From Amoebophrya sp. A120 (taxonomy: Eukaryota; Protista; Dinoflagellata): a DNA stretch of 64,000 bases. The notes beneath the pieces were generated by a model that had not been told where the DNA came from, did not search any database, and worked only from the letters and a program-made list of their open reading frames with translations. This document shows, piece after piece, positions 1 through 64,000 of this stretch (within the stretch, counting starts at the first letter, position 1; every line of letters starts with the position of its first letter). Both the position numbers and the translations under genes were made by a program. The stretch lies in the NCBI GenBank assembly GCA_905178155.1, contig CAJINV010000026.1, forward strand, positions 266,289-330,288, written 5' to 3'.

Positions 1-235
1 TGGGGCTGGAAACTTGTGATGCTGGGTGGCATATCATGAGGAGGCCGCAAGTGCTGTCTCCGCATGACAAGTTTCTGCGCTTCTAGGTGTTGCCTATTCT
101 GCATGACAAACTGCGTTTTTGCACGACAGAGAGTGGGGCTCTTGGGTAACGTGCATGACAGATTTAAGACTCATGCAAGACAAGCATGACAAATATGCAT
201 TCTTCCAGACCCAGACTACATTTTTGCATTTGATA
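1..235. mobile_element. Introner family A (TIR core TGTCTGGGTCTGGAA), left end truncated by the window
   Basis: Right TIR cttccagacccagac...tgcatttgata ends at 235; the window begins inside the left TIR (tggggctggaa). Confidence 0.85.
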
Positions 236-3200
236 TTGCCGCAAGTCCGTTAATATCGTTGCCGTCCTTGCAAATGCCTTCTTGCTGTCGATCGCCAACG
301 CCCACTTCTCAAACCCGGAGAGGTAGGCTTGGAGTTCCTGTGTTTGTTGCTTGATCTGTTCGAACAGGTGCCCGTCGGACTGGAGGTAGAGGAGTTGTAA
401 ATCATTCTCCGCGGTGGTTAAACAGGTTTCTAATCTCGTCGTGTATTGGAAGAGCAGCGTCATACACGCGTTGGGCAACGTGTTTATTGTTTCTGCCGAT
501 GAGCCAGCACCAGATCCGGCACTTCTACCTGTAGACGACAATGATGATGATGACGCCGCCACAGAAAACAACTCCAGAATTCTCGTCGCAAAGTCCGCAC
601 CTTTGAACCGTGCGAAATCGACGTCGAAGCCCAGAAATTCCTCCTCAAACTGCGAAAAATCTCTTAACACCTCCACGGCGATTTTTGTCGTTAATATCGA
701 TTTCTGCAGCTCCGTGTCCGTGCAGCAGGGAGAAATCATGTTCGATCTTTTCCCCCCTTCGCCGACGAAGAGAAATTGACTCGGTTGGGATTCATCCACC
801 ACACAGTAGTACTTCAGGAAAATCTGGACCAAGCGGGTAACCACGGAATCCACAGCCAGATTGTGGATCACGTCCAGACAATGCAGCGCGGCGGACTTGA
901 CATTATCGTGGTTGTTGGTGGTCGCTGCGGAAGTGGTCGCTTCATCTAAACTTTGACCGCCGCGGCCCAGGGCTTGCGACTGACGTTCTGGTTCGTTTCC
1001 AGTACCCCCATCGCGGTCGACAAGCTGCAGGAGCAGAGTTTTGTAGTCCATCACCTGCTTCTCATTTGTGTAAAATCCGTACTGGAGGAGGAGGCTAAGC
1101 TGCTTCAAGTATTCTACGGTTAGCAGGTTATTCTGGTACGCATCAGTTGTATTAGCGCCCGGTAGAAGTTCCGCAGCAGTCGCGGATGTTGTTGTCGCGC
1201 TGTTCCTGATCAAATGCCGGCGGATGCACTTTTCCAGCAACTTGAACTTGTTCGTTCCGACGGCAGTTGATGTTTGTTGCTGTCCAGATGTGGAGGAAAA
1301 CCCGTCCGGAAACAGCGCCTTCAAGTTTTCACTTTCACTCGTTACCGCTTTGGGCAAGAGAAAATTGCTACTCTCCGGTGTAGTTGAATTTTTCCCGGCT
1401 GATGTTGTTTCGTCGTTAAACAACGTTACCATCTCGACATCCTCTTGCTCCTCTAATAGCGGTTGATACGCTTTTATCCAAGAAAAAAACTGTGTTAGTG
1501 TAACTATCTTTGGCTGACAGCATTACAAATTTGCTATACATGACAGAGAAAACCTGTCATGCGTGGCTTGTAAGGGAAAACACACATGAAAAGAGAACTT
1601 CATGGCTGTCTCGCATGACAGGTGTAAGTCTGTTGCATGTTCTGCATTACAGATTTACACTTACACAGTTTTTTTCTTGCATAGCTTTACTCTTAAAAGA
1701 CGCTTTCAAAGAACTCCCGATGAATCCTCTAGGAGAGGAAAGTTGCGCCATTTCCCCCGCGGCATAGCAATTCGTCGTGTCACAAATCGCATTGCAAACT
1801 CCAGATTTGTTCGAATTCGGTAGTTGCGGGAACTTCTGCGAGTCTAACACCCGAACTTCCACCGGCGGTTCTAAATTCACGTGCAACAAATGGTCCACGA
1901 ACATGTTCGTCAAGAGCCGGCAAATCGCTGCTTGAAACGACTTCGGAAACGCGAGATAGTTACTGGTGGAAGAACTATTATTTCCAGCAAGACTCATTAA
2001 CGTATTCGATCCGCCGGTAAAGCTTCTCCCCGCAACTGTAGCCGCACAATTCTCGGACGCGAGAACGGTATCGTACGAAAAAAGTGTTTCACTGTAAGGA
2101 TTTTGCAGGTTCTGCATCACAAGTTTGTTCTACATGACAGAGAAAATTTGCCATGCGAGGTTGTTCCTAAGGGAAATAAGCACAGGTATAAAATCCACTG
2201 TCTTGCATGTGTAGCAAGACAAACACTTGTGAGATGCATTTTCTGCATTACAAGTTTACAGCGAAGCAGTTTTTTCTGGCGGTAAACGGCGATGAGCAGA
2301 GAGTACGTCATTCCAGCAGTGGACCTCAAGTATCAAAAGGAAAAATCCCCCCTCCCCGTATTGACAGGGTATGTTTTCGAAAATTTCTGTTGCTGATTTG
2401 TGACCACCAGTCGCGTCTGTCTTGCGAGAAGGCAACGCCAGAGGCTCCGCCGCATTATGCCGGCGGTTTGTGATGCTGTTGGGCCTACAACACGGACGCT
2501 CCCCATGCTGAGCGCCCAGGCCAAAACCTCTCTACTCAGGCTTGCTATGCGCCTCCAGTCCTCTCCAGCAAGACAGCTCTCATTTGTGTACGCAAATCCA
2601 GCATCAGAAACTTCGTTTCGATATGAGGAGGGGGGATGTTTCCTTTTGATATCAAGGTTTCAAACGCGATGGCCGACCGGTTCCTCGCTAGTTCCGCGAA
2701 GAGCTCTATCTGCGCCGTAATGTAGTTGGCCAGAACCTTCCTCGCTTCGGCTGCAGCGGATGGTTTAGAAGTAGTTTGTTCTCCTGCAGTTGTTAATAAT
2801 TCCGCATCTTCACCAGAAGACCAGTCCTGGAAAACGTCTTTCAGTAAAACAAACGATTTCTGGTTACTTGGGTAGAAATTCAGCTCCATGACCTCCGTAT
2901 GCAGTGCAAAAGTATCGTACTCGTATAAATGCATTACAAATTTCCTCAGCGTGAGAAATAAAATTTGTAATGCGGATTCACCTTAAAAAAAAGATTTGTA
3001 ATGCATGATTGCAATACGAGGACGATACTTTTGCACAGGATACTCCGGCCGGGAAAAGAAGTACTTGGAATCAGTCGACCAAGTGTCTTATGCATGGCAA
3101 ATATGTCTGGGTCTGGAAGGTTGCAACTTGTGGTGCGCGTTCCAGATCACACAAAAATCTGTCTTGCACAAACAGCAAAAGCTGTGTATTGTTGGCAATG

Positions 3201-6200
3201 GTGAGAGCGAATTTCTCATGCAGAGTAGGCATCGTGAAGCCCTCGAAGAACCTGTGACGCTGGTCCTGCATGCCAGACGCTCTGGGTCATGCCAAAGCTG
3301 CATCACAAACCCCTGTATTCTTCCAGACCCAGACATATTTGCATTTGATATGTCTGTCACTTTACTTGGGAAGCTCCACGTGACGAGAATTTCACCGGAT
3401 GCTTCGTCCTGTTTCAAGGTGACTAAAGTTGTACTCGATGATGAACTCCCGCTGGCTTGCTTCTTTGCATTTGAGGCAGTTAAGGATGTTCTTTGCGCCG
3501 CACCAGCGGTATTTATTTTCCCTTCGTCAAAGAACGCCTTTAAAACCAAGTGCTGCAGCTGCTTGTTTCCCTTCGCATTTTCGCCAGTGTTCAGCTTCTT
3601 CAGACACTCCGTGACAAACTTCAAGAGCCAGATATCGGAAGGCCCGAGTTTCTGGATCAGCTCCGTGATTTGCAAGAGCGTTTTCTCGTTCAGAATCGCC
3701 GTTGGGTCGACGGCTGAGGAGGAGGAAAGCCACTCGACTAAGGTCTGTTCCGCCCCTACGCCGAAGGAGAAGAGTTGGATCAAAATCTGAATCAACTCCT
3801 GTTTCTTCCTTTCCTCGGATGTCGTTAAGTGCAGGCTGCCGACGGTCCGTAACAACAGTAGAATCTTTTGCAACACCACTCTGGTTAACCTGCTGTACCG
3901 GGCTTTTTGCTCGTCTTTTTGGGCTTGGACTGCTTTTCGGGAGGTCGGGGACAAAGAGGAAGAAGCAACACCAGAAAGACCTCCAGTAGATGTCGCGGCA
4001 CCAGCACCACTCCCGCCCGTCGTAACCGCTTTATCGACGTTCGAAATCACCTTCCGCGCGGGGGAACTCGTGTTAAAAACCTCCCCTCCGAAGGATGACT
4101 TTGACAATTGCTGCTCCAACGCCGTTTCCCCCCGGGTTAATCGTACCGGGATTCCATCGATCTCCTTCGGGGCGACAGTTTTTAATAAGAATTTGCTTGC
4201 AATTGTGTCGACAACCGTCACTAACAACTCAATCAGCCCCGCAGCCGTCGCCGCGGCGGCAACCTCCTCAACCACGGAAGGAACGGCGGAAGACGATAAC
4301 ATGAACCCCGACATCTCTTCCACCGCTCGGAGTAACAACCGCATGGGCTTTTCAATCTCCTCATCACCCACAAAACCATCGGACGCAGTTGTAGTTTTGG
4401 AAGATGAAATTTTGTCCAGAATCCGCTCGGTTTTTTTCCGGCTCGCGATGCAGCAGTCTAACAGTCTAACCTTGCTCATCGGCTGCTTCAGAATCTGCTT
4501 GAAGTCCGAAAATTTGAACCTGCATTTCGTCGGATGACAGAAGTCGAGAAGTTGAAAGGAGGTGTGACATTCGTCTACTCCTGGTCCTGTGTTGTTCCCC
4601 GATGAAGATGTTGAAGCGCCCTGTAGTTTCCCCAGAAACTTCCCAGAAATCAAATGGTAGAACGCGAGAGACTCCGCCGTGTTGACGGTCTCAGAACCTG
4701 CTGCAGTACCCGTCCCTACACTTCCGTCCGTTATCATAGCAGCTTGTCTAGTATTCGAAGTAGTAGTTGCAGCGGCGACGGCAGCGGCAGTGACGCATTT
4801 TCCCAACTGGGGGAAGAGCAAATCCAGATTTTTCGCCACATATCGCAAGAAAATAAAACTGCTTCACTGTAAACTTGTAACGACCTGTTTTCCAAAACTA
4901 CGAAAGGCGCAGCTCAGCGGCGCACTGGCTAAACGCGGCACTACTCAAAAGCGAGGCGCCAGCGCCACCTAGTTTGGGCACTACTTAAGCGGGGCGCCAC
5001 AGGAGCGGCGCCCCTGGGCGCACGAAGCGCACTACTTAGGCGGGGCACTACTTAAGCGCCGCCCCTGGGGGCGCGAGGCGCACTACTTAAGCGGGGCGCC
5101 ACTTAAGCGCCGCCCCTGGGAGCGCGAAGCGCCCTACTTAAGTGGGGCACTACTTAAGCGCCGGCCCTGCGGGCGCGAAGCGCACTACTTAAGCGAGGCG
5201 CCACTTAGGCGGCGCCCCTGGACGCGCGAGGCACTTAAGTAAGCGCAGCACCTACTTACGCGAAGCACTTAAGCGCCGCAGCTAAGCGAAGCACTTAGGC
5301 GAAGCACTTAGGCGAAGCACTTAAGCGAAGCACTTAAGCGAAGCACTTAAGCGAAGCACTACTTAGGCGCGCACGTGGGGCGAACACGTGGACGCACTCC
5401 TCATGAGGCGCATGCGCACTACTTAAGCGGCGCACTACTTAAGGCAGCACTACTTAAGAGAGCAAGCGACGCACTACTTAGGCGAAGTGTCTGTCTTGCT
5501 ACAGATGCAAGAAAATGCATTTTTAGCTGTGTTTTCCCTTTGGAATCTCGCATGGCAAATTTTCTTTGTCATATAGAACAAACTTGCGATGCAAAACTTG
5601 CAAAATCCTTACAGTGAAACACTTTTTTCGTACGATACCACTATCGGGTTCGCGAATAATTCCTTCGGAATCACGAATTTCTCGATATCGAAGATCTTGT
5701 TCCCCTTTTGCAGCAGGTTCATTGCGGAAGTATGTTTTAAAACGAGGAAGAACCCTTGGTACTTTTCCAAATTGGTGGTCTGATCAACCGCTGGTGGTAT
5801 TACACTACTGCCAGTGCTTGTCATGGCGATGATACCGGCCCCACTTGATGTTCCAGCTGTACTACTATTCCCACCGCCGCCTTCTGGCAACAGGGTCGCG
5901 ACGTCCGCTAGCCAAATTTTCGCCGACGCGGGCGGACTGGAGGAAGACGCGCTTCGCATCGCAACCGACCCCAGAGATCGCTCCTCGGCAAAGCTCGATG
6001 CCGGGAGTGCGAGTTGCAGTGCCCAGCAGTCGTTGCTCCCATACACGGTTTCGGTGCCGTTGGTGGTAAGTAGTGCCACTTCGAACACAATCGGGTTGAG
6101 TAGAGAAGGTGACCACGAATTACTACTATCTCCAATAACTTTCTTGCTGTCATTGTAAATTTTCCTCCCGCACTGCAAACTCCACTCTCGGCCAAACTTC

Positions 6201-6895
6201 TCTGATCCTAATCTCACCGAAGCCGTCACGCTGACCGGCTCTCCGAGAATTTGTCGCTGCTGCCCACTCGCCGACGCGAGAATGTTAGAATCGGAAACAA
6301 TTGGTGGCAAAAGCGTGAAACTCGACCCCGCGCCCGAGGTGAAGTTGCAGAGCTCCACTTTCCTTCCCCCCTTCTGCAACACCGCTTCTTCCGACCGAGA
6401 AACGGTGAGGTACTTGTTTGTTTTCAGATGCAACAACTGTATCCGCGCACCGTACACGAGCTTTGAGTTTGAGGTAATGCCTGTGCTAGCGGAAGATGAT
6501 TCACTCGACGTTGCTGTGGTTCCTGAAGCTGAAGCCCCGGAACCTGACATTCCTCCAGCTGCTCCGGATGCATCGTTGCTGCCGCCAGACGAACCCCCAC
6601 CTCCGCTGTGCACTTGCCTCGGGACCAGTCGGAAGAGGAAATCTCTCGGATCATGCACTTGGTTTGTAGTGGACTGCTGAAAGCCGTCGGGGTAGCAGAT
6701 TCCACCGAACAGCTGCAGTTCCGTGTCCGTGCCCAGAAAAATTGGCAAGGGACGGAAAGGGTTGTAGTTGCCACCTCCGAAGGCCGTTGCGCTCGGCTGT
6801 CCACCCGCACTGCAGGGTTGCAGGGAAATGACATCTCCGAAACACAAGCACTTTTGCTGTGGAATACCTCCGGACTGGAGGGGCGAGGGGTCCAT
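236..6895 (-). CDS. ITPR: Inositol 1,4,5-trisphosphate receptor (IP3R/RyR-family Ca2+ channel), 5' part; the gene continues beyond the left edge
   Basis: N-terminal motifs FGDVISL, RDFLFRLVP and YGARIQLLHLKTNKYLTV match the IP3R suppressor domain (YGNVIQLLHLKSNKYLTV). Later YITAQIELFAELARNR and FQAAICRLLTNMFVD match IP3R YQLNLFARMCLDR / LRASFCRLMLHMHVD. Approximate exons: 6895-5638, 4835-3351, 3083-3043, 2892-2652, 2325-2285, 2063-1684, 1469-236. The frame is continuous after removing each element plus one 5-bp repeat. Confidence 0.9.
1475..1683. mobile_element. Introner (family D-related) in the IP3R gene
   Basis: TIRs tatccaagaaaaaaactgtg / cacagtttttttcttgcata; direct repeat GCTTT on both sides; removal joins KSKA-YQPLLEE. 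Confidence 0.9.
2069..2284. mobile_element. Introner family D in the IP3R gene
   Basis: tatcgtacgaaaaaagtgtttcactgtaa ... ttacagcgaagcagttttttctggcggta; direct repeat AACGG; removal joins SLLIAV-LASENC. Confidence 0.9.
2331..2651. mobile_element. Introner family E in the IP3R gene
   Basis: tatcaaaaggaaaaatccccc ... gggggatgtttccttttgata; direct repeat TCAAG; removal joins FETL-RSTAG. Confidence 0.9.
2898..3042. mobile_element. Introner family B in the IP3R gene
   Basis: tatgcagtgcaaaagtatcgt ... acgatacttttgcacaggata; direct repeat CTCCG; removal joins SRPE-VMELNF. Confidence 0.9.
3089..3350. mobile_element. Introner family A in the IP3R gene
   Basis: TIRs with a tgtctgggtctggaag core; direct repeat TGTCT; removal joins KVTD-TWSTDS. 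Confidence 0.9.
4841..5637. mobile_element. Introner family D (inverted relative to 2069-2284) carrying a ~600-bp internal repeat array
   Basis: The ends match the reverse complement of 2069-2284; direct repeat CCACA/CCACT; removal joins NPIV-AKNLDL. Confidence 0.85.
4881..5484. repeat. Degenerate tandem array of GCACT(ACT)TAAGCG units, including a GCACTTA(A/G)GCGAA 13-mer run
   Basis: Many copies of gcactacttaagcg / gcacttaagcgaa; regular 13-bp period at about 5290-5355. Confidence 0.85.
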
Positions 6896-7659
6896 GTTGG
6901 AAAAGAGCGACGAAGCGGGGCGTTCAAATTGCTCTCACCTCAGTTCTTGTCGTGGGCTTCTGCGCCGTTGCAGCCCTCGCCGGCGTGTAGCAGCTAGGAC
7001 GCCGTCGTCTTTGGAGGTTGGCAGAAACCTGCCCGGCAACGGAAACCTGCTCTACAACGGCCCCGTCGAAGGCACAAAGAGTCAGCAAGGAACACCTACA
7101 ACACGAAAGCTTGCTCCGCCACAAGCATAGTCAAGCCATGTCCTTGGAAAATTTCAATTGGGTAGTACTGCATTAACTACAGCAACCAATAATTCTACTT
7201 TACATCAGCGTTTTAGTAGTTTCACTCCCCGTGCCTATTTTTTCCACACGTTTTCATACATAAAAACCACACTAATATTTATAATCCTCTCCTGCTCTCT
7301 GCTGCACCAGACTTGAGTCACGCACGCGGTTTATTTTCTCTTCGACACATGTCCTCGTGTGGGCACTTCACCTATGATTTCCACTTCCTCTCGACGTGCG
7401 GCGTACTTCCTTGCAAGCGGACCTGAAAATGCTGAGCCAGTCCCTCTAGCTGCACTGCTTGTGTTCTGAGTGCTGTTCTTTGCTTAGATCCTCTTGTTGT
7501 TTGTTCCAACCCACTCCTGCTCCTCTCTGCCACAGCTTATCACCTCAAGTTCCATGTGTAAGAAATCTCGGCACGCCCCCTTGTAAGTAGTTACTGTGGT
7601 GTCTTCGCAGGCCGTGGTGGTGGAACAGTCAGAGCCTTAGAGGTGGCCAACCAGTCGAG

Positions 7660-8700
7660 AGCGCGCCGACGTTGTTACCTCAACGCTAGTGGGCTTGCCG
7701 GCCCTCGGATTTGTTTCGTAACTGTTCGCCTGTTAAGCTCTTGAAGCCCCGCCCGTTGCCGGCTGCGAGGGCCGCGTGCGCGGTCCGCAGGAGATGTTAG
7801 CTCCCGGGCGGCCGCGCCGACGAGATGCACAACGGCCGGCCGCAAGCAAGGGGCCGGCGACAGAACAACAGCCGCCCTTGAACGGGCGGGGGGTGCGCCG
7901 GGCCCGGGCCTTGCCGGGGCGCGCGCCCGCGGAGATAATGTAGCAAGAGCGCTCCCGTGCGGGGTAGCTGGCGCGCGGGGGGCGCTAAGGTCAACGAATG
8001 GGCGCGCGGGCCCTCCGGCGCGCGGAATGCGCGCAGTGCGGGCGGGGGGCGCCGGCCCGGCCGGCCGCAAAGAGAAAGCGGGCGGCCCCTTATTGGGGCC
8101 GTTAATTGATCGGGGCGCCCTGACTTCCGCCTCTGCGTCCACCGCGCTGTCTTCCAACTCGCTGGGCCTCGGGCGCGCTCCCCTGTGCTCGCACCCGTGG
8201 GGCGCCGTCTGCTCGTCAATGGGCACAGCGCCCCGGCCCCTCGAGAGCGCCGCCGCCCGCGGGCCCTTCGGCCAGCAGCGGCGCCCCAGCGGCGCCCCGG
8301 CGCGCGCCCCGCCTACAAGGTTGCCGCCGCCCCCGCGCCGCGCCGCTGAGTCCCCCCGTGTCCAAGCGGAGCCCCTCACACGCCTGGAGTTTTTCCCCCA
8401 AGTGCATTGATTCCCCCGGCCTGACAAACCGGCCGGGCATCGCCCTCGGCGCCGCGGGCTCTGTTGCCCTTCCACAGCTTCGGGCCCTCGCACGCTCTGG
8501 CTTTTCCCCGTATGAAGGTGGCGCGCCCTGTCGCCTTGGGATTGCGGGGCGCGGAGCCTGCGCTCTTTCACCGTCTGGAATGGGAACCAATTCCGCGCGC
8601 CGGCTTCTGCGCCTGCTCTGCGCGAATGGCGACCACGCTGCCCCCGGCAAAGGGGCCGCGCCAGCGCAGCAGCGGCGCAGGCGCGCGCTCCTGCTAGGGT
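7660..8700. other. Very GC-rich non-coding patch
   Basis: GC-saturated with residual A/T runs. ORFs in all frames are R/A/G/P low complexity with no motif. Confidence 0.55.
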
Positions 8701-9474
8701 TTTGATTAAAATGGACACGAAGCAACAAAATCGGACGAAAAACCGCTCCTGGATCGATCCAGTTTGCGGACGCTGCTTCCCGGCGCAGCATTAGGTTGAA
8801 CACGATCTCAGCACCTTTATTTCACATAATCTTTCACGCCCAATAATAATAAAATCAGCGAGATATAAATTCAAACGTCTTATTCTTCCTCCGACTTCCT
8901 GCTCCATCGAGAGCAAAATCCTACTGTACAGTGCTGTCGCAAGTGGATCTCACCTTTCCAATCTCAAGTTTGTTCTCATCCTTCAAACTGGCTTCTTGTT
9001 ATTTCATCCTTCAAAATGTAGAGTACATTTTATCTTTCCATGGGTGCAGCTGGTGCACGAAGATCAACAACATTGTACAGAGTTCTGAGAAGTTCGTGTA
9101 AAGGAGCAACCGAACTATTGAAACATCAATCGAAATAAACTACAGGCTTACTTTCTCTTTCAAAGCTGAACACGGCTCTAAATGCGCCGGTCATCGTCAT
9201 GTCAATGGTATAAACAAAAATGGAAAACAGTGAAATCAAACAATTACTCAACAGGATCACGACTACGCCGGCAGATCGTGAAGGTAGCAAGAAGTACGTT
9301 TACACTGAAACAAAAAAAAATCGACACCATTTTATATCTATCCCCCACACAACTTCCACCACCAACGAACTCCACCACTGGTTCTCCCGACAGCAGCGGT
9401 ACGCCACAACTCCTGATTAATAAAACCTCCGGATGCTGAACATCAAAATCTTCGTCGTACGCGAACTGTTCTCT

Positions 9475-12367
9475 TCACTTGGAGGTTGATTTCTTTGCGG
9501 ATTCCTCCGTGAACAGCACTTCGTCTTCCTCCAACAATTTCTTCACGTCGCTCGGGGACATGTACCGGCAGCACGCTTTCGACCCCGCCACGGCGGCGTA
9601 CGCCTTGTTCGCAAGGTAGGACAATTTCCCTTCCGGTTTGTGTTCGCTGCAATCAATCGGTTTCCCGTCGTACTGCCCGCACTCTTCCAGCGAGCAGAGG
9701 TCGCGCATCGACGTCTTCGACAGTCCAGTCGTGTACCGGGGAATGCACTTGCCACCGGGACCGTAGCAGCCATCTTCGAATTCGTTCTCGCCCGGGTGGA
9801 GAAACCTTTATTTCGTGGTTTTTTTTTTGGAATGGAGAAGTACGCATTTTTGGCAGCGTCCTAGTTTCTCATGCAAATCACGATATAGCAAAATGTGTTC
9901 CTGCAGCTGTTTTCCTTTTATGCCTGACAAATTGAAGCAGATTTATCAAGCAATACCGACAGCACTTCGATTCCGCCCCCATCATTCCGCCAAACATGTT
10001 ATGCGCCAAGGAGCTCGGGGTCGCCAGCTTGCACCGCACCTCATCCTCGTGGAACTCCGCGCACTCGGCCCGGCTACACTTGGAATCCAACTTGGGGACG
10101 CAGGAACTGTCAAAGTAGCAAAAGGCGCAGGGCACGCCGTGTTGCTTCTCTTTAACACCGAGCTCGAGGATATGGACTGCAAAAGTGTCTGGGTCTGGAA
10201 GAATGGAAGGACTTGTCATGCTCTGCTAGCATGACCCCAAAGTCTGTCATGCTCGTTACCCAAAAGCCCCAATTTTCTGTCATGCCAAAACGCGGTTTGT
10301 CATGCAGAATATCATGAAAAATCTAGAAAGTCAAGAACTTGTCATGCTGAGCCGTCACTTGTGGCGTCCTCAGGATTTGCCAACCAGCATCACAAGTTTC
10401 CAGACCTAGACATATTTGCAATCCATAGAGGAAGGACGAACGCGAATTCGCGAAAGCGAACGCCGAGGTTTCTCCTGAGTATAAACGTACCCACACCAGA
10501 GTTGTAATGCAGATTTGCAAAGACAGGAAGACTTGTAATGCGCATCCCCATGAGAGCCATTTCCAGTCGTGTTTTGGAATTTGTGATGCTGTGAACAGGA
10601 TGAGCAGATGAGTCTGTGATGCGGATTTACTTGCTAACCTGCACTACACTGCAGAGTGCAACTTGTCATGCGTGACTCACAAAACTCCTAGGTTTGTGTT
10701 GCAAAATCCCGATCCTGACTCTGGTGTGGGTACGTTTTTACTCAGGATAAGGTTGCGAATGATTGCTGTAGCGAGAAACCATGTTCGTCTTGTAGTTGAT
10801 CAGAAGTAGTAATCATGTCGTCGCTTCTTGTTGCAGTTGCGGCAGAAGAGGATCCACTTGAAGATGTTTCAGCAAAATTGTCCATGTCCACACGTTCTCC
10901 CCGCCCGTTGAAGTAGTGGACAACTCCGGCTGGTCCACCACCGGTACTTCGAGACGAAGAAGTAGCAATAGTACCCGGATCCACCACCTGTGTAGTTTCC
11001 TTTTCAACAATATCGATTGCAAATATGTCTGGGTCTGGAAGAATGCAAGTTTGTCATGCTTATCTCGCATGACTCGAGAATCTGTGTTGCATAGGCACGA
11101 GAAGGCCCTTTTACCTGTCACGCAAAAACGCAGCTTGCCATGCGGAATACGTAAGACATGGAAGCCAAAAGATTTGTCACGCATAGCTACGTATTGCAGT
11201 GCGTCTATCATCCACTTTCAGCATTACAAGCTTCCAGACCCAGACATATTTGCAATCCATAAACAACAGCATTCTCATCCACGTGGTTTTGATCGAAACC
11301 TGCTGCAGAAATATCCTGAGTAAAAACGTACCAACACCAGAGTTGTAATGCAGATTTGCAAAGACAGGAAGACTTGTGACGCGCATCCCCATGAGAGCCA
11401 TTTCCAATCGTGTTTTGGAATTTGTGATGCTGTGAACAGGATCAGCAGGTCGATTTGTGATGCGGCTTTCCTTGCTAACTTGCACTACCTTACGGACTGA
11501 AACTTGTCATGCGTGACTCCCAAAACTCCTAGGTTTGTGTTGCAAAGTCCCCATCTTGACTCTGGTGTGGGTACGTTTTTACTCAGGATAAGAAAACCCC
11601 GTTATTTGTAACGCCGTTGTTCCAGCTGTAGTTGAACCGCCAAAGAAGTTTCCGCCCCCGTCGTCCGGGGACGTGGAAGAAGAAGTAAACATTGTGAACT
11701 CGTCTTTGTTCCCCGGCTTCTTCGACAAAAACGACGCCGGTGCAGACCACGGCGTCATTTTTCCGATGCTGCTGCTCTCATGGTTGGAAGTGGTACTGTC
11801 GTGCGCACCACTTGAGTCGGACCGTAGGGACGAGAACTGCCGGTCTTCTTGGAGTTGGTTCAACATCATCGGTTGCGGTTTACTATTTGCTCCTCGTCCT
11901 GGTGCAGCTGTTCCTTCGAGGTAGTTGTTGCCGCCGTACTTGGTTTCCCCATCAACCAAAAAGTCTCCACTAACTCCCCTTTTTGTGGTGCTGTCCTGCG
12001 CCGTTTTACCTGATAATTCGGTGAAAGAAGTTTTTTGCTGTTCCTCTCCAACAATCCCCTCCGCCGTCGTTCTTTTTCCCATCGGCTTCAAAAAATCCTC
12101 CTCATTCCCACGCCGATAACTCGCGGCTTTGTTACTTCCGTCAGATTTATTTCCTAAAGAACTTCGTCTCACGTCCCTCTGATTTTCCTTTCCCCGAGCC
12201 AGCACCATCGGGTTGTGGGCAGACCGGTGCGAAAAAATCCGGAGTTGCGCATTGCAGAGGGAGATACAACTCCCGTGTAGCTGCAAAAGGAAGTAGTTGT
12301 ACAACAGCAGCGACCACGGTTGGAGGACCACACGACCACCCGCCGGCGGTCTCAATAAAATCCCCAT
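9475..12367 (-). CDS. Putative secreted protein with two C-terminal Cys-rich modules
   Basis: Hydrophobic N-terminus (MGILL...SLLLYNYFLLQLHGSCISLCNA). The frame is continuous across four introners and one GT-AG intron (9806-9956). Two similar modules (CY..C.P..CS..EC..C..S-K-x0-2-CCR); stop at 9475. Confidence 0.7.
10171..10427. mobile_element. Introner family A
   Basis: TIRs; direct repeat GAGGA; removal joins SSFL-ELGVK. Confidence 0.9.
10471..10749. mobile_element. Introner family C (left terminal TA changed to TC)
   Basis: tctcctgagtataaacgtacccacaccagag ... ctctggtgtgggtacgtttttactcaggata; direct repeat AGGTT; 279 bp, like 11312-11590. Confidence 0.9.
11011..11261. mobile_element. Introner family A
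   Basis: TIRs; direct repeat AACAA; removal joins NAVV-EKETT. Confidence 0.9.
11312..11590. mobile_element. Introner family C
   Basis: Near-perfect ~30-bp TIR tatcctgagtaaaaacgtacc(a/c)acaccagag; direct repeat AGAAA; removal joins TGFS-AAGFD. Confidence 0.92.
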
Positions 12368-13175
12368 GTTGACGTGGAAGTGATGTGCAGCTCGGTGGTA
12401 AGCGGTGTGGTGCGAAGTTTTCCGGGTTATTATTTTCCACTTCGTGATGGTGATCCGCGGGAGAAGTTGTGAGGATTTGCGGTCACAAATCCCGATTGCT
12501 GTTGCCTTCTTCCGTTTCTGGTTTAATAACTTGGTATCTCCTCGCCGCACAACAAAAAAAAAAACAAACTGCGTCTGCGAGAGTTGAAATAATTGGTTTT
12601 ACTTTTACAGAATTGCACTTTGTTTGCTCGGTTACACCAAAACACGTTCGAAGTCCACGCTTTATGTGCGTCGTTGCGTAACACGACATACTTATATACG
12701 TGGTTCGGTGATCTGTATAATGCGCAGTGGGTGTAGTTACTTAGGTTTAGCACGGATCTTCATCATCTTTTACGGGCGGCAGACAGTGGGCACATCAGTG
12801 AGTTGTGATCTAGTATTTGTTCTGATCGTGTAAATAAACTTTTCTTTCATTTGACGACCCTACTACGAGGACGCTGCGTTCTTCACAGAGGACACGCATG
12901 GTAGAGAGAAACGACCCCTGACGTGATCTTTACGTAATTCTTTGACAGCACATAGACATACCACGGGAACACATGACGTCGCCTTCATGATGAATTTTCG
13001 CAGTGAATGCATAAGTATGTGCGCGAACAACTCGTGTAGCCACGCGACAAATATACTGTTTTTTTTGTTGAAAAAATGTTATCGTATTCAGTGACCAACA
13101 AGTCGAAGAACTACACCTCCGCCAGTACAACAGAACCGCAAATCATCATGCAGCCGCTCTGGAGTACTACTACCA

Positions 13176-15579
13176 TCACATCAACGCCTTTTTCTTCCAA
13201 TACAGCGCTTCCAAGACCGCTATGGACTCGTCCAGGAAATGCGCCAAGTCCTTGAAAGAAATCTTCCGGTTTAACGCACTCGAATTCGCGTACGCCTCCA
13301 TTACCGTCTGTTTCCACTGCAGCGTGTGTTCCTGCAAATTTGACAGTGCGAAGAGAATCACCGCAATTTCGTGCTGTTTCTCCGTCGGAGGTGGCTTAGC
13401 TACGTGTTTATTGTTACTCGAAGATGATCCGCCTGCTCCTAAAGCCGTTGACGCGGTTGTCGACGCGGTCGCACTGCTATTAACCGAGCTTCTCATATGC
13501 TGTCCGAAACCACCGAGGCTGCGGCTTGGGCTGGTTGTTGCAACGGACTGCTGGTGCTCAATTGCTGGTGCTGGCGCGCTACAGTTATGGTACATCGCCG
13601 CGAGTAGCTGGCTTTCTTCATCCAATGCTCGGTACAACAAGCTCATTGCTTCCTCTAGTTCCCGATACCGGATTTTTTTCCGGTGAAAGTCCCGAATTTT
13701 CCGCAACAGCAGGAGCAAAAACAATTTCGCCCCCAGCCGCGCGGAGTCGAAGTGACGACACACGTCGGATTCCAGTTGAATCCAGTCGGTTTTCAGCCGC
13801 GAGCGGGCCACGGCCGTTTCGGTTTCCTCGTCAGAGTCGTCTTCAGACTGCGAATACCAAGTGCAAAAATGTCTGGGTCTTGAAGAATGCAACTTGTGAT
13901 GCTGCATTTGAATTCCAAAAAAGTCTGTATTGCATGAGTACCAAAGGGAATGCAATTTTTGCTACGCTGAGAAGGCACTTGTCATGCGGAATAGGTATCA
14001 AGAAGCCCTCCAAAAATCTGTATTGCTAGGGTGTGCATCACAGACATCATGGCTCACCGTCACGCTCATGCAAAACGTGCATGACAACTGCCAGAATCTT
14101 CCAGACCCAGCAGACATTTTTACAGTTGATAGCGAAGTTTGGTCTTCCGTTTGAATACTCAAATTTTGCGGTTTGGGGGAGCCAGCGCCACCCCCCGACG
14201 ACCTGGCTTGCATGCTGTTCAGGGGTGAGGATGGCACCGGCTGCTCGTCTTGTTTCATGATTATCTGGGATGAATGTTGTGGTATTGCTGAAGCTGCTGC
14301 TGCTGCTGCACCACCAGGTAGTGCTGCAGTAGTTCCATCAGCTCTGTGGGTTTCCCCCGTGGTTGTAGTGCTCGTCGTTCCACCTCCTTGAGCAACTTGC
14401 TGCAGTTGCGATGGAACCACTTGTAACCCTGTTGAAGTGGTCATCGTTGAACCCGTGGTACTAGCCGCATTTAGGGGCTCCGCTGTCCTCGTGGTCGTCG
14501 GTGTGCCGGGGCTGGTACTGCAGTGTTGTCCTGCACTGTGTGGAGGTCCACCTGATGCTGTTGATACACTGCCTCCTGCCGCGGTGCTGTTCTGCGGCAA
14601 TTTCGGTGGCAAGGACGACCCAACTGCCGAGGGTCCAGATCCAGGGGTGGTGGCGGTTGTTGTTCCAAATAAAGCTGGTGCTGCACCTCCTACATGCTGC
14701 TGTTGCTGCGCCCCGAGCTGGTGCTGGTGGTGATGCGCCGCGAGCGGCGTGACGCGATCTACTCGATTTGCGGACTTTGGGGAGCCCAGTAGCTCCGCGT
14801 GTAACGGGGAGTCGAGCAGCGTGTCGCGGGGAGGTGGCAAGCTGTGATATATTTTTCGTGTGGCAAAAACGCAACAATTGGGGCACATTTTTAGATGAAA
14901 AGCAATGTAGTGCTGCTTTCAGCAGCTGTAAAATAAAAATAGGGGCTATACGGGTATGATTATCATAATCTTCATACTCTCAACAAAGTGTAAGCAAGAC
15001 AAACAAAAATCACTTCTAATCTATCCAGTATACTCGTTCTCGCCGAAAATTTTTGCGAGCGTGTCGTAGTTCCGTGCCTGCGCCATTTGCACCTGGGGAG
15101 ACGGAAGTTTCTTGGATGACTTCCTTCTCGGTACGTTCGTGTGGGCGGAATATCAAATGCAAAAATGTCTCGGTCTGGAAAGTTGTAATGCTAAAATGTG
15201 CATGATGAAAACATTTTCTCATGCAGGAAAGCATGACAATTTGGCAAAACACTTTCTCATACGCACTCCGCATGAGAAACTGCCTTTTTGTATTTACAAA
15301 AGAGACTACGACCTTTGTCGGTCATGCAGTACAGACTTCGCAGGAATGTAAGGCCAGCATGACAAGTTCCGCTCGTCCGCACCCAGACATATTTGCAATC
15401 CATACGGAACTGGTAGCACTGATGTTCCGGGTGGCCGCTTCCTCTGAAGTAGACCGCATCTCCGCCGAGGATTTTGTTTCAGTTTGGTGCCCAGGTGTCA
15501 AAATTGGGGGTGTAGCAAGTGGCGGAGGGACAACTCCCGTTGCTTGCCCACCGGAAGGTGCGACGGAGGGGCTGCTCAT
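13176..15579 (-). CDS. Hypothetical protein (low-complexity N-terminus, helical C-terminus)
   Basis: The frame is continuous from MSSPS (15579) across introner 15151-15404, a GT-AG intron (14842-15033) and introner 13855-14131 to the stop at 13176. Confidence 0.65.
13855..14131. mobile_element. Introner family A
   Basis: TIRs; direct repeat GCGAA; removal joins DQTS-QSEDD. Confidence 0.9.
15151..15404. mobile_element. Introner family A
   Basis: TIRs; direct repeat CGGAA; removal joins ATSS-AHTNV. Confidence 0.9.
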
Positions 15580-16746
15580 CGTCCTCGACGTGATCCTCGT
15601 CCTCGTGAGTCGAAGTTTATAGACGTCCTAGTCGCACGGCAAGTAGCTCCTCGGCGCGATGACGAGACGCGAAGAAGGGCAATCTTGTGGTGTTTCTTCA
15701 GTATTCTTAGATTGTTCGCAACATGACTGAGCTTGCTGACATTTTTACGCTGGAAAACTGTGCCACACTGAGTAGGAGGTAACAAGACCAAACTCCTTTT
15801 CGCGTCGACATATTCATCTCACGAGAAAACACAAAAATAATTCTTGAGAGGAGTGTAGTTGAAGTGCAGTCTACTCTAGAGCTTTGGTCAAAGAGAACAA
15901 CACACCATGTTGCTCGAGCTTAGGCCCTGCTGTTTCATCATGATACTGCGACCAGGTTCTGACCGATAGAAGACATCAAGCTTGAGTCGCAGCACAGCCT
16001 TCTACTGAGCGGATACTACACATAAATTCGCAGTTGAACAGCTCAGCGGTAGTACAGTTTAGGTGTATGTGCAGACAAGAAATTCAACAACAGACTTCGT
16101 TCCTCGTTGGTTCATATTCTCCTGCCAGCTGCACAAGCAAGCGCCACACTCGAAGTGAAGTTGAGTGAACACAAGATTAACGATTTCTTTTCCTCGTCCC
16201 CGTCGTGTCAAGACACACTCAACTTCTCAGGTTTGGTACAGTTTGAAGATTCGAAGATGAAAATGGTGTTGGAACTAGAGATCCAAAAGGCGGTGATACT
16301 AAAGAAACCGGTGGTAGAAAAGTGTCATGCCTGATTATGGTCAACAGGATCATACGGTATTGTATCTGTAACGGAATCTATCACGGCTAGAGGTGGGAGA
16401 AGGGGAAGGGGATGAAAACTCTGAGGATGGGGTAAAAAAGTAAGTACTTGGCCAACGGTGTGGATAATAGGGCAACTCTATTATACTTAAGCGGAAAAAA
16501 AAACTCAAAGAGAAATATATGTATCGATCTTATGCCAGAACTAAATTGAGAGATGAGAATGTAATACCTGCTCCTAGAAGTTTACAACTCCAAAATGCGT
16601 ACTGTAAAAATTCAAGAAAATAGAGAACTGCATTTTCACAGCCCTAGTTGCATCGAAAGTCTGCTGATAGATTGTCTTCACAAGCTGCTCGTCTACTTTC
16701 TGCAGCTAGCTACAAATCTTCCACCTCTTACGTCAGAAGACTCAAC

Positions 16747-19700
16747 TCAGCGGATCGCGATCCCCTGTCCGGGTTGTGGCTGCGCGTAGTGCCTATCGAC
16801 TGCAAATACTTATGTCTCGGTCTGGCACAAAGATTTGCAGATATTTTCTCATCATGGTCTTTCGACATGCTTCTAGGGACCTGCTTCTCGTGTTATTACA
16901 GCATAACAGCATGATAAGTCTATTTCCGTGGCTTCTTGCAAACACGAAGCCGAAGTGCCTCGATGGTGTTTACCAATAGCACAAGAAACTGGGTTGATTA
17001 ATTAATGAAATAATATAGCCGGAAAACCAACAATCTCGCCGTTCCTTTCCATGCATCACAAATCTCCTTTGGTGTTCTAGAACTTTCGCATCACAATTTC
17101 AGTCTTCCAGATGTGGACATAAGTAAGTAATTTGCAATGCGTAGAGCCCGTAGGAGTAGCCCGTGCCTTGGGTCGTGAACGTGCTGCGTTTGGCCAGCGT
17201 GAGCCAGGTGCCCACCAGCCCATCCAGCACGGTTTGCCCGACCTGGTCCGCCACGGTAATCCCGGGGGACTCCGGTTTCGCGTTGGCGTTATGCAGTGCA
17301 AAAGTATCGCACTCGTAGTAATTGCAGTCATGCAATACAAATCTCGTTTGCGTTTCCAAGGCAAATCAGCATGACAAATTTCATTTTTCATGCTGAGGGA
17401 ATTTGTCATGCAATTTGTACTAGCGCGATACTTTTGCAGCTCATAGGCGTCTTGGTCCAGCAGGACCCGCGCGGCCGCGCGCTTCCGATACTCATGAAAG
17501 TACTCCTTCAGCGTGAAGGACTTCTTCACCCGGTCCAGCCCGACAGCCTGGATTGAGCCAGAAATGTCGGCACCCGCCTCCTGCACCCCGTTCAGCGAGA
17601 GAAACACCTTCGGCAAAGAACCGCTTCCTGGAACTTCGAACTTCCCCTCTGCGCTGTTGTACACCGCAATAGGGTCGTACAGGACCAGCTTGTATCAAAT
17701 GCAAATATTTCTGGGTCTGGAAGGATGCGAACTTTTGATGCGCATTTCGCATGACTCAAAAATCTGTCATGCATGGAAGCCAAAGGCTGCACATTTCTGG
17801 CCACCGAAAGAAGGGTCTTGTAATGCGGATTACGCATTAAGAGACATTCTAAAAACCTGTGATGCTGGGGCGTGCATGGTAGCCCTTCTGGGTCATGCCA
17901 AACCTGCATCACAAACCTCTGCGTCCTTCCAGACCTAGACATTTTTACACTTGATAGCTTGCACACTTCCGTCCCCGGCGTCACCTCGTGAAATTTCGCA
18001 AAAGTCAGCAGCTTATCAAATGTAAAAATGTCTGGGTCTGGAAGGTTCTGAGATTTGTCATGCCTATTTCGGATCACGCACGTGGCGTCTGATGCAGGCA
18101 AAAGCATCACAGGTTTTGAGCAAGCCTCATGATGCCTGTCCCGCATGAGAAACTTCCTACTTGCGTGCCAAGAAATGGACAGCTTTTGGCGCTCATGCAG
18201 CACAAATTTTTGTGTGTTCCAGAGTTTGCATCACAAGTTCCAACCCTTCCAGACCCAGACATTTTTACATTTGATACAGCTCCTTGAAATTCCTCCCCGG
18301 GAGCTGCACATACACCTGCACCACGGGGGAGGGCTTTGAGACAATAGGAAATTGCGGGTCATCCGCAGACATCTTGTTCTGGACGCAAAGCCGAATGCTG
18401 CGCACGTCCGCGTCCCAGGTCGAAACATACGCGTGGACCGTCGCCGGGTCCCAGGGGCGGAAGGCTAATCCGTAGCCAAAGTGGTACTTGACGTTTTTGT
18501 GTTCGTCGTACTGCGTCTGCTGGTGCCGGCGGTAGCCCATTTCGACCCCGTTGCCCGGGTTCCAGGGGTCGTTGTAGCTGTACGGGTCCGGCTTATTTTC
18601 CGCGCCCCAGGCGTCTTGGGAATCGAACAGGGTCAAATGCAGGTGCCCCGAGGGTTGATACGTGCCCATCAAAACGTCGACCAGCGCGTGCCCGGCGAGT
18701 TGGCCCGGGTAGATGCTGAAGAGCACCGCAGCAGCCTGGTCGAATCCGGAGGTCGGGACGGCGCCGGGCGCGGAAACAAACACAATGGCATTGCTGAGAT
18801 CCGCATGCCCCGGGAGTGTGAAAGCGTCGCGCATTTTGTGCAGGTCCCGGTCCTGCCCTTCGCGAGAGTCGGTCGACAGGCAGTAGAGCTTCAGTTTCGT
18901 GGAACTGTCCCCTTCCTCGGCGAACATGCCCGCGGCTTTGAGTGTATGAACTGCAAAAGTATCGTACACGTACTCGTATAAATGCATTACAAATTTGCTC
19001 AGCATGAGAAATAAAAATTGTAATGCGGATTTACCTTACAAAAAAGAGTTGTAATGCATGATTGCAATACGAATCCGATACTTTTGCACAGGATAGAGTG
19101 CCTCCGCCGGAAACACCTGCTTGCACCCGCCGACCGACCCGCTTCCCCCGCCGGCGATTTGGAACTTTTCTTCCGTGCAGGAGTGGTCGACTTTTACCTT
19201 CTGCGTCGGCGCGAGGGGGAGCAGGTTATTTCGGTTTTCCAGCAACACCAAAATGTCCACGGCCAGCATTTTCGTCAAGTGGCGCCAGTCTTCGTAGGTA
19301 GCGGCGTTTGGCTTCTGCGGGAAAACCTGCGCTTGCTTCTGGCGAGACAGGTAGAGCGGATCCTGCTTGTCCAACTGGTGGCCGTCCTGTGCGGCCGCCA
19401 GAATTCGGAACCCCGCCTTGCGTTTCAACGCCGCCGGCGCGCTCCCCACGTCCAGCATGTTTTGCACTCCGCCCTTCCCCGCGCCGTTATCCGGCCCCCA
19501 GGAGCCCTTGGCCGGCTGTTCCTGGTGCAGGCCTGCGGTCAGGTAGTCGGTCGCCTTGTACTGGCTGTTCGGGTTGTGCACGACCCAGTCCGTGAGCACG
19601 TAAAACCGGTCCGAAAGGGAGTTCAGCCAATTGAGAATTTTTCCCTGCGCGCAGCAGGGCACACCCTCCACCTGATTGTAGCCGCACATCACGCTCTGCG

Positions 19701-22332
19701 ACCCCGCGGCGATGCCCGCGACGAAGGGTTTCAGGTACAGCTCCATATGGGCCTCGTCCGGAATGACCACGTTTGACCGCGCGTCGTTCCGGTGCACCTC
19801 CCAGTCGTTGCCAATGTAGTGCTTCAAATTCGACAAAACCCCTCGCGCCGTCATGGCGCGCACCATGGATTCCGTGTGAACCACTCCAATCACAGGGTCC
19901 TCCCCCGGAAGGTACTCAAAATTCCGCCCGTTCAGCGGGTGGTGGTGAAACTGCACGCCCGGGCCGAGGATGAGCTGCGCGCCGTGGACGTGGAAGGTTT
20001 CCGCGAGCAGGTAGCCGTACACAGTGGCGTATTCCGGATCCCAGGCCTGTCCCACGGCGCCGCACCCCGGAAACATGATTGCGGCGTCCTTGTCCAGCCC
20101 ATGGTCGTGCAGAGACCCGTCATAGCCCGAAGTGCGAAACCCTTGCGGCCCATCCATGTAGGTCAGCCCCTCGAACCCGATGCTGTCCACCGACTGTGTG
20201 AGACCCACGAACGCATACTGGCCGTTCAGCACCCGCTCACCCCAGTGTGACAGTGCACAACTCCCTCTCCCCCTCATTTGTCATGCAGAACCCCAATGCC
20301 AAGTGCTTCCCCGTGGCAGTATTTGCATGACAGATTCCGGAAGGAGCCTAAACAGTAACAGTATTACTCGCGGCGCATGAATTTGTAATGCACAGGCTCC
20401 AGGAGTGGTGGTGTTTGTACTGCTGCTAATGCAATACAAATGAGGGGAAGTGGGGGTTGTGCAGTCTCATACCCAGCCGCCCCCGAGGACGAACCGGTCC
20501 AGTTCGTGGTCCTTCACTTGGTCGATCAGCTTTATGAGTGTGTCAGGATCGAAATCTTCAAAGTTGAAATAGTTTGTCATGCATAAAATGCAACCGACAA
20601 AATGTCTGTCATGCAGAATAGGCAAGTGAGGCAGATAGTAAGCCTGGTGAGGGGTAGAAATAAAGCTGCTACAGTAGCAATAGCACGACAAATAGCGTCT
20701 TCCTTACCCAAACAACATTACAAACTGGATAATTTTGGCTCTACCCAAATTTGTCATGCGCCACTGGAGAACTGGGCACCAAAGTGTATGCGTTTTATGC
20801 ATCACAAATTATCTAAACTTTGTCGATTTCGATTCTGACACCACCATAAGCTGCTGCGTGGCCGCATTCCGCGCCTGCTCGTTGCCTTCCCACAGCCCAA
20901 ACAGCTCGTCCACGGCCGCCCGCGTGGCCAGCGAGGCAGCGTTGGCGGCCTCGGGGTCCACAACGCCACCGATCCCTCGTGCGTGCGATGTCCCGCCGAC
21001 GATCTCCACCTGTTGCGCACCGAGGTAACCGTTGTGGGGGTTTCGCGCCGGGAACGCCGTCGCCGGCGCACGCTCGTCCGATAAAGGGGTTTCTCCACCT
21101 CCGCAGGAAGCGCAGTTGTCCCGCGCCGGTTGGTATCAAATGCAAAAGTGTCTGGGTCTGGAAGATAGGAAGATTTGTTATGCACACCTGACATGACCCA
21201 TGACGGCGGTGATGTATGCCCTAGCATCACAGATTTTCTGAGTGCTTCTTGATGCCTATCCTGCATGAGAAATACCCTCTCCACGTGGCAAAAACTGAAC
21301 TTGCCATGCAACACAGATTTTTTTACCATCCAAAAATAGCATCACAAGTTGCATCCTTCCAGGAGACCCAGACATATTTGTAGTTGATAGCTGTTTCAAG
21401 CCGTCCTGTACCGCCGGATCGGCGTGTTTCTGGCCCCAAACGTGGTGGCCGTCGTTGTTGTGTGTGGTAGTCTGGTCCGGATTGCCGCCCTGCCACTGCT
21501 CTCCGGAACTCGGAAGGGTTTCTAGCCCGGTGGTCATCCCCGTGGTCTGCTGCCCGCCACTGCTGCTTGTTTTCCCCGGCGTGCCAATCACCTTGCAGCG
21601 CCACGGAGTGCGATATTCAATAGGGTCGCCCTCCTGGACGGCTCCCGGCGTGCAGGAGCCGTGGGGCAGACAGCTCTCCCACCACTCGTCTTTTTCGTAG
21701 CATGTTTCCGTTTCCACGCAGCAGCGCTGAAATGACCCGCACCGTTCCCCCGTCGGGGCACAGGAGGAAGTCGCTGCTTCTTCAGAGTAGATCTTATTTG
21801 TCTTTTCAAGCGCTTCTTTTTTCTCCAGCATTTTCATTTCCCGTCCACTTCTTCCCAGCTCCTGTTCCTGGTGCTCTTGGTCTTGCTTGCTTTTCCGCTG
21901 CAGAAACAACACACTTCCCAGCGCGGTGCCGTCGTCTCGCCGCATTTTGTTCCTCTTTGCTGCAGTTTTTCTCATCGTGCTTTTCGCTTCCCCTGTGCCA
22001 AGGTTGTTTTTCATCTTCTCTTTCGCCACAAATTGGAGTGCGACCACCGGTCGATAGCAGGTGATCAGCGATACGAAGTAAACCCCGGCTGCGGCGTACA
22101 GTCTGGTCCGGAAAAAGACACGAATGGCAACGCTAGTGAGTCGCAGCATCTGGCGCCGTGCCATCATGGCGAAATACAAAAGGGGGAGGTAGATGAAATT
22201 CCAAAACAGGACCGAGTAAAAGTGGTAAATTGATTCGTCTCCAGTTCTACTTGAAGTAGTGGACGTCGACCAGCGGGGATAAAGCAGTGCGTTTAAAAGC
22301 TGTAGTTCGAGAATAGCCGCGGGCATGCGCAT
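16747..22332 (-). CDS. Glycoside hydrolase family 3 beta-glucosidase with an N-terminal CBM1-like Cys module, GH3_C and Fn3-like domains
   Basis: GH3 motifs DGPQG, GRNFEY.GEDP, KHY, VMCGYN, VLTDW (nucleophile), YPGQ.AG.AL.DVL.G...PSG.L, GYR, FGYGL and VVQVYV. CBM1-like CAPTGERCG..CC...CYEKDEWWESC. Eight introners are removed in frame; the start codon is uncertain. Confidence 0.92.
16794..17143. mobile_element. Introner family A (degenerate)
   Basis: tatcgactgcaaatacttatgtc ... gacataagtaagtaatttgcaatgcgta; direct repeat GTGCC/GAGCC. Confidence 0.75.
17290..17445. mobile_element. Introner family B
   Basis: TIRs; direct repeat GGCGT; removal joins LDQDA-NAKPE. Confidence 0.9.
17693..17956. 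mobile_element. Introner family A
   Basis: TIRs; direct repeat GCTTG; removal joins VCKL-VLYDP. Confidence 0.9.
18014..18276. mobile_element. Introner family A
   Basis: Near-perfect TIR tatcaaatgtaaaaatgtctgggtctggaagg; direct repeat CAGCT; removal joins FKEL-LTFAK. Confidence 0.92.
18945..19095. mobile_element. Introner family B
   Basis: Close relative of 2898-3042; direct repeat GAGTG; removal joins AEAL-KAAGM. Confidence 0.92.
20246..20471. mobile_element. Introner family F (left end TG)
   Basis: tgtgacagtgcacaac ... gttgtgcagtctcata; direct repeat CCCAG; removal joins GGGW-GERVL. Confidence 0.88.
20533..20848. mobile_element. Introner family G
   Basis: tatgagtgtgtcaggatcgaaatc ... gatttcgattctgacaccaccata; direct repeat AGCTT/AGCTG; removal joins TQQL-IDQVK. 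Confidence 0.88.
21134..21389. mobile_element. Introner family A
   Basis: TIRs; diverged direct repeat GTTGG/GCTGT; removal joins LKQ-PARDN in frame. Confidence 0.85.
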
Positions 22333-22959
22333 GGTTTAACAATTAGCTTTAGTGATGAAGTAGACAGAACTAGAAGTACTGGGTGGGAGTACAACTTAAG
22401 TCTCTGTCATTCGTTCTTCACGTGCTGGTGTGCAATTATCCTGAGGGCATCGGTGGTGGAAAAAAATTGTAGTTAATCAGAATAACACCAAATCAAGTAC
22501 TTAATGACGAAAGATGAACGATAAAGTGTCTTCTTTGTAACCAATGTGCAGCTCTGTTTCGTTTCCTACTTATTGCAGAAGCGCAGTGGACAGACTGGCA
22601 CTATCCTCGCCACGAGGACAGTGAGTTGCATATACGATCCTCATTTGCGCGCACGACACACGATTGAAAAAATTGAACGTAATCAATCAGAACGACGCTA
22701 CGATGAACGAAGAACGACATGACGCGGTCAAGAAGAACGATTTTTATTTTCTACGTGATAACGATAAGCAATAGCAGAACGACACCAAAAGTTGCGATAA
22801 GCAGCTCAACATAGGAGGCACGTTTAGAAATATTGGGCGACTTAAACTTATTGACTCATATGAGACGAAGTAAACTTTACCCATTCTGCTTTCGTGTTGA
22901 AACTTCAGCTGGATAGCCTCCCAGCCGGCCAAATCTTCTGTTCCACCGGAAAAAGAGAG

Positions 22960-24290
22960 ACCGCAACGCCCGGCGTAAAGATGCGGCGCGCACTTCTTCT
23001 ATTCCTAAACGAATCTGGAGGCGTGCCGTGCATTTTGTTACCGTGATGGCAAAGCGCGCGCGCGTGTGCCTGCCAAGTGCGCGCGTGTGCCTGCCTAATT
23101 CCTTCGCGTGGCCCGCCCGTGTCAGGCATGCTCTTTCGTGCTGTGTGCTGCCTGCGCTCACCTTGGCGGAGGCCTGGTTGCTACGTATGACCACCCGGCG
23201 GGAAAACCTGCCGGCCGTAGGGCGCGCGAGCGGGTTCAGGCCGGCGTTTTGTTGTCCCGCCCCCCTCCGTTCCGCCGCGGCTTCGCCCCCCTTGGGCTTT
23301 GTTATCCGTGTCCGGCCGCTTGCTGATTGCTGCCGCGGCTTTGGCCGTGGTCCCGTTCGCGGGGAACGCTACCGCGCCGGCCCCCGGCGAACCCGGTCGC
23401 CCATCGGGTGGGAGGCTCGTGTGTATCCCTTTGCCGGGCCGCGGCTTTTGGAGCCGTTCCGGCCGTCGGGTATGCGCCCTCTGGCAAGCGCGATCGCAAG
23501 GCAGCGCCGCTTTCGCGCGCTGTGCTCTGAGTACTACAAAACGGGCCCGCTGCTGGGACAGGGATGGGGCCGGGGGCTCTCGGTTTGGAAAATTGTGCTA
23601 AATGCGCACAGGCCCAACCACGTCCGCCGCGGCCCGGCGGGCCAGAGAGAGGCACGCAGCGAGATTGCCCGCCGGGCTCTTCGTCCTTTTCCATTCGAAA
23701 ACGCACCACATCAAGCGCGCCAGCGATACTTATGCCGGGCGCTTTAGCATTTGTGCGAACCGCGCCGCGGCGGAGGAGAGGGGCGCCGAAAGCCGGCGCG
23801 GCGGGGAGAGCGTCCGAAAAGCGTCGAGAATCGCCGCAAGAGCGCGCCGCGCAGCACTGCGAGCCGCCGCTAAACAGGGCCGCGGCGGAGCTTGCGGGGG
23901 CGCTTGCAAGAACGACCCGGAGGCGTCTACGGACAAGGCCGGAAAGCATTTACGAGGGCCACCGCGCGGCGCTGCCGTAAAGCCCAACCGGCGCCGCGCC
24001 GGGGCGCCGGGCAGCGCCTACGAAGATCGCAGGCGCGCGGCCGACCGCCGCCGCGGGGGAAAGTGGCGAGGCGCCTTCCCGGGGCGTCGCCGCACGGCTC
24101 CCCCACGGTCCTAGACAGCGCGCGACCGTACTTGGTCGGCTTCAGCTGCGGGAAAGGAAGGCAAGGCCCGCCCAGGTTTGTTTGGGCGAAACGTCCTCCG
24201 GCAGACTGCGGAGGTCGGTCGCACCAGCTTCGGGCTTGATCTTTACTCTGCGCCGGAATCTGCGCTCCATTTGCGGCCCACGCGATTGGT
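22960..24290. other. Very GC-rich non-coding patch flanking the retroelement
   Basis: GC-saturated with retained A/T runs and a short tandem gcgcgcgtgtgcctgcc x2; ORFs are low complexity. Confidence 0.55.
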
Positions 24291-24377
24291 TCAATGGGAG
24301 TAAATGGAAGAAAAACGCGCAAAGTATCCCCACGCCTTTGGGAGGATAACAATCCTCCCTACAACAGGATAGCAGGC

Positions 24378-27300
24378 TACCAGAAATGGATCACAGTCCG
24401 ATTCTGTAATGCGTGAACAACCGACAGAGATTCCCCGATGAACCGACGTAGACGACGACGCGACGGACGACGGACACCGGACGCACGGACGACGGAACCG
24501 ATGAGAAATCAGCTCGTCTTCTCCACAATGACCATACGATTTTGCTGAAGAATAATTTTTCACACGAAGTGAAAATCACGACCGAATTGCCCGATGATCT
24601 TGGTTTTAGTTTTAGTTGTACAAACGCAAGAGAAAAGCCGCCATATCCCGTAAAAATGCAATAGAGTTGCAAGATAGACGATCCGGAAAGGAAGGCCGTT
24701 TGTTATTTTTTTGGATATTTTCCCTTGCGGGTACAGTGAGAAAAAAGCTGCATTCCGAAGAGCAAACAAGTTACTCAGCAGTCCTATTCTGTTGAATTTG
24801 TGATGCGATTTATTCTTGTCATGGTTTGTTGTTACATCGGCATCATCGTCTGGAAATCAAGAAAAAGCCTCTTCATATTTCCTCAGTTTTACTTGCTTTT
24901 TCCTTCACCAAAAAAACATAACTGAATGCTAGATGCTCGCGTTAGTTCTCCTAGTGCTACATCGTGCGAGAAAAAAAGAATTCCCTCGCTTCGTTGTCCA
25001 CCAAAAAACATTGATAACACAGAATAAGAATAAGGCATAGCTTCTGTATAAGACCTGTTGTCCACTTGGCACGAAGAAAAAACAGAAGAAATTTCGTCGA
25101 TGTGGAGGGCAAATACTTTTGCATACTAGACTTACGCGAGGACAAAGAAGATTACTGCGGCAACGTGCTAGATGCTTTCTACGATTAGTTGTAATTGTTT
25201 CAACCGTTCATCAAAACTTGACTTCACAAAAACTCCCCAAGACGACTGCTGTTCTTTCCGGCAGCGGCGCCAGCCGCGGACGACGTCGATCCCCCGACGC
25301 AGCCCTTGAAGAAGGTTTTCTTTTCCGTCGTTTTTCCTCCGTTCGACGTACTCGATTGCCCTGCTGTTAACCGCTCGCGGATGGCGTGGCGGTCCTTGCT
25401 GTCGGGGACAAAACCGCATAACTGGTCCGGGGTGACCGTCTCAAGCCACTGCAAAGATGTAAATTTATCTTTGCCGCGTGGACCGCATTCGAGACTGGCC
25501 TGTTGGTAATCAAGTTTCCAACTGCCGTCGAGACTCTTGTATCCCGGGATCGTCAAATGACTGAGCTTGTCTATGCATGACAAACTCGCACCCATGGCCT
25601 TGCTTGTCCGTCTCTTCCTGCATCTCCTCGGAAGCCATTTTTCCTCCCTTTTCGAATTTCCTCCACCGAATAACTTCTTTCTCCAACGCAGTGCATTGAA
25701 GCTGCGTTTTATCTTGGTAGTTCTGGAACCGCTCCAACAACTTGTCGCGCCGTTTGTTGCACAGCGAGATGGAGACTGCGTGCGCCTGCGCCTGCTGCTG
25801 GTTCTGCTGCCGCAAGAGGAGGATCTCTTGACGTTGCGTCTTAATCACCTTTTCACGCTCGGCAAGACAAGCATCAAGGTGACAGATTCCGCCTTCCGGG
25901 AAGTTGGAGGCAGTAATAGACTCGAGGCCAAGTCGTTCCCGGTCCGGCGATTCGACATTCTCCCACGGGTGCTGGTGGAAAAGAAGTTTGTGGTCGGGCG
26001 GGAGCAAAAAGGTCGAAAGCGCTGCCGCTTTCTGACCGCACGGCGACAGGACGCAACATTCCACTTTCCCAACTACTTCCCGTCCCAAGCAGGGTTGTTT
26101 TGCCCCCAACTTGTCGGCGCCGACGATCTGCAGGCTGAGGTTGCTGACATCCTCATACTTCCCCTGGAGATACGTATATTCTTCCGGCTGGAAGAGATCG
26201 GCCGGGGGTTCCACGCGTTGGCGCTTCGCGGGTGACAACTCGATGTCATCCAGAGCGTGAAGCACGTCGTCGACGTCGTACTCCTGCATGGCCGCGGTGG
26301 AACCAGAGGGCTTGTTGGACGAAGCAGTGCTGTGGCGCGGAGCAGCAACAACTTCTTGGTCGGAAATCAGGCCGGTGGAAGGCAAGGAGCGGATGATCGG
26401 CCCATCATGAGCAGCGGGCACCGAAGAACTCGGCCCTTTTTCCCCGTGGTAATGACCCTTCTCCACGACTAACTGCGGTAGCATTTCCATATCCTTTCCT
26501 TTCCCTTTCTCGGCGGGCTTGGAGTTGTACGATTCTAAGTCACGCAGCACTTTTTCGCGTTCCTTTTCGATTTCGCGGAGCAGAACACGGGCCTCAGCGT
26601 CACCATCTTGCTCCACCGCCGGGGCAGCGGCGGGCGCAGCAGTTGTCACTTCTTGTTTTACCGCCGGGACAACGACGGACGTAACAGCCGGAACTTCCGC
26701 TGGAGTGGACGACGCAGGTAACGTGGGATTAGTTTCCGGCTCGGGGATGCTGGGGGCAGCAGTCACCGGCGGAATCCGGTAGGGTCCAGTCGACGGCAAG
26801 AGCCACCGAGGCGGCAAGACCACCGGGCCGGGCGAGAATATGGAACTCGATGGCACCGGGACTTCCACATTAGCCGGAGCTTCCACATCAGCCGGAAACT
26901 CCACCTCCACTTGCTCCTCGACTGCAGTCGCATCTTGCTCAACGACCGGAGTCTGAGCCTCCTCCTGAAATTCGGCAGCGGCCGGAGCCTGAATCTGCAT
27001 CGGAGCTTGCACCACGGCATGCACCGGATGGCTCGCGGGATTGTCATCCGCGAGGAGATCACCTTCCTCGTCTTCCGGGGCACTGCTTTCTTCTTCGTCC
27101 ACATTGTTTTCGGCCACTCCGGCACTTTCACCGCCAACACCGTCTTCCTCGTTTGCGATAGCCGCTTGCTCGTCGTTGTTGCCATTTTCTTCGTTCGCGA
27201 TAGCCGCTTGCTCGTCGTTGTTGTCAGCTTCTTCTTCCACATCTTGTTCGGCTGCGGCTTCGACCGGTGGAGCGGGCTGCGCGGGGACTTCCTCGGCCGG

Positions 27301-28617
27301 GCGCGGAATCACGAAGTCGTCGCCGGACGACTCGGAATCAGAATAATTGACGCCGGCACGCGTAAATCTTCCACGCGCGTCTCTTCCCTGCCGGCCCCGT
27401 AAGCCAACACCGCGTCCGCGTTTCGGCGGCATCTCGATGTGTGCGGACACGACGGCGAAGAGAAAAGCAAAAAAGTAACTCATTAACAAAATAAAAATCA
27501 AAACTGTCAGCGGTATCGGTATATGAGGTGAAGCGTCGCGATAGGTCGAAAAGTATATAGGTTTTTTCTGGTGAATTTCAAAGACAAGTAAAACTTTTTC
27601 TCAACTGTTGTTACCCGTAGGCGTAAAATTTTTACCCGAAGGCGCTGCAAACCCGAAGGCATTTTCCCTGGAAGTGTCGATTTAAAAATTGCAATGATTA
27701 AAACTTCCCGATTGAAATTCTCGTGATATTTTTACTTCGACCTTACAGGCTGGCCAGGCTTCCACTAAAAAGAATAAGACTGATTGGCTTTGCGCCGTTG
27801 TTCTGTCGTACTTGAAAAACCTTTCACAGGAAGATAAGCGCGGATCTTTTCCGGTTGAAATTGCCGTGATAAAACATCGAAACTAAAACATCGATCCCTT
27901 CTTGACGGACGAGGCACGCTGCCTTACGCTTAGTTAGTCTTAAATTGGTGATCCTTTTGTTTCAAAGCGGCCGCATGATACCGCTGATCTTGAAGTGAAA
28001 AAATAAAAACTAAAAAGCCGTAGCCGGAGATCAGCGGACTGCTATCCAGATGACCGTAACCGCACTGCTTCCACCGTACGGCCACCGTCGCACCACCGTA
28101 CTCACCATGTCCGTCATATCACCGCACAAGTTGGCTTCCTTACTGTACAGCGTCAGGACCACGGTAAAAACTTCAAGTTCGTCACTACTGCAGTTGCCAC
28201 GCCGCGGACTGGCTCCGCGCCGGGAATTCGGTAGCAACGGCATTTATCTTTCCGATTCCTGCTTCGCCTCGTGACACCTGGTCCCGATATGCATGTAGCC
28301 CTTCTCCTTCTGCGAGCCAAGTTATTCTTTCTCCTGTAATCGCACCTGGACCCGGTCCACCAAATTTGGTAAGCGCAGCAAACAAATTCTTCCGCTTACC
28401 GCTGTGGTGCAGCATCACCCATGAGTTTCTGTCTTTGCAGAAAACCCACAAAGGCTTGCGCAGCCGCAACTCTTCTGCATGCTCCAAAATTTGTTTGATT
28501 CCAATTTCTCCCTGGTAAAACTGGACCTGTGGCGCAACTGAAGCAAAACAATTTGCAGCAGATGTAATTATTTCCAAATCACCCGGCTCAGTGGTGATTT
28601 TTGGTATATTTCCAATA
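24378..28617 (-). repeat. 3' LTR (4240 bp)
   Basis: Colinear, high-identity copy of 42375-46616 from taccagaaatgg to ttccaata. Confidence 0.92.
25224..27501 (-). pseudogene. LTR-encoded ORF (~757 aa reconstructed): basic N-terminus, acidic/Pro-rich middle, coiled coil; frameshifted near 25600
   Basis: ORFs 25510-27501 and 25224-25595 join if a 4-bp duplication (cttg), absent in the other LTR, is removed. Confidence 0.7.
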
Positions 28618-29033
28618 CCGGCACTTTTCTTTTGTTGCTTCAGATGTGACAGCTCTTCTCCTGCTGCCAACTCTTCACGTTCCTCTTGTTCCTGCAGGTG
28701 GAGCTGGTTTCTGATAAACTGCTGCACAATGTCAACAATCCGCTGGTCCAGAGTGCCGAAGTAATTCAGAAGATGCATTGTAGCCAATTCCGCGCGCAAC
28801 GGTCCCTTCGTCAAAATGTCGGGCGGCATGACTTTTCCAGGCACATGACGAACAACAGTTTGACGGTGTTCAAGCATCTGCTGCAGAGAGATGAAGTCCG
28901 ATTTTAGATTTCTCTCCGTGGGGTCAGTGTTAACCAAGTTTTTGCTGTCGGTGAGCTGTAGCAGGGGGACCTTGAATCGCAAAAGACCAAGGCCAAGCGC
29001 TAATTGCTTATGCCAGGCGAGTTCTGACAGCAA
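28185..29033 (-). pseudogene. pol C-terminus: Ty1/copia RNase H second half plus an extension running into the 3' LTR
   Basis: LTDSKNLV and HVPGKVMPPDILTK resemble copia RNase H (DNxxA / ADxLTK); in frame with the upstream ORF across a TGA at 29046. Confidence 0.8.
28624..28633 (-). promoter_or_regulatory. Putative polypurine tract
   Basis: AAAAGAAAAG on the minus strand, 6 nt before the 3' LTR. Confidence 0.45.
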
Positions 29034-29045
29034 AACGCGCTGAGC

Positions 29046-31244
29046 TCAAAGCTCTATGCCCGTGGACGAGTTAAACACGCGCTTCGGTGATTTGCTCCAC
29101 GAAACCAAACACGTCACCCGCTCCGTCCACGGCCCAGCAATGGCGATCACTCCACCGATCTTCGTGCGCGACGCGTCTGCTAATCCGATGATGGCCAGTT
29201 CTCCAGGACCACCAAGTGGCACAATGCGCCTACTGCTAAACTGCTCCGATTGTGCGAAGAGAATGAAACTGCTTACCCGCTCGATGAACTCTTCTACTTC
29301 TTCTGTCACGGTGTTGAAAAGCTCCACTTTGTGCACTTCCGATGCTAATTCCGCGAGCCGTTCCAAAATCACCGAGTTTGTTTTTGACAGCCACAATAAC
29401 TCACCAATGCGTTTGCGAAGCGGGGATTTTACCAGACTTTTCGCATATGCGTTGGGAGCGGCTGCTTTCCGTCTCCAGTAGGATTCCACCTCTTCTACTG
29501 TAAGCTGCTCAATTTTCTTCACGTAGCTCTCCTGCGACAAGTTGTAGGACACCGGAAACTCCGGGCGCAGAATGGGAAATAACTTGCGCAGATTGAACTC
29601 GATGGGCTCTACAGAAGGATAATCCTCTACAGAGGTATCCCGCTTCATCTTGGTTCTTTCCTCAGCAGCAGCTCCCTGCTCTTCGGTGAAAGACGGCTGA
29701 TGTAGACCAAAAGACACTTGAAGTCCCACGCTGTCCAGCGCCGTCTTTTCTTTCTTCATAATTTCGTCTATGTGAAACTTGTCAAACTCGGACGGAACGC
29801 ACGCTACTTCTTTCCCAACAAAAGCGTCTCGCAATCCGCTCTGCAGAACTGCTGCACCGGCTACAGTATATCGGTCGAACAAAACTCCGAGGCGGAGGCA
29901 CGCTATTTCTCCTGCTGCGATGATCATGTCGCCCACGTGAATGCCGAGAGCGCCGAGAATCATGCGCGGTCCGGGATCTTGAAGAGATGTGAGGCTCGAA
30001 ACAAGACGACGAGAAGCCACACTGTAAAGTCCGTCGAAGCTGTCGTCTTTATTGTGGTTACCCCCTTCTTCATCGGGGCTAGAATCACCGGCGTTTTTCT
30101 TTTGTTGCTCTTCAACCGCCTTACTGAAGTGCTGGTCGTAGTTTATTCCCGGCAATTCTAGCGGAGAGTCCAAAACTCTCATTCTTTCGTCTATGTCGGC
30201 CGCAGGAATCTTCGCGATTTGTGCTTCTTTTATTAGCGCGCATTCCTTCTGTCTTCCTTCACGTACTGCGACCTCTTCGCGTGGAGTTGCGTAGAGTCTC
30301 CACAGGCAGGAGGCATGCAGGGATTGCGTAGACTTCAACTGCCGGAGGATGCAGCTTAAAGTTAGCATCCACGCACGCGGAGCGTCTTTGCATCCGTAAG
30401 CGCAGCGCTTCAGACGCATGTAGGGGCGGAAGTCGTATCCTTCCAGCCGCTGCATCAACGGCGGTATGGTCATATACAACTCTGGCGCATCTGCACCATA
30501 CAGCTCCTTAAATGGGAGCCCCCTTAAAAACGCCTTTTGAATGTCCACGAAAGAGGGATGCACTCCCAGCACGGTGGAAAGCTGCAGCAACCACGTGATG
30601 CTCGCTTCTGCCACGGTAAACGACCGACAGACGGGCAAGTTGTCTTGGTTCGCCTCTTTATCCGCCGAAGCGAAAAACCTGGGATCCTGAAGTCCCCGAC
30701 TCACCCAGCGACACTTAAACTTCGACAGTTGTCCGGTGCTGCGGTCGCACTTGACCGCAATCACGACCCTAGAAGTCATGGCCTTGAGACGTTGTGCGGC
30801 AAATTCTTCTTCGGATAAACCGCCATCGAAAGCGTCACTGTTGACGATTTCATCTACTTCGAGCTTTAACGCCGCAAAGAAGTACGAAATACACCCAAGC
30901 TTCGCTGCGGTGTCTTCGTTCACGATCAACGCACTTGTCTTACACTCCTTGAGGTGCTGGCTCAGCGCGTCGTGTGACGTGGAAGTGATTTCGTAGTACA
31001 AGACCGCGTAGAAGGCCCGATCTCCCGGTGGAGCCTTCGCATCTTCGGACAAAAATTCCGTTTCGTCATGCGGGCCGAAACGAAGAACGCACTTTCTTCC
31101 TGGTGAAAGTTCTGGAACAGAACCCCGCTTGACGACGACCGAGGTAACCACATGACGGAAGTCGCGGCTATCTTTCGGCGAGGGAGCCACCGGCTTTCCG
31201 TTGAGAAAAGCGCTCCACTTCCAGATGCGTGGAGAATTGTTCAT
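29046..31244 (-). pseudogene. Ty1/copia-type reverse transcriptase and RNase H N-terminus
   Basis: KCRWVSRG, VDIQKAFL.G, LKRCAYGCKDAPRAW and IHVGDM (YVDD box, first Asp lost); RNase H ADAS ... SSTGIEL. Confidence 0.9.
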
Positions 31245-31256
31245 CAGCTTCTCCCT

Positions 31257-32642
31257 CTAGATGTTTTTTGTTGTGATGCTGGAGCATTCTTCCGCCAGCT
31301 CCGACAACGCAGACTCATCTAGATTTCTCCACGGTCCTTGTTCTTCATCTTCTTTTCGTGGCACCGCCAGGCACGCCTTGCCATTAGACAACACCACTTC
31401 CATGGAAGTTTCACACTTACTGAGCGAGCGAAGCACGGAGGGATGAGTCTGCCCTTGATGTATTACTTTCTCGCGCGGTTTTATTTTTATCGGAACCAAA
31501 TTTCTCGCCGCAGGCACGTAGTCCGAGGAAGCGCGTGCGTAAAAGCTAGAATTACTAGTGGACATATTGCTCGGCGGTTTCCAATCGCTACTGGATTCTT
31601 CAGAGTCTCCGCTTGAGGAAGAAGACAGCTTTTCGGAAGCTCTTCTTTCCGCTTTTAGTTCGGCTATCTTGTCCAATCTTTCCTTCAGCCAATCAATTTC
31701 TCTTCCCCGCTTCATTTCTTCTACTATTTCACCTTTCCAGCTGGAATACCGCTGCAGCAAATCCGTGTCCGATCCGAATTCAGAAGCCGTGGCGTCACCA
31801 TAACGGCCTCCGGACAGAGGGAGAGTCTTCGTATTTCTTGCTATTGGCTTCGGTCTAGACGCGGTAGAAGGCGCTACGCCTTCCTCGGAAGATACTACTG
31901 CAGGTCTGCGCGGAGTGTCATCATCCGCGCTACTATTACTTTCCCGCAATGCTTGGGACAGATCCGACGCAGCGGACAGCAATTCTTCTTGCTTTTCCTC
32001 TACATCCGCCCTTTTTCGATCTTGTTCATAGTCGCGATCCTGTGCTCCCTTTACTGACCCGGAGGACAAACCACTGAGAGAAAACCTATCTCCGTCTGGA
32101 AACACACCTCCTTGCTCCGACTCCTCTTGAATAGCCGGCATCGATGCAGTATTCATCCGCACTTTCTTCTTTGCCCGCGGCTTTGCCTTCTCTGAAGAGC
32201 TAGAACTGGTTTCCTCCTGCGGATCAGAACTGTGATCCGTGAGATTACTGACTGAGCTGGTTTCTTCCGACGAAAATGCTTCAAATCTTTTACGCAGATT
32301 CCTTTTTGCAGAAGCTGTTCCGGCGGCGGGTGGCATTTCAACCTTCCGCGTCGGTTTCGGCACTGTTCGTTTTGGAGCAGGAGGAGGCATTTGCTCACTA
32401 GACTCGGACACATCGGCATCACCTGAATCGTCGCGAAAAGAAACACGCGGACGCGGCACGGGCGGATCTGATCGCATATTTATTTGGTGCGTCATCTCCA
32501 TCCGAATCATCGTCATCATCCTGCTCGGTGTATCTTTCTCTCTCCGACTCTGATCCGCTGAGTCCTTCGCTTCGGGAAATATCTCCGTGCTCCGAAACGC
32601 CTGAAACAAGTTGCCCCGGTCCGAAATCCGGATACTCTGCAT
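31257..32642 (-). pseudogene. Low-complexity linker of pol between integrase and RT
   Basis: Ser/Glu/Lys-rich; overlaps the upstream ORF (frameshift at ~32450-32640) and is in frame with RT across a TAG at 31257. Confidence 0.6.
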
Positions 32643-35600
32643 CTTGTGGCTCGAATTCCTCTACCTCATCGGAAATCGAAACCTTCTGCCTTGATCGCCA
32701 ACGAAAAGTAGTCGGCATAATCTTGTCCGGATGTTTCAAGGAGAAACGCTGTTGCATTCGTTGCTTACTGCTGAGCTGCCTATTGCACTCGGGACAAGTG
32801 AACCGACCTAATCCAGCGCCGGCACCTGCGCCGCGGTTAGTAGAGGTTCCATCATCTACGAGACTACTCTGCCATCCGACTTTTGTTCGCCGCTCTAATT
32901 CTTCTGCAACTGGAGCTGTTGGAAAGAATTCCAACGGCCCAATTTCTGGATCTACTGCTGTCGTAATCACTGCAATATCTGCCCGTGAATAGTTTGCAAT
33001 GCGCGTCCCCACACGAACATCCGCACTTTCTGCATACTTCGCCGTAACTTCTCCACGATGATACTGCCGGAATTTACCATCAGCACGACGAACAAGAACT
33101 TGTTGTCCCGGAAGGATGGTTTCAAAATCCCGAGCACGCTGGTAGGAACGACCGGAAATCTCTGCTCTTCTCCCGAGGTTTTCCACATCGTGCATGCGGA
33201 TCTGTGCAGCGCACAGCTGCTGCACTTTCGCCCGATACAGCAAAAACCCCTCGACTTCCGTTGTATTACTCTCCATCAGCGTTTCTACGGCGTCAATGTG
33301 CCCGGTGTTACCCCGCGTAAAAGTGCCCGCATGCACATTGAACGGACAAAGCGCAGTACCGAGTATCGGCGAACTGTTCAGCTGAAAGCAAAGCTCTTGT
33401 AATACATCTTGTGCAAAAAGATGTCGGTCGAGAAAGAGACGGGAGTCCCCTGCTCGTTTTAGAGTGTCCTCGAGCAGACTGGGCAGGTAGGAATTTTGCT
33501 CCAATCCCCATAGTAACATCTCCAGCATCGGCTCGTAGGGTTCCGCGAGAAACTTTTGCTCGGTGCGCCGCGCCGTGGAGTTTGTTCTCTCCAATTTACT
33601 CAGCTTCCACGCGCTTTTAAAAGAAACCGGATGCGGCGCGACGTTTTTGCTCCGTAGCAGTTGGAAGAAGCGACTGCTCACAAATTCCCTTCCTTGATCA
33701 AAAATTATTTTCTCGCATACTCCGCGACAGAGAGTTTGCATTGCTAAAAAGCCACGGGCAGCGGCCGCTCCCCATCCGCCTGCTCCTGCATCCACAAGCA
33801 TGCCGACGCGCAAGCGCGACACGACATCGATGCACCACACTACTTTTCCTACTTTCGTGGTCAACGTATCGCAGATCCACACCTTATTGACGTCAGGGGC
33901 GAACTGCAGCAGCGACCCACGATTGCGGACTGCTTCTGTGCGGTCAAAAAGTCGACACTTCGGACATTGACTCCGCACATGTTGGATGTACTTGTGAATC
34001 TTCGGCTTCAACAGAATTCGCAGGCTAGCGGAGTGGCCGAGATTCTTGTGTTCCCGTATGACCCAGGCTTTTTCTGCCTCGGTGATTCCATGTGCAGACT
34101 CGTCTTCACCGACACTACTACTGCTGGTTTTTACTGAGGTGGTAGGTTCGGTAGACAAATTCAAATTGAGCGAATCCTCTCCGCCATAAGATAAGTACGC
34201 CGCTGCGTAGAACGACCGAGCCGCTACTGACGAGATTATCTTCTTTTCCTCCGGCTCTTGCGGGGGAGGATCGCTGTTCCTTGAAGACAAGGAAAAGCAT
34301 TCTGGTTGCTGTTCTAGTTCGGCGGCCTCCGGACAAAAAATTCCGTCCTCCTTGTCGGAATGTTCGTCGTATTCATTCCGCTTGTCTCCAATGTAAAAAC
34401 TGGTAGCTGTGTTGTCGGGGATAAGATGTTCATGATACTTATCCCAGTCACCGGAGGTAAATAAATATTCGTGATCTACTGCCGCAAAGCTGCTCAGACC
34501 GTTTTGCCAAAGGAATTCTGGTCCTTGGCTGTCAGGTGGAGGAGTGTCCGTAGGAACAAAAGCATCCGGAAAAAATATTTCTTCGTAGTTGAGCGTGGGA
34601 ACGGTCGCAAACACGCCGGTGGGCATAATCCGCCCCCTCATGCATTGCATGTCCAACAGCTCTTGTTCTTCTTGGGTGATTTTCGGACGAAATTGCTCGA
34701 CGATTGCTGCTGCCTGGTTTTCTAACCGTAGCAAACGCCATGCATTGCGTCTCTTAAGCTCTTCGTCGATAAAATTCGCCACCAGGTAGGAGTCCGAGAA
34801 TAACTGTTCCGGATCAGCTTCCCGCTTCTTTCTGAGTGACGCCGGCCTGACTGTTTTCGTTCTTTGTTCCTTCACTTGTTCTTTAGTCAAAAACTGCACT
34901 CTGACTCCGTCAACCCCATTGACCAAAGCCGATTCCTTCCAGCGGCCGGAGATGCGGAGCTTCGGTGTTTCGTAGCCGTGATCACTAGCAACTCCGTACC
35001 GCCGCCAAAATGGTTCTCCGAGAATGACAGGACACGTGCGTTGCGGCGTATCTTGAATGATTTCAAAACTGCCTTCGAAAATTTCATCGGAGAAGAAGTC
35101 AGGTAGGCGAAAATGAAGATTGATCCTCCTGCTTGCCGTCTTCGCTTCGGACGTGTCATCCGCATCTGCATGGATGGAGCCGAAGGAGACTGGATCAACT
35201 GGCTTGAAAACTTTACCACACTGTCCTAGCACTGGTAACAGACTGCCCGGGACCAACATGTGTGTGCTGCAGTTGTCGACAATGGCAAATCCACTGAATT
35301 TGTCTCCTCGCAGTTGTTTATTTTTTGCGTAAAATGCCGCCGCCGCATTTCGTGCTCTTTTTCCAACTACTCCCTGGTCTGGCACGAGCGGGAAGTCCTG
35401 CAAAGTCTTACTGGTCTGCGGATACTCACCGCCTTCCGGACGAGCGTAGGGAGCAATTCTGCGTAGAAGTTTTACACGGCCTGCCTGATCGCGCCGATAG
35501 TTAGTTCTTCTCCGATTTGTGCTCTCATAGTCGATGGAAGCGACGGTGTCCAATTCCACAATTACTACTTCTATTCGCGGAATATCTTCGCACCTCCACC

Positions 35601-35871
35601 ACTCTGCAAATTTGTAAATCAGCTGTTTGCACTCGTCCCAGACTCCGCCGCCTAAACCGCACCCGATAAACTTCGGGAAGCCGATCACAAATTCTTCTTC
35701 TCTGTTCTGCAAGAGTAGCGAAAGCTGCTGGTGGAGAGAACGCAGGGACTGCTCGAAAAGCAACAATCTTTCCGCTGGTCCGTCGTTCTTACTGGCGGCC
35801 CGCGCCCCAGGCGCCAGCTGTGCACTTAAATTGCACTCAAATTCTACTTGCTGATGACGCTGTTGCTCCAC
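32419..35871 (-). CDS. pol segment: macrodomain C-half, aspartic protease, integrase (HHCC + DDE), SH3/Tudor-like region, degenerate C2H2 finger
   Basis: PKFIGCGLGGGVW; AIVDNCST...ILGEPFW; HKNLGH...CPKC; WICDT, FDQGREF, KLERTN; FTCPECNRQLSSKQRMQQRFSLKH. Confidence 0.88.
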   Translation of the reverse strand: MEQQRHQQVEFECNLSAQLAPGARAASKNDGPAERLLLFEQSLRSLHQQLSLLLQNREEEFVIGFPKFIGCGLGGGVWDECKQLIYKFAEWWRCEDIPRIEVVIVELDTVASIDYESTNRRRTNYRRDQAGRVKLLRRIAPYARPEGGEYPQTSKTLQDFPLVPDQGVVGKRARNAAAAFYAKNKQLRGDKFSGFAIVDNCSTHMLVPGSLLPVLGQCGKVFKPVDPVSFGSIHADADDTSEAKTASRRINLHFRLPDFFSDEIFEGSFEIIQDTPQRTCPVILGEPFWRRYGVASDHGYETPKLRISGRWKESALVNGVDGVRVQFLTKEQVKEQRTKTVRPASLRKKREADPEQLFSDSYLVANFIDEELKRRNAWRLLRLENQAAAIVEQFRPKITQEEQELLDMQCMRGRIMPTGVFATVPTLNYEEIFFPDAFVPTDTPPPDSQGPEFLWQNGLSSFAAVDHEYLFTSGDWDKYHEHLIPDNTATSFYIGDKRNEYDEHSDKEDGIFCPEAAELEQQPECFSLSSRNSDPPPQEPEEKKIISSVAARSFYAAAYLSYGGEDSLNLNLSTEPTTSVKTSSSSVGEDESAHGITEAEKAWVIREHKNLGHSASLRILLKPKIHKYIQHVRSQCPKCRLFDRTEAVRNRGSLLQFAPDVNKVWICDTLTTKVGKVVWCIDVVSRLRVGMLVDAGAGGWGAAAARGFLAMQTLCRGVCEKIIFDQGREFVSSRFFQLLRSKNVAPHPVSFKSAWKLSKLERTNSTARRTEQKFLAEPYEPMLEMLLWGLEQNSYLPSLLEDTLKRAGDSRLFLDRHLFAQDVLQELCFQLNSSPILGTALCPFNVHAGTFTRGNTGHIDAVETLMESNTTEVEGFLLYRAKVQQLCAAQIRMHDVENLGRRAEISGRSYQRARDFETILPGQQVLVRRADGKFRQYHRGEVTAKYAESADVRVGTRIANYSRADIAVITTAVDPEIGPLEFFPTAPVAEELERRTKVGWQSSLVDDGTSTNRGAGAGAGLGRFTCPECNRQLSSKQRMQQRFSLKHPDKIMPTTFRWRSRQKVSISDEVEEFEPQDAEYPDFGPGQLVSGVSEHGDISRSEGLSGSESERERYTEQDDDDDSDGDDAPNKYAIRSARAASACFFSRRFR

Positions 35872-35934
35872 ACAAAAGATATCTGCTTTACCGGGTTCTC
35901 GTACTTGTCGGTAGGTGTTTGTGTTCGGAAAAAT

Positions 35935-37140
35935 TTAGAACATTGCTCGTGCCAAGCCCGCTGCTTGTCCGTCCTGCGCCAGGGTGTTCGTCTGGTGCAC
36001 CAGGGCGTGCAAATCGCACTCGGACAGCAAATTACCTTCTCTTTCTTCGACGAGGTTGGAATGGACATCGCTCCGTGGAAGATACGGAAAGTGCTGGTCG
36101 GTGTTCATGCATGATCTCACGATCATCAACGCAATACCAGCCGCGTTAGAACCAGTCCAGACGCATGCGCCATGCACTTCGTCTGCTGACAACCCACAAT
36201 GGACATCGGGCCAGTTGGACACGTTGAGAATTGTTCGCCTGCCGGTAGAGACCAAGCGACCCGCTACATCTTTTTGGAGGATAGCTTTCTCGTATTGCCT
36301 TCGAAAGTACCGGATGAAATTCTCTTCAGCGGTGTCCGTGGAGGAAAAAGCGTTTACTTCTCGTCCCAGCACGATTAGTTCTTTTGCAGTGCTGCCTTCT
36401 TCCTCTTCTCCCGGAAGAATCGACTCGTCGTCCAAAACTCCTACTGCTAAAGCGAACGGCGCCTTGTAGTAGTTTGAAAGAAGTCTCTTCCTCCGCAGCA
36501 CCTCCTCGTTGCTAATCGGTACAAAGAAAACAGGAGACGCAGAGGCATGCGATTCTGTTTCCTCCGATTCTTCCAGCGGCTGAAACTGATTGTAGCTCTG
36601 TGGCGGCGTCTTTTCCGTATCCTGCTTGGATGACGCATTCGCGTGTTCTTCTTTCGACAAGGAACCGGCAGAAGAGCCGGTAGTAGCTCTTTCTGATTCG
36701 CTTAAAACTCGACTACTGTTGCTGCTGCGCATAACCACATCCGCCGAGGCTGGCTGCGCCGCAGGTTCTGACACGCTGCCCAAAATGGGACTTACAACGT
36801 CGGTGCCCAAAATGGGACTTTCAGAATTGCCCAAAATGGGACTTATGGAAGACTGTTGCGCCGGCGGTTCCGACGGATCAGACCGGCTAGCTTTACTCGA
36901 GGTAGGGCCACTTACTTTACTACTCTTTACATTTTGATCTGACTCCATGACATGGTCGGACTGTTGCTGTGATTCTGTCTGTTCTGCTTTCTTTCCGTCT
37001 GAAACTTTTACTTTCAAACTCATGCCGATCTCGATTTCTTTGTCGTCGCCGGTGGAAATGGTGACTGGTACTTTTCTTGTTGTACTTCTCGTTGCGTAGG
37101 AAGATGATGAAGAAAAATCGGAGCTGTTTTTCTGAGTCAC
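35935..37140 (-). CDS. Polyprotein segment between gag and protease, ending in the macrodomain N-half
   Basis: EGNLLSECDLHALVHQTN...AAGLARAMF; in frame with gag (TGA at 37210) and with the downstream ORF (TAA at 35935); a short SPILG x3 repeat. Confidence 0.7.
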   Translation of the reverse strand: MTQKNSSDFSSSSSYATRSTTRKVPVTISTGDDKEIEIGMSLKVKVSDGKKAEQTESQQQSDHVMESDQNVKSSKVSGPTSSKASRSDPSEPPAQQSSISPILGNSESPILGTDVVSPILGSVSEPAAQPASADVVMRSSNSSRVLSESERATTGSSAGSLSKEEHANASSKQDTEKTPPQSYNQFQPLEESEETESHASASPVFFVPISNEEVLRRKRLLSNYYKAPFALAVGVLDDESILPGEEEEGSTAKELIVLGREVNAFSSTDTAEENFIRYFRRQYEKAILQKDVAGRLVSTGRRTILNVSNWPDVHCGLSADEVHGACVWTGSNAAGIALMIVRSCMNTDQHFPYLPRSDVHSNLVEEREGNLLSECDLHALVHQTNTLAQDGQAAGLARAMF

Positions 37141-37209
37141 ATACTCCTCTCCCGCGGTCTGACTCTGACCAGATGACAGCGAGCTGTCATGCGGGTGGGG
37201 TAATGAGAT

Positions 37210-39090
37210 TCACTTCTTTCCACCTCCCTTTTTGCCACCACCCTTGGCCTGCTCATCCTTACGCTTCTTGGCGGCCTCCTGCGACAAACGCTGACTCTCC
37301 TTGTACACACGAGCGGCTTCCTCCGGTCCGACGCGCTGCTCAAATTTCTCCTTCATTGTCTTGTACTCTGCAGGAGCGTGGTAAAACTTGCACCGGCCCG
37401 TCTGCTCAATCTTCTTACAGCGGCCGCGCAGTTCGCTCCACAGCTTACCGTCGGCTTCCAGAGCAGCACCCTGCGGGACAACACGTCCGTGGTTGTTGGA
37501 ATCGGTTCCGCCCGCACCATAATAGGAAGACGGACGATCATCGCCCTTCTTATTCCGGTAATAGTTGCTGTTGTGGTTGTAGCGCCGATAACCCAACTCC
37601 ATGAGTTTTTTCTGGGCGTCGTCTTCCCGATTTCCCGTTTCTCCGATCAGGGAGAGAGGGTCGGTTAACGCGGAGTTTTCGTCTTTCCCCGCCGGAATAG
37701 TCGAGTCTTCGCGTCGTTTTTCGTCGTAAGTGTACCGAGCAGAGTCGGCACACACGCGCTCCACTTCTTCAACGAAAGCATCGTAGTCGTATTGCAAATC
37801 CCGGATCCGGTGACTATTCAAAAGCTGGCGGGTTATGTGCGAAATACACAGCCCGCGCAATGCGATTTCAATTTTCGAATTATCGGATCTCTTACTCCCC
37901 GTGAGTTCCAACTCGCGATCAAATATCACACCCAAAAGACCTACGAATTCCTTTGGATGGAGACCATCCGGACGCACCACCATGGGAAGTTTGTTCTCGA
38001 TGCCAGCCTGTACACCCTCGCGTCGCAACGAGTAGCGTTGTTGGAGGATGATCATTTTGTCGGATAAATTCGGCCCCGACCGATCGGCAAGCGCATGACG
38101 CACGGGAGCGTTGCCAAAGGAACCCAACGCCACCTTTTCGGCCAGCTTGATCCGATCCACTCCCGGAAGACGCAGGAGCGTGCTCGCCCACGTGAACATT
38201 TGGGAATTCCAGCGCCGCAAGGAAATGATGTTCAACTTTGGCGGTTGTTCCAAGGTACGCAATTCTACCTTTTCGAGTTCGTTCAGCGTGGTCTTGCCCG
38301 GTTGCGGCTTGATGTCCCGGAGAGACGCCCAGCCCAACTGGTCCACTCTCTCTTCTCCCCTCTGGTCAAACTTCGACTTCCGGTTCCCCTCGACTTCTTC
38401 CAGCCGACTGGCTAGCAGCTCGCACTTCTGATTGTTTTGGTTCAACAAATCCTGCAGCTCGGGCGACAAATTCAGTGCCGCGGCGGCATGCGAGATCGAG
38501 CCCGGAGATGTAGAAGACGGAGTACCGGCTTTGTTGTTCAGCACAGCTTCTTCGATCGGAAAAAGCTTCCGCGGAGCGACAAGCTCCGGAGACGAAGGAG
38601 CGGTCTCGCGCAGCAGGCCGGGCGGAGAACGGATGTCCCCTTTTCCGCTGGAAGCGAACACTCCATCAAAAAGATTACCGTCGTAATCTTCCGCTCCGTA
38701 CACCGCGGCCGTTTCTTTCCCGGGCGAATTAACGTCCAGGCCGCCGCGCGTTTTCCATTCTTCTTTCGAGTAATGGACTGGAGTCAAAGTTTCTCCCGAG
38801 TGCGCGCGACGATGTTTCTCCATCGCGGCTTCGACCAACCTTTGCAACTCCTCATCGCGTGCTTTCTTCTTCTCCTTCTCCTTTATTTGATACACCTGCG
38901 CACTGCAGATGCGACTAATGAAATCGAAGCAACAGGTTGCCACTTTGTTACTTTTACTGGTGGAAAGTTGTAGCTTGCGAAGTTGTTTTTTGAAGTTGTA
39001 AAGCAGCGGGACACAGAAGAAAAATCCACACGGATTTCGGGACGCTGAAGGAGGTAGCTTTTTTTCACAAATGTTCCGGCTGTCTTCCAC
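37210..39090 (-). CDS. Gag-like protein (copia-type capsid region, C-terminal Cys/His finger-like motif, basic tail)
   Basis: Position upstream of PR; W..M..W...L.QRY...FV...G..D..I.I.LRGL pattern resembling copia Gag; CKKIEQTGRCKFYH. Confidence 0.7.
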   Translation of the reverse strand: MEDSRNICEKKLPPSASRNPCGFFFCVPLLYNFKKQLRKLQLSTSKSNKVATCCFDFISRICSAQVYQIKEKEKKKARDEELQRLVEAAMEKHRRAHSGETLTPVHYSKEEWKTRGGLDVNSPGKETAAVYGAEDYDGNLFDGVFASSGKGDIRSPPGLLRETAPSSPELVAPRKLFPIEEAVLNNKAGTPSSTSPGSISHAAAALNLSPELQDLLNQNNQKCELLASRLEEVEGNRKSKFDQRGEERVDQLGWASLRDIKPQPGKTTLNELEKVELRTLEQPPKLNIISLRRWNSQMFTWASTLLRLPGVDRIKLAEKVALGSFGNAPVRHALADRSGPNLSDKMIILQQRYSLRREGVQAGIENKLPMVVRPDGLHPKEFVGLLGVIFDRELELTGSKRSDNSKIEIALRGLCISHITRQLLNSHRIRDLQYDYDAFVEEVERVCADSARYTYDEKRREDSTIPAGKDENSALTDPLSLIGETGNREDDAQKKLMELGYRRYNHNSNYYRNKKGDDRPSSYYGAGGTDSNNHGRVVPQGAALEADGKLWSELRGRCKKIEQTGRCKFYHAPAEYKTMKEKFEQRVGPEEAARVYKESQRLSQEAAKKRKDEQAKGGGKKGGGKK

Positions 39091-39214
39091 TGTAGTTGTA
39101 TGCTTTACTGTTGGCTTTCCTGGTACGAGCCGACTGCTTGTTCTAGTTGAGGACGTACCGAAAGTCCCTTTTTGTTCTGCACGGTGTGTACGAAATTACT
39201 GGACGAAACCGAAA

Positions 39215-40075
39215 TCAGCCTGCGCTGAGATAGCCTTCTGAATCTGTGCGACTACTTTCGCTAGGTTGAAATTGCACGTGGCGGCGCTCGTATTCCAGCG
39301 GGTACAGTCCACGACGAACGACGTCAGGGCAGAGGTAGAAGCCGTCAAGTGCGTCTTGTAGACCGACAAACGGAGCGCCACTGTTACGAAGGTAGTTGAA
39401 GTATCGGCTTCTATTCAGATCGCCGAATCCGCTTTCTGCTTCTGGACGAGTAAGAGGATCCGCTATGCCGTCAAAATTTTCTTCCTCCGGTTGGTTGTTG
39501 TAAACCGTACGGAAACCGGGACGAGGCGTTACCGGGCGAATGCACCGGTAAGCCACGAAATTCAGGTCGTGGGGCTTTGTCCAGGCGTAGTATCCGTGGC
39601 GGTTTTTATTAGACGGATGGTTCTTGTTGAGGACGATCAAGCAACTCTTCGAAAAGAACGCAGTATGCTGATGGTTGCAGGCAAATGCAGCTTCTTCCTC
39701 CGGCAGGATTTGTTTTGCGCTGTGTGTCGGAAGTAATTCTGCGCATTCCAGTAGAGCGACCGTGACCAGCTTCTTCTTGCCTTCTCCTCTTCTAGGACGC
39801 AGCTGCGGTAGAACTACTAGAGCTTCTACTCCGGACGAGTGCAAAAATTGCAGGATGTGCGTGCCCAGAATTGTTTCGTAATTTCCTACTGTTCCGACCA
39901 AGGACCTGGCTGCAAAACCGGACTTCAAATATTCCTGCGGTCCTGTTTTAGCAAGACCAGCGGGAAGCTGGTGTCGACGGTGCTGGTGCAGATCGTGAAG
40001 CTGTTTAAAGGCAGGGCTCTCGCAAAGGCAACAAACTGGCTCGTTAATTTCTGCCGTAAGGGCTAAATTACCCAT
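39215..40075 (-). CDS. Accessory ORF of the retroelement, unknown function
   Basis: 286-aa ATG-initiated, complex-composition ORF packed tightly and co-oriented with its neighbours. Confidence 0.55.
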   Translation of the reverse strand: MGNLALTAEINEPVCCLCESPAFKQLHDLHQHRRHQLPAGLAKTGPQEYLKSGFAARSLVGTVGNYETILGTHILQFLHSSGVEALVVLPQLRPRRGEGKKKLVTVALLECAELLPTHSAKQILPEEEAAFACNHQHTAFFSKSCLIVLNKNHPSNKNRHGYYAWTKPHDLNFVAYRCIRPVTPRPGFRTVYNNQPEEENFDGIADPLTRPEAESGFGDLNRSRYFNYLRNSGAPFVGLQDALDGFYLCPDVVRRGLYPLEYERRHVQFQPSESSRTDSEGYLSAG

Positions 40076-40090
40076 GCGCTACTGCCGCTC

Positions 40091-40606
40091 CTAGTTCTCT
40101 GGCTCGGGTTCAAAATTCCAGCTGCGGCACGCAGTCGCGTTTTTGTATCCGGATAGGGAGAACGGGTGCGCTTTGTACCGGTCTGCTTGTAGAATTCGCT
40201 TCGTAGGAATGTGCTGCGGAGTCAATTCTACTTCTTGGGCGGTTGGTCCTAGCGAGATATCCAGGAAGTTGCATTTCTCGTCGAGCTTGACGTTGCAAAA
40301 AGCGTAGTGCAAGCTGCCGGCGCGGCTGAACCAAACTGCTAGTGGTGCGAAGCGAGCGGCAATTCGAATCTCCAAGAAGTGAAATGCAGCGAGACACTCC
40401 TCGGCGTAGAATCGTTCAAGGGATTTCTGCTTTCTCCTATCTTCGTTCCTCCACCGGAGATGTTCACAGCCCCCGGACTGACAACGAAGGACACAGAGTT
40501 CGTGCTGGATTGTATCTAGGATCCAGATGGCGTTTTTCTTTCTTCTTCCGGTTTTATCTTTCACCCACTGGCTCAACGGTTTTTCACCAACTATCTCCCA
40601 CCACAT
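40091..40606 (-). CDS. Accessory ORF, possible Cys/His metal site
   Basis: 171 aa; CVLRCQSGGCEH; starts 8 nt after the RING ORF stop. Confidence 0.5.
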   Translation of the reverse strand: MWWEIVGEKPLSQWVKDKTGRRKKNAIWILDTIQHELCVLRCQSGGCEHLRWRNEDRRKQKSLERFYAEECLAAFHFLEIRIAARFAPLAVWFSRAGSLHYAFCNVKLDEKCNFLDISLGPTAQEVELTPQHIPTKRILQADRYKAHPFSLSGYKNATACRSWNFEPEPEN

Positions 40607-40613
40607 AAAAGGT

Positions 40614-41555
40614 TCAAGCCGTAAAGTTTTGTACTAAACTATTGACCAACTCTCTACAAATCGGACAGCGCGCGTCGTGTTGCAAAGCCCGCTCCGCGCA
40701 AGGAATACAACAGACGGCATGTCCCGTGCGACCGTGTACGAATGTGGCGTCGGACTCAACTTCCATACACACAATGCATGGACTATGCAGTCGGTGTGAT
40801 GCAGTAGAGTGGGCAGGAGACGGCGGCGGAATCGGAGTGCGGTACTGGTTCAGCGCAGAGCTGTTGTTGTTTACTTGTCTCGGTGAAGTCAAGCCCTGCA
40901 CTACTCGGCTGAAAAAACCCCCGCGAGACGGAGATGATTGCTCGATTCCGTTTAAAGAGCTGGCAGCTTCAGGCAAGGCTGGAACAGGATTCGAACTGCT
41001 GCTGCTCTGTTCCTGACGCTGTTGTTCTTGTCGTGCACGAAGATCGGCAATCAAAATGCGCTGTCTCTCGATAGCGGCCTGGTTGTCCCGAAGCGGTTGG
41101 TCAGACAGACGAGCGGCTTGTTGCTGTAAGCCGAAAGCTTCCTGTAGAAACTGTGCTGCTCGGCCGTTTTGGAAATGGAGGACTCTTGCTTGACGGTTTC
41201 GCTCCTGTTCTAATTCCTGCAAGCGAGTAAACTGACGATCAGCCAAATTTTCTATTGTTGTCTCCGTCGTGACGTCTTGTACCGGATTTTCCACCGCGGC
41301 TTCCTCGGCAATAGCAGCGATTCTGTCGCGCGGAGTGTATTCGGGTTCTTCACGGCGCGGCAAAATTGTTCTCCAGGAAGGGTCTCTTCGTTCGCGCTGC
41401 AGACGGTGTCTCTCGCTCTCCTGGTTTATTTCAAAAAGTGTCCGTGGATTTTGTTGATTTCCCCAGAATGCGGGAAGACGGTCTGCCGGTCCTGGTACTG
41501 CTCTGTCTGCTCTGCTCGGTGTTACGACTTGACAAAAGCGCGGATGCTCGTACAA
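40614..41555 (-). CDS. Accessory coiled-coil protein with a C-terminal Mdm2-type RING finger (putative E3 ligase)
   Basis: CIVC...FVHGRTGHAVCCIPCA...CPICR at the extreme C-terminus matches the C2H2C4 RING pattern of Mdm2/MdmX. Confidence 0.82.
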   Translation of the reverse strand: MYEHPRFCQVVTPSRADRAVPGPADRLPAFWGNQQNPRTLFEINQESERHRLQRERRDPSWRTILPRREEPEYTPRDRIAAIAEEAAVENPVQDVTTETTIENLADRQFTRLQELEQERNRQARVLHFQNGRAAQFLQEAFGLQQQAARLSDQPLRDNQAAIERQRILIADLRARQEQQRQEQSSSSSNPVPALPEAASSLNGIEQSSPSRGGFFSRVVQGLTSPRQVNNNSSALNQYRTPIPPPSPAHSTASHRLHSPCIVCMEVESDATFVHGRTGHAVCCIPCAERALQHDARCPICRELVNSLVQNFTA

Positions 41556-41956
41556 AACTGGTCCACGTCGAGATTGCGGCGCGCCGTATTTTGTATTCTT
41601 TCCTCTGCAGCCGTGCGGCCCAAAAACACAATCGGAGCTTCTCGATCACCAATGACGTTCGTGAAGTTGTGTCTGATATCGTTGGAGTTTCGTTCTATTA
41701 GATCCCGGAGATCGTCGCCGTCTAAAAGTTGTCTTGCCCCTCTCACTACTTGCGCTGGTTGACCGGTGCGAAAACGGCGGTAGTTTGGGAAGCGAAGATC
41801 TGGACGGTTCACCAAGTTGCAGCACTGAATGGAGCCGATCAGATCGCGTTCTCCGCTTGGTAGATAGTTGCTGTGCCGGTCGATAATAATTATCACTCCT
41901 CTTCTCCAGTGTCGTTGATGCCAAACAGGTTCAAGATTTCGGATATCCGTGTGCAA
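41522..41956 (-). CDS. Accessory ORF, unknown; may be a frameshifted N-terminus of the RING protein
   Basis: 144-codon ORF overlapping the RING ORF start. Confidence 0.35.
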   Translation of the reverse strand: MHTDIRNLEPVWHQRHWRRGVIIIIDRHSNYLPSGERDLIGSIQCCNLVNRPDLRFPNYRRFRTGQPAQVVRGARQLLDGDDLRDLIERNSNDIRHNFTNVIGDREAPIVFLGRTAAEERIQNTARRNLDVDQFCTSIRAFVKS

Positions 41957-42360
41957 TTGCTCGAGATTGATTCAGGTAGTTATAAAGTAAGCCGCTCTCG
42001 ATGGTAACAGTAGGCGGAAAGTAATCGCGACGTGGTTGATCAGGAGCTTGCTGGTTTTGCATACGGCGCGCTGGAGGTAAAAGCTTTTGGTAGTATCTGC
42101 TTCTTTTTTAGCACGCGGATCGAACGAAGGCAGTCACTTCATCGATGCCAAGGCTTATTGTTTTTCTTGCTTCTTCTAGTTGATCGACAATGAAATCTTG
42201 CAGCGCGGAAAGCATAAAATTAGACAAAAATCACCTGGGTGATTTGTCTTTACAGACAAAATCACTTTCCTGCTTCTTGCTCAGCACAAACTGGCGCGGT
42301 ATGTACGGCAGGTAGTGCTTGCTGCTCTTCGGTTTTCGACGTGACGGAGGTTTACTAGGC

Positions 42361-42374
42361 TCTGGCGCTCACCA
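42361..42374 (-). promoter_or_regulatory. Putative primer binding site
   Basis: TGGTGAGCGCCAGA directly abuts the 5' LTR end; TGG complements tRNA CCA; the cognate tRNA was not identified. Confidence 0.6.
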
Positions 42375-45300
42375 TACCAGAAATGGATCACAGTCCGATT
42401 CTGTAATGCGTGAACAACCGACAGAGATTCCCCGATGAACCGACGTAGACGACGACGCGACGGACGACGGACGCCGGACGTACGGACGACGGAACCGATG
42501 AGAAGTCAGCTCGTCTTCTCCACAATGACCATACGATTTTGCTGAAGAATAATTTTTCACACGAAGTGAAAATCACGACCGAGTTGACCGATGATTTTGG
42601 TTTTAGTTTTAGTTGTACAAACGCAAGAGAAAAGCCGCCATATCCCGTAAAAATGCAATAGAGTTGCAACATAGACGATCCGGAAAGGAAGGCCGTTTGT
42701 TATTTTTTTGGATATTTTTCCTTGCGGGTACAGTGAGAAAAAAGCTGTATTCCGAAGAGCAAACAAGTTTCTCAGCAATCCTATTCTGTTGAATTTGTGA
42801 TGCGATTTATTCTTGTCATGGTTTGTTGTTACATCGGCATCATCGTCTGGAAAACAAGAAAAAAATCTCTCCATATTTCCTTAGTTTTACTTGCTTTTTC
42901 CTTCACCAAAAAAACATAATTGAATGCTAAATGCTCGCGTTAGTTCTCCTAGTGCTACATCGTGCGAGAAAAAAAGAATTCCCTCGCTTCGTTGTCCACC
43001 AAAAAACATTGATAACACAGAATAAGAATAAGGCATAGTTTCTGTATAAGACCTGTTGTCCACTTGGCACGAAGAAAAAACAGAAGAAATTTCGTCGATG
43101 TGGAGGCCAAATACTTTTGCATACTAGACTTACGCGAGGACAAAAAAGATTATTGCGAAAACGTGCTAGATGCTTTCTACGATTAGTTGTAATTGTTTCA
43201 ACCGTTCACCAAAACTTGACTTCACAAAAACTCCCCAAAACGACTGCTGTTCTTTCCGGCAGCGGCGCCAGCCGCGGACGACGTCGATCCCCCGACGCAG
43301 CCCCTGACGAAGGTTTTCTTTTCCATCGTTTTCCCTCCGTTCGACGTACTCGATTGTCCTGCTGTTGACCGCTCGTGGATGGCGTGGCGGTCCTTGCTGT
43401 CGGGGACAAAACCGCATAACTGGTCCGGGGTGACCGTCTCAAGCCACTGCAAAGATGTAAACTTATCTTTGCCGCGTGGACCGCATTCGAGACTGGCCTG
43501 TTGGTAATCAAGTTTCCAACTGCCGTCGAGACTCTTGTATCCCGGGATCTTCAAATGACTGAGCTTGTCTATGCGTGACAAACTCGCACTCATGGCCTTG
43601 TCCGTCTCTTCCTGCATCTCCTCGGAAACCATTTTTCCTCCCTTTTCGAATTTCCTCCACCGAATAACTTCTTTCTCCAACGCAGTGCATTGAAGCTGCG
43701 TTCTATCTTGGTAGTTCTGGAACCGCTCCAGCAACTTGTCGCGCCGTTTGTTGCACAGCGCGATGGAGACTGCGTGCGCCTGCACCTGCTGCTGGTTCTG
43801 CTGCCGCAGGAGGAGGATCTCTTGATGTTGCGTCTTAGTCACCTTTTCACGCTCGGCAAAACAAGCATCAAGGTGACAGATTCCGCCTTCCGGGAAGTTG
43901 GAGGCAGTAATAGACTCGAGGCCAAGTCGTTCCCGGTCCGGCGATTCGACATTCTCCCACGGGTGGGGTGCTGGTGGAAAAGAAGTTTGTGGTCGGGCGG
44001 GAGCAAAAAGGTCGAAAGCGCTGCCGCTTTCTGACCGCACGGCGACAGGACGCAACATTCCACTTTCCCAACTACTTCCCGTCCCAAGCAGGGTTGTTTT
44101 ACCCCCAACTTGTCGGCACCGACGATCTGCAGGCTGAGGCTGCTGACATCCTCATACTTCCCCTGGCGATACGTATATTCTTCCGGCTGGAAGAGATCGG
44201 CCGGGGGTTCCACGCGTTGGCGCTTCGCGGGTGACAACTCGATGTCATCCAGAGCGTGAAGCACGTCGTCGACGTCGTGCTCCTGCATGGCCGCGGTGGA
44301 ACCAGAGGGCTTGTTGGGCGAAGCAGTGCTGTGGTGCGGAGCAGCAACAACTTCTTGGTCGGAAATCAGGCCGGTGGAAGGCAAGGAGCGGATGATCGGT
44401 CCATCATGAGCAGCGGGCACCGAAGAACTCGGCCCTTTTTCCCCGTGGTAATGACCCTTCTCCGCGACTAACTGCGGTAGCATTTCCATATCCTTTCCTT
44501 TCCCTTTCTCGGCGGGCTTGGAGTTGTACGATTCTAAGTCACGCAGCACTTTTTCGTGTTCCTTTTCGATTTCGCGGAGCAGAGCACGGGCTTCAGCGTC
44601 GCCATCTTGTTCCACCGCCGGGGCAGCGGCGGGCGCAGCAGTTGTCACTTCTTGTTTTACCGCCGGGACAACGACGGACGTAACAGCCGGAACTTCCGCT
44701 GGAGTGGACGACGCAGGCAACGTGGGATTAGTTTCCGGCTCGGGGATGCTGGGGGCAGCAGTCACCGGCGGAATCCGGTAGGGTCCAGTCGACGGCAAGA
44801 GCCACCGAGGCGGCAAGACCACCGGGCCGGGCGAGAGTATGGAACTCGATGGCGCCGGGACTTCCACATTAGCCGGAGCTTCCACATCAGCCGGAAACTC
44901 CACCTCCACTTGCTCCTCGACTGCAGTCGCATCTTGCTCAACGACCGGAGTCTGAGCCTCCTCCTGAAATTCGGCAGCGGCCGGAGCCTGAATCTGCATC
45001 GGAGCTTGCGCCACGGCATGCACCGGATGGCTCGCGGGATTGTCATCCGCGAGGAGATCATCTTCTTCGTCTTCCGGGGCACTGCTTTCTTCTTCATCCG
45101 CATTGTTGTCGGCCACTCCGGCACTTTTACCGCCAAAACCGTCTTCGTCGTTTGCGATAGCCGCTTGCTCGTCGTTGTTGCCATTTTCTTCGTTCGCGAT
45201 AGCCGCTTGCTCGTCGTTGTTGTCAGCTTCTTCTTCCACATCTTGCTCAGCTGCGGCTTCGACCGGTGGAGCGGGCTGTGCGGGGACTTCCTCGGCCGGG

Positions 45301-46616
45301 CGCGGAGTCACGAAGTCGTCGCCGGACGACTCGGAATCAGAATAATTGACGCCGGCACGCGTAAATCTTCCACGCGCGTCCCTTCCCTGCCGGCCCCGTA
45401 AGCCAACACCGCGTCCGCGTTTCGGCGGCATCTCGATGTGTGCGGACACGGCGGCGAAGAGAAAAGCAACAAAGTAACTCACTAACAAAATAAAAATCAA
45501 AACTGTCAGCGGTATCGGTATATGAGGTGAAGCGTCGTGATAGATCGAAAAATATATAGGTGCTCTCTGGTGAATTTCAAAGACAAGTAAAACTTTTTCT
45601 CAACTGTTGTTACCCGTAGGCGTAAAATTTTTACCCGAAGGCGCTGTAAACCCGAAGGCATTTTCCCTGGAAGTGTCGATTTAAAAATTGTAATGATTAA
45701 AGCTTCCCGATTGGAATTCTCGTGATATTTTTACTTCGACCTTACAGGCTGGCCAGGCTTCCACTAAAAAGAATAAGACTGATTGGCTTCGCGCCGTTGT
45801 TCTGTCGTACTTGAAAAACCTTGCGCAGGAAGATAAACATGGATCTTTTCCGGTTGAAATTGCCGTGATAAAACATCGAAGCTAGAACATAGATCCCCTC
45901 TTGACGGACGCGGCGCGCTGCTTTGCACTTAGTTAATCTTAAATTGGTGATCCTTTTGCTTCAAAGCGGCCGCATGATGCCGCTGATCTTGAAGTGAAAA
46001 AATAAAAACTAAAAAGCCGTAGCCGGAGATCAGCGGACTGCTATCCAGATGACCGCAGCCGCACTGCTTCCACCGTACGGCCACCGTCGCACCACCGTAC
46101 TCACCATGTCCGTCATATCACCGCACAAGTTGGCTTCCTTACTGTACAGCGTCAGGACCACCGTAAAAAATTCAAATTCGCCACTGCTGCAGTTGCCACG
46201 CCGCGGACTGGCTCCGCGCCGGGAATTCGGTAGCGACGGCATTTATCTTTCCGATTCCTGCTTCGCCTCGTGACACCTGGCCCCGATACGCATGCAGCCC
46301 CTCTCGTTCTGCGAGCCAAGTTATTCTTTCTCCTGTAATCGCACCTGGACCCGGTCCACCAAATTTGGTAAGCGCAGCAGACAAATTCTTCCGCTTACCG
46401 CTGTGGTGCAGCACCACCCACGAGCTTCCGTCTTTGCAGAAAACCCACAAAGGCTTGCGCAGCCGCGACTCTTCTGCATGCTCCACAATTTGTCTGATTC
46501 CAATTTCTCCCTGGTAAGACTGGACCTGTGGCGCAACTGAAGCAAAATAATTTGCAGCAGATGCAATCACTTCCAAATCACCCGGCTCAGTGGTGATTTT
46601 TGGTATATTTCCAATA
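42375..46616 (-). repeat. 5' LTR (4242 bp)
   Basis: Copy of 24378-28617, followed by TSD CAGGC. Confidence 0.92.
43222..45500 (-). pseudogene. Second copy of the LTR-encoded ORF, frameshifted near 43961
   Basis: A 5-bp duplication (gggtg) absent from the other LTR splits the ORF. Confidence 0.7.
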
Positions 46617-47829
46617 CAGGCCCCTCAAGTATGTCCACAATTTTGCAAATTTTTCAAATCTCTGCAAATATGGAAAAAGTTACCAGATTCGTGCCTGTCT
46701 GCTTTACAGGATTAAAAGATCAGGCAGAATGATTGCAATTGCATCTTTCGGCGAGTTTTTTTAAGCGATGGAATACCCGAATTATCAGAAAAGAAATTTT
46801 CAATAATTTTCAAAATCAAACAAATAGAGGAAAATTTTACAAGATAGGAAAGATCCAGCCTTGTGGATACAAACAGAGCAAAGAAATACACACAGCTTTT
46901 AAATTCAGAAGGTTTCTGGCCTGCATTCGGCAAATTTTTACCAATTCGCAAATATTTCAATTTTTTTTGAATTTTGCAAAAATACCCAAATTCTTCTTTA
47001 ATTTATGGACTTCACCACTAAAGGAAGCATATACATGATATATATTATGAGTGTGTTGATCATCCGCGTACTATATTGCATTTTATGAATTAATTTCCAC
47101 GCGGGCAAATTTTTCATTTTTTTGGATGTTGAAAATTATCAAAAATATTGGCGCAATATAGTAAAAACATTCCAGCCAATGGAAAGAGAATGCAAAACTA
47201 TATGGTGGCCCTGTTGTATATCTATGCCATGGACGCTCTTTGGCGATATTCACCACCGGGAGACTTTTTCAATTTTTGGAAATTTTTGAAAATTAGGGAA
47301 AGTCAGCATTTATGGAGCCAATCAGAGCCACAAAATACAGCAAACACAGAAAAACACAAACAGGAGTGCGCTATTTTGATTTTTATCCCAAAGTACCGCG
47401 GCCGAATCCCCTCTAGCTGAGTTTGCGAATTGCCAAGCACGCTCCCCTTCCCCCCACCATCCTTCTTCCTCCCCCCCCCCCCCTCCTCCTCCCACTCCTA
47501 ACAACGATGGAGAGGGCACCGAGTAGCCATAGAATAGCAACAGCTTGCCCCTGCGGCCGCTCCATAACTGCGCAAGCCATAACCATGACACACGCGGGCG
47601 CGGGCTACGAAACAAATGGAACGGGTCACAAACCCATCCGGGGCCCAACACCCGGGCCGACCTTTTGCCGTATCGGCGCGCGGCCCGCAGCCAGCAACAC
47701 AAGGAAGCGGCGCGCCGAAAGTTTTTAGAGCGCCACGAATCGACTCCCCCCGCGACGGGGCGCGAAGCGCAGGAAGTTCGCCAATATTCCACACCAGTGG
47801 CGAAATAGTTGCGCGCGCCCTTGCTGTCG

Positions 47830-48600
47830 CTTTTGGTATTAATACAAGGGGGAACCCGGTACCCCGGACCAGATACCCGCGGCCACATACCCTGGGACCA
47901 GATACCCTGGGACCATATACCCAGGGAACAGGTCCCCAGACAACAACCCTGCCCCCGCCAAACTGTCTCGACTTTGGGCCCACATCGTGGGCATGCATTC
48001 GCGTCTGGGTACCGGTTGCCCACATCAGGGCACTCGCGTCTGGGTACCCGGGCCGGTATCCACATCTGCGCACCGGGGGCCCCCCTCCGGGCACCCCGGT
48101 CCGGAGATGTGCCCACCCGGGTGCCCCGATGTGGATATCCAGATGTGAAACCACTTGACTTTTTGTGTGGCTCTCTGCTGACTAAAATCGAAAAGTTGGG
48201 CGCCCACATCCGGACGCGAGGTCCCCACATCCTGACACTCACATCTGGGCACCGGGCGGGTGCCCACAAACACAGGCGATACCCACATCTGGGCAGCAGA
48301 TGCGCACATTCGGGCACCGCTACCCACATGCGGCCTTCTACCACATCTGCGTACCGGATGCCCACACCCGGGAACCCGGGCACGGAGATGTGGGCAACCG
48401 GTGCCCAACTGTGGGCGTCCAGACTTGAAACCGCTTGAGTTTTCGCGTGGGTTTTTGTTCCATCCAAAATGTAAAACAAAGACGCGGACGCCCCGGTATC
48501 CAAATCGCCGGCCCGGGTGCCCACACCCGGATGTGGGTACTCGGGTGCCAGGTCCCGGGTACCTGCTCCCAGGGCACCTGGTTCCTACCTCTACCATTCC
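47830..48600. repeat. Degenerate GC-rich repeat built from GGTACC / CCACATC(T/C)GG / GATGTGG units with a ~280-bp higher-order duplication
   Basis: Recurrent cccacatc, gggtaccc/gggcaccc/gggtgccc; similar blocks at ~48130-48170 and ~48410-48450. Confidence 0.7.
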
Positions 48601-48659
48601 ATCCTATTCATAACTTCGGTCGGATGTCAATACAGAAACCCCACAGCTGTATGCAATTT

Positions 48660-49930
48660 CTCGAATAATTGTTTTCCTTTCCTCTTCCAATTCCATGGAA
48701 TTCAATCAGAGACTATAATGAAATATATCGATCACATTTCGGATTCCCATTCGGACATAGAGTCCTTACATGGACCAGGATATATTTGATTCATTTTGAA
48801 GCGAATTCCATCCGAATAGATTTTTATTTCTCCATTTTGGATCGAATACCATCGGAAATCCGAATCGGAATCAGAATCATACCCATCTACTTTCTATCGA
48901 ATTCCATCGGCGAAACAAATCGGAATCAGATTAAATTTATCCTATTTTTTTTTTTTATCTTTTATCGGAATCCATTGAGGATGGAATTCGAATCAGAAAC
49001 AGAATCGAATACAATTGATGTATTTTCACAACACACTAATCAACAACTTCAAAAATTATCAGACTTTCGAGAATTCTTCCCAACCCCATGTAGAGAATCA
49101 GAGACCAAGATCAATATCTTCCATCTTCTCTCATCTGTTTTGAATCGAATCTCATTAGATATTGATTACCCTTTGTCATTTCAAATCGAATCCCTCGAGA
49201 ATCCGAATTGGGAACGAAATCGAAACTACTTAGATTTTCGAAAATCATCGGGAATCAGAATTGGAATACATTTTATCTTTTTGCGTTCTCCCATCGAATC
49301 GCGAAACCATCCCATGGAGAAATCAGAATCACACTCGGAATTTTTTTTCTGTTTTTTATTTTTTATCGAATCCCATTCCCGATCGAATCCATTGACTCTG
49401 ATCGGGAATCCGGATAGAAGATATGAATAGAATTGATTTCATAGATTTTATTTGTGGTATTCCGATTCATTGATAAATCAGATGCACCACCTAGATCGAT
49501 CCAACCCACTGATTATGATTTTCCACCATGAATCGGATTGATTTTTTAGAGTTTTTGAATAGGATTATGAGATTTGATTTATCAAAATAGATACGATACC
49601 CTTCCAATATGGCCCAAACTCGATTTCCCAGATTTTCCATAAGAAATCCCATGAACACGAACCCCCAGAACGAGATACCTTGAATCGAATCGACAGACAA
49701 GATTTCTCTTCAGGATTTATTTCCAAAAAATTATTATCGACTTCCCCTGCTTTTGATTTCGATTTTTAATCATGAATTCTGATTGGCCTGTCATATTACG
49801 AGAAATAATTGATTAGATTGCGAACACGATGTCGAAATCGATAGAGAATTTTCATGATCATCAGGTCCAACCCGAAGATTTTCAGAGAATCAAATTCAAT
49901 TTCGGAGAAGAAACTGGGCCTACTCGAATT
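48660..49930. repeat. AT-rich low-complexity region saturated in GAATC/GATTC/ATCGA words
   Basis: Dozens of gaatc, atcgaa and tcggaatc words; GAATC orientation dominates on the left and GATT(C/T) is more frequent on the right. Confidence 0.6.
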
Positions 49931-52900
49931 CACAGATGATTAGATATCATGGAGATTGTTGAGTGTGACTTGCCATCTGGCGTTTGTCGCCATTCTTCCG
50001 TGAATCGGGCCAAATCATCATGCATTTAGAAAGAACAAACGCTGACACTTCAGGCACAGGGAGCTGCCGTGCAGTAGATCCTCCTATCGTTGCGATTGCC
50101 ACCCAGCCGCCTTTATCCTTGAAAAATAAAAGCGCATTCACACCCGAAAAAGAAATCAAAGGGTTGTATCGCTACAGTGCCGCTTGTAAAAGCTGCGTAG
50201 TGTTTGGGAGACGAAAAGGGAGGCGCATGCCTGCCCCATGCGGAGCGCATTTCTAGTGAGGTAAACGAAAAAAAATCCGTCTTGCTTGGCACGCGCTTAA
50301 AATAAGGCTTGCGTCACGTGAAAAACCGCAACAAAAATTCGCTTTCTCTCCACGAATGTACGTCTGAGGAAAACGAAAATCGGCGTCGTAGATGTAGTCT
50401 GTGCCACACCAATGCTCGCGCGGGTCTGGGTGCACACCCGGCTCTCACAGATCATGCTCAGGCTGACTCAGTGCGCGGCCGGCTTCCCACACCGTATCTG
50501 ACGCGCGCTGGGCGGGAATGCTGGAAGCTTCACTTCAGGATGTTTCCCGGGGCGGGCAACGTCAGCCCGGGCGGAGAGATATGGGGGAAAGACGTAGCCG
50601 GGTCCAGGGGCCCCGCTGTGTACTCTACTGAGCTTGCCACAGTGGGCTGGAAACCCCAACGAGGGGGCTGAGGGGGCACGGTGTGGAAGCTGTCGCAAGT
50701 AGGCTAGCGGCGTAGGGTTATGCTGACCCCCTCTCCCCCGCCCTCCGCCACGCTGAGTAAGGGCGGCAGACTTGTCACGCACATCCGTGAGCCTAAATTG
50801 CCGGCTATGCGCTGCCGCAACAGAAGCGGTCTCTAGTCCTACCTGGGAGTTTGTCATGCTAGAATCAGGATACAAAATAGAGGTGGCTTGTTTGTGATGT
50901 GGCTGCAATGGCTCAGCCGGGTCGCAGTTGCATTGCGAGCCCGAACTTGTCACGCGCAACCGGCAAAGCCTCTTGGTTTGTCTTTGCAATAAAGTCCGCA
51001 TGTTGGCTCGGGGGCGGCGGCGCGTAGACACAGAAGAAAAGCGAGCGGCGGATGGGCGAGGAATCGATGATTGACGACGCCGCGAGAAAAGGCGCTCGTA
51101 GTACACATTCAGGCACCATTCCCATCCCGGAAGAAAAAACGACAGAAACGAAATTTCTTGCTGAAGAAAGCCAAAAGAAAAACTAGTGTGATCTCCGACT
51201 GCATGAGCTTTTACGAGCGTAGCGCCCACATGTACCACTTCGACAAAACTGAAGTGATTGTTTACAATTAAGTGTGAACCCCGACGGTGTCATGTGCAAG
51301 CGTACTATTTGTGCGTGCTGGCTACGAAAGGCCGCAGTGACCTTTTACATCCTTCACGCGCAGTTGTGTTTTTTGGTACTATTTAATCGTTATTCACGAG
51401 CTAAATCGGGTCTGCGTGATGTTTTGTGACAAAAAATGAATCTAATGCCGACTCATAGTTTGCAGGAAAACTGCCGAAGGAGCCTGCAGGCTGCGCTTGC
51501 ATTGCGCGTTTCTTCGTCATCGATCTATTCGTGAGACATACTGGAGCGACGACCGTCATTCGCACGGATCCCTTATTTCTAAGTTTGGGAACAGAGGCTG
51601 CACTGCCTGCGTTTTGCACTAAATACATCAGACAATAGCAAGGGACAACTGCGATATTTATCAGGCATTCCTGGTGTGGGGCTGACATTCTTAGTCTTGT
51701 TGCTTTTATGACTTTGGCAGAAGCCACAAGGACATGGCGCGGCCACCGCAAGCAAGGCGGGCATCGTGCGGCCGCCACACGCTAGGAAGGACGCGGGCCG
51801 CGCATACAAGGAAGGCGGCCATTGGCGCCTGCCACCGCGCGCACCCGCGCGGCCTGCGGTTTTTGGGCGGGACGCTAAAAAGGCGCCAGGGAATGCGCCA
51901 CACCGCCACAACATCAGGGGGCGCGACCCAAAGTAAGACACGACGCGGCGCGGCGATGCCTGCTTGAAGGGCTACACCAGGCGCCAACGTTCGGGCCGGG
52001 CCACCCGAGAAAAGGCACACGCCCCAACAGGGGCGGGGCGGGGCGCGCAGGGGTTGGGCTGCCTCGCGCGCCTTTAGGGCGCGAAGGCAAGCAGATCCAT
52101 CGCAGCAAATGGGGGCCGGGAATGCGGGCGCCGGACTCTTCGGCGCTGCGCGCTGGAGGTATAATCTCATACCCGGGGTTGGCGACGGCGAGCAGGCGGC
52201 CAGGAGGGCAGAACCGACCGGCGCGCGAGCTGTCGGCGACGGAAGCGGCTGCCGGGCGCAAGATGGTTGAGGGTGCGCCACCTCGCAGACCGCATCGGGA
52301 TCCGCTCATTGTTGGTCGATACATACGACAGGAGGCAGCAGAAACGTGGATCAACCTAAAAGCGCACTGTAGTTGTGCTTTTTGCTTTTTGTCAAGGTCA
52401 AGGCATGTATAATCGATTTCCTCGGTTTGTTGAGACGAAGCAGAAAGGTGCTCTTCCCTGTCTTTGTATTAGCAAATCATGGTAGAAAATAAATCTGGCT
52501 TGCTTGATCAGCCGCTAACTGTGTCTGTGCGTCCGCTCCTTAGACACGCTCCTGCCCTTTCGAGGGTCTTGTATGTTTCTCGGTTTCTCATATTGTTAGA
52601 GACTTGCAGCTCGACCAACAATGAGCACTTCAGTCCACCGGAACTCGCACACGAACTGCACTGCCGGAAATGGTCTTTTGTGCGGTTCTGCGATACAGAA
52701 TCGAACAACAAGGAGAGAAAAACATGAGCGACTCCGGGCAAGAGAGAATCGGCCGCCTGCACAACGCAACACCAAGAGGTTTTGGAACGAAAATCCTCTC
52801 AGCTCGCGGCTGAAGCGCATTTGCGGTAAGAAAATTTATTTCGATTTTCAGCCACAGTTTCGCGTTCTCAGTGATTCGCTTTTGTCATGGTTTGTTCGTT

Positions 52901-54676
52901 TGTTCGCACATGGGTCGACTCGCAAAAAATTATTTATCAAAGGTTCGTTAGATTTTACTGGAGGCGGAGCTGCACCTTCGCGGCTGGCATTTGCTGCACT
53001 TGACAAGGCAATAGTGACAATAGGAAAGTGCGATCTTCTCTGAGAGATCGCCACAAAGTAGAGCGACGTTTTCAAAAAGCCGATGAGTATTCCCTTCAGT
53101 TGCCACCTTCTTCGTTCTCCGGTCCCGGTACCAAAGGCGTTGGATTCGTGATGTTCGTGGAGAAGCAGGCAGGAGCAAGCTCCGCTTCCGGTTTCTGCAT
53201 GATTGCCATCAGTGCCGCGCATTATGCGAAAGCAAAATGCCCCTGGGGCCAGATGTATTTTCGTTCGTAAATATTCATATGGCCAGTCGGGAGGCCGTTC
53301 TCGACAAGGGGATTAGTCGATGAGACGCCGCCGCCACTACAAGCCAATGCACATCAGTCGTAACGAGAATGACGACAAGGCCACCAGGGTTCATTTTCGT
53401 AGTTTCTCGTCGGATGTGAAGCCTAAGCGGGACTGGTAGATCTTCTGCATTTCGCTCGCCCTCAGCCGTTCCCGTGCGAAGTCAGGCAGCACACGGCAAG
53501 CCACTCTGCGTTTCGACAGGTTTGCAACATATCAACAGAAAAAGCGTGGCGCTGGCGATTCACATGGAGGTGTTTTTGCCATATTTTTGTCAAGATGCGT
53601 CGCTGTCAGAATTCTCGTCTAGGTGTTTTTTCTTGTCCAAGTAGAATGTAAATTGGTTCTCCTCATGCAAGTTCAAGTTGCAACGTCCACAATTTCACAC
53701 AAGATACAATTTGCACCACTTCTTCTCGCGTGATGCAATCCGCTGTCGCTGATTCTTATGGAGAAGTGACAGAAGGTTCGCTCGCACGACTTGCCGGTTT
53801 GACATGTCATTGTCGTCGCCATTCAGGGGGCAGAGAGTACGTAGTGACATCTTGTCGGGCATGCAGGACACATTTACGAACACTATACTGATGTATGCAA
53901 ACTGCGCAAACTGTACAGCATGCGTGCTCTGTAGAAATGATTTTGCGCCGCATGTCAAATCTGGTTTGCAGTGTCGGACAACATCTTGCTTTGATAGACC
54001 CGCTCCCAACAGGGACGTGACGAAGCCGAAACTCTTGTACGCGGCCACAGCTGCAATGGCGAGTACCAGTACCAAGGCTGGGATGATAAACCTGACTTTC
54101 ATTGTAATTATCATAATAGCGCAACCTCCCACCTCCGAGCGCCAGAATGGGACGGCTACTACACGTTGGTCATGAATGAGTTCTTAGTTTTACGTCAACA
54201 TGAAAAACATGAGCATCACACAATCGAGTTCAAAAAAAATCTACTGAATTAATACCATCGCCAGGAGTGCGCGGCCATCCGATTCCACCAGCTACAAACC
54301 TTTCTTCTGGCATAGTTTCCGAGGACCGCAATCACCAAGTGCATCTATGGTTTGCAAAATCATTTATCTGAGTCACACACGGGTTGGGAAAAGCAAAACA
54401 AGTTGCGTTGGAACGGCTACGGTGCATGAGAGATTTCGTGCAGTGTAAAATCGGAAATGCAGTTTGTCATGAGGACGAGAGAGTGTCTACTTACTAAAGA
54501 ATCAGAAAAGGTGGTCTTTTGCACAGAATCGATACAATGGTTTTCCGCAGGCCACCACAGACACACAAATTGCGAGACATTGGGATGGCGAGTGAAGAAT
54601 GTGTAATACTTCAAGGTCGCGCTGCCACCAGAGGAAACGGCCATGCTGCCGCACGTGACTCAGAGCTTCTTCAGCA

Positions 54677-55688
54677 TCAGCATACGAAGACCTTTTCTTC
54701 CCGGCTTTCCATGTCGTCTGGTGCGCCATCACCGTCTTGGTCTTCTTGGCTGCGGTATGCATTGCAAATACTTCTGGGTCGGGAAGAACACTACAGCTTG
54801 TCAAGGTAACTCGGGATCGCACAAAAATCTGTGTTGCAAAAGCGCCAAAAGACAGCCACCCCTTGATACGCACAGTGCAAACTTCTCATGCGGATTAGGA
54901 ATTACGAAGATCATCATTATCATCATGCGCAATCTGTGATGCTTGTGGGTGATTTTCAGATTCTCTGGTTGGTCCAGGAGATGCATGACAAACGAGTGCA
55001 CGAGTCCAGGCCCAGAGATATTTACACTTGGTATGCCGAGAAGGTGCCTGAAGGCAATTTCCGATGCCAGGATGTCGATGAAGTCTTCGTTCCCGAGCAG
55101 GTACTGGCCTGTGTCGACCGCAACTCGTGTTGCATGCTCCGGGTCTTGCAGAAGTGCGTGAACTAGGGCGTCGGGCTATCAAAATGGAAAAAAAACCCGA
55201 CCGATTCTATTCAAAGGGAAATTTCTGTTGCTGGATTTCTGTATACCATGTATTGCAGCAAAGGCTTGGAGGAGTTTTCTAAGGCCATTTGGAAGGTGTG
55301 CAGAACGCTACCAAGAATTAGGCACGCCAGAACGCTTTGCAAAAGTGGCCAAAAGCGCATCACAGATTTGCGGTGGAACGTAATACGTAGTTTTCAGTTG
55401 CCTAATGGGCAAGGCAAAGCTGCTTAGGCGTGTGGTTGTGGCCACGAACCAACATCACAAATTTTCGTTTTGAGTAGGTAGAGGCGGGATTTTTCCTCAC
55501 GATACGGGAAGCGTCTTTTGGTCTGCCAAGGTTTCTACGTAAAATTGCACGACTTTTTGTTGAAAGGCGGGATTTTCCCGGAGCTGGAAAGCAACCAAAC
55601 CCGCGACGTCTTCAGCCTGGCCGTCAGACAAGCGACCGGTGAGTCCAGGTTGTTTCTCCGCGAAGGTGCCCGCGAAGTCGCGACTCAT
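54677..55688 (-). CDS. Small hypothetical protein (~130 aa)
   Basis: MSRDFAG...QKTLP-DALVH...HLLG-SQEDQ...KVFVC*; the frame is continuous across two introners. Confidence 0.65.
54756..55033. mobile_element. Introner family A (degenerate)
   Basis: TIRs; direct repeat TGCGG/TGCCG. Confidence 0.82.
55177..55504. mobile_element. Introner family E (degenerate)
   Basis: tatcaaaatggaaaaaaaacccg ... cgggatttttcctcacgata; direct repeat CGGGC/CGGGA. Confidence 0.8.
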
Positions 55689-57343
55689 GGCGACATAAAA
55701 TTTTCGCGCCGACCTGACTGAATCCAGTCACCACTAGAAATGCGTCTGCAAGCCAGGATGTGTCCGCGTCCTAGTTGGCCCGGCACGGGTGTTTGCTTCT
55801 GCAGTGCCGGATTGCAAATCCTTACAGAAATAACAAGCAGCAGGGTACCGACCTACGACATATAACAAGCGGTGTGGATGACGGGATCTGGCTATTGTAA
55901 CAAAAGATAGAAGAGTCGCCGCGCGCACCTTGTTTTAAGGGACGGCATCTCTCGCGATACAACAAGATGTGGGGCTGTCATGGTAAAGTTTTCTGCGCAA
56001 CGCGCAAGTGATGAAATTAAATACGGTTCCACATCTCTTCAGAGCGGGGCGAATCTCTGCCTGATCTCGATGTTCGGCAAGTGAAACAAACACAAGCAAA
56101 AGCAAAAAGATCGAGATTATTTCGTGGCGAGAAGACACACGCTGGGTAGTAGGCCAAAAATGAAAATGCGTTATTTCAGATCTTCTCGCCTATTCGTCCG
56201 AGCCCCAACGACAGGGCCGAGACCTTTGAGAGGAGGGCGTCTCCAACGTCCAGAGCGGAGTAACGGGAACACATGCGTTCACTTCTAATGCTATTTGTAG
56301 TGTGATGCACGACTGAGCAGATCGGCGTCAGGTGCCCCCTCTCTAGGCACGCACAGGTTTTGAAAATACCAATGTGGTAGAAGATTAATTTCACTGTGTT
56401 TCAGAGGTCATCAAAGTTCAGGCACAAAAGGAGCTCTACATTTTGCGACTCGTTGCACTTCGTGCCGGGTTGGGGGCTGTCTTTCAGTAGTGTAGCGCGG
56501 GGCTGGTTCGAAACAAATTTGGCTGCTTAGAGGTAAGACGTGGGGCTGATGTTTCATAGGAGTAGCAGTAGTTGCTTGCGCGTGGGGCTTGTTCGCGCAC
56601 GAGGAGATAGTAGCAGTAGTTACTCGTACTATAGTTGTTCGCTGCGGAAGTTTCAACCATTCACATTCTACAATGCACCAACATTTTGATCGGTCGGTGT
56701 CCGGAAACTATCAGTCTTTCAACGGTCGCCATTTCATTCTAGCGAACGAATAATTGCGTATTTCGGTTTCATAGCTCTCTCAGAAGCGGCCGCGCCCGAT
56801 TTTACAACTCGCTGCATCAGCAAGGGGCTATAGTGAGAGATGGATTTCTCAATAAAAATCTCAGCAGTAGGTGATTCTCGATATTGATAGATGGATACTT
56901 TGCAAATGCTTGGCTGTTCATCTAGTATTTGTTAAGTAGTTGCGCTCAGTAGTAGTTGTTTGACATAGCAATCTCTGACCATCCCAGCAGGATCGACGTC
57001 ACATCGCAACGCCACTACCCGACACCAGCTGCGGCACGGGACTCTGCAGGCGGCAGTCTTTCGCCGCGAGTAAATGCCGGCGCAGACGGCAGGTTTTGAT
57101 GGTTTGGCGCCGCAATTTGAAAAACAGGTAATCTGCTGCAATATCGATAGCCGCGTCGAGTGCACCCTGGGCCTGCTGGACTTCCGCGACAGTGTGAAGT
57201 TCCTGATATTGTAGTATTGGTCATGAACGTACTTGGGCGCATCTGCTCACGCTTGGTTCATGTTGCACACAAAGACACTCCTAAAATGCGAACACCACGC
57301 TGCTGCAGGACCTAATTTATTCTGATCCACTTTCACTTTATAC

Positions 57344-58694
57344 TTAAGCACGGGCAAAACAACGTAGTTTGTAAGCACTTACTTCATCGCGGGTTTCGGC
57401 GAGCCGGTCCAGAGCCGGGGCCACTTTTTGCTCAAACTCGAGCAACAGCGCCTCGTTTTGGTTTTCGCTGAAAACCTTATAGATGTCCGCCAAGTCTTGC
57501 TTTCCGCAGCACGTGAGGCACATGCGTTGCAGAGCGGATTGGTTCGTTTCCAAGTAGCTGAATCGCCGCTCGCAGGATTGGTGATGACTTGCAAATATTT
57601 CTGAGTCTGGATTTGTCATGCAGATGGGGGACTTCTTCAAAGACAACAAGATCTGTATTACGCATGAGTTTTACGATTGGCCATTTCTTTTGTCGTGCTG
57701 GATGGCTGCAGTTTGTGATGCCAAACAAGAAGCTGAGGAAAACATTTTATGCTGCGTATGCTCTGCATGCGTCCAACTTGCACTGCAGGTATCAGTAACA
57801 CAAATGTCCAGACCCAGAGATATTTGCAATTCATATTGCTGGAGCTGGCCCAATCCTTTCTCCAGCCGGCCGACGGCCTGCTGCATAGTGGTCATGTCTG
57901 TCTCGACCTTCCTATCAACTGTAAAAGTGTCTGGGGCTGGAAGGTTCTGACACTTGTCATGCACGTTTTGCACAAGCCCTGATGTCTGTGATGCATGCCC
58001 TAGCATCACAGATTTTTTGAGAGCTTCTTGATGCCTATTTCGCATGACAAATGCCCTCTCCGCGTAGAAAAAATTTCATTCCTTTTGGTACTCATGCAAT
58101 ACAGATTTTTCTGGAATCCAAAACCAAATGCAGCGTCACAAGTTGCATCCTTTCAGACCCAGACACTTTTATCTTTGATACTTGCCCAGACGCGCCTTCA
58201 GACCCTCGATTTCGACTAGCACCTGGCGCAGCTCAGCTCCGCCGGTCGCCGTGGACTGCGGGGTGGACAGATCACTCTGCTCTCGGCTCTGCGGAAAAAT
58301 TCCGGTGGACTCTTTGCTAAATTCCGTTCGGATTTGTTGCGGCGCGCGGGAACTGGCCAAGCCTGTCGTGCGTTTTTGTTCTTTATGAATTGTAATTGTT
58401 TATTTTCATGCGTCCCACTGAAAAACGTGTATCTGCTCTGCGCTCCCACTGAAAAAGTAAAAGAGGTATGCTTCCACATAAAGGTTTCTGCTCTGCGTTC
58501 ATAATGAAAGTGCCGCCGTTCGTCCGGCAAAGGTGCATGATACGAGGAAAACTGACATTACCGGACTTGAGGTGCGAGCGCATCAAGTTGTTTGTCTTGG
58601 GCTTCTGCTGGTAGGAGGACGCGTTGTTCATCTTCGAGCAGTTCCGCAGGTACGGGTTGTCCGTGCAGTACGGGTTGTCGTTTCCTTCCATCAT
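57344..58694 (-). CDS. Hypothetical coiled-coil protein
   Basis: The frame is continuous over a GT-AG intron (58363-58561) and two introners; heptad-like LRQVLVEIEGLKARLGKVETDMTTMQQAVGRLEKGL. Confidence 0.65.
57583..57835. mobile_element. Introner family A (left end GA)
   Basis: TIRs; direct repeat TTGGT/TTGCT; removal joins QLQQ-SCERR. Confidence 0.85.
57913..58180. mobile_element. Introner family A (inverted relative to 13855-14131)
   Basis: TIRs; direct repeat CTTCC/CTTGC; removal joins RLGK-VETDM. Confidence 0.88.
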
Positions 58695-61600
58695 GGACGT
58701 CACACCCCGAGCACCGGGGTAGGCAAGTGCGTCGCGGTTACTGCCCGTGCCGGCACCTGGTATTCGAATACGAGAGATCGATGAGACGCACTTCTGAAAT
58801 AGAGTACTTAAAACATGTTGTCCCTGAAGGGGTCATGTAGGAGGCGAATGTTCTGTCCTTTCTTTTTGGTGCGAAACTGTAGTTGCGCTTGCGCACACAA
58901 ACAAGCATGATAATGGCAAAAGAAGAGTACGAAACATGTCACGGTCGTCGAAGGTCTGGAAACCGTCTTGGGCCGCTGGGGACGTAGCTGCGAAGACTTC
59001 CTCGGTCTTGTGGAGATGAAAGGACGGCCGATTGCTGCCCATCGCAGCGGCTCCTCCGTGGTTCTTATGGAAACAAAATATGGACCTGCTCTAACCGGGT
59101 TTGCAATGCCTCTCGACGCATTGCTAGAGAAATGAAAAACGCCACTTGCGCCATGATATACGACGGCGCTGCGGCTTTGTGCAAGTTCGTGAACTTGCTG
59201 CGTAAATCGGAAAATAGGTTGCGCCAAGACTGCAAAGTGGCATTGGGTCGAGAGCGTCGTATTTTGCGCCTGTGATAGCGGAAGGTCGTACGACGGGACA
59301 TGTCGTTGTTGCCGTGCAAGCCATTATCTGTGGTCCGGGGAAGCACATCGCTCCGGGTCTCCGACTCCGACGGGATGCAACCTGTTATAGGGTTTTGACA
59401 TGGTAGTGTCCAGTCATATAGTGTGGTGATGTGATACGCAATTGGTAAATATACACGCAAATCATGAACTTCATGCACTTTTTTGTATCCGAGCGATTTT
59501 CAGAGGGCCTCATCAATACCACCGAGCGCCGACGGTACGTTCGGCTCCACCACTTTTTGCCGTTGCTCTTGGTACGTAGCATTCGGGTCAATGCGTCTGA
59601 CCCCCCGCGGTCTGCCCGCGGATTGATGATGGTAGGACGCCGTGCCGCGGTCCTGGCGCCGGCTTGCTACGCCGGCCGCAGGAGCAGATTCGTTCCAAAA
59701 CATTCTCTTGGTTGGGCGTGTCCGCTTGTAAAATAAACAATCTGCTCTACTTGTGCTTTCAAGAATTCTAGAATAAATCTCGAATTGCGATTGTGCGGAA
59801 ATCCGTTCTCCACAATTCATTTAGCTTTGCTCTACTATTTCGAAACAACGCTCTTCCCTCAACCTTCCGATGTGTGGGCGCACGTCGACAAGAAAGGTAA
59901 AATAACGCAGCGAAAATGCCTTTGGTAATCGATGTGGAGACATCGTCTCAATCTCAAGTGCAACTCGGTTCGGGCTGAACAATGGAATCGAGCCGACGAG
60001 TCGAGCGGGTTTGTGTTTGGCTGCTTATCAGACCCCGCTTTGTTTTCTTTGCGAGTGCCTGATTTACTTGCAGCTCTAACGGGTCGATCAGTCACTGTCG
60101 ATGTGAGTGTAACAATAGACCAAGCGCAAAATTCCAAGCGAATACGGGAGACGATACGCGCTGGAGCAAGAAAAACCCCTTGCAGAATCAAATGTAACGC
60201 TAGGCCCTTTTTTAGGATAGCATATAAAGGATCAAAATTCCCGATACCTGCTAGGGCAACGGAGCTTGTAGGTGTGTCGAAGTCGGAATACTATACGCAA
60301 AACCTACTGCACGAAAGCCGCGCACTTCGCTACTTACTTTTCTGTGGCTTTGCATTCGAAGTTGCGATCCGCGTGGCGACCCCACGTCACTGGGAAATTC
60401 CTGTCAGCGAGAAACTTTCCTTGCGCTGAGGCTGTCTTCTGTCCAGTGCCTCTTTGTCTTTGCCACCTCAGTCAACGCGCTTTGGTCTAGCAGGCCTGGT
60501 CGGGTAGGAGCTTCCCACATTTTCGTCGCGTCTTCTCGTCCAGATTCGTGCCAGTGATCGATGCACGAAGCCGTTTTTCCAACAGACATCAGCGGAGGCC
60601 CTCACGACGCAGAGTCGCTCGCCACAGCTACCTACTTTTTCCACCAGCAAGCTCGACTGTGCCAGCGGGCCTGGTGTCCAGCTTCCTTGAAGCTTGTCAA
60701 AGCGCGTTCACCCAATGGTCGTCTTCGCGCGACTCTGCAGTCCCCAGCAATAAGAAACTCCTGTCGAAATTTTTCTGACGCCTCGGTATTGTCCAGCATA
60801 CGCTTCATCTCATTTGCCGTTGTTTTTGCGCTACAGGATATGATCGGTCTGCACAAAATGGCGGGCGAAAAGCGCGCCTGACCTTGACAGACGTCTTCTT
60901 TGTTTTCGCTCCACCAGTTCTGCGTCCAGAAGCGGGATTCGAGGTGCCAACGTGGAGATTTTATGGCGCAAAGCTTATATCAACTTCGGCGTCAGAGCCG
61001 GAGCGGCACTCGGGTAGCAGGAGGAACTACGTACAAGCGGCATCCTGTTCTTCGTCACTCATCTTTGTTTTGCGATTCTACTACTCTGATTCGTCGACGA
61101 AAGTAAGCGTACGAAGATGCAGGCGAACAAAGCAAAATGAATTGTGGAATGTGATGGATGAGTTAAAAGCTCAAAACTAGAATAAGAGATCAGCGTCCTC
61201 CTCGTCGTCGTCGATTTTCAGCAAGTACTATTGTGGCAGATCTGAGATCTCGACTTCATATGCGTTTCATGGTTGAGAGTTCTTTGCATCACCAGCCCCA
61301 ACGTTGAGATCCAATTCATTGCGCATTGTGAGTAGGTACATAATATATAAATCGAACTGAACCAGGGAAGCGAAACGGAACCTTCAGACACGAAAAAGCC
61401 AAGATGCAACATAAAAGACGTGAGCCCCTTCGACTTGCGCGGGAGGATTTGCCAGTGGCTTGCGGCCAATCTGCTGCGGGCCCTCACCAGGCCCCCACAT
61501 AGTCGACTGCTCTTCGGATATATAACAAAGTGGCAGAAGGTAGTTTTCGATAACATGTGCATTATGTATTTTTATGTAGCTCCTGTGATTTGTTTCCGTT

Positions 61601-62380
61601 TCATCATGGTGCTCCTTGCCAGGTTTTTATTTCAAACAGCCCTTTGCGCTGAATGGCAATTGATCAATTGCATTTATTGTCCACTGGCAGCACGCAGCTC
61701 GTTCAATGTGTTATCGTAGCCCAAGTTCGTTTATCTATGGATTTCGCTATCGTAGCCCAAATCATTTTTGTGTATATGTGTTCAACTTACTCAATATCAG
61801 CCCTGTACTTGTACATCATCTGTTTTTGTTTTCGTTAGATTTGCTTGGTATTTTTTTCGACGGTAGTTTTTTCTTGTGGCAATAGTAGTACTACATTCGA
61901 AATTTTTCCTCAGTAAAGAAACAAATGAAAATCACCGCGTTGTGTCCCGCACCCCAGTGGCCTCCTTACTGGTTCTGCAGCTATGAAGTGCGTGCGTGTC
62001 GGAGTCGGGGCATGGAAAAGTGCATATCAGCCACTGCGGCCCCTAGCTCTTTACGCCCCACCAGCAGCGTCACAGATACTGCAGCCGACAGCGGCCTACC
62101 GCTTGACTGCGTCCTGGCTCATGACAAATCGAACGACATCTCGTTGTCTCGTCCGCTTCATGCATAAAAGTATTTCTGTATTTCATTTGTACTTCTGCGC
62201 ATCTTCACAGCTCCACAACCTCTCCCAAGACACCGACATAGTTCGCATTCGATAGCTCCGGCGCCTCTTGATGCCCTGCGGGAGCTTCTTGGTCGTCGTG
62301 GTGCCGTTCTTCTCCCCATCCTCAATCGGACTGTCCGAGTTCTCCAGAGACTCCCGGATGTTTTGCACGGCGTCATGGTA

Positions 62381-62621
62381 TATCAAATGTAAAAATGTCT
62401 GGGTCTGGAATGTTGCCGGGTTTGTCATGCATATTTTGCATGATGTCTGTTATGCATGAACTTGCTGAACCTCCCTGATGCCTATTGCGCATGACAAACG
62501 CCCTCCCTGCGTAGCACGAAATGGAGTCCTCTTGCTGGCCATGCAATACAAATCTTTTTGGAATCCAGAGACAGCGTCACAAGTCAGAATCTTCCAGACC
62601 CAGACACTTTTGCATTTGATA
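62381..62621. mobile_element. Introner family A; host reading frame unresolved
   Basis: TIRs; perfect direct repeat TGGTA. Confidence 0.88.
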
Positions 62622-63602
62622 TGGTAGCGGCCTTTCGTCGTAGTGCTCGCGACGGTGGTGGCGAAGGGGGTAAGTGTATGGGAAGCAAAATGGCTGCCTT
62701 TCTTCACTAAGAGCTGGAGCTGGGCCTGGTCCTTTCTTCATCAACGCAGAACAAGCAGGACTTGGTCCTCTTGCTTTGAGTAAAGCATTGCAATGCAATA
62801 AAGTCCACTCGTGTACTGTAAGGCGAGTCTCTCAGCGTCAACTTCGCATCACCTCCTCCCAGAGCTCGGCTAGGTAGTTCTCATGATGAAAGTCAACTTT
62901 TTTCAACTCCTAGAAGTTCCCATGCTTCCCGCAAAAGTCCACGATGTTCGTTTTGTTGGCGCTGGTCAGGCAGAGTGGACACGAGGAGTTCAGCCCGATG
63001 GTAAAGTTCCCGCACTCTTTGCCGCCGACAGAGGTGCTACTACTGCAGGCGCCATTGGAGGCGGTTCTCGAATGGTTTATCTGTGAAAGGGTTTCAGTCT
63101 AATGAAGAGCGCGCAAAATTGCATGCCACAAATATGCTCGTCCTGCTACGGAAGTATCGAGTCCTGCATTGCAAATTGCTAAAATGTCGACCAGCATTTA
63201 AGTGACGCGCGCGCTTACGTGAGTATGAGCTAAGTGTTGCAAAAGAGCGCAGTTTCTTTTAGTTGTTGCTTGCCACAGAACAAAACTTCTGCTCTAGGAA
63301 GGCCACAGAAAGCATCTAACTACATGCACAGATGAAGAAGATTAGGAGTCAAAGCGTACCATCTCCAGGGACAAGCTCTGCTGCACCTGCGGCATTGTCG
63401 CGCTCGAGAAACAAGTTCGCGGAAGTCCGGTGGTCGGGTCCGTTCCTGCGCCCGCCGCCGTAGCACACGCACCTCCCGGGGCGGTCGAGTTCCCAGCGTA
63501 TCCATCCGGAACCTCGAAACAAATTCGAATGCTGATCAATTGTGTCTGCCGTCTCTGAATAGAAAGCCCAAAGGAGTGCGCGAGGCTTTCCCTCTTAGTT
63601 AC

Positions 63603-63805
63603 TCAGACGCGCCTCGGCCATGCAGAGAAAGATTCACAAAGGGTTGCCTGATTTGGTTCGAGGCTTCGAATGGATACAGTTTGCGGAACCGCCGCCGCAG
63701 CTTGGATCTGGTCGTAGTACGAAAATGCCACGATCGTCGCGCCGATAACCCCGAGTATGAGTGCGGCGCTGACCAGCCCTGCTACGGTGAGCGGCGTGCA
63801 CCTGC
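63603..63805 (-). CDS. Probable exon of a membrane protein entering from the right edge
   Basis: Hydrophobic LTVAGLVSAALILGVIGATIVAF directly after an introner. Confidence 0.4.
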
Positions 63806-64000
63806 TATCCTCAGCAAAAACTTCTCTGCCCCATAGCCGACTTCGGACCTCTACATAATCACAAAGACAGAAATTGCGGGAGTCACCACGCATCACAATT
63901 CATCCTCTGGCTTTTTGTAGTGCAGGTTAGCAAGGAAAGCCGCATCACAAATCCGTCGCCTTATCCTGTTTAAGCATTACAAATGCCAGAACTCGACTGG
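63806..64000. mobile_element. Introner family C, inverted and truncated by the window
   Basis: Starts tatcctcagcaaaaac; gtagtgcaggttagcaaggaaagccgcatcacaaat matches the reverse complement of 11312-11590. Confidence 0.8.

Follow-up and report, generated by a model that had tools for sequence, protein, structure and literature searches.

A 22-kb TA-ended retrotransposon of copia order and the TA-ended introners beside it in Amoebophrya sp. A120

Organization of the locus

The window analysed here, a single stretch of 64,000 nucleotides from Amoebophrya sp. A120, holds 22 catalogued introners and a copia-order LTR retrotransposon of 22,239 bp (24378-46616, minus strand), whose first bases are TACCAGAAAT at 24378 and whose last are ATTTCCAATA at 46616. 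Its features are listed below.

24373..24377, unstranded: left target-site duplication (TSD) CAGGC; short-read contigs spanning 21351-24407 cross the junction
24378..28617, minus: 3' LTR, 4,240 bp, TA at both ends
24405..24412, plus: TGTAATGC, the motif enriched in introners, at position 28 counted from the U5 end; repeated at 42402
24799..24806, plus: motif copy TGTGATGC in the LTR
25510..27600, minus: 696-aa ORF inside the 3' LTR; frameshifted counterpart of 586 aa at 43839-45599
25575..25582, minus: TGTCATGC, a third copy of the motif, confined to the 3' LTR
28624..28633, minus: PPT-like purine tract AAAAGAAAAG, lying 6 bases upstream of the 3' LTR, the expected place
28626..31496, minus: RT-RNase H region, in a frame different from that of the integrase and interrupted at 31259 and 29048 by in-frame stops
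32419..35934, minus: protease-integrase ORF, 1,171 aa, with protease-like motif, HHCC and D-D-E
35935..37209, minus: 424-aa segment with a weak NADAR-like match (Pfam E 1.2e-4, below cut-off), ending in TAA at 35937
37210..39195, minus: ORF of 661 aa in the gag position, ending in TGA at 37212
40614..41645, minus: accessory ORF, 343 aa from stop to stop, with a C-terminal RING finger (Pfam zf-C3HC4_3, E 1.6e-8)
42360..42374, minus: PBS-like stretch starting TGG and adjoining the 5' LTR, the expected place
42375..46616, minus: 5' LTR, 4,242 bp, TA at both ends
46617..46621, unstranded: right TSD CAGGC, matching the left copy in sequence

The paired direct LTRs are 96.6% identical over 4,251 columns (K2P 0.033), and with CAGGC on both sides the element has the 4-6-bp TSD of Ty1/copia. 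The TG...CA termini that are usual, though not obligatory, for Ty1/copia are replaced by TA...TA at all LTR ends. All four ends read TA, inner boundaries included; thus the TA ends are not the outcome of post-insertion decay. A 10-bp inverted repeat sets both ends at TA, and on this ground a reading with a 4-bp TSD and the right end displaced was rejected. The 64-kb window was also searched for tRNA genes, and none was found.

The order of domains, protease-integrase-RT-RNase H, is that of copia, and the RT is of the RVT_2 family, as in Ty1/copia: the element's own match to RVT_2 (E 9e-6) is under the curated cut-off, and all 11 matches of an RT profile built from the clade carry PF07727 (best E 2e-16). 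The protease-integrase ORF includes an aspartic-protease-like motif, an HHCC motif, an intact D-D-E triad, a beta-barrel C-terminal domain and a degenerate C2H2 finger, and its integrase has the retroviral-integrase fold; a PDB sequence search matched integrases only at E 0.06-0.7, and single-sequence fold prediction failed (pLDDT 37.6). The ORF at 37210..39195, homologous to the N-terminal part of proteins P0011 and P0012, is presumably gag, judging by its position. The 696-aa ORF of the LTR had no Pfam match and no Atlas match at 0.9 or above.

A preliminary description of this DNA had proposed a giant, copia-like and possibly autonomous element with TA...TA ends and a perfect 5-bp TSD. Its copia character is borne out by the LTRs, the domain order and the RT profile, with non-canonical TA ends, and the CAGGC repeats at 24373-24377 and 46617-46621 confirm the boundaries. 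Autonomy, however, does not hold for this copy, which carries four in-frame stops (37212, 35937, 31259, 29048), a frame break between integrase and RT, and HVGD in the RT-RNase H region where nine of nine aligned relatives have HVDD. The copy is not autonomous; the DDE of its integrase is itself intact. A recoded genetic code was rejected as an explanation of the stops because the two in the RT region face different conserved residues in relatives. Read depth over the LTR is zero in runs X4 and X7, and likewise over the flank, so that it speaks neither for nor against expression.

Relatives and copy number

Depth over the LTR is ~2-6x that of single-copy DNA and over introner bins hundreds to thousands x (rough values; depth is not copy number), so that the copia family looks low-copy from this rough measure. 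A third LTR lineage is apparent from the 16 of 33 listed LTR variants that occur in neither LTR of this element, and a 649-base contig at ~2x single-copy depth points to a younger element whose LTRs would be nearly identical.

The closest relatives are polyproteins of copia order from Amoebophrya sp. AT5.2 (P0001 and 24 others), in which the clade is diverse; AT5.2 was the source of all 20 relatives looked up among the 25. Integrases of the AT5.2 polyproteins are 33-50% identical to that of the element and RT-RNase H regions 27-40%, insertions in the RT are held in common, and 20 of the 25 have RT or RNase H in one protein with integrase. Predicted introns of AT5 are 99.98% GT-AG, a figure that comes from gene prediction.

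Elsewhere, 81 pattern matches in viral contigs included no relative of the element, and the 37 loci found in metagenome contigs are all distant RTs, 24-42% identical over short segments, none of them matching the clade integrase profile. Three of these loci (L021, L030 and L037) have paired LTRs starting TGT and are not close relatives; the closest (L001) has no definable LTR end. Short integrase-only relatives were sought among 5,106 candidates and none was found at E<=0.001, in an insensitive search that missed known short relatives; a profile search, likewise insensitive, returned four AT5-type proteins and no integrase-only relative. An integrase profile run against the 64-kb window revealed no cognate introner transposase. 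The accessible parts of PMC11889832, PMC11539532 and PMC9860276 contain nothing on this 22-kb element.

Introners of the window

Introners of A120 have been described as beginning with TAT, seven variable bases and at least three As, with direct repeats of 3-5 nt and non-canonical splicing (Farhat et al. 2021; PMC7789003, in the part available). Those of the window fit this description, with terminal inverted repeats (TIRs) that start TAT-N7-AAA and short direct repeats. Four of them illustrate their structure and removal.

4841..5637, unstranded: introner of the 2069-2284 family, 797 bp, swollen by tandem repeats
11011..11261, unstranded: introner, TA..TA, TSD AACAA; an RNA-type contig skips it
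11312..11590, unstranded: introner, TA..TA, TSD AGAAA; an RNA-type contig skips it; strong terminal hairpin (z -6.6)
13855..14131, unstranded: introner, TA..TA, TSD GCGAA; the skip covers exactly the element and one TSD and restores the frame

Forty-two of the 44 introner ends start with TA (39 TAT, 3 TAC), and the 5-bp TSD is exact in 17 of 22, agrees at four of five bases in 4 and is unmatched in 1; the preliminary statement that nearly all introners have TA...TA ends and a 5-bp repeat is thus upheld. The introner with the unmatched TSD, 21134-21389, has an uncertain boundary. A search for TIRs with TSDs that was blind to the end sequence gave as its biggest class TA..TA with a 5-bp TSD (15 candidates), followed by a class of 7, most of them the same elements read from internal offsets. 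The TIRs are long and family-specific, with 17-25 of the 25 terminal bases paired, and introners of the TA...TA kind are MITE-like elements. Across the 22 introners the TSDs reveal no evident sequence preference, so the single target site of the LTR element cannot discriminate. Contigs of run X7, called RNA-type on a guess by the tool, skip introners 11011, 11312, 13855 and 15151; what is removed is the element plus one TSD, and the joined frames are open in both joins tested.

LTR ends compared with introner ends

The retrotransposon and the introners have TAY...RTA ends and a TSD of the same length, 5 bp, in common. Beyond these bases the likeness stops. A stands at positions 11, 12 and 13 in 40, 41 and 42 of the 44 introner ends, where the LTR ends read GGA and ATA, and position 4 is C or G in all 44, where the U3 end of the LTR has T. 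Scored against the introner profile over positions 3-16, the LTR ends reach -15.1 and -13.5, as compared to a leave-one-out median of +14.4 for the introners themselves, and 39% and 32% of 3,841 background TA sites score as high as the LTR ends; only TAY fits, and positions 3-16 are like background. Of the 44 introner ends, two have lower scores than the LTR ends, and introner 20533-20848 lacks the A-tract at both ends. No extended homology to the element was found by blastn with 26 introner stretches (best E 0.006, internal), and tblastn of 25 clade proteins against the introners gave nothing under E 0.06. Against introners, the 70-mer at the U5 end gave a better alignment than did 197 of its 200 shuffled versions.

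The motif TGTVATGC, present in all introner families, is found in either orientation in 30 of 44 introner ends and points inward in 23, at position 33-34 (8 ends) or 41-46 (15 ends) and never at 28; introner 11312 has TGTAATGC at position 33. The LTR carries it at position 28 of the U5 end, half a helical turn off the introner positions, and lacks it at the U3 end. Chance would place it at a given end with a probability of ~0.0036 (403 of 110,856 sites), or ~0.007 for two ends. Its density is 10.9 per kb in introners and 0.14 per kb outside, near the chance level of an 8-mer; there are 3 copies in the 4.24-kb LTR versus 5 in 34.8 kb of other DNA. These five places lie outside both kinds of element, that at 50852 within an extended TTTGTCATGC context.

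The preliminary claim of a shared end grammar is therefore right as to TAY...RTA, the 5-bp TSD and one motif at one end, the motif lying at a different distance; it did not mention that LTR and introner ends are unlike beyond position 3. TGTAATGC does occur both at 24405-24412 and in introner 11312, at a depth in the LTR that falls outside 33-34 and 41-46, and of the further copies placed near 24800-24822 one is a true variant, TGTGATGC at 24799, and the other, at 24817, has one mismatch. The U5 motif is unlikely to be there by chance (~0.007).

What inserts the introners?

The common TA ends and 5-bp scar likely stem from enzymes of related chemistry and not from a single enzyme serving both kinds of element. 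The retroelement itself would have moved by reverse transcription followed by 5-bp staggered integration at TA-3' ends. For the introners we favour, with middling confidence, a separate, integrase-like TIR transposase of the Ginger or IS3EU/GingerRoot kind, undiscovered so far, that would move them as DNA. Such an enzyme would read TAT[CG], the A-tract at 11-13 and TGTVATGC boxes one helical turn apart (33-34 and 41-46), and its ancestor may have been an integrase of copia type from this lineage, by analogy with the relation of Ginger1 to Gypsy integrase. LTR ends without the introner end features, a disabled copy and a family that looks low-copy argue for the separate transposase; so does a copia clade diverse in AT5.2, whose predicted introns are 99.98% GT-AG, and so do the TA..TA ends usual in IS3EU/GingerRoot and the 5-bp TSDs of TDD-4/5 Gingers. 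Against it, no such gene was found in the window or in print, the TIR element of family 38 in A120 is only ~810 bp, and IS3EU/GingerRoot make 6-bp, not 5-bp, TSDs. TA..TA is, moreover, rare among plant copias, and its agreement with the local introner ends needs explaining; the chance expectation of the U5 motif is low, the U5 70-mer outdoes 197 of 200 shuffles, the A-tract is absent from both ends of introner 20533-20848, and the LTR ends outscore 2 of the 44 introner ends.

In an unlikely alternative, the integrase of an intact sister copy or family of the copia element, and not of this copy, inserts introners in trans. By one possible route, spliced intron RNA, consisting of the element plus 5 bases, would be reverse-transcribed, and the integrase would trim it to TA-3' ends and integrate it with a 5-bp stagger, giving a copy-and-paste spread. 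Consistent with this route are the TAY...RTA ends and 5-bp TSDs of both element and introners, the motif near the U5 end and its three LTR copies, an integrase of retroviral fold with HHCC and DDE intact, the further LTR lineage and perhaps younger element read from the contigs, and skipped RNA that equals element plus one TSD. However, the LTR ends depart from the introner profile beyond position 3, with the motif half a helical turn off, and AT5.2, where members of the clade abound, has no reported burst of non-canonical introns. LTR integrases act on free linear ends and are not known to excise chromosomal elements, which counts against the route. The literature searches brought up no report of an LTR integrase moving MITEs. 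Further points against a copia mobiliser are the existence of TA..TA DNA transposons with integrase-like enzymes and the filing of A120 family 38 as a Ginger-like TIR element. Farhat et al. (2021; PMC7789003, in the part available) found no transposase in A120, as against two putative ones in A25; the negative for A120 favours the copia route and counts against a separate transposase. Among the A120 introner families the matches of family 3 include copia RT, integrase and RNase H (PMC12130899, available portion).

Equally unlikely is that the introners owe their movement to a transposase with no kinship to integrases, such as one of a hAT-like group with 5-bp TSDs, and that the match to the copia ends is a coincidence. 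Long TIRs and repeated subterminal boxes are typical of classic TIR transposons, and the introners have both (17-25 of 25 bases paired; 10.9 boxes per kb). Moreover, 5 bp is the default TSD of LTR elements, TA..TA copias recur, as in AtRE1 (10.1101/137141; PMC9804982, in part), and one of the A120 introner families is Mutator-like, with GG/CC ends (PMC12130899). Yet a Repbase search of A120 for DNA-transposon domains gave none (PMC7789003), the 58 A120 family rows of PMC12130899 name only Ginger and Mutator as far as its available portion goes, and the motif in the LTR would be left unexplained. Still less probable is that TGTVATGC is bound by a protein of the host, one related to chromatin, transcription or splicing, and that host constraints shape both kinds of end; the motif would then tell nothing about the inserting enzyme. 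Its occurrence in both orientations, in all introner families and at five places outside the elements accords with such a site, whereas its near-chance density outside introners does not, and the TSD and TA ends would be left unaccounted for.

Implications

The available text of PMC7789003 puts the repeated non-canonical introns of A120 at about 30,000. We consider it unlikely that a lineage-specific giant copia clade with a TA-specific integrase is the engine of intron invasion in Amoebophrya, its RT acting on excised hairpin intron RNA and its integrase trimming the product to TA and pasting it with a 5-bp TSD; if true, this would explain tens of thousands of introners without a DNA transposase having been found. 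The locus offers a concrete candidate family in a genus in which introner ends read TAT in A120 and TTA in A25 and few non-canonical introns are predicted in AT5, and a missed partner could be sought among sequences masked as copia.

Comparison with known systems

TA...TA ends in copia and in IS3EU/GingerRoot are already in print, as is a Ginger-like A120 introner family with TA/TA ends and a 5-bp TSD. Farhat et al. (PMC7789003, available text) name no mobiliser and draw no link to LTR elements. Family 38 of A120 (Gozashti et al. 2025; PMC12130899) is filed as a Ginger-like TIR element of ~810 bp with TA/TA termini and a 5-bp TSD; it has ORFs with copia/gypsy homology and is not an LTR retrotransposon. 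Among integrase-related DDE enzymes, IS3EU/GingerRoot usually end TA..TA (PMC10045372), as do 72 of 77 GingerRoot copies (PMC6839031), and the TDD-4/5 Gingers, of the Ginger2/TDD group, make 5-bp TSDs (PMC2836005). IS3EU/GingerRoot differ in their 6-bp TSDs and want of HHCC, and Ginger in its TGT ends, in the available parts of the same three papers; no member of these groups was found in the 64-kb window. The introners have the TA..TA ends of IS3EU/GingerRoot with a TSD of 5 bp, not 6, and are therefore not filed as members.

Similarly, TA...TA copias of plants, namely AtRE1 of Arabidopsis and the TATA group of lotus, match the element in copia domain order, TA ends and 5-bp TSD. Such ends are rare among plant copias, 0.41% in lotus (PMC9804982, in part), and the LTRs are short, non-canonical copia LTRs averaging 272 bp and those of the lotus TATA group 229 bp (10.1101/137141; PMC9804982). 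The A120 element, in contrast, has 4.24-kb LTRs, which hold a long ORF, and also an accessory RING finger, a NADAR-like segment, a length of 22 kb, and an RT and integrase below Pfam cut-offs. A 22-kb, TA-ended copia with ORF-bearing LTRs of 4.2 kb thus breaks the plant pattern, in which non-canonical copias have short LTRs.

Structure and clade of the element

The element is a giant TA-ended copia retrotransposon with ORF-bearing LTRs, coded on the minus strand and bordered on each side by one copy of CAGGC. Its features, and the tracts to its right, are as follows.

Features of the element and its right flank
24378-46616, minus strand: element, 22,239 bp
42375-46616, minus strand: 5' LTR, 4,242 bp, by pairwise alignment
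43839-45599, minus strand: acidic, proline-rich ORF in the 5' LTR, 586 aa, frameshifted
directly after the 5' LTR, minus strand: primer-site-like stretch starting TGG, by position
about 32720-32800, minus strand: C2H2 zinc finger after the integrase C-terminal barrel, degenerate
just before the 3' LTR, minus strand: purine tract, by position
28185-28626, minus strand: RNase H frame running past the purine tract and extending into the 3' LTR by about 140 codons
24378-28617, minus strand: 3' LTR, 4,240 bp, by pairwise alignment
25510-27600, minus strand: long acidic, proline-rich ORF in the 3' LTR, 696 aa
within 46622-49900: AT-rich tract, numerous short inverted repeats
47800-48580: GC-rich tract, repeats resembling GGGCAC/CCCACATC
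48700-49900: GAATC-rich tract

Over 4,236 aligned columns the LTRs differ by 112 transitions and 22 transversions (K2P 0.033), and their outer ends pair as an inverted repeat (7/10). The left junction is spanned by short-read contigs from two DNA runs of one sample. Pfam recognizes a RING finger ORF, a weak NADAR-like segment and a weak rve integrase followed downstream by a weak RVT_2 domain, the latter two defining a copia order; neither LTR ORF has a Pfam match, or an Atlas match at 0.9 or above. In the closest AT5 relative, polyprotein P0001, the corresponding RNase H frame ends about at the LTR boundary. The C2H2 finger, unusual for copia integrases, is intact by pattern in P0001 and in the related polyproteins P0006, P0008 and P0015.

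Searched against 1.84 billion representatives, the integrase region recovered 25 relatives at 33-50% identity, and all 20 whose source was looked up come from Amoebophrya sp. AT5.2. Reverse transcriptase (RT) or RNase H lies within the same protein in 20 of the 25 and a protease-like part in 2 more, the remaining 3 being fragments of 219-417 aa. The RT profile of the clade matches copia polyproteins (PF07727 in 11/11), and an integrase model built from the alignment (pLDDT 66) best matches retroviral integrases (Foldseek E 2e-9, with low TM-scores). The element thus belongs to a divergent copia clade of Amoebophrya type. Among metagenomic sequences, the nearest relative of its RT-RNase H lies at 600-2800 of contig L001 (profile score 123 bits) and is AT-richer; no definable LTR was found on that contig.

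The preliminary description of a giant TA-ended copia with a 5-bp TSD, the usual length for LTR elements, stands; the autonomy it suggested does not hold for this copy. Although the integrase keeps both HHCC and D-D-E, in-frame stops occur at 37212, 35937, 31259 and 29048, the frame is broken between integrase and RT, and the RT reads HVGD where 9/9 aligned relatives read HVDD; this copy is not autonomous. By a rough measure, reads cover the LTR at about 2-6 times the depth of the single-copy flank, 16 of 33 listed LTR variants are absent from both LTRs of this copy, and one 649-base LTR variant contig lies at about twice single-copy depth, from which we infer at least one further element in the family, possibly younger.

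Introners and their splicing

TA..TA ends flanked by a 5-bp TSD formed the largest class in an end-agnostic search of the window, and the TA ends noted earlier for both element and introners are borne out by 4/4 LTR ends and by 42 of the 44 ends of 22 catalogued introners. Introner TSDs are exact in 17 cases, match at 4/5 in 4 and are absent in 1. The end consensus, TAT[CG] followed by AAA at 11-13, is that published for strain A120 introners (PMC7789003). Four introners are skipped in contigs of read run X7, which the software guesses to be RNA; for introner 13855 the skipped stretch is exactly the introner plus one TSD, and its removal leaves a frame open for 460 codons, whereas the best unspliced frame has 3 stops. 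Removal of introners 11011 and 11312 leaves no stop over 175 codons, with a 45-base middle exon inferred from record coordinates. Excised introner RNA corresponds to the introner plus 5 bases and is predicted to fold into a strong hairpin (z -6.6, for introner 11312).

The 797-bp introner at 4841-5637 has one end 87% identical to 2069-2284 and a middle of 51-bp and 13-bp tandem repeats; that at 20533-20848 has TA ends and a subterminal box at 43-44 without the A-tract at 11-13; and 21134-21389, 57580-57836 and 16797-17140 are older or partly decayed, with the TSD or one end mismatched.

Comparison of LTR ends and introner ends

The end grammar said to be common to element and introners holds for TAY...RTA and the 5-bp repeat, but not for positions 3-16, where the introner profile gives the LTR ends scores of -15.1 and -13.5, which 39% and 32% of 3,841 background TA sites also attain. 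For introner ends the leave-one-out median is +14.4, and only 2/44 of them fall below the LTR ends. The motif TGT[ACG]ATGC is strongly enriched in introners (76 in 6,958 bp, against 6 in 17,997 unique bases of the element and 5 in 34,803 bases elsewhere). It points inward in 23 of the 44 introner ends, 8 at 33-34 and 15 at 41-46, two groups that are separated by roughly one turn of the helix and recur in unrelated introner families.

The introner motif reported near the LTR end is real and mildly significant, because its chance of falling at 25-55 (403/110,856 random sites) is about 0.007 for two ends and the alignment of the U5 70-mer to introners is equalled by only 3/200 shuffles and 6/300 genomic controls. 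It is, however, out of phase, at position 28, and confined to the U5 end; the U3 end lacks it and aligns to introners in an ordinary way (equalled by 181/200 shuffles). For about 15 bases the left flank, 24358-24377, is similar to a segment from inside the 10471/11312 introner family, a match not continued in the right flank.

Candidate inserters of the introners

The retroelement would undergo tRNA-primed reverse transcription and integrate by its TA-3' ends at a 5-bp stagger, while the introners would be inserted by a DDE enzyme of the integrase superfamily. The most likely inserter, on what we consider about an even call, is a separate TIR transposase that would recognize the A-tract together with the boxes spaced by a helical turn, possibly one derived from a copia-type integrase. 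That the likeness to copia ends is fortuitous and an unrelated transposase moves the introners is improbable. Reading of the motif by a host factor is less likely still.

Mobilization by the copia integrase itself, as originally proposed, is improbable, and would require free linear introner DNA. Reverse transcription of the excised intron RNA, with its hairpin and 5 added bases, could supply such DNA by a hypothetical priming route. Against this, the clade is abundant in AT5.2, where 99.98% of predicted introns are GT-AG, which argues weakly that the clade by itself does not bring about an introner burst. The partnership of copia integrase and introner offers a testable lead.

Comparison with known systems

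Within literature that covers subscription journals thinly, we found no account of this LTR element, nor a proposal of its integrase as mobiliser. Farhat et al. report finding no transposase in A120 (PMC7789003). In Gozashti et al. 2025, A120 family 38 is a TIR element whose ORFs are homologous to copia/gypsy, entered in their table as '5-bp TSD, TA/TA Termini', Ginger; the table was covered for all 58 A120 family rows and for 30 of 60 A25 rows, and LTR is the final class in 0/58 of the A120 rows, while LTR-derived introners are mentioned in the main text (PMC12130899). TA...TA copias are known, namely AtRE1 and 0.41% of lotus copias (10.1101/137141, PMC9804982). Among DNA transposons, IS3EU/GingerRoot share TA..TA ends with the introners but make 6-bp rather than 5-bp TSDs (PMC10045372, PMC6839031), whereas the TDD-4/5 Gingers have 5-bp TSDs, as the introners do (PMC2836005).
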